The notes below the pieces were generated by a model. The model was not told the DNA's origin. It made no database searches and was given only the letters and a program-made list of their open reading frames with translations. A stretch of 64,000 nt of DNA from a virus: positions 63,321 to 127,320 of the IMG/VR virus record IMGVR_UViG_3300012964_000010. One strand, 5' to 3'. This document shows, one piece after another, positions 1-64,000 of the stretch. Made by a program: the position numbers and the translations under genes. Positions within the stretch are counted from its first letter, which is position 1; the number at the start of each line of letters is the position of its first letter.

Positions 1-250
1 GCAAAGCAAGCCGTGGACTAAAGCCCGGAATATTCAGTTTTGCTTCCCACCACGGATCAACTATTTCTCTCCATTCGCGTGATTCTGTTGTGTCTCCCTC
101 GAGCATATCTCGTGGCCAATCAAATATCATTGCACAAGCATCTTTAAGGCTTGCTGCGAAACTATCTTGTCTAAATTTGTATTGTTCTGTTAGATATGTG
201 GCTACCGTACCTTTGCCACTATTAATAAAACCGCTCACTCCAACTATCAT
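1..250 (-). CDS. deoxynucleoside monophosphate kinase (partial, runs off the window start)
   Basis: Manual translation MIVGVSGFINSGKGTVATYL...DSFAASLKDACAMIFDWPRDMLEG: P-loop plus FA..LK motif of T4 gp1-like dNMP kinases; not in the ORF track. Confidence 0.85.
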   Translation of the reverse strand, partial: MIVGVSGFINSGKGTVATYLTEQYKFRQDSFAASLKDACAMIFDWPRDMLEGDTTESREWREIVDPWWEAKLNIPGFSPRLAL

Positions 251-362
251 AAAAAGCCCTTAAACTAAGTTTTATGTAGTTATACAAAAACTTATTTGAT
301 GGCTAATGATTTTGTTAGAAACTAATTGCATGACCCGATGGCGGCTTTAATCCCCGATAATA

Positions 363-1115
363 TTATCCGATTATAAATCCATATCCATCTGAAGAAGCAA
401 CCATATTGAGTAACTCTTTCTCGAGTTTATCAATTTCGGCCTGAGCTTCTTGTTTTATGGTAGCACCATTGAGCATAACATTTCCATTGGGGCCGGGAAA
501 TCCAGAAGGAAATTTATCACGTGCTTCACCGAGGGCATATTTTGCTTTGGCCGTAGAATAAGAACGCAACCAGGGACCTGTATAAGGATCTCTAATAATG
601 TCATCATCTGATTTTCTGATATAGACTCTAACTGAAACTGATTCATCGGCTGTAGGACGACGAATAATTGTTAGCTTATGCGAATTGACATCCCACGTGA
701 AGTTAAGTTGACTTGCGAAAACTCTTTCAGCGGTTTCTAGATATTCATTGTACATGTCCCAGGTTGCCAGGCCACCTGATCTATTTGGTTGTAACAAATA
801 GATGTTATAGAATGCAGCATCAACCGGGTCAAAGTTGATACCACCATTGGTATATGCACCGATACCACGGCGGTATAGACGTCGAACTTCTTGCACTTCC
901 TCTGGCAGAGTATACTCAGTTACATCTCGTGTGATGTGTAAGAAAATATCCTTCTCAAGTAAGGCACCGTCCGATTGCTGACGCAATTTTTCAATCCCTA
1001 TCTCTATTGCAAGATCAATATGTTCGACATCGAGTTCAACATCAACCATTTGCGAACCGAGCATAAGCTCGATTTGCTTTTTCAACATAACCTTAGGTGT
1101 AATCTGTGCGGACAT
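363..1115 (-). CDS. neck protein, T4 gp13-like
   Basis: LG..MVDVELD..HID.AI N-terminus and KF...PGP.G.V.LNG..IKQEA..EI.KLE C-terminus typical of gp13 homologs; late motif at 1142-1149. Confidence 0.8.
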   Translation of the reverse strand: MSAQITPKVMLKKQIELMLGSQMVDVELDVEHIDLAIEIGIEKLRQQSDGALLEKDIFLHITRDVTEYTLPEEVQEVRRLYRRGIGAYTNGGINFDPVDAAFYNIYLLQPNRSGGLATWDMYNEYLETAERVFASQLNFTWDVNSHKLTIIRRPTADESVSVRVYIRKSDDDIIRDPYTGPWLRSYSTAKAKYALGEARDKFPSGFPGPNGNVMLNGATIKQEAQAEIDKLEKELLNMVASSDGYGFIIG

Positions 1116-1147
1116 AACGTATCATCTCTCCAGTGATACATTATTTA

Positions 1148-1606
1148 TCAATATCCGAGTGTTGCCTTCTTCATCACAAATGCGTCATCGAGTGCATTAT
1201 GAATATCATAATCAAACTTAAGAACAAGCGCCTTTTCGATATCAGCTGGTACCCGAATCGGGAAAGTTATACCTTTTTCTAAATTAGCAGGCCATAGCGG
1301 TTGTAATAATTTATTTAAATGAGGAATATCCCAGCCAGGTGCATCGGATGCAATCATACATGGCACATTACGGGATTCTATCCAATTACCTAATTTAAGA
1401 GCACAATCATAAGAAGTCATTCTATGCTCGCCACCTTTAAGGAAAGGTAGAACAAACGATTTAACAAACTCCGAACAATCCTTTAATTCATAAGTGTCAA
1501 TTAATTCTGCATAGAAATAATTCTCATCTTCATCAACCAGTGCAATGCTGATAAGTTTGTTGCCTGGTATAAGATCGGTAAATTCAGTATCTAAAAATAA
1601 TCTCAT
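1148..1606 (-). CDS. DEDDh 3'-5' exoribonuclease (Rv2179c-like)
   Basis: RLFLDTEFT, LISIALV and HNALDDA motifs; start trimmed to the ATG overlapping the upstream stop. Confidence 0.8.
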   Translation of the reverse strand: MRLFLDTEFTDLIPGNKLISIALVDEDENYFYAELIDTYELKDCSEFVKSFVLPFLKGGEHRMTSYDCALKLGNWIESRNVPCMIASDAPGWDIPHLNKLLQPLWPANLEKGITFPIRVPADIEKALVLKFDYDIHNALDDAFVMKKATLGY

Positions 1607-1928
1607 TCTTTCCAATTCCAATATCCGCCTGGCTCGGGCCAAGTTACTGTGATATGTTTTGCATAATTATCACACATAACTATATATGTATGCATCATCT
1701 TTTCTTGTCTCCAGTTAGCACTTAACCAATCTGTAAGTAATTGGCCTTTAACAGTCTTATTCTTTATAATTTCATATATCTTACCGGAACACAGAATATG
1801 CCCCCAGGTATCATTGGATAGAGAATTAACGGCTTTTACCCTATAATCCGGAACAAAATAATAATATCCACCGTGGTCACTTTGAATAATTTGAGATGCA
1901 CATAGATGATTATATGTATCTTCTTCAG

Positions 1929-3080
1929 TCATTTATCTATCCTTAAGATAATGTGGTGTTCGTTAAGTTTGCCAGTGCAAGGAATATCCACTGTGCTTAA
2001 ATCCTTTAAAAAGGTGCGAAGTTTAACCTTACTCGCCTTCTTAAACTCAACTAATGTCTCAGCGGGCTTACGTAGTGTTTTTTCTGCAGAATCAGCAGAA
2101 AAATCAAGTAAACTTGCACCTTTAACTGACAGGCCACGCTCGTCCATGGCCTTATATTGTGCAAGTTTGCGTGTTCTGGTATTATATACCCATACTTCTT
2201 TAGCACCGATTATATGTGTCGGGTTTAAACTTACAATACCGAGTGAGGTGTCTTCTTTCTTATATTTTAATTTAGATATCAGTTTTTCTGTGGATACGGG
2301 TTTTTTCTTGCGAGGTGCACGCTGTACCTTAGCAGCCTCTTGCATCATCTCACATGCCTTTGATAAATTTCTGTGAAATAAATCAAACTTCTTTAATTCA
2401 GCCTTTGTGAAATTGGAATATCCTTCGGCAAGCTCTTTGTTCTTGCCATCTAATACCTCGGCAATCTCGTCCATCCTCTTCGCGAAGATATTTTGCACAT
2501 ATTTCATATGTGGAGCTTTCAAATCATATGACTTGAATAAACCCACAAAATCCTCAACTGTCTTAACATTCTGTGTCTTGTCGGCAGTAAATTCGTCTAT
2601 CCACCCTTCCACTTCCCCCGCAACCTCATACGCCCTTTCACGGAGGCGGTCCTGTATTGATATGATTGTAGAAGACCCGGAAGCATCAGTTTGAACTTTT
2701 TCATTATACGCCGCCTCTTTCGCTGCTGTAGCAAGTTTTGCTTCTTCTTCATTGATTTCTCTTTCTAATGCCGGTATCAGTCCCTTCATAATATCATCGG
2801 GAACATCGCCGCCGTGATTTAAGATGTACATATATTTACCGACCGTAGTAAATCTATTTTCATCCAAATCCTTGGCACGATCAAATAGCTCATGATTAGA
2901 ATTTAAGGTTTTTAGATATTTTAATACTTCGCGTTTTAATTCAGATGAGGTGAGTTCATAATGAGCATAGAGCATTGCTACCTGAAAATTGCTCTTGAAG
3001 TTTTTGTTAGTTTTAACTGTATATGCAAAATTAGGTTTAGGCCAACTTACATGCACACCAGACGATTTCTTTCCAGCCAT
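1929..3080 (-). CDS. phage hypothetical protein
   Basis: 383-aa Lys-rich ORF with RBS. Confidence 0.6.
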   Translation of the reverse strand: MAGKKSSGVHVSWPKPNFAYTVKTNKNFKSNFQVAMLYAHYELTSSELKREVLKYLKTLNSNHELFDRAKDLDENRFTTVGKYMYILNHGGDVPDDIMKGLIPALEREINEEEAKLATAAKEAAYNEKVQTDASGSSTIISIQDRLRERAYEVAGEVEGWIDEFTADKTQNVKTVEDFVGLFKSYDLKAPHMKYVQNIFAKRMDEIAEVLDGKNKELAEGYSNFTKAELKKFDLFHRNLSKACEMMQEAAKVQRAPRKKKPVSTEKLISKLKYKKEDTSLGIVSLNPTHIIGAKEVWVYNTRTRKLAQYKAMDERGLSVKGASLLDFSADSAEKTLRKPAETLVEFKKASKVKLRTFLKDLSTVDIPCTGKLNEHHIILRIDK

Positions 3081-3190
3081 ATATTATCCTTGTGACTAAA
3101 GCTATTTTAGCCGAAACTATGATAGAATTGCAACTAATCTTGATTAACCGTTCAATGAATACCCACTGGGTATTTTGAAAAGTAAGTTTC

Positions 3191-3361
3191 TTACTCGTCA
3201 GACTTGGATTTTTTATGTTTCTCTTTGCGAGAATACTTCTTGCTGGTATGTGCACCAGCCCCGGATGTTTTAGAATGCTTGGCCACATAATTGCGCGGAG
3301 GTGGCGATACGACAACCTTTTTCTTGTCAGTTTTTGTTTCAAATATTTCAAAAAGTCTCAT
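3191..3361 (-). CDS. small basic protein with ArfA-like C-terminal tail
   Basis: GGAG RBS; MRLFEIFETK...RNYVAKHSKTSGAGAHTSKKYSRKEKHKKSKSDE (56 aa, below the ORF-track cutoff). Confidence 0.55.
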   Translation of the reverse strand: MRLFEIFETKTDKKKVVVSPPPRNYVAKHSKTSGAGAHTSKKYSRKEKHKKSKSDE

Positions 3362-3373
3362 GCCTGCTCCAAT

Positions 3374-3410
3374 AAAAATGAAGGAACTGGTAGCGAATCA
3401 GTTCCTTCAT
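3374..3410 (-). terminator. intrinsic terminator-like hairpin in the leader of the 3191-3361 ORF
   Basis: ATGAAGGAACTG-loop-CAGTTCCTTCAT followed by TTTTATT on the minus strand. Confidence 0.6.
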
Positions 3411-3475
3411 CGACGCCTGTTGGCGTAACACACTAATGGTCCTAAGGGTGTCAATTATTATTTATCAAAAATAGA

Positions 3476-3880
3476 TTAAGATTGGAGAATTCCTTTAAAC
3501 TTTAAATATCCATCCAATAATCCCTGAATGTTCTTTGCACCCTCAGGATTCATACTGTGAACGGTATATCTAAAATGTGTAGGCATACTTCCCGAATTCA
3601 TGTCAAAGTTGATTAAGAATTTAGCAAAGTCATATCCAGACTTTTCTTCTTTTGCATTCTTTACAACAATAATGCCAGTTTCAGTGGTATCGTATTCTTC
3701 ATACCCCAAATCATGATCAAAACTAACTACATCCGGAAAACCATGATCCCAGACCCAGTTCAAGGCTTCTTTATAGGAGCGAACAATCTCCCATGTAGCT
3801 CCCCAACTACCAACACCGCCGATGAGGGTCCAGGTTACATCTGCGGGCATCCGTTCATCATCAAGAAATAGGTATTTCAT
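3476..3880 (-). CDS. cyclic-phosphate-processing receiver-like domain protein
   Basis: LFLDDERMP, VSFDHDLG, SGYDFAKFL and VHSMNPEGA motifs. Confidence 0.75.
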   Translation of the reverse strand: MKYLFLDDERMPADVTWTLIGGVGSWGATWEIVRSYKEALNWVWDHGFPDVVSFDHDLGYEEYDTTETGIIVVKNAKEEKSGYDFAKFLINFDMNSGSMPTHFRYTVHSMNPEGAKNIQGLLDGYLKFKGILQS

Positions 3881-4359
3881 AATATTTGTGATCTCTGGTA
3901 ACTACTCGATTAAACTTCTTTTTCACGAATTCATCTTCGGATAGTCTTCTGCTCTCTTCTAAATCCCACGCGCCATAAGCAACTGTTGGAAAATAGAGTC
4001 CAGCAAAATCGCTGGTCTGGTGTTGATCTGTATTACCACAACTGCTAAACCCTAACTTATCAGTGATATACCATATTGCAGGCCAACCGTTGTGTCTCTT
4101 ATCCTCACAACCGCAGATCTCGCCTTTTCCCAGAAAGATGTATCTTACTGTACAATGTTTTGCAAGAGAAAATAGAGATTTAAGGTTTTCTTCTCTCATC
4201 CTCTCTAATTCATCGGCGTAAGGTTCGGCTACAAATTTCTTAAGAGGGTCTGTCTTACATCTCTCAAGTAAACCAATGAGGTAATTAAATCTATCAAGAA
4301 CTAACTACATATAAACATATTAGCAATAATATATTAGTTAATCAACCTACGACTCCGTA

Positions 4360-4391
4360 AAAAAGCGGTAATGGATTTCTCCATTACCGCT
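4360..4391 (-). terminator. intrinsic terminator
   Basis: AGCGGTAATGGA-GAAA-TCCATTACCGCT followed by a U tract. Confidence 0.75.
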
Positions 4392-4392
4392 C

Positions 4393-4582
4393 AATGTGTA
4401 CTCAGGTTCCCCTCCTAAGTTCCCCATCCTGTATCAAGGATCCTCCGCAGTTACATTCCCTTTAGTAGAAGAAAGTGCTGCCCCGCCCATCATAGACGCA
4501 TGTATGCCGTTAACAGCATTTTGCACAAAAGGCGCTACTTACTGGCTACAGGTGCTCATCCGGTGCTACTACACCACACATT
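4393..4582 (-). ncRNA. putative ~190-nt structured RNA
   Basis: GC-richer intergenic block closed by AATGTG/CACATT and directly followed by a terminator. Confidence 0.4.
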
Positions 4583-4585
4583 AAA

Positions 4586-4981
4586 TCACTTCAAAATTCC
4601 CATTGTATAATATGCTTCACACTGAATCTGGGCCAATGTTTCAACTTTCTCTTCGTACGATATATCGCTCGGTTTTTCTTTCTTGCCATATATCTTAGAT
4701 AGAGTATTATTGAAATTATGAATCAGATCGTATAAATTACCTTGTGCTATTTTAGTGTAAGACTTTGATTGTTTTTTGATATAATCTTGCACACAAGTGG
4801 AAATCTTCTCTTCTTTATCTAAAATTCCCGATAATATCAATATCTCTAACGTATATTCTTTTTCATAAGACTGATTTATCTGAAGCGGTGTTACCACTTT
4901 TGCTTCAGATAAAACATCACTTCCCTTTGCGAACAAAGTTGATGAAGAAAATAGTAAGAGAGAAAGTATTATTTTTCTCAT
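4586..4981 (-). CDS. secreted hypothetical protein
   Basis: N-terminal signal peptide-like sequence. Confidence 0.5.
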   Translation of the reverse strand: MRKIILSLLLFSSSTLFAKGSDVLSEAKVVTPLQINQSYEKEYTLEILILSGILDKEEKISTCVQDYIKKQSKSYTKIAQGNLYDLIHNFNNTLSKIYGKKEKPSDISYEEKVETLAQIQCEAYYTMGILK

Positions 4982-5017
4982 TATTATAAAGGAGGGGTAG
5001 ATGACCCTTCCTTTAAC

Positions 5018-5965
5018 TTACTTGACTTCGACGTCTGTGCCGGGGAGCACAATCTTCAGTTTTGCCTTCTTCTGTCGAGCATGTTTCTCAACCAGCTCTT
5101 GCGCTGCATCGAATGTTACGTCAGCAAGCACAATCTCACCACCATTGACACGAACTACATCATATAATTCGTCCTCAATTTCAGTCTTTGCTGGAGCCAC
5201 AGGAGTGGCCGGTTTGGTATAGCTGCGATCAACGATTGACGAAAATGCGTTCTTTGGATCACCGACTACCTCAGCAACAACCTCATACTTGCAGCAACGG
5301 CCTTTTGCACCATTGTAGTCATTAGGGATGCTCACAACATCAGCAGGATTGATCTTCAGAATCATTACCGGTTGATCATTGCTACCGAAACTACCGAGGT
5401 AGCTTTCACTGCAAAAATGCAGACCAGTAGAACAATGAGAGTCGGGATTATCATCAACCGCATTACGAGACATTTCGACTACTTTACCAACAGCATTGCT
5501 GATAGTGCCGGAGTGAATATCAAGATAATCTTCGCGCACACGCTTGTATGCAAGGAAAAAACCATCTTCAGTAATCGGCAGGTTGTTCTTTTCCAAGAAA
5601 CCATACACCTGATCCACAGAACGCTTTGACGGATTCTGCATCAGATTTTCCATAAAATGCACCATCGGTTCAATTGGCAAACCTTCCTGATACATCTCAA
5701 TCATACGTGTCGACAATGCATTATGGAAAGGTTGTCCCTTCCAGGAGACTTTTCCGTTGTTGATTGCTACGTATCCTTTGCCAAAATTAACGATAGCCTT
5801 AACTGGCTCGACTAGATTGCGTAATGCATCCCAGTCTTGCGCCTTTAAAGCATCAACAATCTTGCCATAACTAATGTGTGTATTCTTGCTAATCGTATGA
5901 CTCTTTCCATCGATTACCAAAATAATATTTTTGCCTTGCAGCAAATAAGGAATTGCTTTTGACAT
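5018..5965 (-). CDS. rIIB: rIIB protein
   Basis: LPITEDGFFLAYK, CSTGLHFCS and INPADVVSIP.DYN..KGRCC.YEVV motifs; downstream of rIIA. Confidence 0.9.
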   Translation of the reverse strand: MSKAIPYLLQGKNIILVIDGKSHTISKNTHISYGKIVDALKAQDWDALRNLVEPVKAIVNFGKGYVAINNGKVSWKGQPFHNALSTRMIEMYQEGLPIEPMVHFMENLMQNPSKRSVDQVYGFLEKNNLPITEDGFFLAYKRVREDYLDIHSGTISNAVGKVVEMSRNAVDDNPDSHCSTGLHFCSESYLGSFGSNDQPVMILKINPADVVSIPNDYNGAKGRCCKYEVVAEVVGDPKNAFSSIVDRSYTKPATPVAPAKTEIEDELYDVVRVNGGEIVLADVTFDAAQELVEKHARQKKAKLKIVLPGTDVEVK

Positions 5966-6034
5966 TTTAGTCCTTTATGTGTTTATATGTTAAGTTTATA
6001 CTATCTCTATTACGGTGTCAACCGTAATAATCCG

Positions 6035-8185
6035 TTAGATTTTCTCCTGATTATCAACCATTTTGATATAATCTACTACTTCTAATTCAGGTGCCGAATT
6101 TAAATATTTTAGAAGTGGGTACTTCTGATAAAGATCGTTCTTTGCATTCTCGATTTTCTTCTTAACCTTGTCGACATGCAGAGAATTACCATATTTAGTA
6201 CACAAATCAACAAGTTGAGATGCATCACCGGATAAACGCTTAATATTCCCGTATTCTTTCATAAATTTAGCATAGGCCGAATCAGGACCAACTAAACGTG
6301 CAACTGTCTGGTTGGAATATATCTTAGTGTAATAACCATCAAGCATTTCCTTGGCAACCATAGATGCAATGTGAAAATCGGTAATCTTTGTAGTCTCTTC
6401 TTTAAGTTTAGTTTCAATCCAAAACCAATTCGGCAAATCTTTGATATCATCAATACGATTCTTTCGAACACCCATAATTCGGATATCCGAGATATCAGAA
6501 ACACCACACTTATCCATCAATGCCTTGAGTGGGTAAATGTCAAAATGTGCACCTTCGTGGGTAATTGGTTGAAAATTATTTAAACAAACGTAATAATAAG
6601 TATCATTATCATCAAGATCATGTTCATATGGTACCCAGGTATAAGAATCTTCAAATCCCGGCTTGCAATCAGACCTCAATGCAATCTGCATGATACCTTG
6701 ACTAGACAGTTTCTCGCGCCTTACAATTGGCTTCTTTTGCAATTCACTGGCCTTTAATACCCTTGGTGGGTTGTGCAATTCCTTAAGGAAGGCTTCGTAC
6801 TCTACCTGGCGTTTCGCGACATCGGGATCAGTATGTGATATACAAAAGACAGATACAGAATCGTTGCCGTAATTTGTGTAATGGTATCGAGTTCGCGAAA
6901 CGCAACCCGTTTTAAGATCATTCAATATGATAACAACATTCTTTTCCACTGGAATAGATGTTCCTTCGACATAGGTCTTGAGGGTATGAATATAAGTGCT
7001 ATATCTACCAGCCTTGCCACGATAGCAACCATGGCTAAAAGTCATACCATCGATGCTCAATCCGCGAGATTTCATTTCTGCGTCAGTAAAATTAAAAATC
7101 TTCTTCCCATAATGAACAGTAGGATCGTATAATTCAAACTTAGAATCGGCAACATATTTCGGCACCGCTGATGCATACAACCGAGTGCGTGCCTCAGTAT
7201 ATAGATATTCCGCACGTTCCCATTTGTCCACAATAGCATCCGCTCTTTTTGCAAGATGGCTTGCAAGATTAGCATTAATTGCTTCAAGTTTTTTCTTAAT
7301 ATTATTAACGGTCAACGGAACAATGCTGAGTTCTTCACGAGAAGCTGCAAAATCAAGCTCGCCGATGTTGAATTCAATAATTAATCCACATTCCAGCAAT
7401 GATGCCAACTTACCAAAATGCTTTTCTGGTTCAGAGATCTTATCGAGCGAATAAGCAATATTTCCCATTACTGCGGTAGATTTTGAAGGATACTCGTATC
7501 TATCAGTACTGCCTGTTACGTGTACCCCAGGAACAATATCTTTTTCTTTATAGGTCGGAGTTTTGTGCTGAAAGTTAACACCAGTAATTGTTGGTTTATT
7601 TTTGAACCACATGAAAACATTTTCAGCTTCATGATGGAAACTGTTGTAATCAAAACGATCAGTAACACTGAATTTAACTTCAACACCATTACCTTCGTCA
7701 GTAAGTTCGGTGCTCATCTCAGCAATGCTGGGTACACCCATCTCGCTAATAAATGCACTATAAATCCGTTTGGTACCGTCTTTAATAGCAATGACAGTGA
7801 AATTCTCAGTATAGCTAAATGGAGATTTAGAACCAAGGCCAAGAGCACCAATAAAATCATTGGAATCAGTCTTGGTAGATTCGAAATACGTTGTGTAGAT
7901 ATTGGTAACTTGATCACCAGTCAAACCGGTACCGAAATCTTTTACTGCAAACCAAGGTTCGAGCATGCAGGGGAGATGCACCTCAAACGGAATATCTGCC
8001 TTGCCAGCTGCAACATGACTATCTACTGCATTACATGATAATTCGCGAATGATGGCACGAATCTTGTTGGAATAGAGGCCATCAGACAAGATCTTAAAAG
8101 CCTTGGCTGAATTACGAATACGGAATTCACCAGTAGTGATAACGTTGGATAAAGTAATCTCATTAACTTCTACATCTAACTTCAT
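6035..8185 (-). CDS. rIIA: rIIA protein (GHKL ATPase N-terminal domain)
   Basis: AFKILSDGLYSNKIRAIIRELSCNAVDSH, DFGTG and GALGLGSKSPFSY motifs. Confidence 0.92.
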   Translation of the reverse strand: MKLDVEVNEITLSNVITTGEFRIRNSAKAFKILSDGLYSNKIRAIIRELSCNAVDSHVAAGKADIPFEVHLPCMLEPWFAVKDFGTGLTGDQVTNIYTTYFESTKTDSNDFIGALGLGSKSPFSYTENFTVIAIKDGTKRIYSAFISEMGVPSIAEMSTELTDEGNGVEVKFSVTDRFDYNSFHHEAENVFMWFKNKPTITGVNFQHKTPTYKEKDIVPGVHVTGSTDRYEYPSKSTAVMGNIAYSLDKISEPEKHFGKLASLLECGLIIEFNIGELDFAASREELSIVPLTVNNIKKKLEAINANLASHLAKRADAIVDKWERAEYLYTEARTRLYASAVPKYVADSKFELYDPTVHYGKKIFNFTDAEMKSRGLSIDGMTFSHGCYRGKAGRYSTYIHTLKTYVEGTSIPVEKNVVIILNDLKTGCVSRTRYHYTNYGNDSVSVFCISHTDPDVAKRQVEYEAFLKELHNPPRVLKASELQKKPIVRREKLSSQGIMQIALRSDCKPGFEDSYTWVPYEHDLDDNDTYYYVCLNNFQPITHEGAHFDIYPLKALMDKCGVSDISDIRIMGVRKNRIDDIKDLPNWFWIETKLKEETTKITDFHIASMVAKEMLDGYYTKIYSNQTVARLVGPDSAYAKFMKEYGNIKRLSGDASQLVDLCTKYGNSLHVDKVKKKIENAKNDLYQKYPLLKYLNSAPELEVVDYIKMVDNQEKI

Positions 8186-8220
8186 GTGTCTATGTTCTTT
8201 CTATGAGTAAACAAATGTCT

Positions 8221-8249
8221 ATTATGCTATAGCATTCTTAATCTGTCAA
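8221..8249 (-). promoter_or_regulatory. sigma70-type promoter for rIIA
   Basis: TTGACA-N17-CATAAT on the minus strand. Confidence 0.6.
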
Positions 8250-8277
8250 CTGCTCAGATTTTTGATAAATAGTCCAT

Positions 8278-8991
8278 ATGCGGAAATCACTCTGCATTGT
8301 TATAATGGAGATGCCCAAAATGGGAAGACCTATACAAAAGAAGTGGTTCGGATTACCGATCACAGCTGGTAGCCGCCATATTGTAGTAAACGGTATTAAG
8401 TTTGCTGACGGTACTACCGCATCCAATGGTTATATTGTTAGACAAGTCGGTCATACCGCATATATTGTGCAAGATGCTGCTAAGGCTCATGCTGCCGAAA
8501 TTTGCTTTATGGTAAATGCAACATCAACTGGTGCCTTATTACCGGGACAATGTTATATTCTTGCAACACCGTTTGGTGGTTCAGCACTACCTTGCGAAAA
8601 GATTCAACAATTCCGCCTTAGTGTTTACAATAATGGTACTACTACAAATATTTCAAACTATGCGTGGTCAACTTTACCAGCGGTAATGGTTGGACAAGCC
8701 GACCTATTGGTACTTTCACCACCTGTCAACACAGTATTGCCGCTTATTTCTGGTACTGCGCAGGTCGGTCAGACATTGTCGACCACCACAGGTACATGGA
8801 CCGGTACCACACCAATCACTTACACTTATCAGTGGAAGCGTGCTGGTGTACCAATCACCGGTGCATATGCAAGTACATATATTGCCGTTACTGCCGACAT
8901 TGGCAGTGCTCTTACCGTTACTGTTACTGCAACCAGTGCAGATGGAAGCGCCTCTGCAACATCATTGCCGACCGCGGCTGTTATTGCCTAA
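8278..8991 (+). CDS. virion structural protein with C-terminal Ig-like domain
   Basis: PPVNTVLPLISGTAQVGQTL...YTYQWKR...TY...ADIG..LTVTVTA Ig-like repeat; GATAAATA late motif at 8264-8271; true start possibly 8320. Confidence 0.7.
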   Translation: MRKSLCIVIMEMPKMGRPIQKKWFGLPITAGSRHIVVNGIKFADGTTASNGYIVRQVGHTAYIVQDAAKAHAAEICFMVNATSTGALLPGQCYILATPFGGSALPCEKIQQFRLSVYNNGTTTNISNYAWSTLPAVMVGQADLLVLSPPVNTVLPLISGTAQVGQTLSTTTGTWTGTTPITYTYQWKRAGVPITGAYASTYIAVTADIGSALTVTVTATSADGSASATSLPTAAVIA

Positions 8992-9009
8992 TCAATACCT
9001 GGCAAAACA

Positions 9010-9035
9010 AAAAGGGCTCCTTGGAGCCCTTTTTT
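9010..9035. terminator. bidirectional intrinsic terminator
   Basis: AAAAGGGCTCC-TT-GGAGCCCTTTTTT between convergent transcription units. Confidence 0.8.
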
Positions 9036-9254
9036 AATGAATATTTTTTTAAAAATTATCTATTAAGAATAAGAAAGACGATATATGCTGGCCAACTAAA
9101 CAATAATGTTAAAAATAACCAGCCTGTCTTTTTCCAGCCAGACACTTTAGATGATCGAATAACTGAGACAATTGGAAAAAGCAAAATCAATAAAAGAAAA
9201 GTTGTTAAGAAAAAGAAATAAAGAATAATACCCATTTTGCCACCTTTTAATATT

Positions 9255-9330
9255 TGGTATCCCCGGCAGGAATCGAACCTGCGACCTATCCCTTAGGAGG
9301 GGATAGCTCTATCCACTGAGCTACAGGGAC
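9255..9330 (-). tRNA. tRNA-Arg(CCT)
   Basis: Cloverleaf, anticodon loop CTCCTAA, CCA end. Confidence 0.92.
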
Positions 9331-9335
9331 ACAAT

Positions 9336-9563
9336 TTATTTCTCTTCTGCCCTTTCAAGGCGATCATAATAATCAGGAAATTCACTTAAATGATCAAGTG
9401 CAATTTCCCGAGCTACTGCAATATCTGCTGTATGTTCTTGTTCAACCTTGATGCCTTTTGAAAGTTGTGTAATCAAATCCTTGTAAGAGATTTTGTGCTT
9501 GCGCATAATTTCATCAAACTTTGGTGTAGGTTTACCAATTAAATCAATTTCATCGAGTTTCAT
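9336..9563 (-). CDS. DUF5661-like small protein
   Basis: KGIKVEQEHT...AREIALDHLSEFPDYY motif. Confidence 0.6.
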   Translation of the reverse strand: MKLDEIDLIGKPTPKFDEIMRKHKISYKDLITQLSKGIKVEQEHTADIAVAREIALDHLSEFPDYYDRLERAEEK

Positions 9564-9646
9564 ATATATTATCCTATGGAAGATTAATGTTGACTACGTT
9601 TAATCTTCCAAATACTTATTTATAGTAACATACCTTGGGTATGTTG

Positions 9647-9880
9647 TCAAACTTTAGCTAATTCTTGCCTTAGTCCGTTATACCCTGTTGGAATATGTGC
9701 ACCATCAAGAAATATCTGCGGAACTGAGCGTACTTTATTACCGAGCCGACCCTCTAATGCTCGCAGATTTGCAGTGTCGTCGATATCAATATACTCATAC
9801 TGAATAGAATTCGATTCACACAACTGAACAGCCTGTTTACAATAGGTGCACCATTCGGCACCATAAATTTCAATCTTCAT
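9647..9880 (-). CDS. glutaredoxin
   Basis: CTYC active site, SVPQIFLDG motif. Confidence 0.9.
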   Translation of the reverse strand: MKIEIYGAEWCTYCKQAVQLCESNSIQYEYIDIDDTANLRALEGRLGNKVRSVPQIFLDGAHIPTGYNGLRQELAKV

Positions 9881-10138
9881 AGAATTTATCTCCTTGACTA
9901 ATACTTATCACACTAATCAATGAATGACATAAATTCTAGCCTTCCGTCTGGATATTCAAAGAGACCAAGCATCGACGAATTCTGATTATTCTTTTTATGT
10001 TTTGGATATTCTGAAATCTTAACTACTAATACATTCTTTCTATACGTTTCTGTTATTTTAACAACTGAACCTTTATATCCTTCAAATTGTATTTTACTAC
10101 CTTCTTTGTAATATGATGCCATAATTCTTATTTTTATC

Positions 10139-10213
10139 TGGTACCCCTACTAAGAATCGAACTTAGAACGCCTGCTTCGGAAACATGCATGATATCCATT
10201 TCACTATAGGGGC
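10139..10213 (-). tRNA. tRNA-Arg(CCG)
   Basis: Loop TTCCGAA, CCA end. Confidence 0.85.
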
Positions 10214-10219
10214 TTGTTG

Positions 10220-10293
10220 TGGTGCTGATACACGGAATCAAACCGCGGTCCAAACGTTACGAGGGTTTTGTTCTATCACTAAACTATATCAGC
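10220..10293 (-). tRNA. tRNA-Thr(CGT), degenerate D/T loops
   Basis: Loop CTCGTAA; T-loop TTTGATT; CCA end. Confidence 0.7.
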
Positions 10294-10543
10294 ATCTATT
10301 ATTTATTCTTTTGACTTGCTGCAATCATTTTTGCAGCAATCTCATTCGCAATATCGTCAACAGTGCGACCATTGCGTTTTTTTAATTCAATTATTTGATC
10401 TTTAATCCATTGTGGGAAATGTGGACCGTTCAGGTTCTCAATCTGTTCGTTGGTATAAGACTGAATATTATCCAATACTTCTTGCACAGCAGGTTTTTTC
10501 TTCATTTTTTGGAAGAATTTATCGGGATTAAGGTAACTTCTCA

Positions 10544-11032
10544 TTAATATCTTATCCTGCTCTTATCATATTCGAAGCAGTATACATTTCCAGTACTATA
10601 TTGATTATTGTATACGGTTGTACAGAAGAGGTCAGAATCTTCATATACATAGAAACGATCTTTGTAGATGAAGATTATCATCAAAAAATCAAGTTTCATT
10701 ACTTGAACGCATCTGCGATAATCTTCATATTTGTGGTCTACAGTAAAACATAATTTACCATTGATTGGGTATATGCTCTTCTTTACCTTTACATCCACAA
10801 GAAAATTACCTTTTTCCGGGTTCTTATTCCACACAGCAAAGTCAGGTAATACAACTTTACCCTCAGTGCCCTCAAGACGGGGACCGCTGCTTTTTTCGTG
10901 CTTTTGATATCTCATATCCTGCACAAGGCTATTGTTAGACATTAGCCAGGGGTATACAGCATCTTCACCAGCTGTACCTATTGCAAGATTTTCGTCAAAT
11001 ACTTTGTCTTGCTCGTTCTGCATAAAGTTCAT
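10544..11032 (-). CDS. PD-(D/E)XK nuclease-like protein
   Basis: G..GE, LPDF and VDVKVK motifs. Confidence 0.55.
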   Translation of the reverse strand: MNFMQNEQDKVFDENLAIGTAGEDAVYPWLMSNNSLVQDMRYQKHEKSSGPRLEGTEGKVVLPDFAVWNKNPEKGNFLVDVKVKKSIYPINGKLCFTVDHKYEDYRRCVQVMKLDFLMIIFIYKDRFYVYEDSDLFCTTVYNNQYSTGNVYCFEYDKSRIRY

Positions 11033-11055
11033 TCAACCGAGTGTGATGAGAAATA

Positions 11056-11535
11056 TTAGATGGATCGGATCTCATCTCTGGCCCTCATTAGCACAATACC
11101 GAGCAAGTTCTGGCCGCGCCATTTGGATTGGTCGAGCGCATCAGGATTATCTTCCGATAAGCCAATTCCCCATATGGTGTCATACGGGCTGGCTTCAACA
11201 ATAATCTTATCATCGGTATTTAGTAAAGTCCCTAATATGGCTGGATTCTGTGTGAACTTAGAAATTAATCCGTCAACCATGATATCTTGACACTTTTCGA
11301 GCCACACATTTTGATCAAAGTTTCTCACTTGCCTTCCTAAGAACTTTTGTTTTCTAGGATCTTTCTGTTCCATTATAAGTTCGGCAACTTCTGTATCATT
11401 AAACATAAGAGCCTTCATATGCATCATGTATTGTTCGCTACAGTTGTATTGAACACCATTGTGAGTAAATTTACTTTTATACCAATTAGAAAAAGGGCTT
11501 GCATTAGCCCAGAAGAATATAAAATTGTGTGTCAT
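11056..11535 (-). CDS. NADAR (YbiA-like) family protein
   Basis: FSNWY, EQYMM..KA..F.D, VEASPYDTIWGIG and GQNLLG..LM motifs. Confidence 0.92.
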   Translation of the reverse strand: MTHNFIFFWANASPFSNWYKSKFTHNGVQYNCSEQYMMHMKALMFNDTEVAELIMEQKDPRKQKFLGRQVRNFDQNVWLEKCQDIMVDGLISKFTQNPAILGTLLNTDDKIIVEASPYDTIWGIGLSEDNPDALDQSKWRGQNLLGIVLMRARDEIRSI

Positions 11536-11542
11536 ATTTAGT

Positions 11543-11617
11543 TGGTCCGGCGTAGAGGAATCGAACCCCTATCAACTCTTTAGAAGAGAGTTGTATTCTC
11601 CATTATACGAACGCCAG
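11543..11617 (-). tRNA. tRNA-Arg(TCT)
   Basis: Loop CTTCTAA, CCA end. Confidence 0.9.
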
Positions 11618-11624
11618 TTTGTTT

Positions 11625-11700
11625 TGGTGCATCTGGAAAGGATCGAACTTTCTACTTCTTCCATGTCAAGGAAGCTATCTAACCAATGATATACAGATGC
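11625..11700 (-). tRNA. tRNA-Val(GAC)
   Basis: Loop TTGACAT, CCA end. Confidence 0.88.
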
Positions 11701-11930
11701 TATTTTATTCTATTTACCCGATATTTATCTTTGATAAACTGATGAAAGAAACTGCCCTTAGATGGTGATCTGGTCCACCGTTCGAACATTGTACGAGTAA
11801 TTCCCGGTATTGAGAATGATTTACCGTTCGATAATCTCATTGTTAATACCTTGTTGGGTCTATTATGTGTAAGGTCAGAAATCCATGCGGATTCGACTTG
11901 TTTTTCAATCAAGAATTCTGATAATCTCAT
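11700..11930 (-). CDS. KTSC domain protein
   Basis: VES..I, L...F/L.NG, SPSKGSFFHQFIK..Y pattern. Confidence 0.75.
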   Translation of the reverse strand: MRLSEFLIEKQVESAWISDLTHNRPNKVLTMRLSNGKSFSIPGITRTMFERWTRSPSKGSFFHQFIKDKYRVNRIK

Positions 11931-11942
11931 CCATTATTTATC

Positions 11943-12239
11943 TCAAAGATTCTTGGCTTGATTGGTTAATTCGTCAACCTTGCCCTTTAGCACAATTAAC
12001 TCATCTCTTAATTCGGTTGCATGTTCCAGCATGATCTTCGTAATTGCAACAGTTGCAGCGACTGGAGAAAGCGTCTGATGATACACGTCGCATTCTAATT
12101 GCAACATTCTTAGACTATTTCTACGTTCAATCGGTGCTTTAAGGATTTCTCTTTCAATAACTTCTTTGCGCTTTCTCTCAAATTCTTCTGGATGAATATT
12201 AAATAGGTTAGCCCATTCGTCAAAATCAAATTGTTCCAT
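11943..12239 (-). CDS. DUF3135-like protein
   Basis: FDFDEW..L...PEEFE..R...IE..I..AP pattern. Confidence 0.55.
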   Translation of the reverse strand: MEQFDFDEWANLFNIHPEEFERKRKEVIEREILKAPIERRNSLRMLQLECDVYHQTLSPVAATVAITKIMLEHATELRDELIVLKGKVDELTNQAKNL

Positions 12240-12571
12240 TTACTTAAATTTTCCTGCATTCCGTGGTAATTTTTCAAGATTTATACCATCGGGTCTGGGC
12301 CAGCGAATATTAACAAGATCATCAGACTTTAGCTCGCTTAGTATCTTTCTTTTTTCCGGAGGTAAACCCAAGATATATGCGCCTGGAGGAGGAACAAAAT
12401 CCGTTGTGTATCTTGATATAAAAGCTTGATCGGTCATATCACCGATAAGGTCTTTGGGTCTATTTTTCTGTCGTATTGTCATAAAAACATTATACAATTC
12501 TTTTATGATTAGGTCAACTGCAGCAGAGGAGGATATTGAGTTTTTATTACTTGATCAGTTCCTCTGCCATC

Positions 12572-12931
12572 TTACCAATACCAAAGGTGTGGTTTTCGAC
12601 TTACATTAGGCAAATTAACATCAATCAACTTGTCTTTACTTACCCCTACCACATTTCGTTCCCACATTCTACCTTGAGAACGTTGTGGTCGATTCATAAA
12701 CATCCTGGTCCACCACGACGGTTCATTCTGAACCCAGTGAAATTTACTATCTGTATGACGCTTAATCTTAGGGTAAAATCCTGCTTTTTTAAGGTAATAA
12801 GACCGTGTCCCGGTCATTATTTCTCCAGTGTAATAATCTGCATATTCTGCATCATATTCCACACGGTAACGATCTTCATCCCATTTACCCCAAACAAGTC
12901 TGCTGGGGCGATCTTTGTATGTCCTAGACAT
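12572..12931 (-). CDS. basic hypothetical protein preceded by an amber minigene
   Basis: AAGGAG RBS; upstream RBS plus ATG CAA TTT TAG at 12953-12964. Confidence 0.6.
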   Translation of the reverse strand: MSRTYKDRPSRLVWGKWDEDRYRVEYDAEYADYYTGEIMTGTRSYYLKKAGFYPKIKRHTDSKFHWVQNEPSWWTRMFMNRPQRSQGRMWERNVVGVSKDKLIDVNLPNVSRKPHLWYW

Positions 12932-12987
12932 ATTATGCTCCTTTAGTTAAATCTAAAATTGCATAATTTTCTCCTTGTTGTAAATTT

Positions 12988-13079
12988 TGGTGGAAGCGGT
13001 GAGATTCGAACTCACGGGCCCCTTACGGGACCGACAGTTTTCAAGACTGTTGCAATAAACCATGCTCTGCCACGCTTCC
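12988..13079 (-). tRNA. tRNA-Ser(TGA)
   Basis: Loop CTTGAAA, long variable arm, CCA end. Confidence 0.92.
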
Positions 13080-13085
13080 GGTATT

Positions 13086-13187
13086 TGGTAGGAGGGGTGG
13101 GAATCGAACCCACGTTGCCCGCCTTATCTAGACGGTGCTTTACGAGTTTATAAGGCTCGCCCTTCGGCCAACATTAGCAACCCTCCC
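13086..13187 (-). tRNA. atypical tRNA with TAT (Ile) anticodon and very long variable arm
   Basis: Loop CTTATAA; 102 nt; extra hairpin CCGTC-TAGATAA-GGCGG; CCA end. Confidence 0.75.
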
Positions 13188-13414
13188 AATTATTCAGGAA
13201 GGTATTCGTATACTACGAATTGTTGCGTTTTGTTGCTTCATTACTTTATTTATCATTTCAATATTGCTTAGTGTGTAAGATTTTCACTTACCGTTTCCGT
13301 TCCCTTTATGCTATGGTGCTCTATTATATCAACATACGTTAAATAGAGAATCGGATATCGCACCAAGTGCATGGCCTAAGGGCTTCAATGCGCGGGCATG
13401 ATCGACACTAAATT

Positions 13415-13488
13415 TGGAGCGGGATAGGAGAATCGAACTCCTGACTTGAGCTTGGAAGGATCTCGTTTTACCATTAAACTAATCCCGC
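13415..13488 (-). tRNA. tRNA-Gly(TCC)
   Basis: Loop CTTCCAA, U73, CCA end. Confidence 0.85.
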
Positions 13489-13861
13489 ATATCCTTATAC
13501 TTCTTCATTCTTTCGAATTTTCTGTGCAGTACTTAACTCTTCAGCTTGACGAATTAGGAATCTACCGAGTAGATCAAGCTGCGCTGGTGTCATAAACATT
13601 TCTATAGTACCACTAACGTCTGCAAGTTCATGTAACCGTGCAATCTTTACATAAGCTGCTTCGGTGTATTTATCACTTTCGCGAACCGAAACTTCAATTG
13701 AAAAATCTTTACCGGTACTAATGCGAAACATTTCCATATGATTACTTTCTTCTATTTTATCTACCACAATAACAGCGCAAGGAGTCCACGTATTAGCAGC
13801 GTCGTCTATCGTGCTTACACTCCTACCCACGATAACACTTCGGCCCTGCTTTTTCCTCTGT

Positions 13862-13937
13862 TGGTGCCGGAGAAAGGAATCGAACCCTCGACCTTCTCAT
13901 TACAAGTGAGCTGCTCTACCGACTGAGCTACTCCGGC
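13862..13937 (-). tRNA. tRNA-Thr(TGT)
   Basis: Loop CTTGTAA, canonical arms. Confidence 0.93.
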
Positions 13938-14007
13938 TTATATTTATTGTTTACTATTTATATATCTATTATATGTGTTGTTGCTGTTTTGGTCAACTAA
14001 ACCAGTA

Positions 14008-14817
14008 TTACCTTATTTGGCAAACACCTTTTTTAGATGTGCGGACACTCTTAGTCATAGAGGGCCACAAATTTGGTGAAAAAACTGCATCTTTTGGCAT
14101 AGGAAATACAAGTCCTGTGTCTTTTTGTACCTGAGCCAAACTGGTCATGAATGTGTCTAATTCTTTAGATGAACTCTCGTGTTTGAACTCAAATGCCATA
14201 ACTTCGTTTGTCTTGATATCAACAATAATCTTGAAAAAGGCATGTGGTACAATAACTCTGTCTTTACCGATTGCGTTATCTTGTGTCAAGCTATAGATTG
14301 GTCCAACATAGACTAATAGGGTGTCATTTCTTGAAACAGCCCATGCACGAGTTTGATCCTCGAGCTTCTTCCATATACCGCGGTTAAATCCAGGTAATTG
14401 AGGAGCCATATTACTCAATATAAAACTCTCACGTTCAACGTCAACATCCCATGACATATCACCATCATTGGCTTGATGACCAATATCATATCCAGATTTC
14501 GCATAATCCTTTAACTCAGACCTACTGCCTTCTGGTAAACTACGGTCTGGGGCAAATGCATTAGATCGAGGAACGCACCCGACTGCATGTGCCGGAATAA
14601 GGACATACGAAACCCAATCTGGAACTTTAGCCTTATTATTGTGTTCCAATATGTAGGCTTTGCGGCAAATAATTGTTGTATCCTGTTTGGCACCAGTCGG
14701 CTGACCATACGGGGCCTGTTCGGCACACTGACTTACATCAAGCGGTGCGTCTTGTGTTTGAGAGAAGCAGCTGAAGCTAATTGCCAACAGGAATAAAATA
14801 GAGAATTTCTTAATCAT
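14008..14817 (-). CDS. DNA/RNA non-specific endonuclease (NucA/EndoG family), signal peptide
   Basis: SGYDIGHQA, SF.LSNMAPQ..GFNRGIWKKLE and VPHAFFKI motifs. Confidence 0.9.
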   Translation of the reverse strand: MIKKFSILFLLAISFSCFSQTQDAPLDVSQCAEQAPYGQPTGAKQDTTIICRKAYILEHNNKAKVPDWVSYVLIPAHAVGCVPRSNAFAPDRSLPEGSRSELKDYAKSGYDIGHQANDGDMSWDVDVERESFILSNMAPQLPGFNRGIWKKLEDQTRAWAVSRNDTLLVYVGPIYSLTQDNAIGKDRVIVPHAFFKIIVDIKTNEVMAFEFKHESSSKELDTFMTSLAQVQKDTGLVFPMPKDAVFSPNLWPSMTKSVRTSKKGVCQIR

Positions 14818-14865
14818 AGAACATCCTTACGATAATAGGTATTTATGACAAAGTCTTGCTACTCA

Positions 14866-14893
14866 AAAGAAAAGCCTGCACCAGTGCAGGCTT
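14866..14893 (-). terminator. intrinsic terminator after the Ro60-like gene
   Basis: AAAGCCTGCA-CTGG-TGCAGGCTTTTCTTTT. Confidence 0.75.
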
Positions 14894-14914
14894 TAAGTAT
14901 GAGATTATAATCTA

Positions 14915-16339
14915 TTAAAAATCATATCTCTGTACCATTACGGTCTTTAGAAGAATCGACAGAGGTGTCATTTCCTCACCACCGAGCACTGACTTAACAA
15001 TGCTTGGGCTGAATCCAGACACAAGTGCAGTACCAGCCTCGTTGTATGTGACAGGGCTGTTACCAGCTCGTCCATTCAAGTTCCAATATACAACTTGTGG
15101 TAGTTCGTACCCTGCGGCCTCGTACTCACTTCTCATCATATTCATTGCACTCACTGATACAGCAGCACCTCCGTTCCAACGACCGTAACTGTTACCCACT
15201 GTTACACAGGTGTTAAATTCCATGTCCGATAGGATCAGAAGCTTTGTAGGCATATCTGCCTTAGCAACACTGTGCTTCTTAGCAGCACCAAGAATTAACT
15301 TGAATGCAGCCTGAAGATCGGTGCTACCCGACCAGTTGGATCGCTCCATCTGGTTGTAACGCTGCTGAAGATTGCCAGCGACCTTCAGCATTGCTGGCTG
15401 GCTAGAGAAGGTAATGAACTGATCCTTAAATACACCACCTGCGCGTTCGGAAACATACAGACCCAACGAGATAGCAACATCCAGTGCAGTTACGCTACCA
15501 GACACATTTACACCATCCATCGAACCAGAGACATCAACCAACGGCATGATGTTTTCATTGGAGCCTTCCAAATAGTTAGGCAATGCCTTCCACTGTTCAT
15601 TAGCTACTGTAGCGTCACCGTTACGCATAGAACGAATCACATCGTAAGGAAAAGCAACCGACGCATTGATCTTAGCTTCACCGGATACCAGCTTTTCCTT
15701 GTATGCGGAGTAACCTACCGGGTCGTGCTTCAAGAATGCCTTCTGGTAACGACCAGCAGCAACCGACGGAACGTGAGGATACACAATCTTAGACCAATCC
15801 TGTGCACACATCTTCTGTTCAACAGTGTTGGACAGACCTACCAGTAACTTACGATACTGCTTAGGTGTTAGACGCATATAAGAACGGATCTTATTTGCTT
15901 CTGCACCCTGACGTGGCATCCACTTAGCACATAATCCATCCTTTGCATCGTTCAATGCAAAAGAAATCATACGCAAAGCTTCTCGTTCAATTGGTGTACC
16001 GAGTGCAATAATCACATCGTCCCAACGACCAAGTTCGGGCATCTTCACCAATACTCGTGCAGCCAAAGCAGGTTCGGTACGAACAAGATAGCCAAACAAC
16101 TTACGGAAGGTTTCGCGCTCGCCGGCGCCACCACGTGCATCACGTGCCCATTCAAGGACACGAACTGCAACTTCAGAATCTTCGGCCAACGCACCTGCAA
16201 AAGTAGAGGTAATATCCTTGCCACGACTTGCGCCGGCCAAGAAAAATAGATCCACGTTCTTGTTCAGAGACGAGGCATTGGTAACTGCGCCGTTGGCAGT
16301 TGTTGCGGATGCGTTTACAGCTTCAAATAGTGTGCTCAT
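14915..16339 (-). CDS. Ro60/TROVE-like protein with vWA domain (DUF2828 family)
   Basis: T.NGA, WARDARGGAGERETFR, GRWDD and AKWMPR motifs; MIDAS DVSGSM and ILSDMEF; start re-assigned to the ATG after GAAGGAGA. Confidence 0.8.
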   Translation of the reverse strand: MSTLFEAVNASATTANGAVTNASSLNKNVDLFFLAGASRGKDITSTFAGALAEDSEVAVRVLEWARDARGGAGERETFRKLFGYLVRTEPALAARVLVKMPELGRWDDVIIALGTPIEREALRMISFALNDAKDGLCAKWMPRQGAEANKIRSYMRLTPKQYRKLLVGLSNTVEQKMCAQDWSKIVYPHVPSVAAGRYQKAFLKHDPVGYSAYKEKLVSGEAKINASVAFPYDVIRSMRNGDATVANEQWKALPNYLEGSNENIMPLVDVSGSMDGVNVSGSVTALDVAISLGLYVSERAGGVFKDQFITFSSQPAMLKVAGNLQQRYNQMERSNWSGSTDLQAAFKLILGAAKKHSVAKADMPTKLLILSDMEFNTCVTVGNSYGRWNGGAAVSVSAMNMMRSEYEAAGYELPQVVYWNLNGRAGNSPVTYNEAGTALVSGFSPSIVKSVLGGEEMTPLSILLKTVMVQRYDF

Positions 16340-16352
16340 TTTAATTTCTCCT

Positions 16353-16388
16353 TCAGAATTTATTTTAAGTTTGCTGTTAAAATTCTTT
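16353..16388 (-). promoter_or_regulatory. minimal Y-RNA-like motif in the 5' UTR of the Ro60-like gene (copy 1)
   Basis: AAAGAATTTTAACAGCAAAC...AAATTCTGA; 3' strand abuts the RBS. Confidence 0.7.
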
Positions 16389-16402
16389 ATTAGCAAGTAT
16401 GT

Positions 16403-16431
16403 AGTTTATACAACTACGGTTTAGTTGTCAA
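16403..16431 (-). promoter_or_regulatory. sigma70-type promoter of the Ro60-like gene
   Basis: TTGACA-N17-TAAACT. Confidence 0.6.
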
Positions 16432-17276
16432 CTTATTACTACCGAATTTTCCATTCGTTTAAGCAACATGTCGATAACATCTTTTTCGTGTATGCGATCA
16501 TATAAATCGGCAGGATATGTTTCGTAAAACAATCCATATAATACACCAGCGGTGGCTGCCACCGAATCACTATCTCCAGAATGGAGAATAGACAATTCGA
16601 GCATCTTATTAAAATCACCTTGGCAATTTTCAAATGCCCAAATTGCAATATTTAGGCAAGGTTCTGCTTGCCAACCACCATCACCGAATACTTCAGCAAT
16701 GGGTTTACCTTCGTACATATTCAACTTCTCTTTCCTGAGAAGTTTATTTGCTACTTCCCATTGCTTAATAGCAGTGGGTATAATTTGAGGACCTTTGTGT
16801 GTGGCAAAGGAAATATTCTTGAGCAAATCACTGTTTTCTTCGAATAAGAACGGTAATGCTTTCATTACTGTTCCACAACCATTGCTATTATTAGCAACAT
16901 GGTTTCCTGTCAAAAGTTTGTATAGCGAATGTAAACAAGTGTTTCCAGGTGCACGCACCTGCCACATCTTTATCTGATCCACCAATAACTGACTAGATCC
17001 CATAGGTGGCAATGAAGTTCCGTAATGCTGTGTTTTATCCCACATTAAGTAATGTTTGATAACAGTATCTGGACCACCCATGATCATTGCCTCAAGACCA
17101 AACATGGTCATCTGAGTATCATCAGTAATATGGATTACCTTATCAGATTTGATAAGATCTACTAATTCTTCTCTATCAGGATACGGTTCGAATTCAAAAT
17201 CTTCTCCCATTGCATCACCGATAGCCTGTGCACGAAGTGCAATGCTAATCAATCTTGCTTGCTTTTCAGTATACAC
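16428..17276 (-). CDS. ADP-ribosylglycohydrolase (DraG/ARH family)
   Basis: AIGDAMG, ITDDTQMT, SNGCG.VM and GDSDSVAA..G.L.G motifs. Confidence 0.9.
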   Translation of the reverse strand: MYTEKQARLISIALRAQAIGDAMGEDFEFEPYPDREELVDLIKSDKVIHITDDTQMTMFGLEAMIMGGPDTVIKHYLMWDKTQHYGTSLPPMGSSQLLVDQIKMWQVRAPGNTCLHSLYKLLTGNHVANNSNGCGTVMKALPFLFEENSDLLKNISFATHKGPQIIPTAIKQWEVANKLLRKEKLNMYEGKPIAEVFGDGGWQAEPCLNIAIWAFENCQGDFNKMLELSILHSGDSDSVAATAGVLYGLFYETYPADLYDRIHEKDVIDMLLKRMENSVVIS

Positions 17277-17534
17277 GTTAAATTACCATTTCTTTATTGC
17301 GTCTATATCGGTAACAATAGTACCGACCGTAGCCTTTAATACAAAGGCTACCTTATCTTCATCTGTCATTAATACTTTATACAGGTCACCCAAAGGATGA
17401 TCATTTCTTACAAATTCTACGTTATCTATTCCCCATATAATTTGCATCGCATCACCACCGTATCTGGCTCCCTCAGGCCAAGGTACACTATAAAGATAGT
17501 CGCACCTAACAGCTATGTAGACTGCTTTCATAAA

Positions 17535-17637
17535 TCAGAATCATTTTTATTGCCGGCTGCTCTACCATTGAACTACAAGGTGGGAATCGAACCCACGTCC
17601 GCCGGTTGGATTATTAATAATGCGGTAGCGATTCTTT
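17535..17637 (-). ncRNA. Y-RNA-like element (copy 2) with permuted tRNA-like T and D arms
   Basis: AGAATC/GATTCT stem, CCGCAT motif; GTGGGTTCGATTCCCAC precedes TAGTTCAATGGTAGAGCA. Confidence 0.75.
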
Positions 17638-17702
17638 AAAAAAAGGTACACCTTAGTGGATTCGGTCTTCACGACCCATATACTCATAAAGTGTAAAAAT
17701 AA

Positions 17703-17813
17703 TCAGATTAGGTTTTGATAAGTTTTTACTTTCCATATCAGAAAGGTTTTTAGCCAACCCCTTTCGGGACGGACTAAGGGTCATTATAATTTTAGATGCT
17801 GTACCTAATCTTT
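17703..17813 (-). ncRNA. Y-RNA-like element (copy 3)
   Basis: AGATTAGG/CCTAATCT stem, ACAGCAT motif, internal hairpins. Confidence 0.65.
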
Positions 17814-17879
17814 AGTGTCAAAATGTATTTTGCAATATTACTAATTATCTGTCAACCATTAAGTATGTGGTTTAATTAG

Positions 17880-18671
17880 TTAAAAATTACCAGTTGCAAT
17901 CTTTGGATTGCCAGATTTGGCCAATTCGGCTTCGATATATTTCATTTCTTTCTGAATAAAATCTATTGCCCGTTTTACCAACCTCTTATAATCGGGTGAT
18001 TGTGTTCTTTCGGGAAATATATCAGCGATACCATATTGGTCTAGTAGATGTTCGAAATATCGCATAATCTTTGGCCTGATTTGGTCTGGTGCAAATCTCT
18101 TGTATGCAATTCTTATGCTTCCAGAAAGTGTATGTAATAATTCTGCAAATCTTGCATTTATCTCTGCTGGTTGCGCTCGGTATTTCAGTGTACTGTATGG
18201 ATCATCTTTTCTGTGTTCTTTTTTCTTAGGTGTAGCATATCTTTTACTTAGGCCAGCTGCAAAGTCGGATTTATAATCATCTAAGGCATGTCTAAGTTCA
18301 TGTGTGATGGCTGTTTTAATTTTAGGATGATCAAGATAATCTGTGTTGAACACCATTGTGCTGGTATTACCGTCCCATATTGCCAACATGGTACCTGTTT
18401 CCGGATCCTTCATTACATCATCGGCTGATGATTGTCTGGCTCTCCTAAGAAATGGGCCACTGCCTTGTAATTCAATTCTTATATCTTCTAACACAGGTAT
18501 AGATGTTTCGAAAATATCACCTATTTTACCTAAGAAAAATATCTCTTGTTCTTCATCATCGAAATCTAAATCCACATTTATGTAATCTTCTAGTTTAGCA
18601 TAAATGGAAGAAGATAGAGAAATTAATGCTCTATCTTCTTCTGTGGTTTCAAATAATTCTTGTAATCGCAT
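17880..18671 (-). CDS. zincin-like (HExxH) protein, probable internal virion protein
   Basis: THELRH motif plus downstream EINA; MRLQELFE N-terminus; late motif upstream. Confidence 0.55.
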   Translation of the reverse strand: MRLQELFETTEEDRALISLSSSIYAKLEDYINVDLDFDDEEQEIFFLGKIGDIFETSIPVLEDIRIELQGSGPFLRRARQSSADDVMKDPETGTMLAIWDGNTSTMVFNTDYLDHPKIKTAITHELRHALDDYKSDFAAGLSKRYATPKKKEHRKDDPYSTLKYRAQPAEINARFAELLHTLSGSIRIAYKRFAPDQIRPKIMRYFEHLLDQYGIADIFPERTQSPDYKRLVKRAIDFIQKEMKYIEAELAKSGNPKIATGNF

Positions 18672-18901
18672 AGCATATCCTAAGATATGCTATTTATCAA
18701 GAAATAACTTCTGAGACTTCGGTAACAGAAGTATGATAGTAAACTGTATATTCTTCAGTCTTATCATCGAAGTGAGCCACAAATTTATTTGCAGCCATCT
18801 CACTAGAATCAGCCTCAACTATTCTTATAACATCTTTCTCTACGCCCTGAGAACTCATGTAGCGAGATCTTGTTACTACACCTGTTACTAAATATAGCAT
18901 G

Positions 18902-19984
18902 TCAATCTCCGGATTTAAGTAAGAAATGGTTCGATATTGCTTTAAAGCTAAATTTTCCATCCATTCTCTTATATACCTTGCCCTCACGGATAGGATGAAC
19001 AATACTCGGTCCTTCGGCATCACTCAATAAATTAGTAACATCTGTGATACCAAGTTCCTCAAGAGTGACATTATGAGCGAAGATGGGGACATGACCTACC
19101 ATGGATGTATTTAATCCAAAATTGATTAATTCTTTCATAATTTCCACCCTTTTCTCGGGATCGAAATGGCATCCATTGTCAATGTCATAGATATCGAAAA
19201 TAAATAGTTTTGCTTTTTCGAATCCTTCTTGGTTTCCCTGAATTCCCGGGCCCATGAGCTCACCCTGAATTGCAATATTCTTACCATACGCATGAAGAGC
19301 AGTTTGTAAACCACTATCAATATACATACGGATCAACATATTGTTACGATTCTCTTCAGTAAGATCGAGTTCCCAATTACGACTACAAACACCATCCTTA
19401 CTATTATTGAAGAATCCAGTAAACGAGGTGCCGTTAAGTTTCATTGTAACTTCATATTTAGAACCTTTGTTCTTAATGAAGATATCTTTTCCTAAGTTTT
19501 GACAACGTTCCTGATCAGTCTTTTTGATACAGCTCGGGTAGTTACCACGAACATTACCTGCCAACTGAGATGGGATTGGTGGTTCATATTTTAGAACACC
19601 AAGAAAGTCTGTCACATCATTCCCGACAAAGAAAAATTCAGACAATTCTTGACCTTCGTCGTATGCTGAACCAATAAACTTCTCAATGAAGCTACTAACT
19701 GGCAATGCCAATCCTTGACTAATCTGCCCTCTTAATTTAATTGTTTTAATTCGAATACCTTCTTTGTCACCCATCTTCTTGTATGCACGAGAACGCAGGT
19801 GTTCTACCTGGGGCATAAGAGGAATAAGACTATCGATTTCGAAATAAACACAACGATCGCCGATTTTAAATTCGTCTTTCTTAACAACTAATTTCCAGTC
19901 ATCGACTGTTGCCACCATAATGGCATCTGCATCCTCTATGGGCTCAATGTTTTTAATTATTCTAATTGATGCTAATTTTCTCAT
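18902..19984 (-). CDS. RNA ligase, DRB0094/Rnl2-like family
   Basis: MRKLASIR..I..I..AD.I OB-like N-domain; KTDQER, motif I KLNGTS, AIQGELMGPGIQGN, REG.V.K, SFKAISN. Confidence 0.9.
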   Translation of the reverse strand: MRKLASIRIIKNIEPIEDADAIMVATVDDWKLVVKKDEFKIGDRCVYFEIDSLIPLMPQVEHLRSRAYKKMGDKEGIRIKTIKLRGQISQGLALPVSSFIEKFIGSAYDEGQELSEFFFVGNDVTDFLGVLKYEPPIPSQLAGNVRGNYPSCIKKTDQERCQNLGKDIFIKNKGSKYEVTMKLNGTSFTGFFNNSKDGVCSRNWELDLTEENRNNMLIRMYIDSGLQTALHAYGKNIAIQGELMGPGIQGNQEGFEKAKLFIFDIYDIDNGCHFDPEKRVEIMKELINFGLNTSMVGHVPIFAHNVTLEELGITDVTNLLSDAEGPSIVHPIREGKVYKRMDGKFSFKAISNHFLLKSGD

Positions 19985-20486
19985 TTATTCTTTCCTTATA
20001 GGCTGACACTGAATCTTTACCACCGATGCACCAAACTCGCTCACTGTTAGACTTTCAGCTGCTAATCCAGCACTTTCGCATTTATGCGTTTCATTGATAA
20101 TTTCATCATTGGTTAATACTCTGGTAAAAACTTCTTGTTCTTTTACTGGTGCCGACGCACATTGGTTTGCAGATGTATTCTCATCGGGCGTAACCTCCGA
20201 CTTCTTTCCGCATGCAACTAACATAATTGCGGAAAAGATAATAATAACAACTTTTTTCATTTTAATCCCCACTTTAGTCTAAAAAATGTTTCATCTTCCA
20301 GATTATTAAATTCAATAATAATCCCACAGTCTGGATCTATCGAAGTGCTCAATTTACTTAGACGATTATGAGTGAACCGATGTTTACAATTAAGATATTC
20401 ATCAATAGCGTCTTTCCCAACGAACTTCGTTTCTTTCCATATTACTGGTTGTATTATAGTATTCCACACCCGATATTGAATAAATA

Positions 20487-20930
20487 TCATTTTGGTGCTA
20501 ATACTTTTGGCGACCATAAATGTGTATTCTTGTTCATAAATTCTACATCTTCTACAGACATTGAATTTTTACGACGATTATTGCATGGTTCGCATCCAGG
20601 CCTTAAATTTGCAACATCATTAAATCCGCCGAGACTCACAGGCACAATATGGTCACGCGTCATCATTACTAAAGACTTGCCAGTATGTGCATACAGTTCT
20701 AAAACAGGTGGTTTATTTGTATCTTTCGGGTGATGTTTAAGAATAAATCTGTCAGCCTCTACCCCGCAGTGCCAGCACCTAATTATTACATTATTTTCCC
20801 GACATGTCTTCCAGAGTGCAACACCACTTGGTGCAGAAATTTTTATCCCGTCGACGTTACGTTCGTTTCTCGATTCTGCCAGAACAGCAAAACCTTCATC
20901 GAGGTTTAACTCTTTATAGAATATTAACAT
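20487..20930 (-). CDS. HNH endonuclease
   Basis: CxxC, TRDHIVP.S.GG and NLRPGCEPCN motifs. Confidence 0.75.
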   Translation of the reverse strand: MLIFYKELNLDEGFAVLAESRNERNVDGIKISAPSGVALWKTCRENNVIIRCWHCGVEADRFILKHHPKDTNKPPVLELYAHTGKSLVMMTRDHIVPVSLGGFNDVANLRPGCEPCNNRRKNSMSVEDVEFMNKNTHLWSPKVLAPK

Positions 20931-21440
20931 TTAAATTTCCTTAGGCTCTTGTTTCTTATGATAGGGGTGATCGGGGTGATAGTCGGTCATATCTTTCACT
21001 AAATCGGAAAATCTAAGTTTAAATGCTAATGCACTATGTTCGTCTTCGAAACTGAATGTATACCACCAATTTGACATGGTATAATATTGTTCACTGTAAC
21101 GCCAATGGTCCTTGTCGGTGCCATAATAAAATCGGTAAGATTTGTCAACTTGCTTCATAATCACAGTATCTGTAATATGTCGCTCAATCCATCTACGTAT
21201 ATCAATTCTTAATCCAGACGTGTCGTTGATACGGTCTGAGGGGATTGTAACCATATAGGGAAAAGACGGATTTGGCCATTTATAAAGATATCTATTAGCA
21301 CTACTCGAATAGTATGCATCCTTAAATAGCCATGTTATTTCTGTTTCTGCGATATCTGTAATTAAACGGCCCATAAGTGTAGTATAAAAAAAGAAACCGC
21401 TTATTGCAAGCGGTTTTGCTGAATTAATGAAACTGCTGTA

Positions 21441-21830
21441 TTAAAACAGTGATAGGTGACCAGTAATCTTGTCAATTACCGATGCATCATCTGGCCCGAT
21501 ACCAACCGCAGTCAAAGTCGGAACACCGTCAAATTCAGTTAATCCAGAATCTTTAATAAGAGCTACTGGCAGACCAGCTTTCTGTGCAGAGGTATAGATT
21601 GCCACCAAGTCCTCATCGCTGCTAACCTGAAGAGTTACCTTCTTAAAATTACCCATCACCCATTCTTTTACAAATGGGTTACTAAGTGGAATAATAAGAT
21701 TATCGCCAGTAGAATCCATTTTAGCAAGACTGAATAATGCGCCCATACTTGCGTGCGCTGCCTGAGCGCAGTACTTTCCGTGACGCATTGATTGAAACTT
21801 TCTCATTACAATAACTTGTTTTGATGCCAT
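21441..21830 (-). CDS. pth2: peptidyl-tRNA hydrolase Pth2
   Basis: KQVIVMR, GK..AQAAHAS, KKVTL, I.DSGLTEF and T.TAVGIGP motifs. Confidence 0.92.
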   Translation of the reverse strand: MASKQVIVMRKFQSMRHGKYCAQAAHASMGALFSLAKMDSTGDNLIIPLSNPFVKEWVMGNFKKVTLQVSSDEDLVAIYTSAQKAGLPVALIKDSGLTEFDGVPTLTAVGIGPDDASVIDKITGHLSLF

Positions 21831-22043
21831 AATTATTGATCTTCTCTCCAAAATTTACCACAATCCGGGCAACTAAAATTAATCCAGTAACAATTATCAT
21901 TCGGATCCCAGTTACCGGTATTGCCTTTATATTCCTTTTTAACACCAGTATGGGCACATTCTACCTGCAAATCGTTTATCTGTTGGCGGATTACTTCTGC
22001 CTTTTTAACAAGGCGCCGATATCTGGTGTTAATGCTAATCATA

Positions 22044-22553
22044 TTATACTTTCGAATCTTCGATACCTAATTGAGATGCTGCGTTATTGAAAATGCGATT
22101 ATAGATACCTTTAAAGAATTTGGTGATAGTAGTTTGAATTATCTTGATAATATCACCGGTAATATTTTCAACTATGCTAAATGGCCATACAATCACCCAG
22201 GTGGTAATCTCGTTCAACATCCTGCGAGGACGAAGATATTCAAGTGCATACTTTTTCTGATCGACACTCTTATCTTTATACTGCTCAACAATCTTATCTG
22301 CATGACGCTTATAACGCCAGAAGCTCCAGATAAAACCAATAACAAGATAAATTGCGGCCGAAGTCAATAAAGTTGCAAGAGTAACACTAAAGAAGAAATA
22401 TGCTACCGTAGCAGAAATCAACCCGATAAATACTGCCCATCCGTGTGCTTCGTTAGCCTCAGAGATGATGCCGAGCGCCAATAATCCAATAAGGCAGGGC
22501 CAATTAAGCATCCAACCTGCAAAAAATGCAAAAAATGCAAAAATAACAGTCAT
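22044..22553 (-). CDS. membrane protein
   Basis: Several hydrophobic segments. Confidence 0.55.
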   Translation of the reverse strand: MTVIFAFFAFFAGWMLNWPCLIGLLALGIISEANEAHGWAVFIGLISATVAYFFFSVTLATLLTSAAIYLVIGFIWSFWRYKRHADKIVEQYKDKSVDQKKYALEYLRPRRMLNEITTWVIVWPFSIVENITGDIIKIIQTTITKFFKGIYNRIFNNAASQLGIEDSKV

Positions 22554-23797
22554 ATTTTTCTTTCTTCAATTAAATTTATAGAATAGACTTATACAGTGCC
22601 CCGGTCGCAACAAATCCGCGTTTCCAGGTCCATTCATCGAGGACAAGCTGATTGAATATATCTTCTTCAACTTCAATGACTTCCTCAACTGATAATTCCA
22701 ACATACGAATAGCACGCTTATAACTATCCTCATATGAGGTTGGCTTAATAGGCATGCCCTTAGATGGAATCAACTTATCCATATCTCCTTCTTCAGCTAA
22801 CTTAAGATTCTGTTTTGCTATCTTGACATTAGCCTCGGCGATCTTAACGGAAAGAGTCTTATAGTCTTCAACAGACTCATTAAATTCTGCAACATGCTTT
22901 GCCATGTTTTCACAAACAATGCCCAGCAATTGCAAACGATTAATTTTTACTGCGTTCATAACATTCCTTTTAATATCTCGCATACGTGTATCTTTCAATA
23001 TGAAAAATAAAATATTATTATCTTATTCCCTACAATAAAAGTATATACGAATATTAAAAATTTGTCAATTATTGAATAAGAGCAGCGATTATTATGAATT
23101 CTTCGATAGAATCGATATCTTCTTCTATCTGTGCAAGAAGTTTTAAAACATTATTGCTATGACCGCGTCTTTCTAAAACTTCTTCCTTTGACAATTCGGT
23201 TATTACCTTACCGAGATTATCAATCATGCGATTTATTTGTACACGATTACTGCTGATCCTAATTTTTGTACGGACCTGCTTTCTTAATGTAGTTTCAATA
23301 TTAGCCCAATCAAGGCTTGTTTTTATCTTCATGTGCCGAAGCATCAAGTTCAGCTTTTGCATGTGCTGCTGCTTGAGTTTTTAGCTTATCATATTCGGAT
23401 GTATAAACCCACGCAAGAAATGCAGTAGCTGCGGAGGCCAAGATGGTAGCAGCAGCGGTAGCAAGAATCTTATTAATTAACGCTTTCTTCGCTTTGCTAT
23501 CTTCGGCCATTTGAACAAAGTTATTATGGTGTCTAATGTGAACTTCCGGGGTGATACCAATAAAGTGGGTCTGAATATCAGCAACTAATTCCTTAGTTTC
23601 ATGAATGCAACGGTGTAGATGTTTCATATCCTCCCGATTTTCTTCCAGCAAAGATAGAATTGTGTAATTCAGATTTCTTCTGTCTTGCGGTTGTTGCGAA
23701 TCTTGCATGTTTTCTCCCAAATACTTTATTATGAATATTTATCGAAAATAACAGAAAGATGTTAATTGGGTTTTATTTTAATGCGTTGCAGTATAAT

Positions 23798-23881
23798 TGG
23801 TGCCCTGGGCGAGATTCGAACTCGCAACCCTTTCGGGGACGGCTTCTTAGACCGCTATGTAAACCGTTCCATCACCAGGGC
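23798..23881 (-). tRNA. tRNA-Leu(AAG)
   Basis: GCGGT-CTAAGAA-GCCGT, long variable arm, CCA end; A34. Confidence 0.85.
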
Positions 23882-23889
23882 ATTATCTA

Positions 23890-23962
23890 TGGTTGCGTAC
23901 CCCTGATTCGAACAGGTCCTACGGGTTATGAGCCCGGCGTGCTACCTTCACACTCGGCCGCG
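23890..23962 (-). tRNA. initiator-type tRNA-fMet(CAT)
   Basis: C1:A72 mismatch, GGG/CCC anticodon stem, loop CTCATAA. Confidence 0.8.
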
Positions 23963-24030
23963 ATATCTTTGGTAGTTATGTAACGCATATACCTTGCGGA
24001 TCAAGCAAATTCCAGATCACGATTAAAACA

Positions 24031-24104
24031 TGGTGCTCCTACCGAGAATTGAACTCAGAATTCAGTCTTACCAAGACTGTGTTATACCACTTAACTATAG
24101 GAGC
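24031..24104 (-). tRNA. tRNA-Thr(GGT)
   Basis: Loop TTGGTAA. Confidence 0.88.
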
Positions 24105-24758
24105 AATTACTTATTTATCAAAATATAAGATGATAACGATAATGATAATAAAACAGTAGTAATAATTACTAATATTATTGTTTGGCCAGCGTTACGATTC
24201 AACGCGTGACATACTGCATTTATTATTCTGCGTCTTTAGACTTGCTGCCCTTGGAACGCATTGCTTGGCGACGCGCATCCTCGGCAGAAAGTTCAGCTTG
24301 AATCATTGCAGATTTAAAATTGTATCGGCGATCGGCGTTTTTCGTCAGCGCAACCATGCGCTTCGTTTGCTTAGTCATCCTAAAATTCTTATCCGGTTTA
24401 TTCATGTATCTTTTCTTTCTTTACGAATTTGTTGATTTATGTGTTTTCTAACTGTACCGACTTGCTCTCTAAGATTGCGATTACTCTTTTCCTGCGCATC
24501 TTGTCTCTTGTTAATCTGTATTATAGCATTGTTCATCTCATTAAGTCTACCATTACCGCTATCTTCGGACTGTCTGGGTTTAAGCATGTTTTGAGTGATG
24601 GTGATTATTACCTTATCTTCCTGTGGGAAGAACATTCTCGATTTTACACGATATTCCTCGTCCTCTACAACCACTGTATCACCGACTGAGGCCGTATACG
24701 TGGAAGTACCCCAGTAAACACCGTTTCCGTATTCGTCTTCGTATATTATTATCATATA

Positions 24759-25202
24759 TTATCCATACTGAGGTAATCCCCTAGATTTACGACCATTACC
24801 ATAATTTTTAGCGCCAAATGTAGGAGACTGACTATCACAGTTAGGGCAAATTAACCTAAAGTTGGTAGGATTATTGTTAGATGCATTACCATCTATATGG
24901 TCTGTCCATAGTGTTATGTCTTTACCATTCCAAGAATCAATTCCGCAGCAGCTACACCTATAACCGTCTCGCCTAATTAAGAATTTTCTAATAAGCACTC
25001 TGGGATTCTTAAGTCCCAAATCCTTACCTGCTAGCCAATCTTCATATAAACGATCTTCTCTTTCAGTCTTCTTCTTTGATACAGTATCGTACATGCATCT
25101 CAATGTGCAATAGGTGTGTGTATCACTATAACCTTTAAAGCTAAAAGATTGTCGACAACCTTTGCAGATATAAGTCTTATCTTTTATTCCTCGATTATTC
25201 AT
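24759..25202 (-). CDS. HNH endonuclease
   Basis: DHIDG...NN...NFRLICPNCDSQ motif. Confidence 0.85.
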   Translation of the reverse strand: MNNRGIKDKTYICKGCRQSFSFKGYSDTHTYCTLRCMYDTVSKKKTEREDRLYEDWLAGKDLGLKNPRVLIRKFLIRRDGYRCSCCGIDSWNGKDITLWTDHIDGNASNNNPTNFRLICPNCDSQSPTFGAKNYGNGRKSRGLPQYG

Positions 25203-25210
25203 TCTTGCCT

Positions 25211-25289
25211 TGGCTCCGCATCTGGGATTCGAACCCAGCTAATCATTGATTAACAGTCAAGTCCGTGCGCCTAGCTCGGATTCTGCGGA
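25211..25289 (-). tRNA. tRNA-Asn(GTT)
   Basis: Loop CTGTTAA. Confidence 0.85.
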
Positions 25290-25295
25290 ATATCT

Positions 25296-25369
25296 TGGTG
25301 GAGGATGAGAGAATCGAACTCTCAACCATAGCTTGCAAAGCTATTGTTATCCCATTTAACTAATCCCCC
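25296..25369 (-). tRNA. tRNA-Ala(TGC)
   Basis: Loop TTTGCAA, G-rich acceptor 5' strand. Confidence 0.88.
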
Positions 25370-27384
25370 AAAATTCTACTCTATAAAATAACACTTACCT
25401 TGTTTAAATAAAACTTCTTTGGCTTCTGTTATCTTCTTTCCATTGCAGGTAAAATGATCTGCAATATAAGGATTATATGTTATTACTTCTAATCCGTCAA
25501 TGTCTTTGTTGCCTGCGAATGTATATTTATCCGATACCGCGTAAGCGTGAACATTTTTTCTCTTTTCGTCGATCACACGTTGGCGCCCGATATTGCTAAC
25601 CTTAAACACAACATCTTCTGCTATAAAATGATCATCTCTACCGATTACCCGACCTCTTTGCTTAATCGAGAAACCACCGGTATGAAGATTACGATAAATG
25701 TAGAACTTTGCAGTGCTCATTTATCTAACCTAAAGTATTCAGCCTTTGTTAATCTGATAAGTTGATCATCGGGCTCCCAACACGACATATCAATACACTC
25801 CTTCAGTGATAAATTTCCCGGCATTTCCCAATAACCAAATCTATCAGTAATGCTCAACTCTTTCTCAGGCACCTTGGAGAGATCAATATACCGAATCTTC
25901 CAGCTACTGTCATCGCCCCACACACATCCACAAAGAAATCCAAAGTTACAGAATTTTATATCATCTGTTGCACCGTTATCAACTGATTCTTTAATAAATT
26001 CATCATCGTCTTTGTAATCGCAATCTACATAGACGAAGGTGTAATCGTGAACTTTATCGTGGCCCGATTTATACTTTGGCACATAAATCTCAACCGGACA
26101 GAATCCACTGCCGGAGGGTACTTCGCCACACCAATCTTCGATTCTATCTTCGTGAAGTTTCATAATACGAGTGGCAGTATAGTTGGCACTATATAGTGCA
26201 TACCATTCTTGATTAATACAAAATGGGTAAAAAGTCAACGCAGCAAAATCATGGTAATTGCGTAGATATTCGCCGATTAACTTATTGTCGCGAAAGATTG
26301 AAACTTTAGTTGAATTCCATGTGCCCGGTGTATTTTGTATAGACTCTGTTTCTATACGAAACGGTGTCCCGAAATAAGACTTATTATGTAATTTTTCCAT
26401 TATTTTGTAGTTAGATAAGATTTCATCGCCACCGCACTGAAAAATCTGTCATCCTTCTTAAATCTCTTATTGTTTAAGTAAAACGGCTTCAATACGATAT
26501 CACCGTTACACCAATCTCTTTCTGTTTTTATGTAACCTTCTTTTTCTAATCTATTTCTAAATACAGTAAATTCTGGATGATCTTCATAATGTATCATTGT
26601 CATCGAAGGAGTAGTATCTGCTAACTTTCTCACAAGAAAATCCTCTGATGATTCATTGTTGCGCTGGAGTAGTCGGTATGACATTTTTACCATAACATCT
26701 GTTATGTATCTCTCATTGATAAGAAATCTTGGAAGTTTCATAATAAAATTTAGGTGAGTGTTTTGCTCTTCGGTCATTTAGCTACACGGCGGCTCAAACG
26801 GTTTTCGTTAGGTTGTATACCCTACTCTACTTTGCCACACCTTGCCTGATTCATTGCCCATTTTCCCAACACCCGGGAGGAGATATATTAAGACAGGAAT
26901 AGAGACAGGTAATTCTTTATGTCCACCTACATATTCCACCGGCATATCTCTTTCTTGGCTGCCTTCTACCTAATAAATCAATAAGATTCTAATAGCTGTT
27001 TCTTTCTTAGTTCAGCCTGTTGCTTTTTTTCTTCTTTTTCTAAAGCGTGGATGGCTTCGTGCTCTTTCTTTTCAAAGAGCCTTTGTGTTGCCAGGAGTTG
27101 AAAATCTTCCTGCCATTTTCCCTCGTGTAACCAACCATACGTCTCAGTCCAACCAGGTTGCCCACCTATGATACCATATACTTCAACGGCATCTTTATTA
27201 AGTGGCGGATTAAATCGACTATTCGGTATTGCTTTTTCGTCCTCTGGTAAAACATAGATACGAAATGTTTTGCCGCGAGCGTGATAACCAGAAACAATGT
27301 ACAATCTGTCAATTTGCCCTGTAGAAAACAGTTCAGAGTATTCTCTTGCGCCTTGCATGTATGTCTTTCTGTAAACTTAAAAAA

Positions 27385-27654
27385 TCAATAAAATCTCTTG
27401 ATTAAATGAAAGCCAAACTGTGTTTCGATTGGTCCGCTTGTATTACCGACATCTAATGCAAAAACTGCATCTTCAAACGGTTTAACCATTTGACCTCGGT
27501 CAAAGAAACCAAGGTGACCGCCCCGTTGTCCACTCGGACATTTGCTAATTTCCCGGGCAAGAGAGTGAAAATCTTCGCCGGCAATTAATCTTCTCTGTGC
27601 TTCAAGTGCTTCTGCCAGGGTGGGTACAAGAATATGGGCTGCATTAACTTTCAT
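27385..27654 (-). CDS. ppiC: parvulin-type peptidyl-prolyl isomerase
   Basis: AAHILV, LAREISKCPSGQRGGHLG.F.RGQMVKPFE and TQFGFHLIK motifs; start trimmed to MKVNAAH. Confidence 0.92.
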   Translation of the reverse strand: MKVNAAHILVPTLAEALEAQRRLIAGEDFHSLAREISKCPSGQRGGHLGFFDRGQMVKPFEDAVFALDVGNTSGPIETQFGFHLIKRFY

Positions 27655-27672
27655 TGGTGATCCTAAAATAAA

Positions 27673-27751
27673 TGGTCGGAGATGAGGGATTTGAACTCTC
27701 ATTATTCCTCGTCCCAAACGAGGTGCCATAACCAGGTTAGGCGAATCTCCG
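27673..27751 (-). tRNA. tRNA-Pro(TGG)
   Basis: CCTCG-TTTGGGA-CGAGG. Confidence 0.88.
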
Positions 27752-28318
27752 AATAAATTCTTCTACATACTTATCGATTATATCCATTACTTCATCTTTA
27801 TATCGACTATGCACATATTGATGATGTGTTGGACATAACGGAACTAAATTTTCTATCCTATCATCGTCGTGGTCCTCATTGTAATGATGGACTGCAACGA
27901 TTTTATCTTCTTTACAGACTACACATTCTTTCTTGTGCTGTGTAAAGCACAGAGACTGATATCGTTCTCCAGACCAGTTTCCGTTATTTATACCAGACCT
28001 AAAATGTTTATTAGCGCAACTTCGGGAACAAGTTCCTTTGCTATTCTTATAATCCTTAATGGGCTTTTCACAAACTGCACACTTTATTAAATTTACCGGA
28101 TTTAAAAAACACGATTTTTCATGCTTCTTAATATTATTACAAATTACATCTGTCTTACAGTATTTACATTCAACATTATACAGTCTTTTGGCAAAATCTG
28201 CAGGTTTCACATGCCCTTTATAGGACAAATGTGCCTTAAGAGCCTTCTCACTCTTATATACCTTACCATTCTTAGGACTTGTGTATGTCCCATCAGTATT
28301 CTTATATTCTTGCATCAA
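27737..28318 (-). CDS. HNH endonuclease with zinc fingers
   Basis: VHHYNEDHDDDRIENLVPLCPTHH motif; 3' end overlaps tRNA-Pro. Confidence 0.8.
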   Translation of the reverse strand: MMQEYKNTDGTYTSPKNGKVYKSEKALKAHLSYKGHVKPADFAKRLYNVECKYCKTDVICNNIKKHEKSCFLNPVNLIKCAVCEKPIKDYKNSKGTCSRSCANKHFRSGINNGNWSGERYQSLCFTQHKKECVVCKEDKIVAVHHYNEDHDDDRIENLVPLCPTHHQYVHSRYKDEVMDIIDKYVEEFIRRFA

Positions 28319-28364
28319 CTATTTATGCTCTGTGCATAAGTTTTGCTCAAATACTGAACACTGA

Positions 28365-28762
28365 CCAAAAATTTCTGCTCGTCTAAAGTATCCAACCACT
28401 TCAGGCTAACGGTTCGGCCCCCGATATGTTTTTTGCTTCCATGGAAAGAACGGTGTTACTATTCACCCGGGTTATCCCTTAGTGGATCCCACGAAACTGC
28501 TGGACGAGTATAGTATAGCCCAGTCATATACTACTTCGATTAACGTCTCGAAACCCGACGGGTATACATCACGCAATATACCGGTGCGTGGATTCTATGT
28601 TCGAAACAATATTCGAGGCTGTTTCTAACGCTTCAACTCGCGAATCATTTTTAGTGCCATGACTAAGGCAGTTGCATGAGTTGCCACTATGTCCCTTGTT
28701 TAAAGAACCGGTGACTTAGTTCTACCGAAACATTTTTACACCAGTTCGGCATCGGTGCGAAT
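28365..28762 (-). ncRNA. putative ~400-nt structured RNA
   Basis: ORF-free, GC-richer block with many short inverted repeats between tRNA-Val and an HNH gene. Confidence 0.45.
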
Positions 28763-28765
28763 AGT

Positions 28766-28839
28766 TGGTACCTCGTTGGAGAATTGAACTCCCGTATCCA
28801 CCGTGTAAGGATGGCGTTCTACCATTAAACTACCGAGGC
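28766..28839 (-). tRNA. tRNA-Val(TAC)
   Basis: Loop CTTACAC. Confidence 0.88.
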
Positions 28840-29283
28840 TTTATATTCTTGCAAATACTTATTTCGTTTTGTTACTTTCTTGTATCTATTACCCTGCCCT
28901 TTGCTGCCAAAGAATTCTGTCTGTGTATGGCAATTTGGACAAAGTAATTTTAAATTTTGTGGTATGTTATTGTCACTGTTACCGTCAGTGTGTTCTAATT
29001 GTAATGTAAGTGGTTTGTCTTGCCAAGTGGCACCAAGCCCACATTCAAAACATTTCTCACCAAACTTTTCTGCCAGATACTTTTTTAAGGCGTCGGGACC
29101 GTCGCACTCACCGCGTTCAATCCTTGGTACAGTCTCTGTATACCATCTATATGCCCCATGGCATACATTACCACAAAACTTATTTGCTTTGCTCCGGCCC
29201 CAGTCATTCACACTGTTACAATGTAAACAATTGTATTTCTTGTTACTTCCTTTTATTCCACTCGGCATATCATAGACCTCCAC
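28825..29283 (-). CDS. HNH endonuclease
   Basis: LQLEHTDGNSDNN..QNLKLLCPNCHTQT motif; 3' end overlaps tRNA-Val. Confidence 0.85.
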   Translation of the reverse strand: MEVYDMPSGIKGSNKKYNCLHCNSVNDWGRSKANKFCGNVCHGAYRWYTETVPRIERGECDGPDALKKYLAEKFGEKCFECGLGATWQDKPLTLQLEHTDGNSDNNIPQNLKLLCPNCHTQTEFFGSKGQGNRYKKVTKRNKYLQEYKASVV

Positions 29284-29942
29284 CAGTATTTATCGGTGGC
29301 CTATGATTTATGTCTCTATTTTACCCTTTATTATCGCTGCTGTCAACTCTACCTCGTCCAACACACCACCTAATAAAGTAATGCTCGATATAGATTCGTA
29401 TATCTCAGTCATTTCCCAACTTCCATTAGCAAAAACAAAATCCATATGTCTCACTGGGCCCGAGAGGCTACACCATCCCCATGTGATATAGTTATTATCT
29501 ATTGCAGCCTTAAGTGACGGAAGATATTTTCTCGGAAAACCATTACACGAGATGCTATCCAGGTTGGCTGGCCAAGCTATTAAACCTTACCTTCCAATCT
29601 CAGCACTAAAAAATCATCCTCGTCGAATTCTCCTTCTCCTTCGCAGAATTCACAGGATTCCCAGCATTCTGTATATCCAGAAGGATAAAGCCTTGCAATC
29701 ATTACTTCTCCCGTACCATAACATTCAGGACAATCGTGCTTTTTCATATTCATAAGGTGTTGTAGTTTATCGAAATCTCCGGACCGTGTGGGTGCATCGA
29801 TAACACTTGCAGGCCTTTCACCTACCCAGATATATTGTTTCCAATAGTGACCATTGCTTCCGCCAGACAAAAACTACAACAATGTATTTAAATCAATGTG
29901 CATGCCATTCAATTAAAAATTGAATTTCTCTATTCCATAAAT

Positions 29943-30043
29943 TGGTTGGCGCAAGTGAAATCGCATCACCAAGCCCGATTATGTCTTCTGCGCATTATGC
30001 ACAAAACCGGCTGAGGCTTCCTCAGTACCTAGGATATACGCCA
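29943..30043 (-). ncRNA. tRNA-like RNA with non-canonical core
   Basis: Acceptor TGGCGTA/TGCGCCA plus ACCA, T-like arm GGTGA-TGCGATT-TCACT, branched middle. Confidence 0.55.
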
Positions 30044-30048
30044 TTATG

Positions 30049-30133
30049 TGGTGCCCCAGAGGAGACTCGAACTCCTACGCCTTTCGGTGCTGGAACCTAA
30101 ATCCAGTGCGTCTACCAATTCCGCCACCGGGGC
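30049..30133 (-). tRNA. tRNA-Leu(TAG)
   Basis: CTGGA-TTTAGGT-TCCAG, long variable arm. Confidence 0.93.
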
Positions 30134-30167
30134 AAATACAACACTAATTATAGTGCGCTATCACTAT

Positions 30168-30362
30168 TTATGCAACCTTATCTTTATTTCTTTCTTCCCA
30201 TGAGATATTGGTAATAGTGCAGGTTTCATCGCCATTGACATGAAAATCGAGGGTGTCTCCTTCACGCCAATCCATTTGTTTCATCATTTCTTCCGAAAAT
30301 GGTAAAACGGCATTACCTTCCTCATCTTCCTCAACTGTTACTACCCATTTATTTGAGTCCAT
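30168..30362 (-). CDS. AbrB/MazE-like small protein
   Basis: LPF.EE....MDWREGDTLDF pattern. Confidence 0.55.
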   Translation of the reverse strand: MDSNKWVVTVEEDEEGNAVLPFSEEMMKQMDWREGDTLDFHVNGDETCTITNISWEERNKDKVA

Positions 30363-31516
30363 AAAACCTCTTTATATCATCCTTCTATAGTTTGCTAATT
30401 CCATTATTGTCCCATTCTATCTGGATTAATTGTCCAACTATATTCAATATCAATCTTACGTAAACGCTCAACCTCATTTGCGGCTTCTTCGAGCAAATCT
30501 GCCAACCGATCTTCTTTCCCTTCTTGCACACTTTTTCGTGAAGGTATCTGGCGACGTATCTCGGCACGTTTGCGAAGACGGTAGACTAAATCTTGTTCAT
30601 TCATTTTTTAATTCCGATGTCAACGCCAAATACTTCTTCCAAATCCCAGATAGCATCGCTGGTCTGTTCATTGCCTTCGCCTGTTACTAAAACTTTCACA
30701 CATTCAGCAACAATCAATTCAGCAAACTTTTCCAATGCACCAGATATTTCTGTGTACGGATAAACTTCAGCGGATTTATTCACCACGGGTTTGACAACAC
30801 GCCCGATTCTTGCCTCGATTATAAGTTCTTTAATTCGTTCATTCATATATGGACTCTTGCCAATTTTCCATTTGTGCATCAGTGAGCTCATGGTATACAA
30901 TGTAGTCAAACCCGTTACACGCTTCTAAAATTTTATGCAGGTCTCGTGGGCTAATACTATGCCCTTCCCACACCGATTCACCATCCCATGCCACAACTGT
31001 CCAATCGCACGAGCCTAGGCTATTGGTTATAACTCTTACACCTGTTGTCATCATTCTTCTCCAAAGATTGCACGGCCTGCTTTAGGTGGAAAAGTATTAC
31101 CCCAATCGGCTATATGCTGTTCATCGTCGGTTTGATTTTCACCTTTTGCTGATCCGATGTAATACTTGATACCATCATACTCGGTCTGTACCTTAACAAT
31201 GCCGATATATCCAAACCAGGTCGAATTTAATATCTTATTCATCCTGCAGTATCTGCAGCGATTTCTGTTTCGCCGCTCATGTTTCTGACCTTATTCTTTA
31301 GCCTATCTGCGATCAGATCAGCTTCATCATATTCCATAACTACCTGGCCGACCTGATACTTTGAACGTCTCTCAACTGCTCTTTTCACAAAGTTCTCAGC
31401 TTCATATTGAGCTCTAAATTTTGCAACCGTTCTCCAAAATGAAAAGAACGAAGATTCATTCTTCCTCTTGACAACAAAAGGCGTTTCGTCGCTTCTTCCA
31501 ATAACAATCTTGTATT

Positions 31517-31909
31517 TCATCTATTAATTATCCTATGCGGTTTATTTTGTTTCTTTGAATAACGAATTGTATACCATGTGCCACTCTTTGCTTCTTCAAG
31601 GTCCCGCAATGGCGCACCGATAAGATATTCTGTTTCATCTACGATATTTCTATCTCTAACCAGATATTCAAATGGTTGGCGGAATTCGTTGCCTTGCTTA
31701 TAAGCACGCATATATGTCCGGTTTGGTGGATGTATAATAATCTTTACCTGCGGAAAGAATTCTCGCACAATGTCGTGTGCTTCAGCATCTGCACCCAAGC
31801 AATCACCATGATGAAACTCAGTTGGGTTAAGTTCAGATAACAGAAGAACAAGCTGTTCTTTCTGATGCTGATTCATTCCTTCACGAGTACCGGTAAATCC
31901 TACTTTCAT
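31517..31909 (-). CDS. SLOG superfamily protein
   Basis: VGFTGTR, HHGDC.GADAEAH, RDRNIVD and SGTWYTIRY motifs. Confidence 0.7.
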   Translation of the reverse strand: MKVGFTGTREGMNQHQKEQLVLLLSELNPTEFHHGDCLGADAEAHDIVREFFPQVKIIIHPPNRTYMRAYKQGNEFRQPFEYLVRDRNIVDETEYLIGAPLRDLEEAKSGTWYTIRYSKKQNKPHRIINR

Positions 31910-31949
31910 GATATCGATTATCTATTTGCGTATTCTGTGCACTTACATT

Positions 31950-32432
31950 TTAAGGTAAAGGTGCAATGATGTCAATTAGAAGTTGTGCATTGTACCGATC
32001 AATAAAAAAGGACGGAGATTTAATTTCTCCGTAATATCTGTACCAATTGGGTTTTTCATTAAGTTTAGAAGATATTCGATTGATACTTAATTCAATTTCT
32101 TTTCGAGAAGGTGTCCAAGGATAGCGAACAAGAGGATATGGCACATTATCAAATATAGACGAATCACGAATGGTAATATTAAAATTTCGTTTTAATAATT
32201 CTTCAGTAAGCCTATCGTAACGTTCTTTAATAAACGCTATCTTGTTATAGAAGAATCGTACATGCCCAGTTCCAAACACATATTCAAATGAACTGTTTTC
32301 AGAGAAATTTATACCACAGTATGCATTATATGCTTTTGTTGCTGCGGTAGGAATTCTGGCAATCTCTCTCCATTCAGCAAAAAGATGCTGATCGGCCAGG
32401 TCTTCGACCTCTACTAAATTAATACGTGTCAT
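31950..32432 (-). CDS. denV: pyrimidine dimer DNA glycosylase (endonuclease V)
   Basis: MTRINLV...LADQHLFAEWREI.RI and GTGHVRFFYNK motifs. Confidence 0.92.
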   Translation of the reverse strand: MTRINLVEVEDLADQHLFAEWREIARIPTAATKAYNAYCGINFSENSSFEYVFGTGHVRFFYNKIAFIKERYDRLTEELLKRNFNITIRDSSIFDNVPYPLVRYPWTPSRKEIELSINRISSKLNEKPNWYRYYGEIKSPSFFIDRYNAQLLIDIIAPLP

Positions 32433-32479
32433 GTTTTTCCTTACCGCCCCATTGCAATTTAAATAGGACAGCATCTGTT

Positions 32480-32556
32480 TGGTGCGATATCGGAGAATCG
32501 AACTCCGGATTCATGGGTTTAGAGTGCCCAGCCGTTTACCACTAACTTAATATCGC
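32480..32556 (-). tRNA. amber-suppressor-like tRNA (CTA) with enlarged anticodon loop
   Basis: TGGG-CACTCTAAA-CCCA; perfect acceptor GCGATAT/ATATCGC, normal T arm, CCA end. Confidence 0.65.
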
Positions 32557-32689
32557 ATATGCATTCCAGCTCGCAACTTCTGGCCCAGGCTGTTATTGAA
32601 TTTACAATAGACAGATGTCTTATATGGCAGGATCTATGCGCATTCACACTCAATGCATATATGTATTGTATTAAATATACCGTCTGCGG

Positions 32690-33010
32690 TCAATCGGTGT
32701 GTTTATACAGATTCCACTTAGAAAATGTTACACGCTCTTTGTTAGAAACCACAGGCCTGGTACAGATAGCACTATAACCCATTGCATTATCAGGCTCAAA
32801 AAACATGTGATAATCGATGCCTTTTTCATCAAGTTTGCGTGCAATAGATAGAAGATCATCTTCGTCCTTAGCATGCAACAAAATGAGACTGGCAGTCGAT
32901 CCGGGATTCTCGAACCTTAACCCTGCTTCCCATGTTGCATGCCCAAGTTGCACAATCTTCTGTTCTGGTGAGATATCGTTACGAATGAAGGTATAAATAT
33001 ATGGATTCAT
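32690..33010 (-). CDS. Pth2-like (peptidyl-tRNA hydrolase II fold) protein
   Basis: Y.FIR.D...QKIVQLGHA, LILL and F.EPD....SAICT.P pattern. Confidence 0.65.
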   Translation of the reverse strand: MNPYIYTFIRNDISPEQKIVQLGHATWEAGLRFENPGSTASLILLHAKDEDDLLSIARKLDEKGIDYHMFFEPDNAMGYSAICTRPVVSNKERVTFSKWNLYKHTD

Positions 33011-34314
33011 ACTACACTCCCTTTTAATTTAAACAATGCATTTCGTTTGTTATACTTAGAGGTTGCAGTTAACCATTTTTCCCAGTTTATTTCAACTGGG
33101 CAATCTTCCGAGAGTGGATCTACAACAAGATCACCTTCTTTAGCATTGTATTCGGCATCTTTAATTCCATCTATATTATGTTCCCCTAACATAGAGTATG
33201 CTTTACCACTCCACCAGATTCGAACATTGTATTCTGACAGATTCATAGAGAAAGAATCTTCACACAGGCCGTTGAATTTGCCATCTTTGTCTTTTCGAAG
33301 TATTATACGCACAGGCAGGTATTTAGATAACCCGTATTTTAAGACTGTAAAAGTCTTATCTTCTTGAGATATAGTCATTTTAATCCTGCCTTTGTTGTTT
33401 TTGCCAATTCAAGCAATTTGGCAAGATCGTCTTCGGCTAACCATTTGGCCACTGAAGAATATTTTACTAAATTCAGAGAGCTTTTAAGAGAATATTGTGG
33501 ATCGGCACCGTTTATCAATTTAGTTTGATTGGTGATTGGCTTAAAAGATCTAAGAAGCCTATTCTTTGCACCATCTTGCCCATAACCACAAACAATAGCC
33601 GTTCTAATATCGTCCACATCTGAGCGTATATTTATTGCTCGGTAGAGACAGAGGGCTGCGATGTCTTCGCTTTTGATTTTCTTTTCGGCTGCAAGAGCCT
33701 TCCATTGTTGTCTAATATCTTTCATGATTTCTTCCTTAAAATAGTTTAAATGCTGACAATTGAAATGTTAACGAGTTCAAACGTTGTCTTAGGAAGAGTT
33801 AAGGTAAATCTACATCATGGTAGTTTCTCCGATTGTTAAGTTGTAATTGTATTTATACACGGTGTAAGTTGTCAATAGTATTCTGAACTTGTGTCATTGC
33901 CCAATCTAATTGGTCAACTGGCATATCATCCACTACCTTATCAATAGGCTTGGAAAGATCTTTGTGCGAATACATACGCTTGAAGATTATTTGATTTTCT
34001 TTGGGAAGTTGTACAAGACCTGCCTTTAGGGTATCTCTTGCAAATTTTTGAAGTTGATTGTTCATACATTACCTTTCAATCTCATCCACACCCTTTACAC
34101 GCTGGACACGGTATGTATTTTATAGATTCCATAGAATTATATGTTTATATAACAAGTAGATCTGTTGGCTTCAAAGACCACTGTGCTACACACCTTTATA
34201 CCTGTTATATAAACATACTATGCTTATATATTAAGTATTTCGTAGGTAGTCTTTTCTGCACGTCTGCTTACTCATTTATTATACTCGATACCTAATATAT
34301 AAACAAACTAATCA

Positions 34315-34406
34315 ACACAGATAACATAGGTTTCCCGTCCGGTAATGCTCGGCGGAGTCTCCACAAAGGCGCATGACTTCATGCTGCGGGTATATGTTAT
34401 TTGTGT
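34315..34406 (-). ncRNA. putative ~90-nt structured RNA
   Basis: Long closing stem ACACAAATAACATA/TATGTTATCTGTGT around a GC-rich core. Confidence 0.45.
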
Positions 34407-34421
34407 CTCTCAGTAGCTCAA

Positions 34422-35285
34422 CTATAACAAAGTTAAAGATGTTCCACAATCGGAGCAAAACTTTGAACTTGCCTTGTTCACTTTTCCACATGTAGAGCAT
34501 TTTTGCTTAGTGTGCACAGTAACCGCTTCCTTTACTTCTACATCACCGCTTTTTCCAACTAATCGTAGAATAATAGTATGTGAATTAACTTCGGCGTCGA
34601 AACCATAAACAGTAGTAAATTTCTGCTCAACTTTGGAACCGGGAACAGTAATACCAACATCATTTACATGTGCAGACTTTGACACAGGTGTGTCCGCTAA
34701 TGTTGATTCGGCAGATGCAGTTGCCGAAAATACCGCCTGTGGCGCAACCTGGTTGAGTGTCTGTGCGACAGCACCGAGTTTAATACTACGCTCATCGGCA
34801 ATAGACCCATTACCAACAGCATTGCATGTGCCGTATGTTGGACCTTCCCACCAATACCTTGGATGATAGTAATCGCGATAGTAGTGTTTCTCGTGATAGA
34901 TATATTTTTCTTTAATTTCAGCGTGTTCCTGCTCGAACCAGAATTCAACACGAACAATACCATCATCAATCTTAATGCCACGGGGACCATCTTCGATTGC
35001 CGCAGTGCGTTCAATAAATTTGAAGGCATTTCCTTCGTTCATATTTCCATTACGGATGAAGCGCTTTAATTCAGTTTCGGAGTTTGCATTGACAATAATC
35101 TCGGTACCGTCGAGTGCATCGGTACCATCAATATGAAGTGTAAACTTTACACGACGGCTATTGAGATTTTTAACTAAGACACTGAATTCGCTACCAAACG
35201 GTAGATGAACTATGTCTTTTGTTTCGCGGAGGATTTTACCGTTGTGTTTGATAGCCACGGCCAGCTTATTATTAATCATATTCAT
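34422..35285 (-). CDS. hypothetical protein with C-terminal double zinc ribbon
   Basis: CSTCG...FCSDCG. Confidence 0.65.
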   Translation of the reverse strand: MNMINNKLAVAIKHNGKILRETKDIVHLPFGSEFSVLVKNLNSRRVKFTLHIDGTDALDGTEIIVNANSETELKRFIRNGNMNEGNAFKFIERTAAIEDGPRGIKIDDGIVRVEFWFEQEHAEIKEKYIYHEKHYYRDYYHPRYWWEGPTYGTCNAVGNGSIADERSIKLGAVAQTLNQVAPQAVFSATASAESTLADTPVSKSAHVNDVGITVPGSKVEQKFTTVYGFDAEVNSHTIILRLVGKSGDVEVKEAVTVHTKQKCSTCGKVNKASSKFCSDCGTSLTLL

Positions 35286-35395
35286 ATTTTCCTTTTTAAC
35301 AGCACACAGAACAAGTGCTCAAAGTTTCAGTTCTGTTAGGTGTCCACCTGTTGGACAAAAGTATTTACCTCTTATGTTTAAGGTATACTCAGTGA

Positions 35396-35416
35396 AATAG
35401 GGACCGAAGTCCCTAT
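35396..35416 (-). terminator. terminator after tmRNA
   Basis: ATAGGGAC-TTCG-GTCCCTATTT. Confidence 0.7.
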
Positions 35417-35805
35417 GGTAATTTCTGTTACGAGGTATTTCCTACCCTAAGTAGCGTTTAGGCCACTAAAGCGAACATTTCGTTGTTTGCGTTTACGTTT
35501 TTTCTTGATTTACGGTCTTGCCTCCGTGCTGTCTGCTCTGATACTTATTACCCTGTCGAAACCATGACAGGCCCATCATAAATATACTTTGGAAGACCAC
35601 CTTTAAAACCTAAAAAATGGTATCCCATAGTAGTAAGATCATAAAGTAAAGGTGTCCAGCACACTCTTAATACCCTGTCGTTTTTGTCAACTTCGACAAA
35701 ATACTGTTTTACTTTTTTATCAATTATCATATATTTATGGTGGACCTGGCGGGAGTCGAACCCGCGTCCAGAATATCTTTCTCTTTACTTCATACAGCAA
35801 TAACT
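35417..35805 (-). ncRNA. ssrA: circularly permuted (two-piece) tmRNA, tag ANNEMFALVA
   Basis: Acceptor piece ...GGACGCGGGTTCGACTCCCGCCAGGTCCACCA (ends 35738) precedes coding piece GGGCCTGTCATGGTTTCGAC (starts 35574); G3.U70; tag frame GCA AAC AAC GAA ATG TTC GCT TTA GTG GCC TAA. Confidence 0.9.
35548..35730 (-). CDS. small ORF in the tmRNA intervening segment
   Basis: 60-aa ATG ORF filling the spacer and overlapping the coding-piece 5' end. Confidence 0.4.
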   Translation of the reverse strand: MIIDKKVKQYFVEVDKNDRVLRVCWTPLLYDLTTMGYHFLGFKGGLPKYIYDGPVMVSTG

Positions 35806-35820
35806 TACATTATATTTATC

Positions 35821-36489
35821 TTACCACAATAAGTCAAAGTTACCACGCAATACCTTTGCCACACTTGCGGATCTTCCAGTTATATGATCTTTCACAATAT
35901 CATCTTGGAAACGATAAGTTCTAATCTTGTCACCTCTCATACCAGAACCAACCTGTTCCTTACGATTTGATGCAAGAGTAATATATTGTTCGGATGTATC
36001 ATTATCCTTAAGTTGATTTAATAAAGATGTCTTTGCTTGTTCTAAACTGTTTAACCTTGACCGGCATTGTGCAGTTGCTACTATACCGCTCTCGATGTGT
36101 GTTATACGGCACGAATTTTGGTGTTTATTGCGGTGCTGACCGCCTGCACCTGTACCACTATACCACTCGATTCTAAAATCAGAATCTTTATATTGTTTTT
36201 CTTGTGTTTCAGAATTTATTATTGCAACAGTTACGGTACTTGTATGTACTCGTCCTTTGCGTTCTGTAGGCGGAACACGCTGTATTCGGTGGCCGCCCGA
36301 TTCATTCTCTAATGTAGATAAATCTTTGCCGCTGACTTCAATGTGTATTTCTCCGGGCTGTTCTTTAACTACTTGATTGATTCAGCCGACCCGACTAAAA
36401 TGCCGTTGATATGCCTGAGCAAGATCTGCCATAAATAATTTGCTATCTTCGCCGCCTTCTGCGGCACGAATTTCGATTACACGTTTCAT
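35821..36489 (-). CDS. RF1-like peptide chain release factor lacking domain 1, with in-frame TGA at codon 36
   Basis: Manual translation MKRVIEIRAAEGGEDSKLF...SRVG*INQ...ESGGHRIQRVPPTERKGRVHTST...GTGAGGQHRNK...GSGMRGDKIRTY; 223 codons in one frame; GGAG RBS. Confidence 0.88.
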
Positions 36490-36777
36490 GTGCCTTCTCC
36501 TTAAAATAAACTTCGCTTAATATTAAACATCATCTTCAACGCAGTAAGATCGTGTGTTTTTATATCCATTCTGAATTGTTGATAACCTGTAATTCTGATA
36601 GTATAGTCATTTGCTGATGATTTATCAAACTGTGTTTCACCGATCGGTTTCGCAGTGGGTAATCCATTAATTCTTAGATACTCTAAGAATGCAGATCTAT
36701 CTTTTGTGTCTAAAAAAAATGTTACCATACCTGTTTATTCAGTTAATAATATAAAATCAATATAACAGATTTTAACA

Positions 36778-37056
36778 TTATTTGCAAGCATTAAGTTTTG
36801 AATTAAGTTCAATTTCGTAAGCAGCGCTGAGTTTTCTGTCCGATAGCAAGCACTTAACTTTTTCAAATATATCTGCGTTTTCGTCTAATTTTAGAAAACA
36901 GTAATCAGGTGCAGGTGGTGCTTCTTCCTTGCAGGGTGTGGCAATAGGAATTTCAACCTTCTGTGTTACGACACGGACTTCTGGTTCCGGCGACTTGAAA
37001 CAGGCGCAACCAGCAAGTGTTAAAATAGGAATCAATAATAATAATTTATTTTGCAT
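36778..37056 (-). CDS. o-spanin (lipoprotein)
   Basis: Lipobox LAGC, Pro-rich, overlaps the upstream i-spanin. Confidence 0.7.
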   Translation of the reverse strand: MQNKLLLLIPILTLAGCACFKSPEPEVRVVTQKVEIPIATPCKEEAPPAPDYCFLKLDENADIFEKVKCLLSDRKLSAAYEIELNSKLNACK

Positions 37057-37459
37057 TTCTTAATTCCTCAGTTATAAGTTGATTAGCATTATCACACTTA
37101 TTAGCATTCTGCTGAGGCTGACGTTTAAGAAGATCCGCAGCCTGTTTTTTATATTTGGCGGCGGTATCTTGTGCTGCCTTAAGTTCAATAACATGTTGTT
37201 TTGCACGTTCATCGGCTGCATTCTTAAATCTTTCAACTTCTTTGTTCTGAAATTCTAAATCATTCTTCAATTGTGCTACGTTTGCCTGTAAGTCAATTAC
37301 CTTATTGTTAAGTATTGTTTTCTCGGCTACTAAAGTTGCCTCTTCGCTTCGTAGAATCTTAATATAAAGCACCTCACTGGCAACAATAGCAAGTATAATA
37401 CCTACAACGATAAATGATTTATTTTTTAAGAAAAATGCTAAGATTTCAGTAATTCCCAT
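37046..37459 (-). CDS. i-spanin
   Basis: N-terminal TM helix plus coiled coil, C-terminal Cys. Confidence 0.7.
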   Translation of the reverse strand: MGITEILAFFLKNKSFIVVGIILAIVASEVLYIKILRSEEATLVAEKTILNNKVIDLQANVAQLKNDLEFQNKEVERFKNAADERAKQHVIELKAAQDTAAKYKKQAADLLKRQPQQNANKCDNANQLITEELRNAK

Positions 37460-37500
37460 ATAATATACCTCGTGTATAAAGTACTATATTTATCAATACA

Positions 37501-38475
37501 TTATTCTAACAGATTAACCTGCTTAGATAATGGTATCCATATACTCCTGAGTGTTTCAATGCCTTTGCTAAATCCTTCTGGTGTAACTTCTTTTTCATCC
37601 ACAAAAATAAGATTATCTCGATAGTATTGTTTGACCTCAGGTGTATGCATAGCATTGGTAAACGCATCCCGATACCATTCTACAATCTCGTGTGGTGTGT
37701 TAGGTGGTAACATTAAAGCCCATGCTGCATAGATATTAATAAAGGCTCCATTAATACGAATCGGTTCTGCTTCAGACATCTGCGGCATTGTACGATTCCC
37801 GGTAATGCCGATAATCTTAACTCTTCCCGATTGTATAAGAGGCAATGCAATACTCAATGGCATAATGCCAAATTCCATACCGGTGTCTCCGGCTACACTG
37901 GTTACGGCTTGAAGTGGTCCTTGGTGAGTAGCAAACCTAATCTTGCTTTTGTCGCCACCTGCCTTAAGCATAAAATATTCATACGCCATTCTATGTGCCC
38001 CAGCGCCACCGGCAAATGTTACCGGACGATCTGGATTTTGCACAAGTTTAATTAATTCTGCTGTGGTATTAACCTTACTCTTGGCATTTGCCACAAACAC
38101 CAGTGGACTCTTTCCCATTCCCATAACATTTGAGAAACTGTTATATTGAAACTTTTTAACATCCTTCTGCCAGATATCATTTGTTACAAAAGTTCCCATA
38201 TAGCTCGGTATGCCGATGGTATATCCGTCGGGTTTTGCACTGTATAAGGCATTGGTTGCAATAACACTATCTGCACCCGGTTTTAATTCAATTACGAATT
38301 TTGCATTAGGATGAGTTTTACTAACTGCGGCAGCTAATACCCTAAAACCCACTTCATTGCCCGAACCGGGTTGAAATCCAATAAGAACTGTTATTGGTTT
38401 ACTGGCAACGGGCTGCCATGCAAACGATGAACATGGAATCAGCGCTATAGATAATATCTTGAATAAAAATTTCAT
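37501..38475 (-). CDS. Bug/TctC tripartite tricarboxylate transporter solute-binding protein
   Basis: KPIT...GF.PG.G, KPGA.S.IA, A.PDGYTI, SGRVK.IG.TG and P.NTP.EIV motifs. Confidence 0.85.
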   Translation of the reverse strand: MKFLFKILSIALIPCSSFAWQPVASKPITVLIGFQPGSGNEVGFRVLAAAVSKTHPNAKFVIELKPGADSVIATNALYSAKPDGYTIGIPSYMGTFVTNDIWQKDVKKFQYNSFSNVMGMGKSPLVFVANAKSKVNTTAELIKLVQNPDRPVTFAGGAGAHRMAYEYFMLKAGGDKSKIRFATHQGPLQAVTSVAGDTGMEFGIMPLSIALPLIQSGRVKIIGITGNRTMPQMSEAEPIRINGAFINIYAAWALMLPPNTPHEIVEWYRDAFTNAMHTPEVKQYYRDNLIFVDEKEVTPEGFSKGIETLRSIWIPLSKQVNLLE

Positions 38476-39083
38476 TAAGTTTCCTGTTTAAAAATCGTAA
38501 CCGAAACATCAGAATATTTGTCAAAATTAGCCGATACTGTATATCCAAATATGGAATTAATCCATTCAGAAGTAAAATATGACCATCTCAGATTATGATC
38601 ATCTGCAAATTTCAATATTGCTAAGTTTTGTTCCTGAATAGCCATCATCAATGCTTCGCCGTTATTATAAAATCTATAATTAGGGTATTGAATACTAAAT
38701 CCGCCGGCTTGATGCCACCATTGATAACTGACATAATTTGGACGATAAATCATCATAATCCAATCTTCGGGAAAGAATTCTTTGATTAATTGCAATTTAT
38801 AGGCCCAATCGTGACTCTTAATCAATCGAGTCCCGCCCAGTTCTGTCCATACATTATCGATATACGAAGGATTAAGGAATGGATCAAATTCCATACCTCT
38901 GCCAAAGTATGCACCTTTATGCCCGCTATATTCTCCATGTTTATATTCGCGGTCGGGTGTACGATCGCTGGTATTAAAACCTGGTATTGTTTCAATTATT
39001 TGTGCGACACCACTCCATCTGCTACCTGGTACACCAGTAAAAAATATTCTTTTTGGCAATGCCATACTTAGCGTTTTCTCCAT
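38475..39083 (-). CDS. P-loop/sulfotransferase-like hypothetical protein
   Basis: IFFTGVPGSRWSG and LIKSH motifs. Confidence 0.45.
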   Translation of the reverse strand: MEKTLSMALPKRIFFTGVPGSRWSGVAQIIETIPGFNTSDRTPDREYKHGEYSGHKGAYFGRGMEFDPFLNPSYIDNVWTELGGTRLIKSHDWAYKLQLIKEFFPEDWIMMIYRPNYVSYQWWHQAGGFSIQYPNYRFYNNGEALMMAIQEQNLAILKFADDHNLRWSYFTSEWINSIFGYTVSANFDKYSDVSVTIFKQET

Positions 39084-39619
39084 TCGGCGTATATTCTGTT
39101 ATCATCCATAATAAGTGCTTCAATTCTACAACCGAATTTGTCCGAATACTTGATGTTTTTATCATAAGACCAATCAAAGAAGTCTATTTCTTGACATTCT
39201 ATGTTTCCGTGATCTTTTCTTCCTGGATTTTGACGCCAGTAGATCATTCCGCCCGGCTTACACCACGAAACAATTTTCTCAATTTGTCTAAGAATTGTTT
39301 GTTCATTGCCGAAGTTAACTGAACCGAGACAGAAAATTACATCAAAGTTTGCTGCATTTGGATTAAAATCCTCAATAGAAATTTCAATATCTGCGGCAGA
39401 ATTGTATGGGTCAATGCCAAGCAAACGATCGCCAAAATATTGTTTGAATTGATTATATCCGCACCCGACATCAAGAATAGAATCAGTTGGGTTAACCTTA
39501 TTAACCAATGCCCAACCCGAATAGGTATATTTGTCGGTATTGGGTTTCCATATATGTCTAAAATAATTATTGAGTAATTGAGTTGTCATAGCGTATTTAG
39601 TGAGTATAAAAGAGAACAC
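39068..39619 (-). CDS. class I SAM-dependent methyltransferase
   Basis: ILDVGCG, FDVIFCLGS and KPGG motifs. Confidence 0.8.
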   Translation of the reverse strand: MFSFILTKYAMTTQLLNNYFRHIWKPNTDKYTYSGWALVNKVNPTDSILDVGCGYNQFKQYFGDRLLGIDPYNSAADIEISIEDFNPNAANFDVIFCLGSVNFGNEQTILRQIEKIVSWCKPGGMIYWRQNPGRKDHGNIECQEIDFFDWSYDKNIKYSDKFGCRIEALIMDDNRIYAEWRKR

Positions 39620-39651
39620 CCTTAATCCGTGAAAGAATTAAGGGTGTAAAT

Positions 39652-39726
39652 TGGACCCGCTACCAGGAATCGAACCTGGATCCCAACGTTCGTAGCGTTG
39701 TGTACTTTCCATTGTACTATAGCGAG
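39652..39726 (-). tRNA. tRNA-Arg(ACG)
   Basis: CAACG-CTACGAA-CGTTG. Confidence 0.9.
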
Positions 39727-39731
39727 ATATT

Positions 39732-39806
39732 TGGCAGGGGGCCAGGGGATCGAACCCTGTCACCTACGGTCAAAGCGTAGTATCTGCTCCAATCGATTTG
39801 CCCCCA
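39732..39806 (-). tRNA. tRNA-Gln(TTG)
   Basis: CTACG-CTTTGAC-CGTAG, U1-A72. Confidence 0.85.
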
Positions 39807-39811
39807 ATAAA

Positions 39812-39877
39812 ACAGAATACTTTTTCTTTTCAAAGATAATGGTTTTGAAATTTTTAAATTTGCTGGAAGTACTCTTT
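39812..39877 (-). ncRNA. Y-RNA-like element (copy 4)
   Basis: AGAGTAC/GTATTCT stem, TTCCAGCAA motif, internal hairpin TTTCAAA/TTTGAAA. Confidence 0.7.
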
Positions 39878-39886
39878 AAAACTAAA

Positions 39887-39972
39887 ACAGAATTCTTTTA
39901 ACAAGTCCTGTTACAGACCCGATTGGAGTTGAACCAATTTTAACCATAAGGTTGTTGCTGGAAGAATTCTTT
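39887..39972 (-). ncRNA. Y-RNA-like element (copy 5) with T-arm
   Basis: AGAATTC/GAATTCT stem, TTCCAGCAA motif, ATTGG-TTCAACT-CCAAT. Confidence 0.7.
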
Positions 39973-39977
39973 AAATT

Positions 39978-40055
39978 TGGTACCCAGGATGGGATTCGAA
40001 CCCACACTGTAGAGATTTTAAGTCTCCTGTCTCCTACCTATTGCACTACCTGGGC
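39978..40055 (-). tRNA. tRNA-Leu(TAA), short variable arm
   Basis: Loop CTTAAAA; 78 nt. Confidence 0.85.
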
Positions 40056-40420
40056 GTAATTCTTTATTGTTGAATTAAAACTTTTCTATAACAGCCGCAT
40101 TCCGGAAAATAACGCATTTCTTCAAGATACATTACACCATTAATGAATACAGTATTTGTTGAATACATCGGCTGCGGAGCGGCATATACCGGCGCGGATG
40201 GAAGAAGTGCATATCCAATGGCTCCACCAATGACTAACGGTGCTACCCAATCATTATTATGATATCCGCCATAATGCCTGTGTTCCTCATATCGAAACCC
40301 GTGCGCAAATACTGAGAATGATACCGCTGATAAAATCACAAATAGTAGCTTCTTCATATATTGTCTCCGTTTAATCTATTTAGCTATCTTGTTCTTATTG
40401 ACTAATTTTTATTATACTGC

Positions 40421-40509
40421 AGGGTGGAGATGGATTCGAACCACCGATGGATACATACGTAGTTTCCTGCTTTGCAGACAGGTGCCTTCGACCGCTTGGC
40501 TATCCACCC
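40421..40509 (-). tRNA. tRNA-Cys(GCA), long variable region, no encoded CCA
   Basis: CCTGT-CTGCAAA-GCAGG, U73. Confidence 0.75.
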
Positions 40510-40985
40510 ATAGACATCTAATATCGTAGAGGCCACCATCTTCAGGGAATCGGGCATACCACCAAGGACTTACTTTCGTACCCAGGCTTCTTAGATTGTT
40601 CCTTCTGGTCCAAGTTCTGCTTGTAATTTCTTAATTAAGGCAAGCTTGGATTCTCTATCTTTTAATTCTTTCTTATGTTTTCGAACAAGCGCGGCGTCGG
40701 CCCTCTTTTTCTTCTCTTCGGCTTCTTTTCTCTTTTCTTCTTTCACCAAAGTCTTATAATCGGAGATTGTTTTTGCAATAAATTTCTTAGGTTCAGCTGG
40801 TTGTTCCATGATCTGGAATCCCATGCGATAGGATGCTTGTACCAAGTCATCGAATTCTTCGTCGGTTACTTCTTCCCAATTAGTAATACTCTGTAAAATT
40901 GTTTCGTAATCATCGCCGTAATTATAATAGCAATTTTTAGTAATGATAATAGCAATCTTGTGTGCCATATAATACCTCTATTAAG

Positions 40986-41048
40986 TCAGAATGTGCTTTT
41001 TAGTTTCATTTACTGTGAAATTGTTTTAATTTGCTGAATACATTCTTT
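40986..41048 (-). ncRNA. Y-RNA-like element (copy 6) with GTA anticodon-like hairpin
   Basis: AGAATGT/ACATTCT stem, TTCAGCAA motif, TTTCA-CAGTAAA-TGAAA. Confidence 0.72.
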
Positions 41049-41055
41049 AGGAATC

Positions 41056-41141
41056 TGGTGGAGCAGATAGGATTCGAACCTATTCAGCCTAAGGCGCCTG
41101 ATTTACAGTCAGGAGAGACTCTCCAACGTCCCCGCTACTCC
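41056..41141 (-). tRNA. tRNA-Tyr(GTA)
   Basis: CCTGA-CTGTAAA-TCAGG, long variable arm. Confidence 0.9.
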
Positions 41142-41148
41142 AAATTTT

Positions 41149-41223
41149 CCATATTAAAACACACTGCTGTCCACTTCAGCCAGCGCGCCAGAGGGATTCG
41201 AACCCAAGTGTGTTTTAATATGG
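41149..41223 (-). ncRNA. long-stem RNA enclosing a T-arm
   Basis: 17-bp stem CCATATTAAAACACACT/AGTGTGTTTTAATATGG around GGGTTCGAATCCC and a D-like segment. Confidence 0.55.
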
Positions 41224-41345
41224 AAATAGCAGCCAGGGAGTCACGTTTGCTTATTCTGTCCACTGTGTAGTTTGCTTTCTCTTGAGCTTTGCCGCTAAAC
41301 GAACCGCATTACTCCGCTACAGTCCCTTGCGAGGACGCCACATTA

Positions 41346-41477
41346 CCATATTAAAACATACTACGGAGTCGAACCGCCTTGCCGCGACTTCCCCACCGGG
41401 GGTTTTGACATCTTCCAGTAGCAGAATTTCCGCCGCTAAACGGATCTGATAGTAAATGCTAATATGTTTTAATATGG
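41346..41477 (-). ncRNA. second long-stem RNA enclosing a T-arm
   Basis: CCATATTAAAACATA/TATGTTTTAATATGG stem around GCGGTTCGACTCCGT. Confidence 0.5.
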
Positions 41478-41548
41478 TAGGCCCGTTCGGTAACGATCCG
41501 AATTTTACTGGTTAAAAGCCAGTTACTTCACCTTAAAGTTTCAAGCCC
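41475..41548 (-). tRNA. tRNA-Lys(TTT), atypical T-loop
   Basis: ACTGG-CTTTTAA-CCAGT; T-loop ATCGTTA. Confidence 0.82.
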
Positions 41549-41711
41549 ATATATAATCTGTATCGATTGTCTTTTTCGTGCCAATCGAAGATCATACATG
41601 GGATCTAAGATTGACACATGCGTTTTGCATGTTTCATAATTTTTCCTAATTATAGTGGAGCACACTATAGCAGACTTGCACTGCTCACTGTTTTTCTTTA
41701 ATGCACTCTAA

Positions 41712-42545
41712 TATAATTCGGAGGATTGAGACTACATCCTTCACGTTAGAACTTTGGAGATTATAGTAAACCTTGCGAGTTCACCTTCTTCCGATATCCA
41801 CATAAACCCTTAGCGGTATCTATGTATCCTAACAACATCGCCGTTTTAAGTCAGGCGGTAGACTTGACATGATGTTCTACTCTGTGTTTTCTTTCCCGTC
41901 TGCCTTGCGAGCAGTTCACAGTCGCTAAACCGTTCCGAAACGTCTTTCACAAACTAATGTTGCCTTGCGAGCTTCATTAGACTTAGTTACCTTGCGGCCT
42001 AAGTATTAGATGTCTTTCAAACATCACCGAAGTAGTCTTTGCGTTTAGTTCATATAACAAAAATGAGTGTCTTCCGACAATCTACTGTGATGTGCTACTT
42101 CAGTTGCTGAATATCTTGTTAGATACCCAATACAACACACCACGTACCGTTCACCTGCCGGTTAATAAGTCGTCTTTCACGATCAATGTCATTTTGAGTG
42201 CCACTAACCATTCATACTGCATATAAGCCCTTGCCTGCGAAAACTCGGACAAATACACTACCCTTTCTCATACTATCTGACAAGTTGGTTTGTTGTGAGG
42301 TCAGCACCACCTGTTACTCTTTGTTAACTGGCGTTCCCCTTACGGGCGTCTAAGTTAACATTCTTTCCACAACACTTGCTTCAATATTACCTCACCCGGT
42401 GTTATCAGATAAGGATGCCTTTCGGCACTGAGCAGGCTTGCATAGGTGAACCATTTAACTGGCGCTGGTATGTAGACATTCCAGCTTTGGGTGTATTGCT
42501 ACACTTATTCTAAAGAGACTATGCTCCCAAGTCTTTATACAAATA
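41712..42545 (-). ncRNA. large structured RNA, GOLLD-like candidate
   Basis: ~830 nt without a credible ORF; repeated GCAA/GAAA tetraloop hairpins; located inside a phage tRNA cluster. Confidence 0.6.
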
Positions 42546-42649
42546 CATTCTTTGCATTTGTATAAAGACTTGCTTTATACGTTAGTTAATTGCTTAACAT
42601 GTATCTATTGTAGTATAAACATACTGCAACGTCAACCTGGTTTAGACGA

Positions 42650-43558
42650 TTATTTCTTCAAGAATTGCAACTTGTTAGCCCAATACATTGTCCATTTCTT
42701 GTATGTTGCATTTGTATGCTCCATATCAAGATTTGCAGGAATACATAGATCACTGGCGTATGCACCGGGCAAACCTTGCGAAGAATTTGCTGCTTTTCTT
42801 AAGATATTATGCAACTCTTCAATTATGGTAGGATCAATATCGGATCTTGCAACTATTTGGTAATTACTAACTAAATTTTCAAATCCCGAAATACCAGCAC
42901 TATTAAAAGAACTAAAGTATGAATGATTTCCACTACCACTGGATCCAATTGCATTCAATTTGCCATCTACAATATATTGTTGTAAAAATGCAGGAAGATC
43001 GACATTAAGGTCAAGATTGCCTCCAATAACATCAAGTGTTGGTTGCAATGTGCCTTGATAACCAATAAAAATTAATTCAGTATTAGGCAGGGCAAGTTGA
43101 AGTTGGCGAGCAAGCGCTTCTGTTAGACTACCCTGGATCATACCGATGCTAAGTCGTTTCTGTTTCCTGAGGTCATTAATTGTTTTATATTTGGCGCTGG
43201 TAATAATATATGGTTGACCGGTACACTCGATTAAAACAGGACGGAAGTCCTCAACCCGATAACTTTGGTCGGGATAAAACTGTGGACGGACAAAAAAACT
43301 ACTTGAACTACTTAATAATGCAATACCTTTGTAGTTTGATACATAATTTGCTGCTATTGTGCCGCCGGCACCGGGCTTATTTTCAAAGATAAAATTATAT
43401 TTGTCTTGTTGAATATTAGCTTCTGCAATAATCAACCTAATAAAATTAGCCTGTTGACTTCCGATTGCAAATGGCCATACAATGGGTACAGTTTGTTTTT
43501 CAGTAGCAAAAACTGAAAAAGAAATCATAGCAAGTAACATAATAATTATTTTTTTCAT
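42650..43558 (-). CDS. Bug/TctC family solute-binding protein
   Basis: ENKPGAGGTIA, YQG...TLDVIGG.LD and DGKL.AIG motifs. Confidence 0.8.
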   Translation of the reverse strand: MKKIIIMLLAMISFSVFATEKQTVPIVWPFAIGSQQANFIRLIIAEANIQQDKYNFIFENKPGAGGTIAANYVSNYKGIALLSSSSSFFVRPQFYPDQSYRVEDFRPVLIECTGQPYIITSAKYKTINDLRKQKRLSIGMIQGSLTEALARQLQLALPNTELIFIGYQGTLQPTLDVIGGNLDLNVDLPAFLQQYIVDGKLNAIGSSGSGNHSYFSSFNSAGISGFENLVSNYQIVARSDIDPTIIEELHNILRKAANSSQGLPGAYASDLCIPANLDMEHTNATYKKWTMYWANKLQFLKK

Positions 43559-43644
43559 ACATCCCTATTAATAAAATAAAAGGTGCGGAAAAATCGCACC
43601 TTTTATTTAGTGATATATAAGTATGATACAACAAATATTGATAC

Positions 43645-44340
43645 TTAATGTAATTCAGACATCGGAATATGTTGTTTGATACAACGAAGATCCCACAATA
43701 TTTCAATAAATTGCTCTGCGAGTCTTGCTGCCTTCATTTGTGCATCCTCATCTATTACTAGTTGTTCTAGAGAATGACGACCAAGACTCGCATGAAATTT
43801 TTCATCTGCAGCAATCTCGGCGTACTTTGTTCGGATTAATTCGTTTGGCGCGCACTCTGCTTGCATTAACCAATTTCTGTGCGCCATTCCTTCGGCGATA
43901 TATTGATATACTGCTAGCGCAATCGGATCATCTGCGCATTCAAATCGTTCTAGTAGTTCTGCAGGACGAATAGTTTCGGTGTTAGCATCACTTAATTGTT
44001 TCTGACGAATTTTTTCTAAAGTTGCTTCAACATCAAGTTCATGTCCTAACATATCTTCAACAATTTCCTTAACATACATGAAGTGTTTAGCTTCGTCGAA
44101 TGCTTGTTTACTTAGAAGAAACATTTCTTTTGCTGAGGTATTGACAGATAATGCCCCAACTCGCTTGCTAATCTGAACACAATTCATACGTTCGTTGATC
44201 ATACGACGAGAGAAATATTCAATCATATCTTCTTTAGATGGTTTAGATTCGAAATATGATTTCACACTCCTCTCATGAAATTGATAAAGTGGTTCACAAT
44301 CCTGTGCTAATTTTTCTGTAAATTGTTTCGGTGTTAACAT
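43645..44340 (-). CDS. ferritin-like di-iron protein
   Basis: Two ExxH motifs (DEAKH, DEKFH) in a helical protein. Confidence 0.7.
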   Translation of the reverse strand: MLTPKQFTEKLAQDCEPLYQFHERSVKSYFESKPSKEDMIEYFSRRMINERMNCVQISKRVGALSVNTSAKEMFLLSKQAFDEAKHFMYVKEIVEDMLGHELDVEATLEKIRQKQLSDANTETIRPAELLERFECADDPIALAVYQYIAEGMAHRNWLMQAECAPNELIRTKYAEIAADEKFHASLGRHSLEQLVIDEDAQMKAARLAEQFIEILWDLRCIKQHIPMSELH

Positions 44341-44351
44341 ATTAGTTCTCC

Positions 44352-45317
44352 TTAGAATTTCTTACCATTTGAAAGGCTGCTAAGTAACCCAGGACTAAAA
44401 TATGTATTATACTTGTTGTACAAACCTCTGGTAGCAAGTTCAAAACGACTACGCTCTTTGGTAGACATTTTAATTGTAGGTATACCTTCTGCTGCTGCTT
44501 TTGTTTGAATAATTGTATTATCAGCTAGACTATCTTCTCTCTCGATTTTAGCAGCACGCATGGCTGCGGCGGCGAAGATTTTTTGCACGTCTTCACCAAG
44601 TTTCTCCCAACACTGTTTATTAATAACTAAGCTAGTCAAGAATAGACTATGCTCGTTGTCGTTAATATAGTTGGTATGTTTATTTTGTTCAAGAATAAAA
44701 TAGCGAGTATAAGTAGTTTCACCGCCATCTATCTCATTAAATTCGAGCTTTGATGTAAGATCTTCGATAAAAGTAGGAATTGGTGTAGCTCCGACAACAG
44801 CAAAGGTATCCATAGAGACTGGATTCTTGCCACAACCGATGTTCAATTGATAAAAATCTTCCAATTTTTCAATTGCGTGTTTACTCGGGACAATACGAAA
44901 ACCGCCACTATATGTGAATGTTAACCCGCGAATATTACTGTGATCGGCAACCTTGGCTAACATTTTCTGACCAATTTCCCCATCAATTACCTTTTGTGCA
45001 ATGTCATGATCATTAAAAAGGAAAGGCATTGACAATGCAAACATATCCTTATCGATATTACCGAGTGTATTAGCATACACAGTGGCCATGTCAATCGTAC
45101 CGTTATTGATTAAATTAATAATCTTTTCACGATCTGTGGTTAGATTGGTTAGATTTTGATCTGCTAATCTATTCCATTCTTTTAAATCAATAACATTTAT
45201 CTTATAACGACCATTTGTTTCAGCAAATATTTCATCAGAGAAACTCTGCGCCGCTTTAATAAAAACATGATAAGGCTCGTGTGCTAATACCCAATTCAAT
45301 GTAGTACATTGTGACAT
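44352..45317 (-). CDS. TRAP transporter solute-binding protein (DctP family)
   Basis: ETNGR..I, G.IDMA, L.MPFLF, GFR and IDGGE motifs. Confidence 0.8.
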   Translation of the reverse strand: MSQCTTLNWVLAHEPYHVFIKAAQSFSDEIFAETNGRYKINVIDLKEWNRLADQNLTNLTTDREKIINLINNGTIDMATVYANTLGNIDKDMFALSMPFLFNDHDIAQKVIDGEIGQKMLAKVADHSNIRGLTFTYSGGFRIVPSKHAIEKLEDFYQLNIGCGKNPVSMDTFAVVGATPIPTFIEDLTSKLEFNEIDGGETTYTRYFILEQNKHTNYINDNEHSLFLTSLVINKQCWEKLGEDVQKIFAAAAMRAAKIEREDSLADNTIIQTKAAAEGIPTIKMSTKERSRFELATRGLYNKYNTYFSPGLLSSLSNGKKF

Positions 45318-45399
45318 AATAAATCCCTAGATAAACTGTTATATGTTATTTATCACTGCCAATAAATTAACAGATAATCAAGAGAAGATATTATATCAG

Positions 45400-45843
45400 T
45401 TATTGAGATAGCAATTCTTTAGCACACCTAGAAGCAACTGCACCGTCGTATAATCCTTCGAAGCGAAACTTAAATTCTTTCAACAGCAGCCCCATTGCCT
45501 TAGGGCCAGTAAGATTAAGTTCGCTAATCAATTCAGTGAGTTTAAGTTTAATATCATCTTCACTGAGCTGAACCGGAATAAACTTATTAAGAATATTATT
45601 TTCTTCATTTAATGTAGAAATTGTCTCACCGTCAGTTACCTGGGCGAGTGTAAGGTTGTTGTTGTTCAGAAATTTCTTAACTACTGCAATAGTCTCCGCA
45701 TCAGTTGTATCGCGTCCTGCATTCTTGCCAATCATTGTTGCTTCAGACAACAATGTTGTAAGGAGTGAGGATGCTTTGGCATTTCGCGCCTTGCGTGCTT
45801 CAATTGAAGCAGCTTTAATTTTTGCTAAGAGAATCATATTCAC
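45400..45843 (-). CDS. GatB/YqeY domain protein
   Basis: ARKAR, IL.KFIP.QLSED and KAMG...K...G.YDG motifs. Confidence 0.85.
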   Translation of the reverse strand: MNMILLAKIKAASIEARKARNAKASSLLTTLLSEATMIGKNAGRDTTDAETIAVVKKFLNNNNLTLAQVTDGETISTLNEENNILNKFIPVQLSEDDIKLKLTELISELNLTGPKAMGLLLKEFKFRFEGLYDGAVASRCAKELLSQ

Positions 45844-45864
45844 CTTTCAATCTAACATTATATT

Positions 45865-45954
45865 TGGAGGAAGATGTGGGATTCGAACCCACGGACCGTT
45901 TTAATGATCGTCACTTTAGCAAAGTGATGCAATAAACCTCTCTACCAATCTTCC
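45865..45954 (-). tRNA. tRNA-Ser(GCT)
   Basis: TCACT-TTGCTAA-AGTGA, long variable arm. Confidence 0.9.
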
Positions 45955-45959
45955 ATATC

Positions 45960-46036
45960 TGGCAACCCCTGTCGGACTCGAACCGACGTCTTTATGGCTC
46001 AGAACCATACCGCTCTTCCTGTTAAGCTACGAGGCA
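45960..46036 (-). tRNA. tRNA-Gln(CTG)
   Basis: TATGG-TTCTGAG-CCATA. Confidence 0.8.
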
Positions 46037-46039
46037 ATA

Positions 46040-46477
46040 TTATTTCTTTACTGCAATCATGAGCACTACACAACCAGATTCGTTGTCTTCGAGTTCCATT
46101 GAGTGTATCTTTTCATGATTGAATTCATATACATGATTTAATTCTACAATTGCTGTTTCGTCTTCTGCTGTAATTTGCGAATCACCATCTGGCAGTATGA
46201 CCGGAATAACAAAGGTTCTTGGTTCAAAGACTGCTTGATCCAACAGATCTATGTGTGGCTCAGCACCTTTGCATACACTGAAATATACAAAATCTAACTT
46301 CGATTTATCAACACCTGCAATCTTACCAACACTTTCTAATACAGCATCGTTGGATGCTCTGTGTGTTTGAAACTTTTTAGGTGTGTTTGTCTTGTAATTC
46401 TCAAACTTTATACATTCTGCATTATCTACAATAGATTGTGGAATACAGATATCTCCGTGATTAATAATCTTATTCAT
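46040..46477 (-). CDS. 2OG-Fe(II) oxygenase-like protein
   Basis: PHID...distal HS facial-triad pattern. Confidence 0.45.
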   Translation of the reverse strand: MNKIINHGDICIPQSIVDNAECIKFENYKTNTPKKFQTHRASNDAVLESVGKIAGVDKSKLDFVYFSVCKGAEPHIDLLDQAVFEPRTFVIPVILPDGDSQITAEDETAIVELNHVYEFNHEKIHSMELEDNESGCVVLMIAVKK

Positions 46478-46499
46478 TAAGTTTCCCGAGTTTCTCTAA

Positions 46500-46594
46500 T
46501 GGCGCCGCAGACTGGACTTCGTACCAGTATCTCAGAGTGAACCACTAAGCATTTTTAGATTTATCAACCTATGCATATGTTAAACTACCGCAGC
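46500..46594 (-). pseudogene. degenerate tRNA-like element
   Basis: Acceptor GCTGCGG/CTGCGGC plus GCCA, distorted T arm, no normal anticodon arm. Confidence 0.5.
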
Positions 46595-46600
46595 AAAAAA

Positions 46601-46671
46601 TGGCAACCCTGGTTGGAATCGAACCAACTCTCCAAGTTTCAAAGACTTGTCCCTCTCCAAGAGTCAGGGCA
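46601..46671 (-). tRNA. tRNA-Gln(TTG), reduced D arm
   Basis: CAAGT-CTTTGAA-ACTTG. Confidence 0.7.
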
Positions 46672-46677
46672 ATATTC

Positions 46678-46752
46678 TGGGATCGCTAATGGGATTCGAG
46701 CCCATCTTTCCATCTTGAGAGGATGGCGTCCTAACCAATAGACGATAGCGAT
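46678..46752 (-). tRNA. tRNA-Glu(CTC)
   Basis: CCATC-CTCTCAA-GATGG. Confidence 0.82.
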
Positions 46753-46825
46753 ATTGTATAGTGGCCCACCGTCCTATCTTTTCGTTCGGTCTAATGTTAT
46801 ACATTTCGATAACAAAAGGCATATA

Positions 46826-46903
46826 TGGTGCCACTGGTCAGACTCGAACTGACAACACACAACTTTTCAGGCTGCTGCTCTACGCGATTGGAGCTACAGT
46901 GGC
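46826..46903 (-). tRNA. tRNA-Phe(GAA)
   Basis: Loop CTGAAAA. Confidence 0.9.
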
Positions 46904-46910
46904 ATTTTAT

Positions 46911-46983
46911 TGGACCCCCATAAAGGACTCGAACCTTTGCAAGCTGGTTTCGAAGACCGGCCGCCAAATCCATTGGATGGGAG
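46911..46983 (-). tRNA. tRNA-Arg(TCG), reduced D arm
   Basis: Loop CTTCGAA. Confidence 0.75.
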
Positions 46984-46990
46984 ATTAAAT

Positions 46991-47066
46991 TGGTCGCGTA
47001 GACTGGATTCGAACCAGTGTATTCATCCTTATGAGGGAGGCGCTCTAGCCACTCTGCCACTACGCG
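46991..47066 (-). tRNA. tRNA with CAT anticodon (Ile2 or Met)
   Basis: Loop CTCATAA. Confidence 0.82.
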
Positions 47067-47073
47067 ATACTAT

Positions 47074-47130
47074 TCAGACTACGCTTTTTTCACTATAAGT
47101 AAATTTTTAAATTTGCCGAATGTAGTCTTT
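47074..47130 (-). ncRNA. Y-RNA-like element (copy 7)
   Basis: AGACTAC/GTAGTCT stem, TTCGGCAA motif, hairpin TTTA-CTTATAG-TGAA. Confidence 0.7.
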
Positions 47131-47138
47131 AGAATTAT

Positions 47139-48209
47139 TTACTTGAACTGCTGAAATATATTATTAATTTCATCTAAACTTTTATCTTCCCATCCCACAA
47201 GTTCTCGAACTAATGTTCGGTCATCTATATGACTAAACATTTCTTTTAATATTTGTGCCTGTATAATAGAATGACTACAAAGATAATCGTCGATGCTTCC
47301 TGTATCTTTCCAATTACGAAAAGATTCAAACCATTGAAGATTTTGTTGTGCTTGAACGTAATTAGGATGATAATTCTTCACATACGATGTATCATAATTA
47401 TCACTAATGTCGCTATTATACAATATGTGGTTTAATATGTCAATGAAATAATCAGTAACCACATCATAGCACGATAATTCAAACACTTTTGATCTCACAT
47501 CAAGTGTGGCTAACTTTTCTAAATGAGGATATGTTATAGAATTTACTTCATGTGGTTGTAATCTTCCACGTTCCTTATACCACGACACTTCTTTGTCGAT
47601 TAACGCTTCTAACACAGAAAAATCCATTGGGTGGCCGCGATGAAATAATGTTGGTGTCTTAACAGCAAAATTTCTAAAACCTAATGTATTACAATTGAAC
47701 GGGTCGTGCCCTGTAATTCCTGAATTTTTAAATCTGATGGACAAATAAGTCGGCCATTTAGTGGTGCAATTTATTTCTCCATAGGCTTTGATTATTGAAT
47801 CATTATTATCATGAATGTTAATGATAACACCATCGGGATCGTAACGAAGTATCATGCTGGCGGCGAACTCTGTGTCACCCTTTTCTCGATTACTAACATC
47901 TCCTGCCACATTAATTATATAAATTCTATAATCAGTTGGTCTATTTGCTAACACCCATGTCAGGTGTTGAAAAATAGTCTGATGAGTGGGAATCCTTACA
48001 TGTCCATGTGACGTGCCTATACCACCAAACTGGCGAGAATCGATGTTATTCAACGGATTTAACGTAGTTATACGCGATTGGTCTATGTCAGATGCACTAA
48101 TTGCCCAGTTCACATAAGATCCACTAAATCCTGCAGGATACAATAGATAAACATTTCGCTTTAGCATGTAATATGCATCTCCATATAAGAAAAGTTTTTG
48201 AGGATCCAT
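47139..48209 (-). CDS. hypothetical protein
   Basis: 356-aa ORF; YPAGFSGSY P-loop-like start. Confidence 0.5.
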   Translation of the reverse strand: MDPQKLFLYGDAYYMLKRNVYLLYPAGFSGSYVNWAISASDIDQSRITTLNPLNNIDSRQFGGIGTSHGHVRIPTHQTIFQHLTWVLANRPTDYRIYIINVAGDVSNREKGDTEFAASMILRYDPDGVIINIHDNNDSIIKAYGEINCTTKWPTYLSIRFKNSGITGHDPFNCNTLGFRNFAVKTPTLFHRGHPMDFSVLEALIDKEVSWYKERGRLQPHEVNSITYPHLEKLATLDVRSKVFELSCYDVVTDYFIDILNHILYNSDISDNYDTSYVKNYHPNYVQAQQNLQWFESFRNWKDTGSIDDYLCSHSIIQAQILKEMFSHIDDRTLVRELVGWEDKSLDEINNIFQQFK

Positions 48210-48343
48210 CTCTGGATTTGTCTCGAATGGGCGAGTTTTAACAAACTATACTTCACGGTCAAACTAAGGATGGTTCACCATCATCCGTTACTTAGGACTC
48301 AAGCCCACCGTCTACCTCAAAATCGGTAAGAAATCAATCCGTA

Positions 48344-49209
48344 TTATGACAATCCTGTTATATCAATCCCGTGTGTTTCCCACCACCACTCACTGGGCTG
48401 ATTATTGTGTTTCTTTGAAAGTTGATTATACTTTTTCTGTTGCTTAAGAAATCTATCTTTCTCTTTATCAAAGAGTTCATTATTCCAGTAACCATTTTCA
48501 ACAATTATTTTTCGTATGAGTCGACGCAGTATGTATCCCTGTTTGGTCGGTCCGGGAAGTATTCCTTCGTTGACCAAACATTCCAATACAAACCGAATCT
48601 TATCATGATTAGTCATTGGATATATTTCAGAAACAAACTGTTCTATTCTCTCTAATCCGAATCCAACATCTAAACATGTACCAAACGGATTTACTATATT
48701 ACCAATCTCCACGTCCTTGTAATAGAATTCAGTGCAATAACTTTCGTTTGTGCCATCACTCCATATACACTCTGTATCCGGTCGAACTTCAACCTTATAC
48801 ATATCATAATAACCTATCCACTCTGTCATCTTATCTGGATGAATTGTTACATAATCAGGTGTTATTCCCAGTTTATTCAGGAATTCATAGAAAAATTGAA
48901 TTCCGTCCTTCAATTGCCAGTGTCTAAATGAAAATAGTCCAATCATATGGAAGCCCAAATGATGCCCATCTAATTCATCAAGGTCATGCAACCTAACACA
49001 GCGTTGCACATCAACTAAAGTGATATTTGAGCAACCCGTATCAGAAAACTTCTGTTTATGTTTTTGCATTCCAGATGTGGTCAACAATGTTGTCGAGTCT
49101 GGCGGCAAAATACTGGAAATAAATTCTACATTTAGTCCATAATCTATACAGTGTTGAACATAGATTTGATATGTAAGTGTATCTTTTACATTGCGTTTAG
49201 CGGTGACAT
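48344..49209 (-). CDS. alaS: alanyl-tRNA synthetase catalytic domain only; start codon out of frame
   Basis: TTLLTTSGMQ, VQRCVR..DLD, FHMIG.FSF, CTEF, VEIGNIV, LDVGFGLERI, GYILRRLIR motifs; RBS-linked ATG at 49209 needs a -1 shift (or TTG start at 49108). Confidence 0.8.
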
Positions 49210-49255
49210 AGCATCCTCCGTAGATTAAAAAGAAATTAAAAACTAATTATAAATT

Positions 49256-49342
49256 TGGAGGAGAATAATGGGATCGAACCATCACCTATTACTAAGTGGA
49301 CCAACTTTCCAAGTTGGTTAGTGCCCAGCACATCTACTCTCC
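49256..49342 (-). tRNA. tRNA-Ser(GGA) with 8/4 acceptor/T-stem fold
   Basis: Acceptor GGAGAGTA/TATTCTCC, T stem ATGG/CCAT, loop TTGGAAA. Confidence 0.8.
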
Positions 49343-49418
49343 ATATTGGCCACCGACCATTGTTTCACATTATATAATACAGATGTATTAGAGATTATAT
49401 GGTTCAGTGTTAAATTAT

Positions 49419-49477
49419 TCAGAATGCTTATTTTTCAATTAAAAGTTGAATTTTTAAGGTTGCAGAACGCATTCTTT
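49419..49477 (-). ncRNA. Y-RNA-like element (copy 8) with Lys(TTT) anticodon hairpin
   Basis: AGAATGC/GCATTCT stem, TTCTGCAA motif, TTCAA-CTTTTAA-TTGAA. Confidence 0.75.
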
Positions 49478-49559
49478 AGAAACTAAGTATTCTAGCCGAG
49501 ACTCATTATGTGTTAAACCAACCATGTTATAGAGGGTTGAGGTCTGGGTGCATACTTTA

Positions 49560-49634
49560 TGGAGCGGGTAACGAGAATCGAACTCGTAACTTAACTTTGG
49601 CAAAGTCATGTGTTACCACTAGCACCATACCCGC
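49560..49634 (-). tRNA. tRNA-Gly(GCC)
   Basis: Loop TTGCCAA. Confidence 0.9.
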
Positions 49635-49972
49635 ATTATCTTAATCTAATTCTGATAATTTATTTATTTCATCAAAACTTTTTTCTTGCAGTGTTTTTTC
49701 CCCAAAATATTTTCTTGGGTTACCGCACATCCAACAACTACATGGAGTAGGTGTATCAATGATCATTTTAGTACAAGAATTCTTTTCAAAGAACAAATCT
49801 TGTCCCCAGTAATATCGCCTTTTTGTTCTCAGGCGTTCACGTTGTGCTATTCTTTCGTCTCTGGTTTTCATTATAGAACTCCTTGTCGACAAAGCTATTT
49901 ATACTATGGCGAGTCTCTGCGGTGGGCGAAACTTCGTTTAATGCAACATACCCAACTGATTGCACCATAAAC

Positions 49973-50062
49973 TGGAGGAGAACAAGCGAATCGAACGCTC
50001 ACCTATTCATCATAAGTGGCCCGGATTTCGAATCCAGTTAGTGCCCAGCACATCTGCTCTCC
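49973..50062 (-). tRNA. tRNA-Ser(CGA) with 8/4 fold
   Basis: Acceptor GGAGAGCA/TGTTCTCC, T stem AGCG/CGCT, loop TTCGAAA. Confidence 0.8.
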
Positions 50063-50125
50063 ATTCTATATTTGATGGACTGCTTTGCCATTATAGTAGC
50101 AGCCAACTATGGCATCATCAAATTT

Positions 50126-50203
50126 TGGTACCCGGATAGAGAATCGAACTCTACATTTGTCCACTTGTAGGGAGGATGGCTTCACCAGCTGCACTCTCCG
50201 GGC
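50126..50203 (-). tRNA. tRNA-Val(TAC), irregular anticodon arm
   Basis: Loop CCTACAA, intact acceptor and T arms. Confidence 0.6.
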
Positions 50204-50209
50204 ATATTT

Positions 50210-50416
50210 TTATCTTACAAACATTTTCTTTAGATAATCTCGACCAATTTTGCCTTCTTCGATTTCTCGTAGTGCGGTAACGCTAGACCCGTTATCACAT
50301 GTAACCTTAGGTTCATAACCCTTCTTTAATTCTCTTGCACGTTGCGCGGCAATCAATACAAGATCAAATCTGTTCCCAACTGCTTCAGCAGCCTTTTGCG
50401 ATGTAATACGAGCCAT
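50210..50416 (-). CDS. rpoZ: RNA polymerase omega subunit
   Basis: MARITS, NRFDLVLIAAQRAREL and VTALREIEEGKI motifs. Confidence 0.92.
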   Translation of the reverse strand: MARITSQKAAEAVGNRFDLVLIAAQRARELKKGYEPKVTCDNGSSVTALREIEEGKIGRDYLKKMFVR

Positions 50417-50435
50417 ATTATCCTTCTATGTATTG

Positions 50436-50590
50436 TGGTGTCAGTGGCCGGAATCGAACCAGCAAACACAGGTTTTCATGTTGTGCCCATTACCACGCCA
50501 GTTTATACCGAGATTATCTTTTCCAGGTGCAAAAACTCTCAAGTAGTCACTATGCTTCAATGCGTCCCGACCGTCGCCGGGTTTACTGAC
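50436..50590 (-). ncRNA. tRNA-like RNA with ~80-nt insertion
   Basis: Acceptor GTCAGT/ACTGAC plus ACCA, T arm GCTGG-TTCGATT-CCGGC; 155 nt. Confidence 0.6.
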
Positions 50591-50981
50591 ATGAATATAT
50601 TATATACTAAAATAGTTTTGTGGTCAAATATTTTAAGATACAGTTTTGGTAATTGTAATACCATTTGCAGCACAATACTGGTCTCGTGCTGCAAAATAAT
50701 TCGGTTCTGTATTTGCAAGTTCGGCCATAAAATCAGATCTATGTGCCTGATCGACGTGTGTTATAACTACCCTTAGTGTTAAACCATCGGAAGATATTGC
50801 AGACGATACAGAATCTACACTTCTGGTAGAACGGTATAATTCACTAATTTTTTCTGCTATTACAGGAAATGCTTCAGCGAAGAATTTTATACTGGTGTTT
50901 GGTCTAACAAAGGTTGTAATAATTGTAATCATAATAGTTTTCCGTTATCTTCTTATATTTACCATTCCTATAACAGATAAT

Positions 50982-51059
50982 TGGTACCCACGGTCGGATT
51001 CGAACCGACACTGTACAGTTTCTAAAACTGCTGTCTCCTACCTATTGCACTACGTGGGC
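50982..51059 (-). tRNA. tRNA-Leu(TAG), short variable arm
   Basis: Loop TTTAGAA. Confidence 0.85.
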
Positions 51060-51174
51060 ATATTAAATAACCTTGCAACAATAACAAGTCTTAGAACAGG
51101 AGTTATTTCGCTCTGGGACCATTAATCCTTTTCTTTTCGGTAGTCCAAGAACCATATTATTACAAGGTTAAAAA

Positions 51175-51252
51175 TGGACGCTGAGATCAGATTTGAACTG
51201 ATGAATTTACTGTTTTGCAGACAGTTCCGTTGGACCTCTCCGGCACTCAGCG
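51175..51252 (-). tRNA. tRNA-Cys(GCA)
   Basis: ACTGT-CTGCAAA-ACAGT, U73. Confidence 0.88.
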
Positions 51253-51336
51253 ATATTAGATCGCGACGCTGCCCTTTAGGGACAGTATTAGGCAATTTAC
51301 CTTCGGACACCAGGTATACTCCGCGTCGCCATATAT

Positions 51337-51410
51337 TGGGGTGAAAGGGGGAATCGAACCCTCGCTTCTTGTTTCACAGACAAGCTTGCTACCACTACAC
51401 TACTAACACC
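51337..51410 (-). tRNA. tRNA-His(GTG)
   Basis: CTTGT-CTGTGAA-ACAAG, G-1:C73. Confidence 0.82.
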
Positions 51411-51434
51411 ATAATCAAAACTTTAGAAAATAAA

Positions 51435-51581
51435 TCAGAATTCACGTTTCTTACTCTGCTCTACCAACTGAGCTATCTTCCCTTTAAACACATTCTATGA
51501 ATGTGCTTAGTGGGAAGAGGTGGAGTTGAACCACCGACACGAGGCTTTTCATGCTAGAAAATTTTGCTGGAGGAATTCTTT
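51435..51581 (-). ncRNA. YrlA-like Y RNA (copy 9) with full permuted tRNA domain
   Basis: AGAATTC/GAATTCT stem, CTCCAGCAA motif; T arm GGTGG-TTCAACT-CCACC, closed acceptor TCTTCCC/GGGAAGA, D arm TAGCTCAGTTGGTAGAGCA. Confidence 0.82.
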
Positions 51582-51587
51582 AAAAAC

Positions 51588-51665
51588 TGGTACCCACGGT
51601 CGGATTCGAACCGACACTGTACAGATTTTGAGTCTGCTGTCTCCTACCTATTGCACTACGTGGGC
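51588..51665 (-). tRNA. tRNA-Leu(CAA), short variable arm
   Basis: Loop CTCAAAA; body identical to 50982-51059 outside the anticodon arm. Confidence 0.85.
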
Positions 51666-51838
51666 TTGAATATTATAGAGGGTCGCTGAATCGAACATTT
51701 CTTCACTGCGGAACCAGTGTGTGCTTCCATTACACCAGATGCGATTACATATAATTCTGATTAGTGATTGCAGGATTCGAACCCGATCTCCGAGCTGGAT
51801 TACCCCGGTATGCTTTCCGTTGCACTACAATATAAAAT

Positions 51839-51914
51839 TGGTTGCGAGAGGGTGGAATCGAACCACCGATCTTCAGGTTATGAGCCTGATGAGTTACCGC
51901 TTCTCCACTCCGCG
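51839..51914 (-). tRNA. initiator-like tRNA-Met(CAT)
   Basis: C1:A72, TCAGG-CTCATAA-CCTGA. Confidence 0.85.
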
Positions 51915-51922
51915 TTAAACAT

Positions 51923-51999
51923 TGGTCCGGCCTCCAGGAATCGAACCTGGTTCATGTGCTCTTCAGGCACCTGCTATGACCACATCAGCTAAAGCCGGA
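51923..51999 (-). tRNA. tRNA-Phe(GAA)
   Basis: Loop CTGAAGA. Confidence 0.82.
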
Positions 52000-52070
52000 T
52001 ATAAACTCTCGGATAGTCTGCTCTATCCTTCCCTCTCTGTAAAGTTGCAGAATACAGAAGAGGAGTACCT

Positions 52071-52149
52071 TGGCGGGCCGCATAGGACTCGAACCTATAT
52101 TAACATCCGAATTTGGAGTCCGGGATCTTGCCAATTAGAAGAACGACCC
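52071..52149 (-). tRNA. tRNA-Trp(CCA)
   Basis: CCGGA-CTCCAAA-TTCGG. Confidence 0.85.
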
Positions 52150-52167
52150 ATTACACTATTTATGATT

Positions 52168-52252
52168 TGGCTCCACGGCTTGGTGTCGAACCAAGCTTAG
52201 ACTTTCGTCTACGGATTAACAGTCCGCTGCCACACCCCGCGGCTCCCGTGGA
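52168..52252 (-). tRNA. tRNA-Asn(GTT), long variable arm
   Basis: Loop CTGTTAA; extra arm AGAC-GAAA-GTCT. Confidence 0.75.
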
Positions 52253-52405
52253 ATAAAATTTATTGAAAAACAGATAGCAAAGATCACATAACCTATCTCG
52301 AGTTCAGTTACACAATGTCCGGGCGACTAGCTTATCCGAATCATTCAACAGTTGATCAATACCATTTAAAAACACTCGCTCTTATATCTGTTTATCGATA
52401 AATTC

Positions 52406-52479
52406 TGGTAGGACCTGAAAGACTCGAACTTTCACAAACCGCTAATCGGGCAGTCATTCTACCTTTAAATTAAGGTCCT
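52406..52479 (-). tRNA. tRNA-Ile(GAT), atypical loop
   Basis: ACTGC-CCGATTA-GCGGT. Confidence 0.75.
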
Positions 52480-52487
52480 AAAATCTA

Positions 52488-52859
52488 CTAAATTAAACAT
52501 GCAACAATGCCTAAGTAGGTTAGTGCATGTAAGAACTGATCGGCACCTAATAACCACCAAAATTGCTCATGTGTAGTTGGTCCCCAGCCCATCTTTTTAT
52601 TAATGTTTACCTTTGCCCAATCAATATGATAATGAATTAACATATCAATTAATCCCATAACAACTGCCATCGGCCACGATACAAACCAAATCAGTATAAG
52701 AAATGTACCGAATCCATGCAATTTAGCGTGTAATACGCCACCTGGGTGCCAATATGTACCTTTATTCAGATACTGATACGGTTTCTGTAAAGGGAAGTCT
52801 ACAATAAAATGTTTAATAAACAACCCAAATAAGATTAATAGCACCATCGTGGTTGTCAT
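52488..52859 (-). CDS. DUF3307 membrane protein
   Basis: KHFIVDFPLQ, HYHIDWAK and GADQFLH motifs. Confidence 0.8.
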   Translation of the reverse strand: MTTTMVLLILFGLFIKHFIVDFPLQKPYQYLNKGTYWHPGGVLHAKLHGFGTFLILIWFVSWPMAVVMGLIDMLIHYHIDWAKVNINKKMGWGPTTHEQFWWLLGADQFLHALTYLGIVACLI

Positions 52860-53171
52860 ATTGTACCTTTTAGAAAATTTGCTGTGTCCTCTTCGCTAAT
52901 TTGGTCATATCGTGGAATGTCCGGATCCATCCGTCCATCTAACCAACGACGTATTTTCATCTGATATAGATCAGTTGCCTTTAAATATCCATCTTTTCTA
53001 TCGATATCATACTTTTCACCTTCACACGAAAATGTAGCGCGGCGATTGCCTTTATCAGATTCATATAAATGAATATGATAGATATATGAAGCTCTTGGGT
53101 GAGCATGTTTGATAATCTTTACCAAACCCCATTTATCTTTTTTAAAGAAATTAAACATATGTATTTTCTAT

Positions 53172-53247
53172 TGGAGCGGGTAGCCGGTATCGAACCGAGC
53201 TATTTCAGTTTGGAAGACTGGTGTGTATCCATAAACACCTTACCCGC
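53172..53247 (-). tRNA. tRNA-Gly(TCC)
   Basis: Loop CTTCCAA. Confidence 0.85.
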
Positions 53248-53341
53248 AAAATTCACGTCCGATTTCTTAACGAGGGAGACGGACCTCCTCGACTTACGGA
53301 AGAGTCTACATGTACAAGGTAAACTCTCCTATCTTATGTTC

Positions 53342-54364
53342 TTAGACTCCAGTCCAGATTAGTACATTTGTATCTTCAACCAGTTTACGGTTGATAGACG
53401 TCGACTGAATAAAGATGTCGTATTGACCATGTTTACCGGGTGCGAGTTTTACTTCACCTGTGTGTGGCAAGCCGAGCATATCGCGTGCTGCAAATCCGCT
53501 ATAAACAGCGCCTTTTTTGTCACGAATAGCAATCTGCTTGTAGTCTTGCACGTTTTCAGTCTTGGTCAACTGATAGAATGCAGAACCCTTCACTAACGGC
53601 TTTTTGGTCTTCTGTTCTACAAAATCGCGAATCTGAATTCCACCTTCAGATGGTGCAACCTTAAACACCGAAACTTCGCCAGAGACATCTACTAGGTTCT
53701 TTTTAACTTCAGTAATTGTTACATTGCTCAAATCGGCATAAAATTTGTCAGTACTCTTCACGCCGGATGCACGAGCTGCATAGAATCCTTTAAATGCAGA
53801 ACGAGTGGCTGCGGTTGCAACCTGAACACCTCGATCGCTTTGATCCCATTCGAGAATATTTCCCTCTGGGATACCGTATTGTGTCAGATTACGCTTATAA
53901 CCACGTGGGACACGGAACACAAAAGTCCAACGATCAGTTGCCTGAAGTTCTTTAATTTTACGACCAATGGACGCGCCTGTCCAATTTCTTGAAGAATTTT
54001 CTTCACCATCAGTAATAACCATTACCACAAACGACACGTTAATGTCATCTGCATCAGGTACGGCCTGAAGTTGTTCAATCAGGTCACCGACGCTGTCGAA
54101 CAACGGAGTTGAATTACCATCAGCGATGTAATCGCCATCTTTAATAGGTTTCAACATCTGCACGTTAGAATTAACAACCTCACGAACAACTGCTGCCGGG
54201 CGGCCTGCACCACATTTTACCACACTAACAATAGTGTCAATGTTATGTTCAGTGGCACCTTCCTTAATGGAGGCAATGTTATCGTTATAGTCACGACCTG
54301 CGGCCAGTGCAATATGACTCATAGAACCGCTATGATCTCGGCTAATACCTACGTAGTTCTTCAT
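53342..54364 (-). CDS. vWA domain protein
   Basis: DHSGSM, TPLFDSVG and VITDGEENSS MIDAS motifs. Confidence 0.8.
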   Translation of the reverse strand: MKNYVGISRDHSGSMSHIALAAGRDYNDNIASIKEGATEHNIDTIVSVVKCGAGRPAAVVREVVNSNVQMLKPIKDGDYIADGNSTPLFDSVGDLIEQLQAVPDADDINVSFVVMVITDGEENSSRNWTGASIGRKIKELQATDRWTFVFRVPRGYKRNLTQYGIPEGNILEWDQSDRGVQVATAATRSAFKGFYAARASGVKSTDKFYADLSNVTITEVKKNLVDVSGEVSVFKVAPSEGGIQIRDFVEQKTKKPLVKGSAFYQLTKTENVQDYKQIAIRDKKGAVYSGFAARDMLGLPHTGEVKLAPGKHGQYDIFIQSTSINRKLVEDTNVLIWTGV

Positions 54365-54427
54365 ATGTACCTTTCTGTGTAAGAATGTAAAAACTACAGT
54401 TTAAGAGTATTTTTTACTCTTGTCAAA

Positions 54428-54544
54428 TGGTGTTGCTGCCTGGGATTCGAACCCAAGATCTACTCCTTGGAATGGAAATAGATTGCTGTAAGGATCCTTA
54501 ACAGGATCACCTTTTTAGTTGTTCTACCTTTAAACTACAGCAAC
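54428..54544 (-). ncRNA. tRNA/Y-motif chimera (copy 10)
   Basis: Acceptor GTTGCTG/CAGCAAC plus ACCA, D and T arms; insert GATCCT-GTTA-AGGATC-CTTACAGCAA before TCC-ATTCCAA-GGA. Confidence 0.72.
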
Positions 54545-54618
54545 ATATTTGGTGCCAATCATTTATCCGATATATACGGCTATAAGACCAGTTAGGAATA
54601 TCGGTAATCGGCGATGAT

Positions 54619-54694
54619 TGGTGGGTTGCCAGGGAGTCGAACCCTGCTAGATCTCCTTAAGAGGGAGGTACATCTGCCGCTCTGTCAACAACCC
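54619..54694 (-). tRNA. tRNA-Lys(CTT)
   Basis: Loop CTCTTAA. Confidence 0.88.
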
Positions 54695-54700
54695 ATAATC

Positions 54701-54811
54701 TGGTGGACCGCCTGGGATTCGAACCCAGATTACCTTGTACTTACGTACGGACGGAGTCGAACCGTCTCAATCGTGATGTGCACAGTCACGGGGCGCCGCA
54801 GCCCACAGCCC
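54701..54811 (-). ncRNA. tRNA-Ala-like RNA with two T arms
   Basis: Acceptor GGGCTGT/GCGGTCC (G3.U70) plus ACCA; GACGG-TTCGACT-CCGTC and CTGGG-TTCGAAT-CCCAG. Confidence 0.65.
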
Positions 54812-54816
54812 ATTAA

Positions 54817-54887
54817 TGGCAGGCCCCGCGGATTCTCACCACTCGTTCAAGTGTTTGGATCACTTGGACATACGATATAGAAGGCCT
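54817..54887 (-). pseudogene. degenerate tRNA-Trp(CCA)-like element
   Basis: Acceptor plus CAAGTG-ATCCAAA-CACTTG; D and T arms degenerate. Confidence 0.5.
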
Positions 54888-54941
54888 ATAATTGGAGCCC
54901 GAGGCGGATATATTGAATAGTAATCCGGTATCAGGCATATT

Positions 54942-55018
54942 TGGCGTCCTTAGAGGGAATCGAACCCTACTTCTGTAACGTGAAAGGCTACCGTCCTAGC
55001 CAAGTAGACGATAAGGAC
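54942..55018 (-). tRNA. tRNA-Glu(TTC)
   Basis: Loop CTTTCAC. Confidence 0.88.
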
Positions 55019-55023
55019 ATATT

Positions 55024-55098
55024 TGGAGTCGCATACGGGGATCGAACCCGTCTGATCAGCGTGAAAGGCTGAGGACCTCACCAAAAGTCAAATGCGAC
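55024..55098 (-). tRNA. tRNA-Glu(TTC)
   Basis: TCAGC-CTTTCAC-GCTGA. Confidence 0.82.
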
Positions 55099-55099
55099 A

Positions 55100-55339
55100 T
55101 TATTTAAATTTATATCTGACAACAACTGCCAGGCATACAATATTTATACTGTAATTGAAAAGCAACGGCATGTCATGCTTAGGTAAAACATAAGCAAACA
55201 TCATTAGTTCACCTATTAACCACATGATTAAAAACATATTGGATATACCATTTGAATGTTTTTGTTTGAAGGATTCCCATGCAAGCGGTATTCCGCAGAG
55301 TGCAAGCATAATACCACCCAACCACCCGATTAATTCCAT
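55100..55339 (-). CDS. PQ-loop/SemiSWEET-like membrane protein
   Basis: ELIGWLG...LA.C..P.A..S.K.K.S.GIS pattern, three TM helices. Confidence 0.75.
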   Translation of the reverse strand: MELIGWLGGIMLALCGIPLAWESFKQKHSNGISNMFLIMWLIGELMMFAYVLPKHDMPLLFNYSINIVCLAVVVRYKFK

Positions 55340-55343
55340 AGAA

Positions 55344-55742
55344 TTACCAATCCTTAAATTCTGATATGAATCTAATACCCGCTGTCATTCCGTTTTTAGG
55401 TGGATGGTATCTAAAAGTTACCTCAGTAAGATTACCAATCTTACTAATGGGGATGTAAAATAGTTCTTCTACATCAGGTATATACACAACAAACGCGTCG
55501 ATATTTTCTTCTGTGTATGATCGTCTATTAGTAAAAGTATTATTCTCTAATTTAAGTTGAATGGTGCCAGTCTTTGTTAGGCTTCGAAACTTAATTTGGA
55601 CACGTTTTGGGCCCAATCCTGTATCTAATACAAAATCATACGGGCAATCTTGTGGCATCTTGCCAACCCAATATCCTTTCTTGGCTGCGGCTAATACAAA
55701 TGCTGCTTCGCCTATGTCACCTTTATAATTTGTTATGCTCAT
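55344..55742 (-). CDS. PD-(D/E)XK homing-type endonuclease (I-Ssp6803I-like)
   Basis: KGDIGE, PYDFV.D, RVQIK and Y....IDAF.VY motifs. Confidence 0.8.
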   Translation of the reverse strand: MSITNYKGDIGEAAFVLAAAKKGYWVGKMPQDCPYDFVLDTGLGPKRVQIKFRSLTKTGTIQLKLENNTFTNRRSYTEENIDAFVVYIPDVEELFYIPISKIGNLTEVTFRYHPPKNGMTAGIRFISEFKDW

Positions 55743-55795
55743 ATAGTATCTCCATACTATATTTAGTCCATTCGTTGGGCCGACGGATGGTATAT

Positions 55796-55870
55796 TGGTT
55801 GCCGCGGGGAATTTCGAAATCCCGACTTTTGCCTTATCAAGACACTACTCTGCCTCTGAGTTACGCGGCA
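55796..55870 (-). tRNA. tRNA-Ile(GAT)
   Basis: Loop TTGATAA. Confidence 0.85.
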
Positions 55871-55876
55871 ATAAAA

Positions 55877-55953
55877 TGGTCTCGCACACACGACTCGAAC
55901 GTGCATCTTCCACGCCCCAAACGTGGTGACTTAGCCAATTAGCCCAATGCGAG
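55877..55953 (-). tRNA. tRNA-Pro(TGG)
   Basis: CCACG-TTTGGGG-CGTGG. Confidence 0.85.
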
Positions 55954-56017
55954 AAATAAATGTTTGATTTTGTAGAGGCACAATCAGGTAGGCTTTTCAT
56001 ACTATTCAAACTAAAAT

Positions 56018-56091
56018 TGGTGCCCCATGACAGAATCGAACTGCCGTCTTCACGTTACAAAGGTGTTGTTCTACCATTTAACTAATAGGGC
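56018..56091 (-). tRNA. tRNA-Thr(TGT)
   Basis: Loop TTTGTAA. Confidence 0.85.
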
Positions 56092-56099
56092 GAAAATAA

Positions 56100-56161
56100 A
56101 CAGAGTACGCATTTGGTTTCATTAAAAGTGAAAATTTTTGTGATTGCAGTAGGTACTCTTT
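56100..56161 (-). ncRNA. Y-RNA-like element (copy 11) with Lys(TTT) anticodon hairpin
   Basis: AGAGTAC/GTACTCT stem, TACTGCAA motif, TTTCA-CTTTTAA-TGAAA. Confidence 0.75.
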
Positions 56162-56258
56162 AAAATAGGTCCCGGGCTTCGTAGTACATTCAAAGTGTGT
56201 CTATACTTGTCCCGAGTTTGTAAAGCATAGATTAGGTAAGTAATCGCTTTACAATAAT

Positions 56259-56386
56259 TGGTGGAGCATCGGGGATTCGAACCCCTCACAGGCATCTCTG
56301 TCGGTATATACCCTAGCTTGATGATAAATCTCTGCAGATCCCTAACCGCATTCTGTGTTAGATTGTGCCGACCTACACTATGCCCC
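56259..56386 (-). ncRNA. tRNA-Ala-like RNA with ~50-nt insertion
   Basis: Acceptor GGGGCAT/ATGCTCC (G3.U70) plus ACCA, T arm GGGG-TTCGAAT-CCCC; 128 nt. Confidence 0.65.
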
Positions 56387-56391
56387 AAAAT

Positions 56392-56467
56392 TGGCGCCGC
56401 CAAGGGGAATCGGACCCCTACTTCAAGCGTGACAGGCTCGCGTGCAGAACCACTACACTATGACGGC
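56392..56467 (-). tRNA. tRNA-Asp(GTC)
   Basis: CGAGC-CTGTCAC-GCTTG. Confidence 0.85.
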
Positions 56468-56474
56468 TTATAGA

Positions 56475-56659
56475 ATTTGTTGTATTGTAGATTTTGTCAG
56501 GTTATTGTTCTACAACTTCACGACGCAACATCGGGTAGGACAAATATGCCCCTTTGCAACCATGCACCCGACTCCGCTGCTCGGTACCACATCTTAGTTT
56601 ACATGAATAGAGACGGTTGCGTCATATATCCACAACACTAAGTCGTCCGGACAACAAAT
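56475..56659 (-). ncRNA. putative ~185-nt structured RNA
   Basis: Closing stem ATTTGTTGT/ACAACAAAT; inner GACGCAAC/GTTGCGTC and TCGGGT/ACCCGA. Confidence 0.5.
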
Positions 56660-56740
56660 ATCTTGGTGGCGTGTCTACTCGGTAGCAATCAAACTTTCGT
56701 CTGGCTAGACTTTCGGTTCCGGAATGCACACGCCGTAACT

Positions 56741-56815
56741 TGGTGGACCGTAGCGGAGTCGAACCGCTTTCATCGACGTGCAAAGCCGAGGTAATATCCC
56801 GTATACGAACAGCCC
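56741..56815 (-). tRNA. tRNA-Ala(TGC)
   Basis: Loop TTTGCAC, G3.U70. Confidence 0.88.
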
Positions 56816-56823
56816 AAAATCTA

Positions 56824-56898
56824 TGGTGGAAGCCGAGGGAGTTGAACCCTTCTAGTCAGCAATCTTGCAAGGATTACCCGTAGCCCGCTACTGCCCCC
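56824..56898 (-). tRNA. tRNA-Ala(TGC), atypical D arm
   Basis: TAATC-CTTGCAA-GATTG, G3.U70. Confidence 0.72.
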
Positions 56899-57108
56899 GA
56901 TTTAATTCACCTCACCGGCTTTCGTAGCCGATATTTTTCTTATATGTTTCGTTTCCCTCAGCATTCTTATAACATAAGTTAGTAAAGTTACTACATACAC
57001 TGAATTGAAGGTACAGTAATGCAGACCTCAGTTCACTCAAAACCTCTTTGGTGATAAAATCTGATAAATGCCAGTGGACGTTTGACCTCATGCAACACTT
57101 ATCGAAAA

Positions 57109-57196
57109 TGGTGGGTACTATAGGATTCGAACCTATTCATCCTTAAGGAAACAGGGTTACAGCCTGCCACGCGCTCTCCAACTCGGTCGCGTACCC
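57109..57196 (-). tRNA. tRNA-Tyr(GTA)
   Basis: Loop CTGTAAC, long variable arm. Confidence 0.88.
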
Positions 57197-57433
57197 AAAA
57201 TCAACACACTCTTTCGAATGTGTGTAATAAAGGGTACAGCACCACGGACATTTCACTCCCATTTGGTTTCACTGTGCCCTTTATTACCCGGAATTTTACA
57301 CATCTGCGTTATCGCCACAGACTTATCATCCTCCGGTCCGCCCTCATTTGCAGCATGTTTTAAGTGCGCTGCCAGGCTCGCGTTGCCTGTAATATCTTCA
57401 CACTAACTAACCATCACGCTTCACAGCGATCAA

Positions 57434-57463
57434 TAAAAAAGCCGCTTAGTTTCCTAGCGGCTT
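57434..57463 (-). terminator. attenuator terminator at the head of the tRNA array
   Basis: AAGCCGCTAG-GAAA-CTAAGCGGCTT followed by TTTTATT; 5' arm is also complementary to 57507-57521. Confidence 0.85.
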
Positions 57464-57490
57464 CCTTTTATAAAACTTCTGGTTACTTTG

Positions 57491-57661
57491 TTAGTTTCCA
57501 GACTCCTTATAGAAGGAAGCCATGTGCATCGGATCTTGTTCAATACTATTAGGGTTTGTACCGAATGCACCTGTCTCGAGCCAATACCCATTGCAGACCG
57601 CAGATTTGCGAACTACTGTCGCAGCAAATGCTTTCTGATGTGATAAGGTCAAGCCAATCAT
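57491..57661 (-). CDS. putative attenuation leader peptide (56 aa, all 20 amino acids)
   Basis: MIGLTLSHQKAFAATVVRKSAVCNGYWLETGAFGTNPNSIEQDPMHMASFYKESGN*; GGAAAACAAA before the ATG; last codons overlap the antiterminator. Confidence 0.7.
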   Translation of the reverse strand: MIGLTLSHQKAFAATVVRKSAVCNGYWLETGAFGTNPNSIEQDPMHMASFYKESGN

Positions 57662-57716
57662 TTTGTTTTCCGTTTAAAATCCAAGTTTAATGTACAGGAA
57701 CTCACTTGTACAAAGT

Positions 57717-57724
57717 TATTTATC
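57717..57724 (-). promoter_or_regulatory. T4-like late promoter motif GATAAATA (recurs through the window)
   Basis: Same motif upstream of genes near 1142, 3459, 11936, 18692, 23737, 37487, 45348, 61081 (minus) and 8264 (plus). Confidence 0.6.
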
Positions 57725-57906
57725 ATCTGTCTCAAAAATGCTGTAGATAATTGGTAGCCTGTACACAATGTGGCTACAACCTTCAATATAAGCATCTTCT
57801 TAATCTATGCAGTAACTTTAACACATGTTATAGCGATCTGTCAAGTTATTCAAGTTATCTTCTTAGAGACAGATATATTGTACTGCATTTTTATTTATCA
57901 CTTTGT

Positions 57907-58174
57907 ATTATAGCACCACTAAAAATAGTGTCAAATACACCAAAAATTAGTAAAACACAGAGCGAGCTATTATCGACCCGATCGCTTGCTCTCTCATCTA
58001 TCGGGCGTCGGGCCTCTCCGATAAATCTCTGTATTTATAATAAACTGCATTGTAACACTAATTTAGGCAAGTGTCAACCAACTCACTTAGGTTGAATTTA
58101 CCTGGTCTATTTGGACTTCACTATAAATTTGCGTTACAGATGCTATTGTATATGCATATTATATATGTGTCAAC
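57907..58174 (-). promoter_or_regulatory. three tandem sigma70-type promoters upstream of the leader and tRNA array
   Basis: TTGACA-N17-TACAAT near 58146-58174 and 58049-58077; TTGACA-N16-TATAAT with TG extension at 57907-57934. Confidence 0.65.
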
Positions 58175-58191
58175 CTCGATAGTTTCCGCTT

Positions 58192-59307
58192 CTATAAGCA
58201 ACCAACAAAGTATGCCGGGCTATTCATACCACGTATACCGTTTGGCTTACCGTCAATCCAAAAAATATTATCTCGACTAAGGCCCGATAACAGGTCTTTT
58301 AGATGCCACTTGTAACGATCGAGACCTTGGTCGAGTTCCGTACTGTTAAATAAGAAATCATTGTAAGCATTATCAAACCCGAAAGTCTTCTTTAATTGAA
58401 AAGTATTTAAATCCCAATCCGGATACAATATCTTTTTCATTGCTTGTTCGGCAACTATAGGATTCAATGAATTACTTAGAGAATTTTCTCGGTTGTTAAT
58501 AATAGATTCCAGAAAGGGATTGGCTCTTATTACATTAAGTATAAGATGTACTTGTTCTACAACTATCTCTGGAAAATCTGGAGTCCAATAAAATGGTTCA
58601 AGATTTTGGCGATGCCCGGCAGAATTAATTGCATAATCAGAAAAATACGTATATATCCTGCCGTTGTCTTCGCGTAGAATTGGTTTCCCAATTCCAAATA
58701 TAGACGCTATTTTGATATTACTATCTAGTGCAGCAATCTCTGAATCTGAGGATATCGAAATTGAGTTAAACGACATTGGCGAAAAATGTTGGCCTCCAGT
58801 TTTAACATGAATATCTTTGTCCGATACCGATGATAACTGTTCTCTGAATCCGTCAGATGTATCTTTTACACTAATCTTCAATTCAGGATGCTCAGAGCGC
58901 AACTTTGTTAATGCAGGTTTAATTGTAATATTCCACTCGTTTAGATAATTTGTCGGATCTGAACTATTGCTATATGGTGTAGCTTCAGCTAATCTTATTG
59001 GCCAACGTACAAAGACTTCATCGAGTTTAATTCCATTATCAATAAATGATCGAAGAACATTTGTACTATCACTGCCTGCACTATAATGAAGAACAAGGTA
59101 GTCATATTTTTCTCGAAGCTGTTGTGCCCTTAATCTATACAACTCTTTAAGAGGTACATTTAAAGGGCGAGTCCAATTAACTGTAGCAAATCTACTATTG
59201 AAGAAATCCCATATAACTTGTTGCCTAGTAGAATTGGCATGAAGGAGTGCTTCTAATTTATTTTCAAAGATTCTTTCACCAACTTTGTAAACACCACGCG
59301 ATCCCAT
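58192..59307 (-). CDS. PP-loop/adenine nucleotide alpha-hydrolase-like protein
   Basis: RAQQLREKYDYLVLHYSAGSDSTNVL motif. Confidence 0.6.
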   Translation of the reverse strand: MGSRGVYKVGERIFENKLEALLHANSTRQQVIWDFFNSRFATVNWTRPLNVPLKELYRLRAQQLREKYDYLVLHYSAGSDSTNVLRSFIDNGIKLDEVFVRWPIRLAEATPYSNSSDPTNYLNEWNITIKPALTKLRSEHPELKISVKDTSDGFREQLSSVSDKDIHVKTGGQHFSPMSFNSISISSDSEIAALDSNIKIASIFGIGKPILREDNGRIYTYFSDYAINSAGHRQNLEPFYWTPDFPEIVVEQVHLILNVIRANPFLESIINNRENSLSNSLNPIVAEQAMKKILYPDWDLNTFQLKKTFGFDNAYNDFLFNSTELDQGLDRYKWHLKDLLSGLSRDNIFWIDGKPNGIRGMNSPAYFVGCL

Positions 59308-60182
59308 TATTTTAGTTTCTTTTCTACGGCTTCCTTAAGAGATATATGCGGTACTTCTACATCGTTTTCTTTACGATATTCCATAATCTCTGGAGAATTA
59401 AGAATCGCTGTAAATATCTCTTTCATTTTTTCTTTCCCGACATCGCTGGCGCCTGGTCTCATGAAAAGTCCAGATATAATTTCAGGTATCTTATCATGAT
59501 AACCGAGCTCTGATAATTTAGGCATATACGGATTACTACCGGATGTAATAACTAATCCGTTGATTGCACCCGACTTTATTAAAGATATAGTTCCAGGATA
59601 TGTCGATGTGCCGATGTCTAAAGACCCATTCAGTATATCCGTAATTACTGGTTTTTCGCCATTATACGGAATATAATTAATGTTTGGTCTATTTCCAAAT
59701 ATTTCGTTAACTACCACTTTTACTGCTGGTGAAAATGTACCAATATTAATATTATCAGAAGATTTTAATACTTTCTCAAAATCTTCCCATTTTTGAAATT
59801 TTGATTTACTATTTGAATAGAAAACAATTGTTGTTTTACCGACATCAACAATAGGTGTTAAAGAAAGAATACCTTTCTTTAGTTGTTCTGATTCTAGTGC
59901 CTTATACGAAAATACAGCATAAGAAACAATAGCAATGGTATTATCAGATTTCTCATTAATAATATCATAAGCACCTAAAACACCCTCGGCACCCGGTCGA
60001 TTAATTACAACAATATCATACCCTTTTTCTTTACCGACCTTTTGCATAAGTCTAGCATAAACATCAAAAAATCCGCCTGCTGGATACGGTACAATTAATT
60101 TAATTGGTTCTGCAAACACCGATATAGATAGTGAAAGTAGCGAAAAGAATAGAAGTGTTCTAATAGTTTTAATTATATTCAT
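59307..60182 (-). CDS. Bug/TctC family solute-binding protein
   Basis: PIKLIVPYPAGG..DVYAR, VINRPGAEG and IPYNG...ITDILNG.LD motifs. Confidence 0.85.
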   Translation of the reverse strand: MNIIKTIRTLLFFSLLSLSISVFAEPIKLIVPYPAGGFFDVYARLMQKVGKEKGYDIVVINRPGAEGVLGAYDIINEKSDNTIAIVSYAVFSYKALESEQLKKGILSLTPIVDVGKTTIVFYSNSKSKFQKWEDFEKVLKSSDNINIGTFSPAVKVVVNEIFGNRPNINYIPYNGEKPVITDILNGSLDIGTSTYPGTISLIKSGAINGLVITSGSNPYMPKLSELGYHDKIPEIISGLFMRPGASDVGKEKMKEIFTAILNSPEIMEYRKENDVEVPHISLKEAVEKKLK

Positions 60183-60261
60183 AATGAAATTACCTTATAT
60201 GTAAGTTACATATAATTATGAATCAAATGTAATAGACAGTAATTTAATAGAAAATATATTA

Positions 60262-61041
60262 TTAAATCAGAGCACCGTAGATACTACCAGAAAACGACCA
60301 AACAATATTTGAATTACCAACAACTGCACTTCCGGCGGCCCCTGCCGCTCCACCCGCGTATGCACTTGTTTGTCCGGCGGCACCGGGACCGCCTAGTGCC
60401 CCACCAACTCCGCCGTTACCGGCAGATGTAACACCATCTGTGCCTCCGGGGCCAGCGGTGCCTGCAGATGTCGTGGAACCGGTTCCACCGGTTCCACCGT
60501 TAAAGTTAGCACTAGTTGTACCGACACCGCCAGTCCCACCGCTATAGCCCTGGCCGCCACCACCACCGCCACCGCCATACCATGTTACCACTTTACCGCT
60601 GACTGTACTGTTCGCACCGCCGCCACCGCCACCACCACCACCACCACCAATGATAGCGCCGATAGGTCCGGTAACAGATAGTGCATATTGAGCCCTTAGT
60701 GCGGGACCACCCTGCAAACCGGTGCCACCTGCTGTGATTGTGGCGCCACCACCGTGGCCGCCGGCGCCACCACAACCAAGAATATTGCCGTTGTTGATTA
60801 ATATTAATTGTGTCCCGGCCGGGAAGGTAATACCGGTATCAAATGAATATGTACTAGTCGCCGAAGATCCTACATATACACCGGTATTAATGGTAACTGT
60901 GGCATACAGTGGTGAAATCTGATTCCAACCGGCTGCAATAGCCGCCGATTTAAGATTAAAATTCAGGACATTAGATGAGATCACATAATTAAATATGTAA
61001 GATCCACCCGAAGTCATTAATATTTGCTGAATCCCAGACAT
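60262..61041 (-). CDS. glycine-rich virion/tail fibre-associated protein
   Basis: Poly-Gly tracts, NNGNILG.GG.GG motif, late motif upstream. Confidence 0.6.
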   Translation of the reverse strand: MSGIQQILMTSGGSYIFNYVISSNVLNFNLKSAAIAAGWNQISPLYATVTINTGVYVGSSATSTYSFDTGITFPAGTQLILINNGNILGCGGAGGHGGGATITAGGTGLQGGPALRAQYALSVTGPIGAIIGGGGGGGGGGGANSTVSGKVVTWYGGGGGGGGQGYSGGTGGVGTTSANFNGGTGGTGSTTSAGTAGPGGTDGVTSAGNGGVGGALGGPGAAGQTSAYAGGAAGAAGSAVVGNSNIVWSFSGSIYGALI

Positions 61042-61121
61042 AATACCTACCTAGAAATTGTTGTTATCTTCATTATTACTTATTTATCATAATATCTCAT
61101 TCTTCTATAACTCAATAAACA

Positions 61122-61158
61122 GGAATACGAAAAGGCCCCTCGGGGCCTTTTCGTATTC
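61122..61158 (-). terminator. intrinsic terminator (near-perfect palindrome)
   Basis: GAATACGAAAAGGCCCC-TC-GGGGCCTTTTCGTATTC. Confidence 0.75.
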
Positions 61159-61396
61159 ACATCTTAACGTACTATTCTAATAGAAAGTTCATCGTCCCAT
61201 ATTAATCTACCAACTGTGACTATGCTGTATTTAATTGCTTCACCGACTTCAGTATCCTCAGTCCAACTCTCTGTTTCGAGTTTAATGGAATTAACTACAT
61301 AAGATTCAGTATTGTCATCGGAATATATTTTCCATTTTATATCAGACAATCCGGCCTTATGTTCTACATTATATCGAATAATATATTTCTTCATTT

Positions 61397-62281
61397 CTAT
61401 TCTTCTAAAATATTTTTTAAAATTTTCTCAGCATCATAAAAATTTCGATTCCCATATTGTATATCCATCTTTTTCATGATAGCATTTGCATCTTCGGATC
61501 CTAGATATACGAAAAGCTTCTTGCGAAATTCCTCAACTTTTTTCGGATCAGCATCTTTGTTAACCCATAAGAAGAAATTATTATAATATTTTGATTCATC
61601 GTTAACTGAAATACCAATTTCATCCACAGTCGGCACATCTGGTAAGAACACTGATCGCTTCTTTGACAGTACCGCAAGTGGCACAAGTCTCCCTTGTTCT
61701 ATTAAGGGTACAATAGAATCAATGACTGTAACCCCTATATCGACATGTCCACCTATCACATCAGCTACAACCTGACTTCCGCTTTTATATGGAACTTCAA
61801 CCGGATATGACTTATATTTCTTACTAACTTCGCGAAAGAATGGTGCATTTGCCGCATCCCCGATTATCGCGCATGATGTTTTGTTATTCTTAGAATATTC
61901 GAGAAATTCTTTATAGTTTCTGTACGGTCTGCCTGGTAATGTAATAATAACCCCGGGGGCTGTCCCAAGAAATGCAATCGGTTTAAGATTATGTAGTTGA
62001 CTAAAATCTGAATCTTTCCACGAATGTGCTGCACCAATCATTAATGTAATATTGGTAGTTGATTTCGATGCAAGATATTTTGCACCAATAAGTCCGTTTG
62101 CGCCGGGCTTATATTCGATAACAACTGTGGTACCAGCGGCAGTAGAAAGACCTGGAATCAATTCATCAGCATACCGTTGTACAACTCCACCAGGAGAAAC
62201 TGGCAAAACTAGTGTTGTGATTTGTGCGTTAACGCAGGTTGTAAATAGGAATATTAATCCAGTGAATATATTTCTGTACAT
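61397..62281 (-). CDS. Bug/TctC family solute-binding protein
   Basis: EYKPGANGLIGA, VPYKSG.QVVADVIGGHVD and LPDVPT..E.G motifs. Confidence 0.88.
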   Translation of the reverse strand: MYRNIFTGLIFLFTTCVNAQITTLVLPVSPGGVVQRYADELIPGLSTAAGTTVVIEYKPGANGLIGAKYLASKSTTNITLMIGAAHSWKDSDFSQLHNLKPIAFLGTAPGVIITLPGRPYRNYKEFLEYSKNNKTSCAIIGDAANAPFFREVSKKYKSYPVEVPYKSGSQVVADVIGGHVDIGVTVIDSIVPLIEQGRLVPLAVLSKKRSVFLPDVPTVDEIGISVNDESKYYNNFFLWVNKDADPKKVEEFRKKLFVYLGSEDANAIMKKMDIQYGNRNFYDAEKILKNILEE

Positions 62282-62304
62282 TATTTAAGACTATTATATG
62301 ATCG

Positions 62305-63138
62305 TTATTTGTTATGTATATAACTATATGTTATTATACCTTTGTTTCTTGCGGTCTCAAGAAATTGTTCTTTCTTGCCCAATTTAATTATGTGTAAAGG
62401 CACTGTAGTGTTAATAGAATCTGCTGCTTCACGCATTATACCAGTATTCATGAAGGCCGAAATCTTGGGTCTTGGTCGAACACCATAATACTCAGACATT
62501 GCTATCTGGACTGGTTTGGTATAATCCAGATTACTTACCATGTGATATAAAAGATTTGGTGTGTATGTGAAAAAACTTCCCGGGTGACGTTCGGGGAAAG
62601 CTAAATCAAGCCCATAATCATAAGACAATAAAGATAAAGTATCGGAAGTTGTATTTAAAAGTTTATCATCATTGCAAAATTCTCTTTCAAATGGTTCAGC
62701 ACACCCGTTTAGGAGATGACCGTCGATTAATTCATTAATGACAAAATCAAGCGACGAAACAAACGATGTTGAATATTTTCTTGCAAAGTAAGAAAATGTT
62801 TTTGCAGCTACCGGTGGCTTAAGATTAATTACAAAAGGTGTTATATTATTTTCTCGACACCACAAATAAGCATACCATACCTCAGCACTATTGCCGACAT
62901 AATCAACAATAACTGGAGTAAATTTAATTCCACGAGAAAGTAAGGAATTGGCAACAAATTCACTATCAATTCCTCCGCTAAGACTAACATACAAATTATC
63001 GTATCTTGTTGTTATCATCTGTATGTTATAATCAATACATTCATCTTTAGATAAAATTTCAAGCGATGAGAAATCGAGACTACATAAAACACGACTCTTA
63101 TCGTGATATAATTTTAACCAATTATTTAGACCAGGCAT
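62305..63138 (-). CDS. PP-loop-like protein
   Basis: YVSLSGGIDSEFV motif. Confidence 0.6.
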   Translation of the reverse strand: MPGLNNWLKLYHDKSRVLCSLDFSSLEILSKDECIDYNIQMITTRYDNLYVSLSGGIDSEFVANSLLSRGIKFTPVIVDYVGNSAEVWYAYLWCRENNITPFVINLKPPVAAKTFSYFARKYSTSFVSSLDFVINELIDGHLLNGCAEPFEREFCNDDKLLNTTSDTLSLLSYDYGLDLAFPERHPGSFFTYTPNLLYHMVSNLDYTKPVQIAMSEYYGVRPRPKISAFMNTGIMREAADSINTTVPLHIIKLGKKEQFLETARNKGIITYSYIHNK

Positions 63139-63206
63139 ATTTTTAAACTATTTTCTAAAATGTCTATATTAATCCTCGTATTACACTTCTACCCAATGTG
63201 AGAATA

Positions 63207-64000
63207 TTATTGAATCTTGTAATTTCGTGTTCTTATAGGTTTCATATTGCTGACATGAACACGCGATGATATGTTCTTAATACCATCTGCAAAATATTTA
63301 TATACATCTGAGTTAGTCTTTCTATAAAGATAACTATCTCTGAGTGATATTATATTTGTCTTACTTTTCGGTGATTTATAAATCAGCGGTTGTTTTAGAT
63401 TATATATGATCTGATTAATATCCACACCCGAAAACGCCTGCGCACCAAAATATTCACTATAAGATGATTTTAGCCCACTATTCTTTAACCTATTAAGAAC
63501 ATGTAGTTGTTTTATTAAAATCAATGGATATTCTGGGTCCCAATAAAATGCAATCCTGTCACAATTATCGGTGCCAATTATGTTTCCATAACAATTAATT
63601 GGTGTATCATAAAAGTTGAAGGTAGAATCATGCTGCAAAGTAGGTTTATCTCTTCCAAATATTAAACCTACTTTCTTAGATCCGATATTCTGTGGAATAA
63701 TATGCTTCTCAATATCGCGCCAAAACCAATGATGTGGACTAAACCATCCGCCGGTGTGGTCCACCCAGTCGTCTCCGTGACTTAATACGCTAAGATTATT
63801 TGCAGGATTATCAAATAGCTCTGTATAATCATATTTTTCAGTAATAGAAGTTAGACCTAATTTTTCTATGTACGGAAATGCATTTTTATATAATTCACCA
63901 TTTAAATTTTCATCTGCACCAAATCCACTATCCTGTCCAAAGGCGCCAACTATTACAATTTTATCGAGTCTGATATTATTAAAATGAAAAGTCTCAAGAA
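63207..64000 (-). CDS. likely paralog of the 58192-59307 protein (partial, starts beyond the window)
   Basis: Frame open to the window end (LETFHFNNIRLDKIV...); IFGRDKP and FYWDPEYP.ILIKQ.H motifs shared with 58192-59307. Confidence 0.6.
   Translation of the reverse strand, partial: LETFHFNNIRLDKIVIVGAFGQDSGFGADENLNGELYKNAFPYIEKLGLTSITEKYDYTELFDNPANNLSVLSHGDDWVDHTGGWFSPHHWFWRDIEKHIIPQNIGSKKVGLIFGRDKPTLQHDSTFNFYDTPINCYGNIIGTDNCDRIAFYWDPEYPLILIKQLHVLNRLKNSGLKSSYSEYFGAQAFSGVDINQIIYNLKQPLIYKSPKSKTNIISLRDSYLYRKTNSDVYKYFADGIKNISSRVHVSNMKPIRTRNYKIQ

What the first reader, a model, noticed from the sequence alone, without database searches (positions are those of the whole stretch)
40986..56161. Stand-alone anticodon stem-loops displayed on Y-like RNAs: possible decoys for anticodon nucleases
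Seen: copies 8 (49419) and 11 (56100) each hold a 5-bp stem with 7-nt loop CUUUUAA, identical to the loop of the phage tRNA-Lys(UUU), on different stems. Copy 6 (40986) has loop CAGUAAA (tRNA-Tyr: CUGUAAA) and lies next to tRNA-Tyr. Copy 7 (47074) has CUUAUAG. Established: PrrC and PARIS AriB cut tRNA-Lys(UUU); retron-associated PtuAB degrades tRNA-Tyr. Inference: Ro-protected anticodon mimics could titrate or trap these defence nucleases, or recruit synthetases or modification enzymes.
Basis: partly seen in the sequence, partly recalled or inferred. Interest (0 to 1): 0.88.

Follow-up and report, generated by a model that had tools for sequence, protein, structure and literature searches.

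The report
Anticodon-loop look-alikes on phage Ro-partner RNAs
Three of the small RNAs scattered through this giant phage's tRNA region end in a hairpin that copies the loop of a tRNA anticodon arm, on a shared "handle" that travels with a Ro60-shaped protein gene; relatives show the same design with other anticodons, but whether they bait tRNA-cutting defence enzymes is untested.

Summary
Copies 8 and 11 carry 5-bp stems with loop CUUUUAA, identical to the phage tRNA-Lys(UUU) loop. Copy 6 carries CAGUAAA, 6 of 7 to tRNA-Tyr, with A in place of U33. Copy 7 is better read as a 3-5-nt loop and is not anticodon-like.

All belong to a family of 11 minus-strand elements. They share a covarying 7-bp closing stem (UAAAGA-N4...N4-UCUG) and a CNGCAA bulge. 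The family travels with a DUF2828 gene whose model has the Ro60/TROVE fold.

Among 53 unique short homologues from related phages, 14 have a CU-NNN-AA loop on a stem of at least 4 bp (shuffles: mean 0.28, maximum 3 of 53). U33 and A37 are nearly fixed while the middle triplet varies: UUU, GUA, UGU, UGG, UUC, GUU, GUC, UAC, UCC, GGA. So anticodon-loop mimicry is well supported.

The decoy function is untested. The hairpins are thermodynamically marginal. PARIS AriB, by a preprint, needs contacts outside the anticodon arm. About half of the short forms carry other loops.

The handle also matches Dictyostelium Class I RNAs (Rfam RF01414) below threshold. I found no paper describing this. The scan has found the same RNA-protein system in many other genomes.

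The parts
49420..49478 (-). Copy 8: short handle RNA. Apical hairpin 49434-49450, loop CUUUUAA at 49439-49445, equal to the tRNA-Lys(UUU) loop.
   Evidence: 67 bits with model R1; RF01414, 28.4 bits
56101..56162 (-). Copy 11: short handle RNA. Apical hairpin 56117-56133, loop CUUUUAA at 56122-56128.
   Evidence: 62.7 bits; RF01414, 30.4 bits
40987..41049 (-). Copy 6: short handle RNA. Apical hairpin 41004-41020, loop CAGUAAA at 41009-41015 (Tyr anticodon GUA, but A33). It lies between tRNA-Tyr and the Shine-Dalgarno and ATG (40968) of a 125-aa ORF.
   Evidence: (67.6 bits)
47075..47131 (-). Copy 7: short handle RNA. Its hairpin 47089-47103 has a 3-5-nt loop and is not anticodon-like.
   Evidence: relative L250
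39813..39878 (-). Copy 4: short handle RNA with a 7-bp hairpin (39828-39850) and 9-nt loop ACCAUUAUC. This is another conserved cargo type.
   Evidence: same loop in L120 and L280
54428..54544 (-). Copy 10: tRNA-like RNA with acceptor stem and CCA. The handle is circularly permuted and followed by a hairpin with loop AUUCCAA (54467-54473, Gly-like UCC).
16354..16389 (-). Copy 1: minimal handle without cargo. It ends 4 nt before the GGAG of the Ro-like gene.
   Evidence: 40.6 bits; same arrangement in related records
14915..16339 (-). Ro60-fold protein gene (DUF2828 + DUF7788 + weak vWA; phrog_850 'RNA-binding protein'). Presumed partner of the handle.
17533..17638 (-). Copy 2: handle RNA with T arm then D arm (YrlA-like).
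   Evidence: (YrlA 25.5 bits, gathering score 69)
17705..17814 (-). Copy 3: handle RNA with a conserved 100-nt cargo that is not tRNA-like.
39885..39973 (-). Copy 5: handle RNA with a T-arm-like cargo.
51437..51581 (-). Copy 9: handle RNA with T arm, acceptor-like stem and D arm (YrlA-like).
   Evidence: YrlA 32.8 bits, gathering score 69
41475..41548 (-). Phage tRNA-Lys(UUU), anticodon loop CUUUUAA. Used as the reference.
41056..41141 (-). Phage tRNA-Tyr(GUA), anticodon loop CUGUAAA. Used as the reference.

Best explanation
Copies 6, 8 and 11 are small RNAs of about 60-66 nt. They are co-transcribed with the phage's tRNA array and probably released by tRNA processing.

Each has two modules.
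- The first is a conserved handle: a 7-bp closing stem with fixed ends (UAAAGA...UCUG) and an unpaired CNGCAA motif. It is most likely the binding site of the phage's Ro60-fold DUF2828 protein.
- The second is an exchangeable cargo. In these three copies the cargo is a 5-bp hairpin whose 7-nt loop copies the frame of an anticodon loop (C32 U33 NNN A37 A38) with a sense anticodon: UUU twice and GUA once.

The particle would hold out an anticodon loop to proteins that read such loops. The most plausible setting is the contest over tRNAs between phage and host. Examples are binding or distracting anticodon nucleases, or binding modification or repair enzymes. Which protein is the partner is unknown.

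Shown: the family, the covarying stems, the loop frame and its conservation in relatives, the Ro60 fold, and the co-occurrence of handle and gene.

Inferred: transcription and processing, binding by the Ro-like protein, and any effect on host enzymes.
For: Family and handle:
- The 5' motif occurs 10 times in the 127-kb record. All are on the minus strand and inside the window, with 0 in the reversed-pattern control.
- Closing stems differ in sequence but pair: 100% of cells paired, and 4 of 7 pairs show changes on both sides.
- Model R1 finds 9 copies in the window at E <= 1.

Link to the protein:
- The AF2 model of the 474-aa product (pLDDT 78.9) has Ro60/TROVE structures as its 12 best PDB matches (E 2e-9 to 2.4e-5, TM 0.39-0.60).
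- All 21 records with a homologue of at least 58% identity hold the motif, against 5 of 29 with more distant homologues.
- A cargo-less handle abuts the gene's ribosome-binding site here and in at least 13 related records.
- In distant phages, handles with a variant stem still lie in the same records (14 of 30).

Anticodon likeness:
- Of 53 unique short elements, found by a motif that does not include the hairpin, 20 have a YU...R. 7-nt loop and 14 have CU...AA. Shuffle means are 1.4 and 0.28, and 0 of 1000 shuffles reach the observed counts.
- Of all 38 seven-nt-loop hairpins in payloads, 26 have U33 and 30 have A37. Background is 195 and 185 of 579.
- The middle triplet varies through real anticodons of this phage's own tRNA set.
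- Several relatives' loops equal window tRNA loops exactly: CUGUUAA (Asn), CUUGUAA (Thr), CUUCCAA (Gly), CUGUAAA (Tyr).
- The apical stem covaries: 3 of 4 pairs change on both sides, with 96.5% of cells paired.
- Phages whose Ro-like protein is only 47-50% identical also carry CUUGUAA, CUUUUAA and CUUCUAC cargos.
- In copy 10, and in relatives with a whole D-anticodon-T body, the same handle frames real tRNA parts.
Against: No expression data: no RNA run holds the stretch.

The hairpins are AU-rich (1 G-C pair in 5). They are worth only -0.5 to -0.7 kcal/mol alone. Real anticodon stems here are 58% G+C.

Whole-element folds prefer other pairings for copies 6, 8 and 11, and copy 6 folds no better than shuffles (z -0.22).

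Copy 6 lacks U33.

Only 20 of 53 short forms are anticodon-like. The rest have 3-, 5-, 6-, 8-, 9- or 11-nt loops, including conserved AUUGG and ACCAUUAUC types.

The set used for the covariation count was chosen for having such hairpins, so its 'paired' figure is partly by construction.

The elements are related by descent, so shuffle and Fisher figures overstate independence.

The protein has no Pfam TROVE match even at E <= 10 and no Ro60 match by sequence in the PDB.

The handle lacks the CGAA-type Ro-binding motif of known Y RNAs.
Confidence: 0.6

Rival explanations
1. The anticodon mimics are decoys or traps for host anticodon nucleases. UUU loops would act against PrrC or PARIS-type enzymes and GUA loops against retron Ec78 PtuAB or colicin-E5-like enzymes. 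The Ro-like ring would shield the RNA ends.
For: The commonest triplets are UUU (7 of 25 framed loops), GUA, UGU and GUU. [quoted passage not shown] The window is rich in tRNA and RNA-repair functions: 50 tRNA genes, an RNA ligase, NADAR and an ADP-ribosylglycohydrolase. One 36-kb fragment (G001) carries three different mimics, GUU, UUC and UGG, which looks like a panel.
Against: Nothing here tests cleavage or binding. AriB cuts in the stem at 40/41 and needs the D loop and other contacts, so an isolated arm with an unrelated AU stem is a poor substrate. A cleavable decoy would have to compete with abundant tRNA. The triplets also include Pro, Val, Gly and Ser types, for which I know of no matching nuclease. 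U-rich triplets are also what an AT-rich genome gives. So many tRNAs are hit by some nuclease that overlap with known targets is not discriminating.
Confidence: 0.2
2. The apical hairpin is only a structural cap. Its CU...AA frame is either a relic of descent from a tRNA anticodon arm or a U-turn loop favoured for stability or for contact with the Ro-like protein itself. No outside protein reads it as an anticodon.
For: Half of the short forms work with quite different loops. A cargo-less handle exists. The stems are weak. Copy 6 tolerates A33. The family clearly borrows tRNA parts, so inheritance of a frame is plausible.
Against: Drift from an ancestral loop should hit all seven positions. 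Instead position 33 is U in 26 and position 37 is A in 30 of all 38 payload hairpins with 7-nt loops, while 34-36 vary. Among the 25 loops picked for U33 and a purine at 37, entropy at 35 and 36 is 1.57 and 1.88 bits. The frame persists on stems that have changed completely and in phages with 47-50% identical proteins. No stop anticodon stands in a C/U-U...A-A/U framed loop. The looser set of 25 U33+R37 loops does hold UCA twice and UAA once, in secondary hairpins (AUUCAAC, GUUCAAU, UUUAAAC).
Confidence: 0.2
3. The mimics recruit or occupy tRNA modification, repair or charging enzymes rather than nucleases. Examples are enzymes acting at positions 34 or 37, the neighbouring RNA ligase, or anticodon-binding domains of synthetases. 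This would be analogous to YrlA being a substrate of tRNA-modifying enzymes.
For: YrlA tRNA-like domains are modified by tRNA enzymes (abstract and passages of PMC4201824). An RNA ligase gene lies 2.5 kb from the Ro-like gene. The GUA, GUU and GUC triplets carry the U33-G34-U35 signal that, as I recall, suffices for tRNA-guanine transglycosylase on minihelices. This point is recalled and was not checked.
Against: No modification data. Most triplets are not of the G34-U35 type. Synthetases mostly need more than the loop.
Confidence: 0.12
4. The elements are not stable RNAs at all. They would be DNA or transcript signals, such as promoters, terminators or RNase processing sites between tRNA genes, and the loop resemblance is incidental.
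For: They sit between tRNA genes or just ahead of ORFs. The 3' side is often followed by U-rich sequence.
Against: G-U pairs and two-sided compensatory changes point to RNA structure. Cargos include perfect T and D arms. The design equals that of expressed Class I RNAs of Dictyostelium. A 7-bp stem enclosing 40-200 nt is not a terminator.
Confidence: 0.04

Closest known systems
Bacterial and phage Ro60 (Rsr) with Y RNAs: YrlA/YrlB, Deinococcus Yrn1, Thermus phage phiLo Yrl1/Yrl2 (PMC4201824; PMC12135203; Rfam RF02553)
   Same: A ring protein of the Ro60 fold is encoded beside small RNAs whose 5' and 3' ends form a stem next to a conserved unpaired motif. At least one RNA carries a T-arm and D-arm tRNA mimic. 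Chen et al. note that Yrn1 can be drawn with a 5-bp 'anticodon arm' (passage).
   Different: The protein is a DUF2828 type without a Pfam TROVE match. The motif is CNGCAA, not GNCGAA/CGAA. There are 11 copies spread over 40 kb of a tRNA array instead of one or two beside the gene. The cargo may be a bare hairpin with a true 7-nt anticodon-type loop, whereas Yrn1's loop has 6 nt. Copies 2 and 9 reach only 25.5 and 32.8 bits against a gathering score of 69.
Class I RNAs of dictyostelid amoebae (Rfam RF01414; Kjellin et al. 2021, PMC7919456)
   Same: Length of about 60 nt. A short terminal stem kept by compensatory changes. Start AAG and end CUGU. A conserved motif ending in ACAGCAA next to the 5' strand, followed by a variable region. 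All 5 short copies match the whole model.
   Different: Scores are 24.7-30.4 bits, below the gathering score of 41.5. The stem has 7 bp, not 6. The source is a phage, with no DUSE promoter. The paper reports no Class I RNAs outside Dictyostelia and names an RRM protein (Rnp1A), not a Ro-like one, as binder. No anticodon-like cargo is described in the passages I read.
Phage tRNAs that neutralise tRNA-targeting defences: T5 tRNA-Lys against PARIS and T5 tRNA-Tyr against retron Ec78 (PMC11464382, PMC11555353, bioRxiv 2023.03.15.532788)
   Same: Phage-encoded RNAs bearing Lys(UUU) or Tyr(GUA) anticodon loops in genomes with large tRNA sets. The AriB preprint's discussion raises non-productive competition with immune effectors (passage).
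   Different: Those are complete, functional tRNAs that replace cut host tRNAs. The RNAs here lack acceptor, D and T arms and cannot be charged. I saw search listings and abstract starts only for these three papers. The passages are from a fourth paper, the AriB specificity preprint (bioRxiv 2025.02.04.636281).

Membership tests
Ro60/Y RNA ribonucleoprotein (YrlA type) | A protein with the Ro60 ring (HEAT-repeat TROVE part plus vWA domain) encoded nearby | tested here: met
   The 12 best PDB matches of the AF2 model are Ro60/TROVE structures over the full length (E 2e-9 to 2.4e-5, TM 0.39-0.60). This holds at fold level only.
Ro60/Y RNA ribonucleoprotein (YrlA type) | The protein belongs to Pfam TROVE (PF05731) by sequence | tested here: not met
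   Pfam gives DUF2828, DUF7788 and weak VWA_2, with no TROVE match at E <= 10. phmmer against the PDB finds no Ro60.
Ro60/Y RNA ribonucleoprotein (YrlA type) | An RNA with a terminal stem and the conserved Ro-binding motif GNCGAAN0-1G / CGAA | tested here: not met
   The terminal stem is present and covaries. The conserved motif is CNGCAA. The motif definition comes from passages.
Ro60/Y RNA ribonucleoprotein (YrlA type) | At least one RNA with a tRNA-like T-arm and D-arm domain that reaches Rfam YrlA | tested here: inconclusive
   Copies 2 and 9 have T and D arms. They score 25.5 and 32.8 bits against a gathering score of 69.
Ro60/Y RNA ribonucleoprotein (YrlA type) | Physical binding of the RNA by the protein | not testable with these tools
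   Only co-occurrence is available: 21 of 21 close records against 5 of 29 distant ones, plus a handle on the gene's own leader.
Dictyostelid Class I RNA (RF01414) | Reaches Rfam's gathering score | tested here: not met
   24.7-30.4 bits against 41.5 for all 5 short copies, each covering the full model.
Dictyostelid Class I RNA (RF01414) | Length of about 60 nt, short terminal stem with compensatory changes, AAG start, CUGU end, and the motif next to the 5' strand | tested here: met
   Lengths are 60-69 nt. The elements begin UAAAGA and end UCUG(U/A), with N-C-N-GCAA after a 7-bp stem. The features are as described in the passages.
tRNA anticodon stem-loop (structural mimic, not a tRNA) | A 7-nt loop on a 5-bp stem | tested here: met
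   Met by copies 6, 8 and 11 and not by copies 4 and 7. Whole-element folds prefer alternatives. The comparative count supports the hairpin.
tRNA anticodon stem-loop (structural mimic, not a tRNA) | U33 and a purine at position 37, with a sense anticodon between them | tested here: met
   Copies 8 and 11 read C-U-UUU-A-A, 7 of 7 to tRNA-Lys. Copy 6 reads C-A-GUA-A-A, so U33 is not met there. In relatives, 26 of 38 loops have U33 and 30 of 38 have A37, against 34% and 32% in background.
tRNA anticodon stem-loop (structural mimic, not a tRNA) | Recognised by proteins that read anticodon loops (nucleases, modification enzymes, synthetases) | not testable with these tools
   No binding or cleavage data could be obtained.

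The most novel reading that the evidence does not exclude
Giant phages carry a panel of anticodon-loop baits, each held on a common handle by a Ro60-like ring. The baits intercept, inhibit or report host enzymes that cut or read specific anticodon loops. The same handle design survives in the abundant, unexplained Class I RNAs of social amoebae. That would make this an old, cross-domain ribonucleoprotein whose business is tRNA surveillance.
Probability: 0.15. Interest if true: 0.9.

Novelty: new variant of a known kind. Interest (0 to 1): 0.68.

Why it matters
Ro60 and its Y RNAs are known from animals, bacteria and a few phages, but what the RNA's variable part is for remains open. Here one handle carries exchangeable tRNA parts, from whole tRNA bodies down to a bare anticodon loop. 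This argues that the variable part is a display site for tRNA features.

If the loops do engage anticodon nucleases or modification enzymes, that would be a new kind of phage counter-defence beside spare tRNAs and RNA repair. It would give a direct test for the function of bacterial Y RNAs. It might also explain Dictyostelium Class I RNAs, whose function has been unclear since they were first described.

It also matters for annotation. These elements fill many 'spacers' in phage tRNA arrays and are in no Rfam family at threshold.

Tried and rejected
Searches that led nowhere:
- Megablast of 39700-56200 against 50,697 phage records gave only 5 short tRNA-sized matches and no close relative.
- My first pattern had the wrong spacing and gave chance-level hits: 30 found against 26 expected.
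- phmmer of the protein against the PDB gave no Ro60 by sequence.
- Sequencing runs: no RNA holder was listed. Four DNA holders are wetland metagenomes, and three of them are possible sources of this DNA. I did not lay reads, because DNA contigs cannot show expression.

Structural readings considered and rejected:
- The UUUUAA of the loop pairs with the conserved UUAAAA linker, as the minimum-energy fold of copy 8 suggests. An upstream UUAAAA is present in only 1 of 7 CUUUUAA elements that I inspected.
- A general YUNR U-turn antisense loop. Most loops (CUUU, CUGU) lack the purine at the fourth position.
- An armless tRNA that could be charged. There is no CCA and no discriminator context, and long forms have T before D as in YrlA.
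- Copies of the phage's own anticodon arms. Only the loops match; the stems are unrelated and AU-rich.

Cognate-tRNA adjacency as a rule: seen in 3 of about 20 cases, against about 1 expected, so it is not convincing.

Literature. Searches for DUF2828, for Y RNA / Ro60 / phage, for anticodon nuclease / decoy / phage and for Class I RNA returned no paper describing handle RNAs with anticodon-type cargo. Supplements were closed. The supplementary tables of Chen et al. 2014, which list phage Y RNAs, could bear on priority.

Full report
WHAT THE WINDOW IS

The window is half of a 127,320-base virus record judged about one third complete, so it comes from a very large phage. Every gene found runs on the minus strand. 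It holds 50 tRNA genes and a permuted tmRNA and a GOLLD RNA. It also holds an RNA ligase, an ADP-ribosylglycohydrolase, a non-specific nuclease and a NADAR protein. No close relative exists among 50,697 deposited phage records.

THE OBSERVATION

Copy 8 reads UUCAA[CUUUUAA]UUGAA and copy 11 reads UUUCA[CUUUUAA]UGAAA. The phage's own tRNA-Lys(UUU) has the loop CUUUUAA and its tRNA-Tyr has CUGUAAA.

Copy 6 reads UUUCA[CAGUAAA]UGAAA and starts 7 nt after tRNA-Tyr. It shares 6 of 7 loop letters with tRNA-Tyr. The differing letter is position 33, which is U in 47 of the 49 window tRNAs examined.

Copy 7 contains CUUAUAG, but its C and G pair. The fold gives a 6-bp stem with a 3-nt loop. Its nearest relative has a 5-nt loop AUUGG. 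Copy 7 is therefore not of this kind.

THE FAMILY THEY BELONG TO

A script looking for a 7-bp stem beginning AGA found the copies and showed that the stems differ but still pair. Examples are AGAAUGU/ACAUUCU, AGACUAC/GUAGUCU, AGAGUAC/GUACUCU and AGAAUGC/GCAUUCU.

The 5' motif TAAAGA-N7-C-N-GCA occurs 10 times in the whole record. All are on the minus strand and inside the window, and the reversed control gives none.

The copies fall into these types:
- Five are short (60-69 nt).
- One is a bare handle of 36 nt.
- Copies 2 and 9 carry a T arm followed by a D arm and give weak YrlA matches, 25.5 and 32.8 bits against a gathering score of 69.
- Copies 3 and 5 carry other cargos.

A covariance model built from the handle alone recovers 9 copies at E <= 1 and nothing else.

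THE PROTEIN

The ORF at 14915-16339 has DUF2828 and DUF7788 domains and a weak vWA match. It has no TROVE match and belongs to phrog_850, 'RNA-binding protein'. Sequence search of the PDB finds no Ro60.

An AlphaFold2 model built on 24 sequences (pLDDT 78.9) has Ro60 or TROVE structures as its 12 best matches over the full length. These include the Thermus phage phiLo Ro60, Deinococcus Rsr, and Xenopus and human Ro60 (E 2e-9 to 2.4e-5, TM 0.39-0.60). 'Ro-like' is therefore justified at the level of fold.

LINK BETWEEN HANDLE AND PROTEIN

I scanned 50 of the 80 virus records that the search for related loci kept as encoding a relative of the protein. All 21 whose protein is at least 58% identical contain the exact motif. 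Only 5 of the 29 more distant records do. In total there were 57 matches against 11 in the reversed control.

With the handle model, 14 of 30 records (the 29 distant ones plus G049) have a match with a variant stem. For the one case I worked out by hand (G078), it lies about 20 nt upstream of the gene.

The cargo-less handle ends four bases before the GGAG of the Ro-like gene in this window. The same arrangement is seen in at least 13 related records. This suggests the protein binds its own leader. It is an inference, but it ties handle and protein together better than mere neighbourhood does.

TEST OF THE ANTICODON READING

A pattern scan of the virus collection, followed by a motif scan of 28 whole records, gave 79 matches against 2 in the control. 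With the 50 protein-defined records, I fetched the flanks of the matches and kept the 127 elements that have the closing stem. These were 77 of 89 and 50 of 54 fetched matches. They reduce to 103 unique sequences: 9 minimal, 53 short and 41 long.

The search motifs do not include the apical hairpin, so the sample is not biased towards any loop.

Results for the 53 short forms:
- 29 have at least one hairpin of at least 4 bp with a 7-nt loop.
- 20 of the 53 have a loop of the form Y-U-NNN-R-N.
- 14 of the 53 have C-U-NNN-A-A.
- A thousand dinucleotide-preserving shuffles of the payloads give means of 1.4 and 0.28, with maxima of 6 and 3.

Among 579 chance hairpins of the same kind elsewhere in the window, 7.3% are Y-U...R-N and 0.5% are C-U...A-A.

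Of all 38 seven-nt loops in payloads, 26 have U at the second position and 30 have A at the sixth. Background is 34% and 32%.

Among the 25 loops with U33 and a purine at 37, position 34 is U or G only. Positions 35 and 36 are the most variable, with entropies of 1.57 and 1.88 bits.

Triplets in clear apical hairpins are UUU, GUA, UGU, UGG, UUC, GUU, GUC, UAC, UCC and GGA. All are anticodons of tRNAs in this window. Several loops equal a window tRNA loop letter for letter: Asn, Thr(UGU), Gly(UCC) and Tyr.

The window's own tRNAs are CU-NNN-AA in 26 and UU-NNN-AA in 10 of 49. The frame that the small RNAs keep is therefore exactly the commonest frame of real anticodon loops.

The apical stems differ among relatives: UUCAA/UUGAA, UGAA/UUCA, UCAAA/UUUGA, UUUGA/UCAAA, UUUUC/GAAAA. 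On an alignment of 22 such elements, three of four apical pairs show changes on both sides, 96.5% of cells pair, and slid controls pair at 29-45%.

Phages whose Ro-like protein is only 47-50% identical also carry CUUGUAA, CUUUUAA and CUUCUAC cargos.

A close relative (a complete 364,576-base record) has, on a handle like that of copy 11, the loop CUGUAAA instead of CUUUUAA. The flanking stem and positions 32, 33, 37 and 38 are unchanged.

The claim survives it.

WHAT SPEAKS AGAINST

- The hairpins are very weak. They have one G-C pair in five and are worth -0.5 to -0.7 kcal/mol when the payload is folded alone. Real anticodon stems here are 58% G+C.
- When whole elements are folded, the program prefers other pairings for copies 6, 8 and 11. 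Copy 6 folds no better than shuffled sequence.
- More than half of the short forms carry other loops. These include two conserved types: AUUGG-like 5-6-nt loops and the 9-nt ACCAUUAUC of copy 4, which is identical in two relatives.
- The elements are related by descent, so the shuffle and Fisher figures overstate independence.
- The covariation set was chosen for having the hairpin.
- No RNA data exist for this phage.

FUNCTION

Nothing here tests it. The design is one handle with exchangeable tRNA parts. These range from whole D-anticodon-T bodies in relatives, through T and D elbows, to a bare anticodon-type hairpin. Copy 10 is a tRNA-like RNA with acceptor stem and CCA in which the permuted handle is followed by a hairpin with loop AUUCCAA. 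This argues that the cargo is displayed to something that recognises tRNA features.

For the decoy idea, the commonest triplets (UUU, GUA, UGU, GUU) overlap the tRNAs named as targets of PARIS AriB and retron Ec78. These come from passages and abstract starts.

The same preprint says that AriB nicks the anticodon stem at positions 40/41 and contacts the D loop. It also says AriB did not cut a T5 tRNA-Lys given the E. coli cleavage-site letters. A stand-alone arm with an unrelated stem is therefore a poor candidate for that enzyme.

That PrrC and colicin E5 accept anticodon minihelices is my recollection and was not checked.

I put the specific decoy reading at about 0.2. The wider reading, an anticodon-loop display on a Ro-like particle aimed at loop-reading proteins, I put at about 0.6.

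COMPARISON WITH WHAT IS KNOWN

Ro60 with Y RNAs is known in bacteria and some phages. YrlA mimics the T and D part of tRNA, and Deinococcus Yrn1 can be drawn with a 5-bp 'anticodon arm' that has a 6-nt loop (PMC4201824, passages). A Thermus phage Ro60 binds two Y-like RNAs encoded upstream of its gene (PMC12135203, abstract and passages). A comparative paper on jumbo phages mentions a TROVE protein with a tRNA-like partner in a few phages (PMC7824862, passage).

The present system differs in four ways:
- its protein family (DUF2828, no TROVE match);
- its motif (CNGCAA, not CGAA);
- its copy number and dispersal through the tRNA array;
- its true 7-nt anticodon-type cargo.

Unexpectedly, all five short copies match the whole Rfam model of Dictyostelium Class I RNAs below threshold: 24.7-30.4 bits against a gathering score of 41.5. 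The published description of those RNAs fits the phage elements closely. It gives a length of about 60 nt, a 6-bp terminal stem kept by compensatory changes, an AAG start, a CUGU end and an 11-nt motif beside the 5' strand. The authors found them in no other organism (PMC7919456, passages).

EARLIER NOTES OF THIS SCAN

Look-ups showed that the same handle-RNA and DUF2828 system, including anticodon-type cargo and the Class I likeness, has been reported by this scan in many other genomes. I reached the Rfam match and the loop statistics from my own calls. The lead to copy 10 came from a note on this window. These notes are not independent evidence.

VERDICT

The anticodon-loop mimicry is well supported by comparison with relatives. 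The link to a Ro60-fold protein is supported by fold and co-occurrence. The decoy function remains a hypothesis with some evidence against the PARIS case.

As far as my searches reach (supplements not seen), the system is not in print. I class it as a new variant of the Ro/Y-RNA kind.

Noticed in passing
window 39813-39878, 40987-41049, 47075-47131, 49420-49478, 56101-56162 (minus strand): All five short copies match the full Rfam model of Dictyostelium Class I RNAs (RF01414) at 24.7-30.4 bits, below the gathering score of 41.5. They share the AAG start, CUG(U) end, short covarying stem and ACAGCAA-type motif. The published view is that Class I RNAs exist only in dictyostelids.
   Followed up: partly
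window 16339-16389 (minus strand): A cargo-less handle ends 4 nt before the GGAG ribosome-binding site of the Ro-like gene. The same layout is seen in at least 13 related virus records. This suggests that the protein represses its own translation.
   Followed up: partly
window 39828-39850 (minus strand); L120:1750-1818; L280:258-326: Copy 4 carries a 7-bp hairpin with the 9-nt loop ACCAUUAUC, identical in two relatives. Loops containing CCAUU also head the cargo of some long forms (L140, L156). This may be an acceptor-end (ACCA) look-alike.
   Followed up: no
L250:267-327, L154:58-120, L137:831-899, and G055, G074 and G065 elements: A second recurrent cargo class has 5-6-nt loops AUUGG, UUGGG or UUUGG on AU stems. 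Its meaning is unknown; it might be like the GG of a D loop.
   Followed up: no
window 54428-54544 (minus strand): A tRNA-like RNA with acceptor stem, D arm, T arm and CCA. The family handle is circularly permuted between the D arm and a hairpin with loop AUUCCAA. ARAGORN does not call it.
   Followed up: partly
L253:52-276 and L258 (225 nt); L118:55-253; L147:129-338: Some relatives enclose 200-225 nt of structured, G+C-richer cargo inside the same handle.
   Followed up: no
L257:59-163 (= L288, tRNA-'Asn(att)' call): In a complete 90,740-base relative the handle takes the place of the acceptor stem around a D arm, an anticodon arm with loop CUAUUAA and a T arm.
   Followed up: no
window 37501-38475, 42650-43558, 44352-45317, 59307-60182, 61397-62281 (minus strand): Four TctC-like and one DctP-like periplasmic solute-binding protein genes sit in a phage. 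This is unusual, and together with the beta-type tmRNA it hints at a betaproteobacterial host.
   Followed up: no
window 41723-42143 and 35367-35851 (minus strand): A GOLLD RNA (196 bits) and a permuted tmRNA sit inside the tRNA region.
   Followed up: no
window 48344-49108, 11056-11535, 16428-17276, 18902-19984 (minus strand): An alanyl-tRNA-synthetase-like fragment, a NADAR protein, an ADP-ribosylglycohydrolase and an RNA ligase with a PHA02142 OB fold. This gene set points to conflict over tRNA and ADP-ribosylation.
   Followed up: no

Follow-up and report, generated by a model that had tools for sequence, protein, structure and literature searches.

A tRNA-shaped phage RNA with an internal handle, a candidate partner of a Ro60-like DUF2828 protein

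The tRNA cluster of a large phage, lying within a window of 64,000 nucleotides (the whole stretch of DNA that was analysed), encodes on the minus strand a 117-nt RNA (54428-54544, RNA position 1 being 54544) that has the parts of a tRNA together with an additional helix, and the question raised by this locus is whether the molecule is a working tRNA, a tRNA precursor or an RNA of another kind. Y RNAs are thought to tether Ro60 to an effector, and the bacterial Y RNA termed YrlA is a tRNA mimic with a closed acceptor end, a feature that has been read as excluding a tRNA-like use of that end. An earlier note on this DNA had seen in the locus a potentially chargeable, Ro-binding RNA and a candidate evolutionary link between tRNA and YrlA. 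Since the RNA bears the same handle as the small RNAs that accompany a Ro60-shaped protein, its most likely role is that of a partner RNA, as opposed to a functional tRNA; we consider it probable that it constitutes a non-decoding, tRNA-shaped partner RNA of this Ro60-like protein. The stretch is contained in six listed sequencing runs, all of DNA and all from wetland metagenomes.

The RNA displays a 7-bp acceptor stem, in which the 5' strand GUUGCUG (54538-54544) pairs with CAGCAAC (54432-54438), followed by U8-A9 and a D arm of GUUU-AAAGGUA-GAAC with a 4-bp stem and a GG-containing loop, AAAGGUA (54521-54535). At the other end a T arm with a 6-bp stem and the loop UUCGAAU (54439-54457) leads into the acceptor 3' strand, the discriminator A and an encoded CCA (together 54428-54438), so that the 3' end reads ACCA. 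The normal acceptor, D arm, T arm and CCA described in the earlier note are thus confirmed from the minus-strand sequence. The elbow features, comprising the T loop UUCGAAU, a D loop with GG and U8, are those of the tRNA-like body of YrlA-type RNAs. The T stem has an extra layer, most orthologues presenting 5 bp plus a bulged base, and in some orthologues the acceptor strand is bulged. CCA is encoded by 29 of 31 copies of the tRNA-shaped RNA and by 46 of the 49 ordinary tRNA genes of the window. A sigma-70-like promoter of the next gene, TTGACA-17-TAAACT (54398-54426, minus strand, 10 of 12 consensus matches), is located directly after the CCA, and most orthologues inspected likewise have a TTGACA-like hexamer after the CCA.

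The D arm is separated from a small hairpin whose 7-nt loop reads AUUCCAA by GAUCCU-GUUA-AGGAUC and then CUUACAGCAA. Straight after position 26, three base pairs, ACU/AGU, can form the base of an anticodon stem (5' strand at positions 27-29, 54517-54519; 3' strand at positions 41-43, 54462-54464) that encloses both the handle and the small hairpin. Within this enclosure lie, in order, the A-rich linker AAAAAGGU (54509-54516), which is conserved in the alignment, the handle helix with swapped strands and a GUUA cap (54493-54508), recognised by sequence, fold and covariation, the unpaired handle motif CCUUACAGCAA (54483-54493, including an exact 10-mer at 54483-54492) and, from the fold, the anticodon-like hairpin UUCC-AUUCCAA-GGAG (54463-54477, loop 54467-54473). 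The 41-nt insert, a GNNA-capped hairpin followed by CCUUACAGCAA, is positioned between tRNA positions 29 and 30. The insert noticed earlier is present, but instead of lying between the D arm and the anticodon hairpin, as had been proposed, it is found within the anticodon stem, since ACU/AGU encloses it.

The minimum free energy calculated for the RNA is -36.0 kcal/mol (z -3.82), and none of 200 shuffled sequences is as stable. When the region is searched alone, the Rfam tRNA model (RF00005) matches with 39.6 bits (gathering score 29, E 1e-6) and a 52-nt insertion in the anticodon arm; this match was reported in neither of the two whole-window Rfam searches. ARAGORN did not call the RNA among its 50 window genes, and its orthologues were likewise uncalled in the ten loci scanned. 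The YrlA model (RF02553, gathering score 69) gives no match on the RNA at E <= 10, and Rfam has no family for the tRNA-shaped handle RNA. Our own model of it, R1, scores 125.1 bits, the only full-length match in the record. The lack of an ARAGORN call, together with the extra T-stem layer and the bulged acceptor strand of some orthologues, could suggest a decaying tRNA pseudogene or a chance resemblance; against compensatory changes that affect every helix across 35 distinct copies from phages, the occurrence of a single copy in each genome at a conserved position and a fold that none of the 200 shuffles equals, this explanation is extremely improbable.

These 35 distinct copies comprise 31 found by pattern, drawn from 12 viral and 32 metagenome pattern matches, and four found by R1. 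A looser viral pattern returned the identical 12 loci. Two of the metagenome matches, L031 and L040, were without any tRNA context and were dropped as probable chance matches. Exactly one full-length copy per genome was observed in all five records searched with R1. The homologue search proposed in the earlier note thus finds the RNA in phage relatives and, as described below, finds bacterial look-alikes directly upstream of DUF2828 genes.

Over the 35 copies, 95.7% of cells pair as against 81.9% in shuffles, 19 of 26 pairs have changed on both sides and the covariation score is 0.421, compared with 0.167 for shuffles and no more than 0.086 when the partners are slid (because they were fitted to the model, alignments A6 and A7 are biased toward its structure). 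The acceptor helix is 100% paired in the 35 copies, with 6 of 7 pairs changed on both sides, and the D stem is also 100% paired, with 3 of 4 so changed. The helix 27-29/41-43 occurs as ACU/AGU, CUU/AAG, CGA/UCG and GGU/ACC, with all three pairs changed on both sides, and is paired in 100% of cells in 31 copies and 97% in 35. RNAalifold on a MAFFT alignment recovered neither the T arm nor this helix and chose local pairs, at two of the three positions of AGU (54462-54464), where local pairing is also possible; the alternative local lower stem is 70% paired. Thus, the three-way junction stays a candidate only. A GNNA loop caps the handle helix in all 31 pattern-found copies, in which the handle and five inner pairs are invariant because the search pattern required them. 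In copies missed by the pattern the handle helix covaries, as AUUCU/AGAAU in L063 and UUUCU/AGAAA in L002, and C.U.CAGCA is invariant in a 6-row alignment that includes the four pattern-missed copies.

The anticodon-like loop has seven nucleotides in 27 of the 31 copies, and among these 27 a U occupies the place of U33 in 25 and an A that of position 37 in 26, as would be expected if the molecule were a working, decoding tRNA with an accessory arm, the handle being a tag on a charged, ribosome-used tRNA. The Rfam score above the gathering score (39.6 vs 29) and the open 7-bp acceptor with encoded CCA, as in 46 of 49 window tRNAs, fit the same explanation, as do L038, L047 and L048, which have fully canonical D and T arms, L038 and L047, the pair covered by the ARAGORN scan, lying among tightly packed tRNA genes. 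All four copies with the triplet GUC have discriminator G, which fits the Asp identity rule. However, eight different triplets occur across the 27 seven-nucleotide loops, so that the anticodon is not kept: at one syntenic site in seven genomes the triplet is UCC, UCU, CAG, UAC, UAC, UAC and CAU, while the anticodon of the adjacent tRNA-Lys (CUU) is constant in 7 of 7. A tRNA-Gly(UCC) is called in all seven of these genomes, and the window already has two such genes. The loop is of eight nucleotides in the remaining 4 of 31 copies, and no continuous 5-bp anticodon stem is present in the 54428-54544 RNA, the 41-nt branch intervening between positions 29 and 30. Bacterial members, moreover, are located ahead of DUF2828 genes and not in tRNA operons, and their inspected loops are without U33 (e.g. 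UGGAUAU). A decoding function is, on this evidence, unlikely. No clear candidate for a parent tRNA was found among the 49 window tRNAs.

The handle of the 54428-54544 RNA is a circular permutation of a terminal handle present on ten other small RNAs of the window. In these ten, the order is AAAG-helix, N-U-N-C-N-GCA, cargo, A-rich tract and helix'-CUG, while the 54428-54544 handle presents helix'-CUG, 2 nt, AAG-helix and then the motif; the helix strand found last in the other copies (..AUUCUG) comes here ahead of the one found first in them (AAGAAU..), across a joint of 2 nt. An A-rich tract lies ahead of the 3' strand in the terminal-handle copies, as ahead of the helix here. The commonest terminal helix, AUUCU/AGAAU, and the AUCCU/AGGAU of the 54428-54544 RNA are one compensatory pair apart, and the same unpaired motif adjoins the 5' strand in the ten terminal-handle copies. 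The RNA thus carries all the marks of the handle: a covarying helix with a conserved G-C pair, 3' CUG, 5' AAG and N-U-N-C-N-GCA. R1-found phage copies that the pattern missed bear the exact terminal consensus or another covarying form, L063 reading AAUUCUG..AAGAAUU and CGUUCAGCA, and L002 reading UUUUCUG..AAGAAAA. Taken alone, the exact 10-mer CTTACAGCAA is not significant in the window, with 9 matches at no more than one mismatch where 4.5 would be expected, a count that 3 of 100 shuffles attain.

All ten terminal-handle copies are encoded on the minus strand. Two of them are YrlA-like permuted tRNA mimics, and it is with these that the segment-by-segment comparison bears out the permutation, with swapped strands and a short loop, that had been read in the earlier note. 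Copy 9 (51436-51580, fold z -5.6) has a closed acceptor stem and matches the Rfam YrlA model over model positions 23-89 with 32.8 bits, against a gathering score of 69; copy 2 (17536-17636), in which the T arm is ahead of the D arm and the acceptor stem is lacking, scores 25.5 bits against the same gathering score. When copy 9 was compared by BLAST with G001, G002, G003 and G005, only 20-23-nt D-arm matches were obtained, and neither its orthologues nor an internal CCA relic could be traced in these genomes. A cargo-less copy (16355-16387) lies in the leader of the DUF2828 gene, its 3' strand running into AGGAG and ATG. The handle scan also identified copy 3 (17704-17812), a copy with hairpin cargo (39813-39876) and one with T-arm-like cargo (39888-39971), while a copy with the motif variant CGGCAA (47074-47131, stem GACUAC/GUAGUC) was missed by the scanners and read by eye. 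Hairpin cargo is also present at 40987-41047, 49420-49476 and 56101-56160, which match the Rfam model Dicty_Class_I with 26.7, 28.4 and 30.4 bits, respectively.

Cutting out the 41 nt (RNA positions 29-69) would leave a canonical 76-nt tRNA with a 7-nt loop and a perfect 5-bp stem, ACUCC/GGAGU, which would be consistent with a tRNA gene bearing an intron-like insert that is removed and the ends joined. The phage encodes an RNA ligase (18902-19984), and a PD-(D/E)XK nuclease gene (55344-55742) is near the RNA. The insert, however, is the best conserved part of the molecule, with a covarying helix and an invariant unpaired motif, and the module also occurs independently, forming the ends of ten other RNAs. 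At 41 nt it is far below the size of self-splicing introns, we know of no protein-dependent tRNA splicing in bacteria or phages, and an insert-less copy was found at the syntenic site in none of G000, G001, G003, G005, L010 and L013. Removal of the insert from a tRNA precursor is accordingly highly improbable. It could instead be proposed that hairpin and motif form a cis-acting signal, either an RNase processing site or an antisense terminator, and not a docking site, as all copies lie within tRNA or small-RNA operons, where processing signals are needed, and the plus-strand hairpin followed by ACCTTTTTAG is terminator-like. The terminator-like count (one site vs 0.9 expected in shuffles) nevertheless equals chance expectation, it is on the RNA strand that the unpaired motif is kept, the helix covaries, and cleavage at a hairpin inside the tRNA body would destroy that body. 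Copies also keep to the strand of the DUF2828 gene in unrelated bacteria, by 35 vs 1 and 64 vs 0 in two detectors, and we regard a cis-acting role as improbable.

The proposed protein partner in the preferred reading of a partner RNA is encoded at 14915-16396 (minus strand), a gene with matches to Pfam DUF7788 (161 bits) and DUF2828 (95 bits); the product of the gene caller begins 19 codons inside this open reading frame. An AlphaFold model of the DUF2828 protein has a pLDDT of 90, and all 13 Foldseek matches in the PDB with E <= 0.001 are Ro60/TROVE structures (E 5e-10 to 1.6e-6), which bears out the Ro-like protein of the earlier note and indicates, at the level of the model, that the protein is predicted to fold like Ro60. 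The Pfam TROVE domain gave no match in the record, and PDB sequence searches with this protein and with the vWA protein discussed below returned nothing useful. Three of five records contain the DUF2828 gene, namely the two complete relatives and one fragment, and in each of these three it is immediately preceded, on its upstream side, by two to four handle RNAs; both complete relatives contain the tRNA-shaped RNA plus the gene. The distance from the 54428-54544 RNA to the DUF2828 gene is 38 kb in the same record, and its immediate neighbour is an unrelated vWA gene (53342-54364). The product of the latter has no Pfam match and no sequence likeness to the DUF2828 protein, and its model comprises a plain vWA domain and a beta-rich domain. 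This gene is syntenic at many loci, though not at every one, and it was rejected as a specific partner. The RNA ligase gene adjoins the DUF2828 gene.

In 80 bacterial DUF2828 loci two detectors were applied, a strict terminal-handle scan and model R1. The strict scan found 35 matches on the gene strand (17 loci) compared with 1 on the other strand and 1.4 in shuffles, while R1 found 64 matches, all on the gene strand (64 vs 0). In 28 of the 80 loci, 55 of the 64 R1 matches are of 96-141 nt and tRNA-shaped with an internal handle, and by tally 52 of these 55 are placed upstream of the DUF2828 gene at a distance of up to about 1.3 kb. The handle helix of the 37 distinct best bacterial copies (E <= 1e-6; most of the 55) is 98% paired, with 6 of 6 pairs changed on both sides. 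Rfam labels the bacterial members as tRNA only. No handle RNA was identified by either detector in 37 of the 80 loci, and in locus L148, where nine open reading frames were annotated, no Band-7 or RtcB domain was identified.

A sample of 121 Lachnospiraceae genomes, 15 with and 106 without DUF7788, yielded R1 matches at E <= 1e-6 in three genomes, all of them among the 15 carriers, and in none of the 106 without the domain; the matches are on the same contig as the DUF2828/DUF7788 match, about 0.1-1.2 kb away. In 12 further Lachnospiraceae with DUF2828 and 12 without it, R1 applied to whole genomes gave no match at E <= 1e-6. A filter-free search of the upstream stretches of these 12 positives revealed matches in three, bringing the total to 6 of 15, and as one of them, of 55 bits, had been missed genome-wide, the sensitivity of the genome-wide search is limited. 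Simple text scanners found nothing in the same 12 upstream stretches, and 9 of the 15 DUF2828-positive Lachnospiraceae presented no R1-type RNA.

As a non-decoding partner, the 54428-54544 RNA would be transcribed together with the phage tRNA genes and its ends would mature as those of a tRNA, with RNase P acting at the 5' end and 3' trimming to the encoded CCA; the insert would be retained in the mature RNA. The molecule would fold into an L-shaped body whose anticodon stem may open after three base pairs into a three-way junction bearing the small anticodon-like hairpin and the conserved handle, the latter predicted to form a 5-6 bp helix with a GNNA cap and then unpaired C-U-CAGCA. By analogy with the docking of Y RNA stems on Ro60, the handle may dock the RNA on the Ro60-shaped DUF2828 protein of the phage, a binding suggested by the shared handle and by gene linkage. 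The tRNA body would then act as an effector module, linking the ring protein to proteins that recognise tRNA shape or CCA ends. This role would probably form part of a phage answer to attacks on tRNA; the RNA ligase gene lies beside that of the DUF2828 protein. The open acceptor stem and the encoded CCA make the RNA a candidate for charging.

A further possibility combines these features: the RNA might be tRNA-matured, perhaps aminoacylated, and handled by synthetases, EF-Tu, the CCA enzyme or anticodon nucleases while its handle is held by the Ro60-like ring, and the handle might in addition be homologous to Dictyostelium Class I RNAs. This composite is unlikely. If it held, the ring would be recruited to the machinery of translation or of tRNA repair, or else the RNA would serve as bait for tRNA-cutting host defences, and homology with Class I RNAs would make DUF2828-handle particles an old RNP of phages, bacteria and some eukaryotes and would give Class I RNAs their missing protein partner.

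The layout of the tRNA-shaped handle RNA is opposite to that of YrlA, with a complete tRNA body, a free CCA end and a putative docking side arm placed internally, and the class occurs in large phages and, directly ahead of the Ro60-like DUF2828 gene, in gut Clostridia. The link between tRNA and YrlA suggested earlier is overstated in so far as it is not unique: the class is widespread, its helix is unlike the Ro-binding stem of YrlA and the record has no Pfam TROVE match, and the direction of evolution between tRNA and YrlA is not readable from present sequences. Should the protein bind the RNA, both topologies of tRNA plus handle would be in use, the published idea that Y RNAs originated from tRNA transcripts would gain a concrete counterpart, and recruitment by the tRNA part would become testable with a molecule that is chargeable in principle. 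The CCA-ended form also occurs as tandem pairs, which one deletion could permute. The RNA further sets apart tRNA genes of 115-125 nt with a long insert as a separate RNA class, at present missed or mislabelled by tRNA finders. A published description was not found in the literature searched.

Dictyostelium Class I RNA (RF01414) is described as having, over 42-65 nt, a stem of ~6 bp with a conserved 5' G, a motif beside the 5' strand, a middle part that varies, and a CUGU at the 3' end with the C paired to the 5' G (PMC7919456); these RNAs reportedly bind an RRM protein and are, as stated there, unique to dictyostelids (Kjellin et al. 2021, PMC7919456). Similarly, in the phage RNA the exact 11-nt CCUUACAGCAA (54483-54493) follows AAGGAUC, the G pairs with the C of CUG and UGU comes after the partner strand, and the window's simple terminal-handle copies, of 57-64 nt, are alike in size. 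All three Class I matches in the whole-window scan (30.4, 28.4 and 26.7 bits, E 0.11-0.96) are members of the handle family, although every score is below the gathering score of 41.5 and the 54428-54544 RNA itself reaches 17.1 bits. In contrast with Class I RNAs, its stem is a permuted, internal hairpin that does not join the ends of the RNA, and in the phage copies one base fewer separates G from CAGCA.

In algae and archaea, according to 10.1101/312249, circularly permuted and intron-bearing tRNA genes likewise have rotated parts or an interrupted anticodon arm, but these are precursors, converted to ordinary tRNAs by a splicing endonuclease and a ligase, while here the extra module is the conserved part and an endonuclease of this type is not known in this setting; the same source states that no tRNA splicing endonuclease is reported in bacteria (Wang et al. 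2018). The b7a-tRNA of Burroughs and Aravind 2016, which according to Wang et al. 2018 (10.1101/312249) is a predicted RNA beside Band-7/RtcB genes and occasionally Rsr, resembles the present RNA, by its description, as a tRNA-shaped non-coding RNA in tRNA order proposed to act with RNA-repair proteins.

A close comparison is with YrlA (RF02553), described as a Y RNA of tRNA-like form to which bacterial and mycobacteriophage Ro60/Rsr bind (PMC4201824; 10.1101/312249). Both RNAs join a helix, docking in YrlA and putatively so here, via the equivalent of the anticodon stem to a body that resembles a tRNA and has T and D arms, both are encoded with a ring-shaped HEAT+vWA protein, here a predicted one 38 kb away in the same record, with RNA ligases near, and the window copies at 51436-51580 and 17536-17636 match the YrlA model over the tRNA-like part. 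They differ in that the ends of YrlA, as there described, form the docking stem and its acceptor is closed, whereas the 54428-54544 RNA has an open acceptor with CCA and an internal helix; in that the handle is without sequence likeness to the Ro-binding stem of the YrlA Rfam consensus; and in that the protein is DUF2828 and not Pfam TROVE. In Chen et al. 2014 (PMC4201824), a cleaved Y RNA has a tRNA-like part with an open acceptor stem and CCA that "could potentially be aminoacylated", but there the closed loop is cut to give two pieces and the Ro stem is made from the primary ends, while the present RNA is one chain in tRNA order. According to the same source (PMC4201824), Deinococcus Yrn1 and YrlA carry their T and D arms in different order with respect to the ends of the RNA, so that both orders are already present among Y RNAs; Yrn1, unlike the phage RNA, is described there without a CCA acceptor stem or a full D arm and with a Ro stem formed from its own ends. 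The tRNA-shaped handle RNA is one member of a widespread class, probably of inside-out relatives of the YrlA-type Y RNAs.

The target RNA is 117 nt long, is encoded on the minus strand (54544 to 54428) and displays the shape of a tRNA with an additional internal helix. Its 7-bp acceptor stem and U8-A9 are followed by a D arm with GG in the loop, a single base and ACU, from which an A-rich linker leads to the hairpin GAUCCU-GUUA-AGGAUC. Unpaired CUUACAGCAA and a small hairpin with loop AUUCCAA come next, and then AGU, a variable stretch of 4-5 nt, a T arm with loop UUCGAAU, and the acceptor 3′ strand with A and CCA. When the region was searched alone, the only setting in which the match was obtained, the Rfam tRNA model scored 39.6 bits, above its gathering score of 29, and took up 52 nt as an insertion in the anticodon arm; ARAGORN called no tRNA at this position. 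The fold is more stable than 200 of 200 shuffles (z -3.82). The earlier note had described a tRNA holding a strand-swapped helix between its D arm and an anticodon-like hairpin, a description borne out by the parts as read, the tRNA-model match and the fold. On the plus strand, the same hairpin and the complement of the A-rich linker resemble an intrinsic terminator (54493-54517), with one such site found against 0.9 expected by chance.

The internal helix and its motif constitute a handle that recurs, in terminal position, in ten further minus-strand elements of the window. These share one frame comprising AAAG, a helix strand of 5-7 bp and N-U-N-C-N-GCA, then a cargo that varies, and finally an A-rich tract ahead of the complementary strand and CUG plus A/U; the helix varies in sequence among copies with its pairing kept. 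Four terminal-handle copies, 57-64 nt long, carry a small hairpin as sole cargo, and two present the T arm ahead of the D arm; the latter two match Rfam YrlA over its tRNA-like part, and their scores of 32.8 and 25.5 bits fall short of the gathering score (69). In the target, the usual end strand (GAUCCUG) comes first, the usual start strand (AAGGAUC) follows two bases on, and the motif is next. Reading copy 9, a YrlA-like terminal-handle RNA (51436-51580, minus strand), round from its acceptor 5′ strand gives exactly the target's order of parts: D arm, one base, three pairing bases, A-rich linker, handle 3′ strand, handle 5′ strand, motif, small hairpin, three pairing bases, a 5-nt variable stretch, T arm and acceptor 3′ strand. 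Thus, the target is a circular permutation of the copy 9 design in which the acceptor end is open and the handle closed.

Relatives of the vWA-like gene downstream of the target were identified in 11 viral loci, three of which carry the same RNA just upstream. A 20-base handle pattern matched 12 viral and 32 metagenome stretches and yielded 31 distinct tRNA-shaped sequences; two further matches lying outside a tRNA context were left out. As the motif and five helix pairs are prescribed by the pattern, and so are invariant among the 31 by ascertainment, a covariance model, termed R1, was built. Each of five records contained exactly one full-length R1 match (75-137 bits), with ordinary tRNAs not exceeding 43 bits, and R1 recovered copies missed by the pattern in complete genome G002 (L063) and downstream of the vWA gene in L002. 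In these pattern-missed copies the helices are AAUUCU/AGAAUU and UUUUCU/AGAAAA and the motif is CGUUCAGCA, equal to the terminal-handle consensus, with CUG, AAG and C-U-CAGCA constant. In four loci R1 also detected a tandem paralogue, set 6-7 nt from the first copy on its upstream side (L026:2206-2446, L036:938-1178, L046:981-1222 and L012:8597-8818, the last running off the contig end); the upstream paralogue combines an 8-nt loop with the motif CGUUCAGCAC. A single deletion running from one handle loop to the other in such a pair would leave a YrlA-like, permuted gene that carries CCA internally.

In a MAFFT alignment, the three bases past position 26 pair with the three ahead of the variable stretch in 31/31 copies, and all three pairs vary on both sides (ACU/AGU, CUU/AAG, CGA/UCG). 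This 27-29/41-43 pairing would place the extra 41 nt within the anticodon stem, between positions 29 and 30, creating a three-way junction. The assignment is not free of ambiguity: local pairing is also open to two of the three 3′ bases, 70% of cells pair in a longer local stem, and RNAalifold prefers the local pairs in a prediction from which the distal helix and T arm are absent. Over 35 copies, in an alignment fitted to R1 and so biased towards the model, 95.7% of cells are paired, 19 of 26 pairs vary on both sides, with a covariation score of 0.421 against 0.167 for shuffles and at most 0.086 for slid partners. The T stem has six layers in most copies, formed either by 6 bp, the case in the window, or by 5 bp and a bulge, and a clade of four copies has altered D and T loops.

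The window makes up the latter half of a 127-kb viral record, which CheckV rates at 32% completeness, and encodes, on the minus strand throughout, 49 tRNAs, a two-piece (permuted) tmRNA with tag ANNEMFALVA (35393-35851) and a GOLLD RNA (41723-42143; 196 bits), the last two inside the tRNA island. Three periplasmic solute-binding protein genes of the TctC, DctP and TctC families (42650-43558, 44352-45317 and 59307-60182, minus strand) lie amid the tRNA genes, and a 254-aa ORF (48344-49108, minus strand) partially matches tRNA-synt_2c (profile positions 28-156 of 552), the match being limited to the N-terminal portion of this class II alanyl-tRNA synthetase core. A ~70-nt hairpin RNA (54545-54622, minus strand; MFE -18.1, z -2.4), with an 8-bp closing stem and then CACCA, is situated between tRNA-Lys and the target; L001 and L004 hold CCA-ending elements of different sequence at a similar place. 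A 121-nt stretch (54695-54815, minus strand) folds into an acceptor-like stem with CCA and two T-arm-like hairpins, both matching tmRNA T-arm positions in Rfam, with a fold z of only -1.3. A sigma-70-like promoter for the next gene begins two bases past the target CCA. That vWA-like gene (53342-54364, minus strand; 340 aa, DxSxS metal site plus TDG) trails the target in many related loci, not all; its product has no Pfam match, matches PHROG 26613 (unknown function) and is modelled (pLDDT 87) as a vWA/integrin-I-like domain followed by a β-rich C-terminal domain.

The proposed protein partner is the product of ORF 14915-16396 (minus strand), which matches Pfam DUF7788 and DUF2828; no Pfam TROVE domain was found in the viral record. 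The DUF2828 family comprises 6151 cluster representatives at E ≤ 0.001. Structural search with the AlphaFold model (61 sequences; pLDDT 90, pTM 0.89) revealed that 13/13 PDB matches at E ≤ 0.001 are Ro60/TROVE structures, from Xenopus, human, Deinococcus (Rsr) and a Thermus phage (E 5e-10 to 1.6e-6, TM-scores 0.39-0.63), plain vWA domains ranking after them (E > 0.003). The gene occurs in three of five records, namely both complete relatives and one fragment, each with 2-4 handle RNAs directly upstream. Its neighbourhood (14008-19984, minus strand) is RNA-damage and repair flavoured, encoding Endonuclease_NS, an ADP-ribosylglycohydrolase and an RNA ligase with a PHA02142 OB domain. A cargo-less handle copy occupies the leader of the DUF2828 gene (16355-16387, minus strand), and as its 3′ strand continues into AGGAG and ATG, autoregulation is suggested.

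Linkage was assessed in an independent sample of 80 bacterial DUF2828 loci. A strict terminal-handle scan gave 35 matches on the gene strand (17 loci), against one on the other strand and 1.4 in shuffles, and 64/64 R1 matches were on the gene strand. Of these, 55 measure 96-141 nt and fall in 28 loci, mostly of Clostridia; upstream of the gene are 52 at distances of up to ~1.3 kb and two at ~2 kb, and one is found just downstream. The bacterial copies, which Rfam labels as tRNA only, display canonical tRNA arms, the internal handle with a GNRA-type cap loop and the CAGCAA motif, and lack an encoded CCA in 6/6 inspected; across 37 distinct copies, 98% of handle-helix cells pair and 6/6 pairs vary on both sides. 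In Lachnospiraceae genome G006, two tRNA-shaped handle RNAs and the DUF2828 gene form a small cassette (L148:3627-5515) in an ordinary chromosomal neighbourhood, flanked by housekeeping genes (pseudouridine synthase, cytidylate kinase-like) and an ECF sigma factor; phage genes, RtcB and Band-7 were not found among nine ORFs scanned. DUF7788 occurs in 15 of 121 Lachnospiraceae genomes sampled, and R1 at E ≤ 1e-6 matched three of the 121, all DUF7788-positive and on the same contig as the DUF2828/DUF7788 match (~0.1-1.2 kb away), and none of the 106 others. Filter-free search upstream of the gene added three positive genomes, leaving nine of the 15 with no R1-type RNA at this limited sensitivity.

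That the target is a decoding tRNA would agree with its ends (CCA is encoded in 29/31 copies, compared with 46/49 window tRNAs), with the 7-nt loop, in which almost every copy has U at the U33 position and A at position 37, and with the discriminator G in 4/4 GUC copies; moreover, removal of exactly 41 nt leaves a canonical 76-nt tRNA, as would also suit a tRNA bearing an intron. However, the loop triplets are UAC (11), GUC (4), UCC (3), CAU (3), CAC (2), UCU (2), GAU (1) and UGU (1), and four of 31 copies have an 8-nt loop. Compared across seven genomes at one syntenic site, the triplet is UCC, UCU, CAG, UAC, UAC, UAC and CAU, whereas the neighbouring tRNA-Lys is CUU in all seven, where tRNA-Gly(UCC) is also called. 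The insert is the best-conserved part of the RNA, and bacterial members lie outside tRNA operons with loops that are not anticodon-like. Changing triplets, 8-nt loops, conserved insert and bacterial setting therefore make a decoding tRNA unlikely and an intron-bearing tRNA very improbable.

As a tRNA mimic, the target would most probably be transcribed and trimmed as a tRNA and would fold to an L shape with the insert retained, possibly being charged at its CCA end; the handle, exposed as a side arm, would dock on the Ro60-like DUF2828 ring, and the tRNA body may act as effector module, after the YrlA proposal. The analysis itself establishes how the RNA is built and conserved, that its handle is the one of the other copies, the Ro60-like fold of the modelled protein and the linkage to DUF2828 genes, and all of this derives from sequence comparison of uncultured phages and metagenome-assembled genomes. 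For YrlA, the expected effector is a tRNA-binding protein recognising the elbow, and a role in RNA ligation is discussed (Wang et al. 2018, 10.1101/312249). Chen et al. (2014, PMC4201824) describe YrlA in > 250 bacteria and phages, an arm order differing between YrlA and Yrn1, and RNase P cleavage followed by CCA addition in M. smegmatis YrlA. A few jumbo phages encode a ROT/TROVE protein, the cellular version of which works with a tRNA-like partner (Iyer et al. 2021). The target may be related to the predicted b7a-tRNA (Burroughs and Aravind 2016). The handle shares its design with the Dictyostelium Class I RNAs as presented in PMC7919456, and the target even contains their exact 11-mer, homology being unproven, with Class I scores of target and handle copies all below the Rfam threshold. 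No Rfam family and no published description of the target RNA were found in the literature searched. Most YrlA RNAs are described as circularly permuted tRNAs with a closed acceptor stem and no free CCA end, and a model is cited in which YrlA-type RNAs derive from dimeric tRNA transcripts (Wang et al. 2018). The tandem pairs of target type would be compatible with this origin, the direction of evolution not being given by them. Relative to these YrlA/Y RNA-type tRNA mimics, the target RNA constitutes the tRNA-order counterpart.

Follow-up and report, generated by a model that had tools for sequence, protein, structure and literature searches.

A candidate ribosome-mediated attenuator with an all-amino-acid leader peptide at the head of a phage tRNA array

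The tRNA array of a phage genome is headed by an element that we read, with a probability of approximately 0.6, as a ribosome-mediated transcription attenuator, in which a shortage of any aminoacyl-tRNA would cause read-through into the array. This reading is drawn from comparative sequence analysis, from which we infer termination, read-through, ribosome dependence and the natural signal. An attenuator had been proposed in a preliminary description of this DNA, and the parts of the proposal that can be tested on sequence (the frame, the RNA constraint at its 3' end, covariation, position and amino-acid completeness) held on unseen data.

Leader element and its genomic position

The window, i.e., the whole stretch of 64,000 nucleotides that was analysed, makes up the later half of an IMG/VR virus record of 127 kb whose completeness is estimated at approximately one third. 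Its 50 tRNA genes and one tmRNA are without exception located on the minus strand. Among cultured phages, a 716-aa rIIA-like ORF is closest to PA5oct-like jumbo phages (41% identity, covering 55% of the ORF length). The leader element is present in one copy only in the 127-kb record. Its features, in the order of transcription, are as follows:

57815..58173, minus strand: cluster of four sigma-70-like promoter matches (promoter scan; alignment of 19 upstream regions)
57890..57903, minus strand: upstream copy of an (A)GATGATAAATAA-like motif, here AAGTGATAAATAAA, just 3' of the 12/12 promoter (sequence, alignment)
57717..57727, minus strand: second copy of the motif, exact GATGATAAATA, near-invariant in 19 homologs
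57691..57712, minus strand: hairpin P0 in the 5' UTR, at the same position in homologs, with differing stem sequences and often a GAAA loop
57669..57671, minus strand: weak Shine-Dalgarno-like GGA, 7 nt 5' of the ATG (sequence, alignment)
57491..57661, minus strand: leader ORF, 56 sense codons and TAA, with all 20 amino acids by codon 43 (sequence, homologs)
57459..57521, minus strand: hairpin P1, putative antiterminator, 63 nt (fold, -27.0 kcal/mol alone)
57459..57463, minus strand: shared segment AAGCC, which can enter the P1 base or the lower stem of the terminator (fold, alignment)
57435..57463, minus strand: predicted intrinsic terminator, a stem-loop at 57463-57439, then T6 at 57440-57435 (-13.7 kcal/mol alone)
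57411..57431, minus strand: hairpin P3 straight after the T tract, then conserved TAGTGTGAAG; kept in most homologs with quite different sequences, as judged by eye
57112..57196, minus strand: first tRNA-like gene past the terminator; it resembles tRNA-Tyr(GUA), has a long variable arm and scores 26.8 bits in Rfam, which is under the gathering score (not predicted by ARAGORN)

The four sigma-70-like sites (58173-58145, 58077-58049, 57934-57907, which is 12/12 with TG, and 57844-57815) lie on the strand of the ORF, all within 360 nt upstream, in agreement with the tandem promoters noticed at the outset; in the alignment of 19 upstream regions, TTGACA-type promoters occupy matching positions in many homologs. 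The 260 nt 5' of the ORF contain conserved promoters, two copies of the AGATGATAAATAA motif, a hairpin and the weak GGA ribosome site, and (T)TGGA is found by eye at a similar spacing in many of the 19 aligned homologs. A role of GATGATAAATA as a general late promoter is unsupported, since the window contains five matches with at most one mismatch versus 3.9 expected.

On the other side of the element, the Tyr-GUA-like gene starts 238 nt 3' of the T tract, and the first tRNA of the window that was predicted by ARAGORN is located at 56898. The array had been described as starting right after the terminator; same-strand tRNAs do follow, however not immediately, given the distance of 238 nt. The RNA that connects the terminator to the first tRNA matches no Rfam family, and P3 is a part of the read-through transcript. 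The first unit after the gate consists of the Tyr-like gene, Ala, Ala, Asp, Thr, Pro, Ile, an endonuclease-like ORF, Glu and Lys. Because promoter-like sites are found inside the array (the nearest strong one at 54426-54398 of the window), the whole array of 48 kb need not depend on the leader gate, which can be claimed for the first unit only.

Homologous loci were collected in several ways. A protein search yielded two homologs and a peptide-pattern scan four viral loci; a DNA pattern of both P1 arms yielded 8 viral and 20 metagenome stretches, and a terminator-only pattern (loop and 3' arm) 10 further viral loci. After de-duplication, there were 28 distinct leader DNAs and 30 distinct peptides from viral and metagenome contigs, including contigs of 363-385 kb. 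It should be noted that the loci were found through RNA motifs and not through peptide composition. Among GenBank phages there was no DNA or protein match to the leader, the single blastn match being a tRNA-like stretch. The only match in a prokaryote genome, a MAG scaffold (L070), was rejected as a host clue: it is an unrelated gene-end terminator with the same 21-mer, with no leader and no tRNAs. At the loci of other array-bearing phages, reached through the neighbouring 371-aa protein (L002-L027), a search for leader homologs gave none.

Same-strand tRNAs are located downstream of the leader in 28 of the 28 loci, at 209-2522 nt past the U tract, and a tRNA upstream was found in none of them (median 3.3 kb examined); thus, the element marks the 5' edge of the array. 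The first tRNA predicted by ARAGORN is tRNA-Tyr(GUA) in 18 of the 28 loci. Within 1.3 kb past the terminator, neither a match to TTGAYA-N16-18-TANNNT nor the GATAAATA motif is present in 15 of 19 loci.

Selection on the reading frame and RNA structure

A frame of 49-60 codons that starts with ATG and ends in the P1 loop was found in all 28 loci. Over 19 ORFs there are no internal stops in this frame versus 49 and 123 in the other two frames, and the ORFs have ten different lengths (153-183 nt), every one a multiple of three. In close pairs pN is lower than pS (e.g., 0.09 versus 0.43 and 0.04 versus 0.25), and the invariant Pro codon uses all four third bases. By this evolutionary pattern, the leader ORF behaves as a translated frame. 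The values of pN/pS in close pairs (0.2-0.4) and the strongly kept motifs RLCAGYW and EQDP indicate a constraint on the peptide that exceeds what the presence of one of each amino acid would require.

The end of the frame is subject to a constraint of another type. The frequency pS in the last ten codons, which form the 5' arm of P1, is 0.049 versus 0.53 upstream, so that the synonymous freeze is confined to the overlap with P1. The changes F>C, F>L and Y>C in the ASFYK motif, as well as the synonymous change TAT>TAC, each have a matching change in the non-coding 3' arm, and these compensations were seen in loci found without the P1 pattern. In the window, GGCTTCCTTCTATAA (57521-57507) and TTATAAAAGGAAGCC (57473-57459) pair at 14 of 15 positions; as RNA, GGCUUCCUUCUAUAA (57521-57507) and UUAUAAAAGGAAGCC (57473-57459) constitute the base of P1. 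Both sequence and fold confirm the pairing, which had been claimed for the 3' end of the ORF and the downstream arm. The 5' arm of P1 corresponds to codons 47-56, and the stop codon (57493-57491) is placed in the apical loop.

Both helices have signatures of compensatory evolution. In P1, 10 of 24 pairs changed on both sides, compared to 2.1 +/- 1.1 in shuffles (0 of 500 reach this number) and 0-3 in slid controls, while invariance of the P1 arms is by construction in the 19 loci found with the P1 pattern. In the terminator, 4 of 10 pairs are compensatory, 96.8% of cells in the alignment of 28 sequences are paired and T6 is invariant, with the qualification that invariance of the 3' half is by construction in nine loci found with the terminator pattern. 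Independently, RNAalifold returned the full P1 together with a truncated terminator (upper part only). The second arm of P1 had been said to overlap the 5' side of the U-tailed terminator, and the two indeed have 5 nt in common (AAGCC, 57463-57459). Changes in this segment fit both helices: in one locus (L053) a C>U change is compensated twice, by the 5' arm of P1 and by the 3' arm of the terminator, and in another (L065) an A>G change leaves a wobble pair in each helix. All 28 loci have the same terminator loop, GGAAAC, among them 19 that were found without using the loop, and GGAAACTAA is also present at the end of the ORF.

Folded alone, P1 has -21 to -29 kcal/mol and the terminator -11 to -16 kcal/mol in the homologous loci. 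In the window, the two states are nearly isoenergetic (1.5 kcal/mol apart); with the shared 5 nt forced either way, 26 of 28 loci favour the P1 state, the mean advantage being only 1.4 kcal/mol. In whole-leader folds, the shared segment favours P1 in 17 of 28 loci, and the window is split 0.51 to 0.48. The two structures had been described as mutually exclusive, which holds for the five shared nucleotides; however, the other 19 pairs of P1 are compatible with the terminator. Given this 5-nt overlap and a difference of approximately 1.4 kcal/mol, strict mutual exclusivity of the two helices was rejected. Since the helices are near balance and compete only at their junction, thermodynamics predict a modest switch, and a kinetic advantage of P1 during transcription must be assumed.

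No RNA polymerase pause hairpin or anti-antiterminator (a helix of the 1:2 type) was seen in the whole-leader folds of the seven leaders inspected, and the 5' arm of P1 had no recurrent partner in the whole-leader folds of seven loci. Searches against Rfam 15 gave only chance-level matches, i.e., RcsR1 with 22 bits for the window leader (E<=1) and mir-3914 with 28 bits for the leader of one of five homologous loci, L028 (E<=0.1); no covariance-model match on the leader corresponds to a T-box or another described RNA family.

The spacing is regular over the 28 loci: 28-31 nt from the start of P1 to the stop codon, 21-31 nt from the stop codon to the shared segment and 23-25 nt from the shared segment to the U tract. 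With 21-31 nt between the stop codon and the shared segment, a ribosome at the stop codon would cover the 5' arm of P1 and not the terminator. Repression by the ribosome has been described for terminators very near a stop codon (PMC4824070), and the terminator of the leader lies outside the range given there.

Amino-acid completeness and the proposed mechanism

The composition of the leader ORF was exactly as initially described: its 56 codons include 40 different sense codons, the set of 20 amino acids is complete at codon 43, and no codon is repeated before number 19, so that the first 18 are all different. Compared to 56-codon windows of the long ORFs of the record (31.5 distinct codons on average, standard deviation 2.8), this diversity is extreme, and only 0.56% of 3215 windows from these ORFs have 20 amino acids within 43 codons. 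The single-sequence case is weakened, however, by the small ORFs and by G+C content. The 127-kb record contains 24 ORFs of 40-80 codons with a complete set of amino acids, and 6 of 444 small ORFs reach 20 within 43 codons, so that a single sequence of this kind is not beyond chance; the G+C fraction of the leader ORF is 0.45 versus 0.39 in genes, and this difference alone increases diversity. Given that 64 kb were scanned, the leader ORF alone is not significant, and it is the family-level test that gives the significance.

All 20 amino acids are present in 30 of the 30 distinct peptides (49-60 aa), and in all 21 peptides checked they are present before the ASFYK motif, i.e., before P1. The positions are not fixed: His occupies six or more alignment columns, Cys has changed place in one locus (L040) and is swapped with Arg in another (L057), and the two main clades differ in the position of Ile (SIEQ in one, DPI in the other). 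We simulated evolution along the tree, using maximum-likelihood site rates and replacements drawn from the family composition, with the root forced to be complete; the mean number of complete leaves was 5.9 of 30, with a maximum of 22 in 3000 runs. In an earlier simulation, 3.1 of 21 leaves were complete on average, and at most 15 in any of 5000 runs. These tests were relied on rather than a column shuffle, which overstates significance because alignment shifts put homologous residues in different columns.

A profile search over 1.84 billion cluster representatives detected 69 proteins at E<=0.001; 67 of these are short. Representatives (<=50% identity) were trimmed to the family start, where 64 have Met. 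Of these 64, 55 are complete, one amino acid is missing from each of eight and two are missing from one, compared to 3.6 +/- 1.8 complete peptides (maximum 12 in 5000 draws) expected for random peptides of the same lengths with the pooled family composition; it should be noted that the search HMM was built from complete peptides and may favour complete matches. His, Arg, Ile, Asp and Trp are absent from no representative, with 10-23 expected to be without each. Taken as a pattern of sequence evolution, amino-acid completeness is a selected trait of the family, maintained through turnover of positions.

The rule does not extend to codons. Given this peptide, 40 distinct codons compare to 35.4 +/- 2.2 expected (P = 0.027), AGR codons for Arg are present in only 1 of 19 leaders (thus, both Arg codon boxes in 1 of 19), and 7 of 37 phage anticodons read no leader codon. 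For these reasons, the sampling of every tRNA species at the codon level was rejected as a family rule. Stalling at almost any codon, as originally suggested, would fit the presence of every amino acid; however, the claim is weak at the codon level (P = 0.027; AGR in 1 of 19). The leader has no codon runs, and most rare amino acids appear approximately once per peptide. Since classical attenuators have runs whereas here there is one codon per amino acid, the design should be insensitive to a mild shortage.

The proposed mechanism is as follows. Transcripts from the upstream promoters would carry first the leader ORF of 50-60 codons, whose last ten codons are the 5' arm of P1; the base of P1 would take 5 nt needed for the lower stem of the terminator. 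A ribosome that keeps pace with RNA polymerase to the end of the leader would hold the P1 5' arm open, so that the full terminator can form and end transcription ahead of the tRNAs. With a ribosome that is held up within the first 40 or so codons, or that never starts, P1 would form first and withhold the lower terminator stem, and the polymerase would proceed into the tRNA genes. Because no amino acid is missing from the codons before P1, the ribosome could be delayed by a severe lack of aminoacyl-tRNA of any class, which could arise from starvation, from a host without the tRNA or from cleavage by an anticodon nuclease. Such a feedback loop would raise the tRNA output of the phage when translation is short of tRNA and lower it when the supply is sufficient. 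In 11 of 21 peptides, the only codons for Pro and/or Ile are among the last four before P1, and a ribosome stalled at such a late codon may itself open the base of P1 rather than spare P1. Points that count against an attenuator are the 5-nt overlap, the weak GGA Shine-Dalgarno and the nine incomplete representatives. The broadest form of the proposal, in which the leader is a "test track" for the genetic code, the transit time of the ribosome over one copy of each amino acid setting the tRNA output, and the element is a pan-aminoacyl-tRNA homeostat and an automatic countermeasure to host anticodon nucleases and to hosts whose tRNA pool does not match, is put forward tentatively, as we hold its chances to be slightly below even.

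The same RNA switch could report the general status of translation (ribosome availability, initiation, coupling, or the time of infection and host shut-off) instead of tRNA supply, in which case the all-20 composition would have another cause or would merely average transit time over all tRNAs. Without translation P1 wins, so any loss of coupling would lead to read-through; a single codon per amino acid is poorly suited to sensing a mild shortage of one amino acid, in contrast to the regulatory codons described in PMC1183508; and the supply of the leader from sigma-70-like promoters with a conserved extra motif suggests use at several stages of infection. However, any composition would serve a pure coupling sensor, and this explanation does not account for completeness being kept through the turnover of positions (30 of 30 peptides, 55 of 64 representatives). 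We consider it rather unlikely.

More improbable still is an ordinary gene for a small phage protein, with P1 and the terminator merely ending and stabilising the mRNA and the array having its own promoters. Such a gene would fit the purifying selection, which is stronger than a composition rule needs, the RLCAGYW and EQDP motifs, which are kept as amino acids with synonymous variation, and the size of the family (69 clusters at E<=0.001). Against it, residue changes in ASFYK are tolerated once the RNA pairing is restored, changes in the shared segment suit both helices, the stop codon is always in the P1 loop at a fixed distance, and the element is always at the 5' edge of the array, with 15 of 19 loci having no promoter-like site in the next 1.3 kb. 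The peptide has no Pfam family (0 families), and AlphaFold2 with 66 sequences gave no confident fold (pLDDT 57.8, pTM 0.15); completeness in peptides of 50 aa would be left unexplained.

Least probable, and to our mind improbable indeed, is a terminated leader RNA and/or peptide that acts in trans (as an sRNA or a small peptide), besides or instead of control in cis: the GGAAAC loop, invariant in 28 loci, and the recurrence of GGAAACTAA at the ORF end do exceed the needs of a hairpin, and PMC6614838 and PMC7298713 describe trans roles for the attenuator products rnTrpL and peTrpL of Sinorhizobium, but neither amino-acid completeness nor the position at the array edge would be explained.

Significance and relation to known systems

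To our knowledge, the control of expression of the large tRNA arrays of giant phages is essentially unknown. If the attenuator reading is correct, it would provide a leader selected for all 20 amino acids, a leader-peptide attenuator over tRNA genes and a regulatory logic for the arrays of giant phages. An inducible supply would explain how approximately 50 tRNA genes can be carried without constant cost, and phage tRNAs have been viewed as protection from immune systems that cleave tRNA (PMC11555353 and PMC11464382). The element is self-contained, comprises approximately 230 nt and could become a compact reporter of global aminoacyl-tRNA sufficiency; with promoter-like sites that match the sigma-70 consensus, it should lend itself to direct tests in E. 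coli or with reconstituted translation.

Attenuation has been in the textbooks for fifty years, and trpL, hisL, pheL, leuL and thrL are enterobacterial ribosome-mediated attenuators of amino-acid biosynthetic operons. Attenuators, among them those returned by the literature search, are known to sense one or a few amino acids and to control the enzymes making them. A full-text literature search returned no description of an all-20 leader attenuator before tRNA genes; the class of mechanism is known, and the combination of an all-20 leader with a tRNA array as the target is new, as far as that search shows. The principle of ribosome-mediated attenuation is set out in PMC1183508 and PMC3082878. 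As in the trpL class, the element combines a short leader frame with an antiterminator that overlaps a U-tailed terminator, the position of the ribosome would be decisive and a completed leader would result in termination. There are four differences from that class. The codons do not cluster on one amino acid, all 20 being represented, for the most part by one to a few codons each; the seven leaders inspected gave no 1:2 helix, which predicts read-through and not termination when the leader is left untranslated; the targets are phage genes for tRNAs and other RNAs, not biosynthetic enzymes; and the overlap of the helices is only 5 nt.

A second group consists of drug-responsive leader-peptide attenuators of resistance genes, among them ermK, vmlR and bmrCD. 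The mef/mel-msrD leaders, presented in PMC4335068 and 10.1101/2021.11.29.470318, are of the same type. The likeness is in two helices with no anti-antiterminator, where normal translation leads to termination and a stalled ribosome to read-through. Those attenuators respond to a drug together with a specific nascent peptide, whereas no arrest motif is evident in the phage leader, and its proposed signal is a lack of any aminoacyl-tRNA.

T-box riboswitches, according to PMC2879506, likewise sense the status of tRNA, choose between a terminator and an antiterminator and are located before translation-related genes; unlike the phage leader, a T-box has no ORF and directly binds one specific uncharged tRNA. 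The reporter of translation speed built on the his leader (PMC4046918) is an engineered laboratory tool rather than a natural pan-amino-acid sensor, and there an attenuator reports how fast ribosomes read single codons, which is what the phage leader would need.

RNA between the terminator and the first tRNA

57411-57431 (minus strand), hairpin immediately 3' of the terminator's U tract, corresponding to columns ~133-160 of A5, the alignment of homologous leader loci

This hairpin is retained in most of the loci in A5 despite widely differing sequences, and takes two forms, one with a GUGA loop and the other CCAAAC/GUUUGG. On its 3' side follows a conserved UAGUGUGAAG, beyond which ~200 nt more of conserved RNA lie ahead of the first tRNA. 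No Rfam family was found that matches the RNA between the U tract and the first tRNA. Taken together, the hairpin, UAGUGUGAAG and the conserved ~200 nt suggest that the read-through transcript holds an undescribed structured RNA.

Terminator loop and leader repeats

57447-57455 (minus strand), copy of GGAAACTAA in the terminator loop
57491-57499 (minus strand), second copy, at the ORF end and including the stop codon

The GGAAAC of the terminator loop shows no variation in 28/28 loci. This conservation exceeds what a terminator loop requires, which makes GGAAAC a candidate protein-binding or loop-contact site. L070 (2421-2441), a MAG scaffold labelled Pedobacter, carries 21 nt identical to the terminator loop plus 3' arm. 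We rejected this match as a relative of the leader locus and consider it chance or convergent, because it belongs to an ordinary gene-end terminator and neither a leader nor tRNAs accompany it.

In the leader of the relative L043 (283-462), a 12-nt unit is perfectly triplicated, which yields CAGYCAGYCAGYW, and identical copies of this leader are found in L049, L052, L054, L055 and L058. The triplication shows that in-frame repeats are tolerated by the leader's variable part.

Additional elements of the tRNA array

57112-57196 (minus strand), tRNA-like gene of Tyr(GUA) type that has a long variable arm
57204-57223 (minus strand), hairpin ACACATTCGAAAGAGTGTGT with T-rich sequence on its 3' side, terminator-like by pattern scan
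56101-56158 (minus strand), ~55-nt inter-tRNA element with a weak match to Dictyostelium Class I RNA

The Tyr-like gene scores 26.8 bits with the Rfam tRNA model, under the gathering score of 29, and was not called by ARAGORN. A near copy in L031 (4479-4563) reaches 29.9 bits and is followed by a regular tRNA-Tyr. The hairpin ACACATTCGAAAGAGTGTGT lies directly 5' of the Tyr-like gene.

The ~55-nt elements also occur between tRNAs of relatives (L028, 4952-5005; L029, 4113-4167 and 4355-4408; L039, 8277-8332; L043, 2093-2149). They score 30-34 bits against the Dictyostelium Class I RNA model, below its gathering score of 41.5, and are probably a phage-specific family of small hairpin RNAs rather than Dictyostelium Class I RNA.

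Possible host and upstream motif

6035-8185 (minus strand), rIIA-like ORF, 716 aa
57717-57727 and 57890-57903 (minus strand), two copies of AGATGATAAATAA in the 5' region

The closest cultured relatives of the rIIA-like ORF are found in PA5oct-like Pseudomonas jumbo phages (41% identity, 55% of the protein covered), a hint that this group of phages may infect a Gram-negative host. The motif AGATGATAAATAA is almost invariant among 19 homologs, with no enrichment in the rest of the window, and resembles TATAAATA, the late promoter of T4 type.
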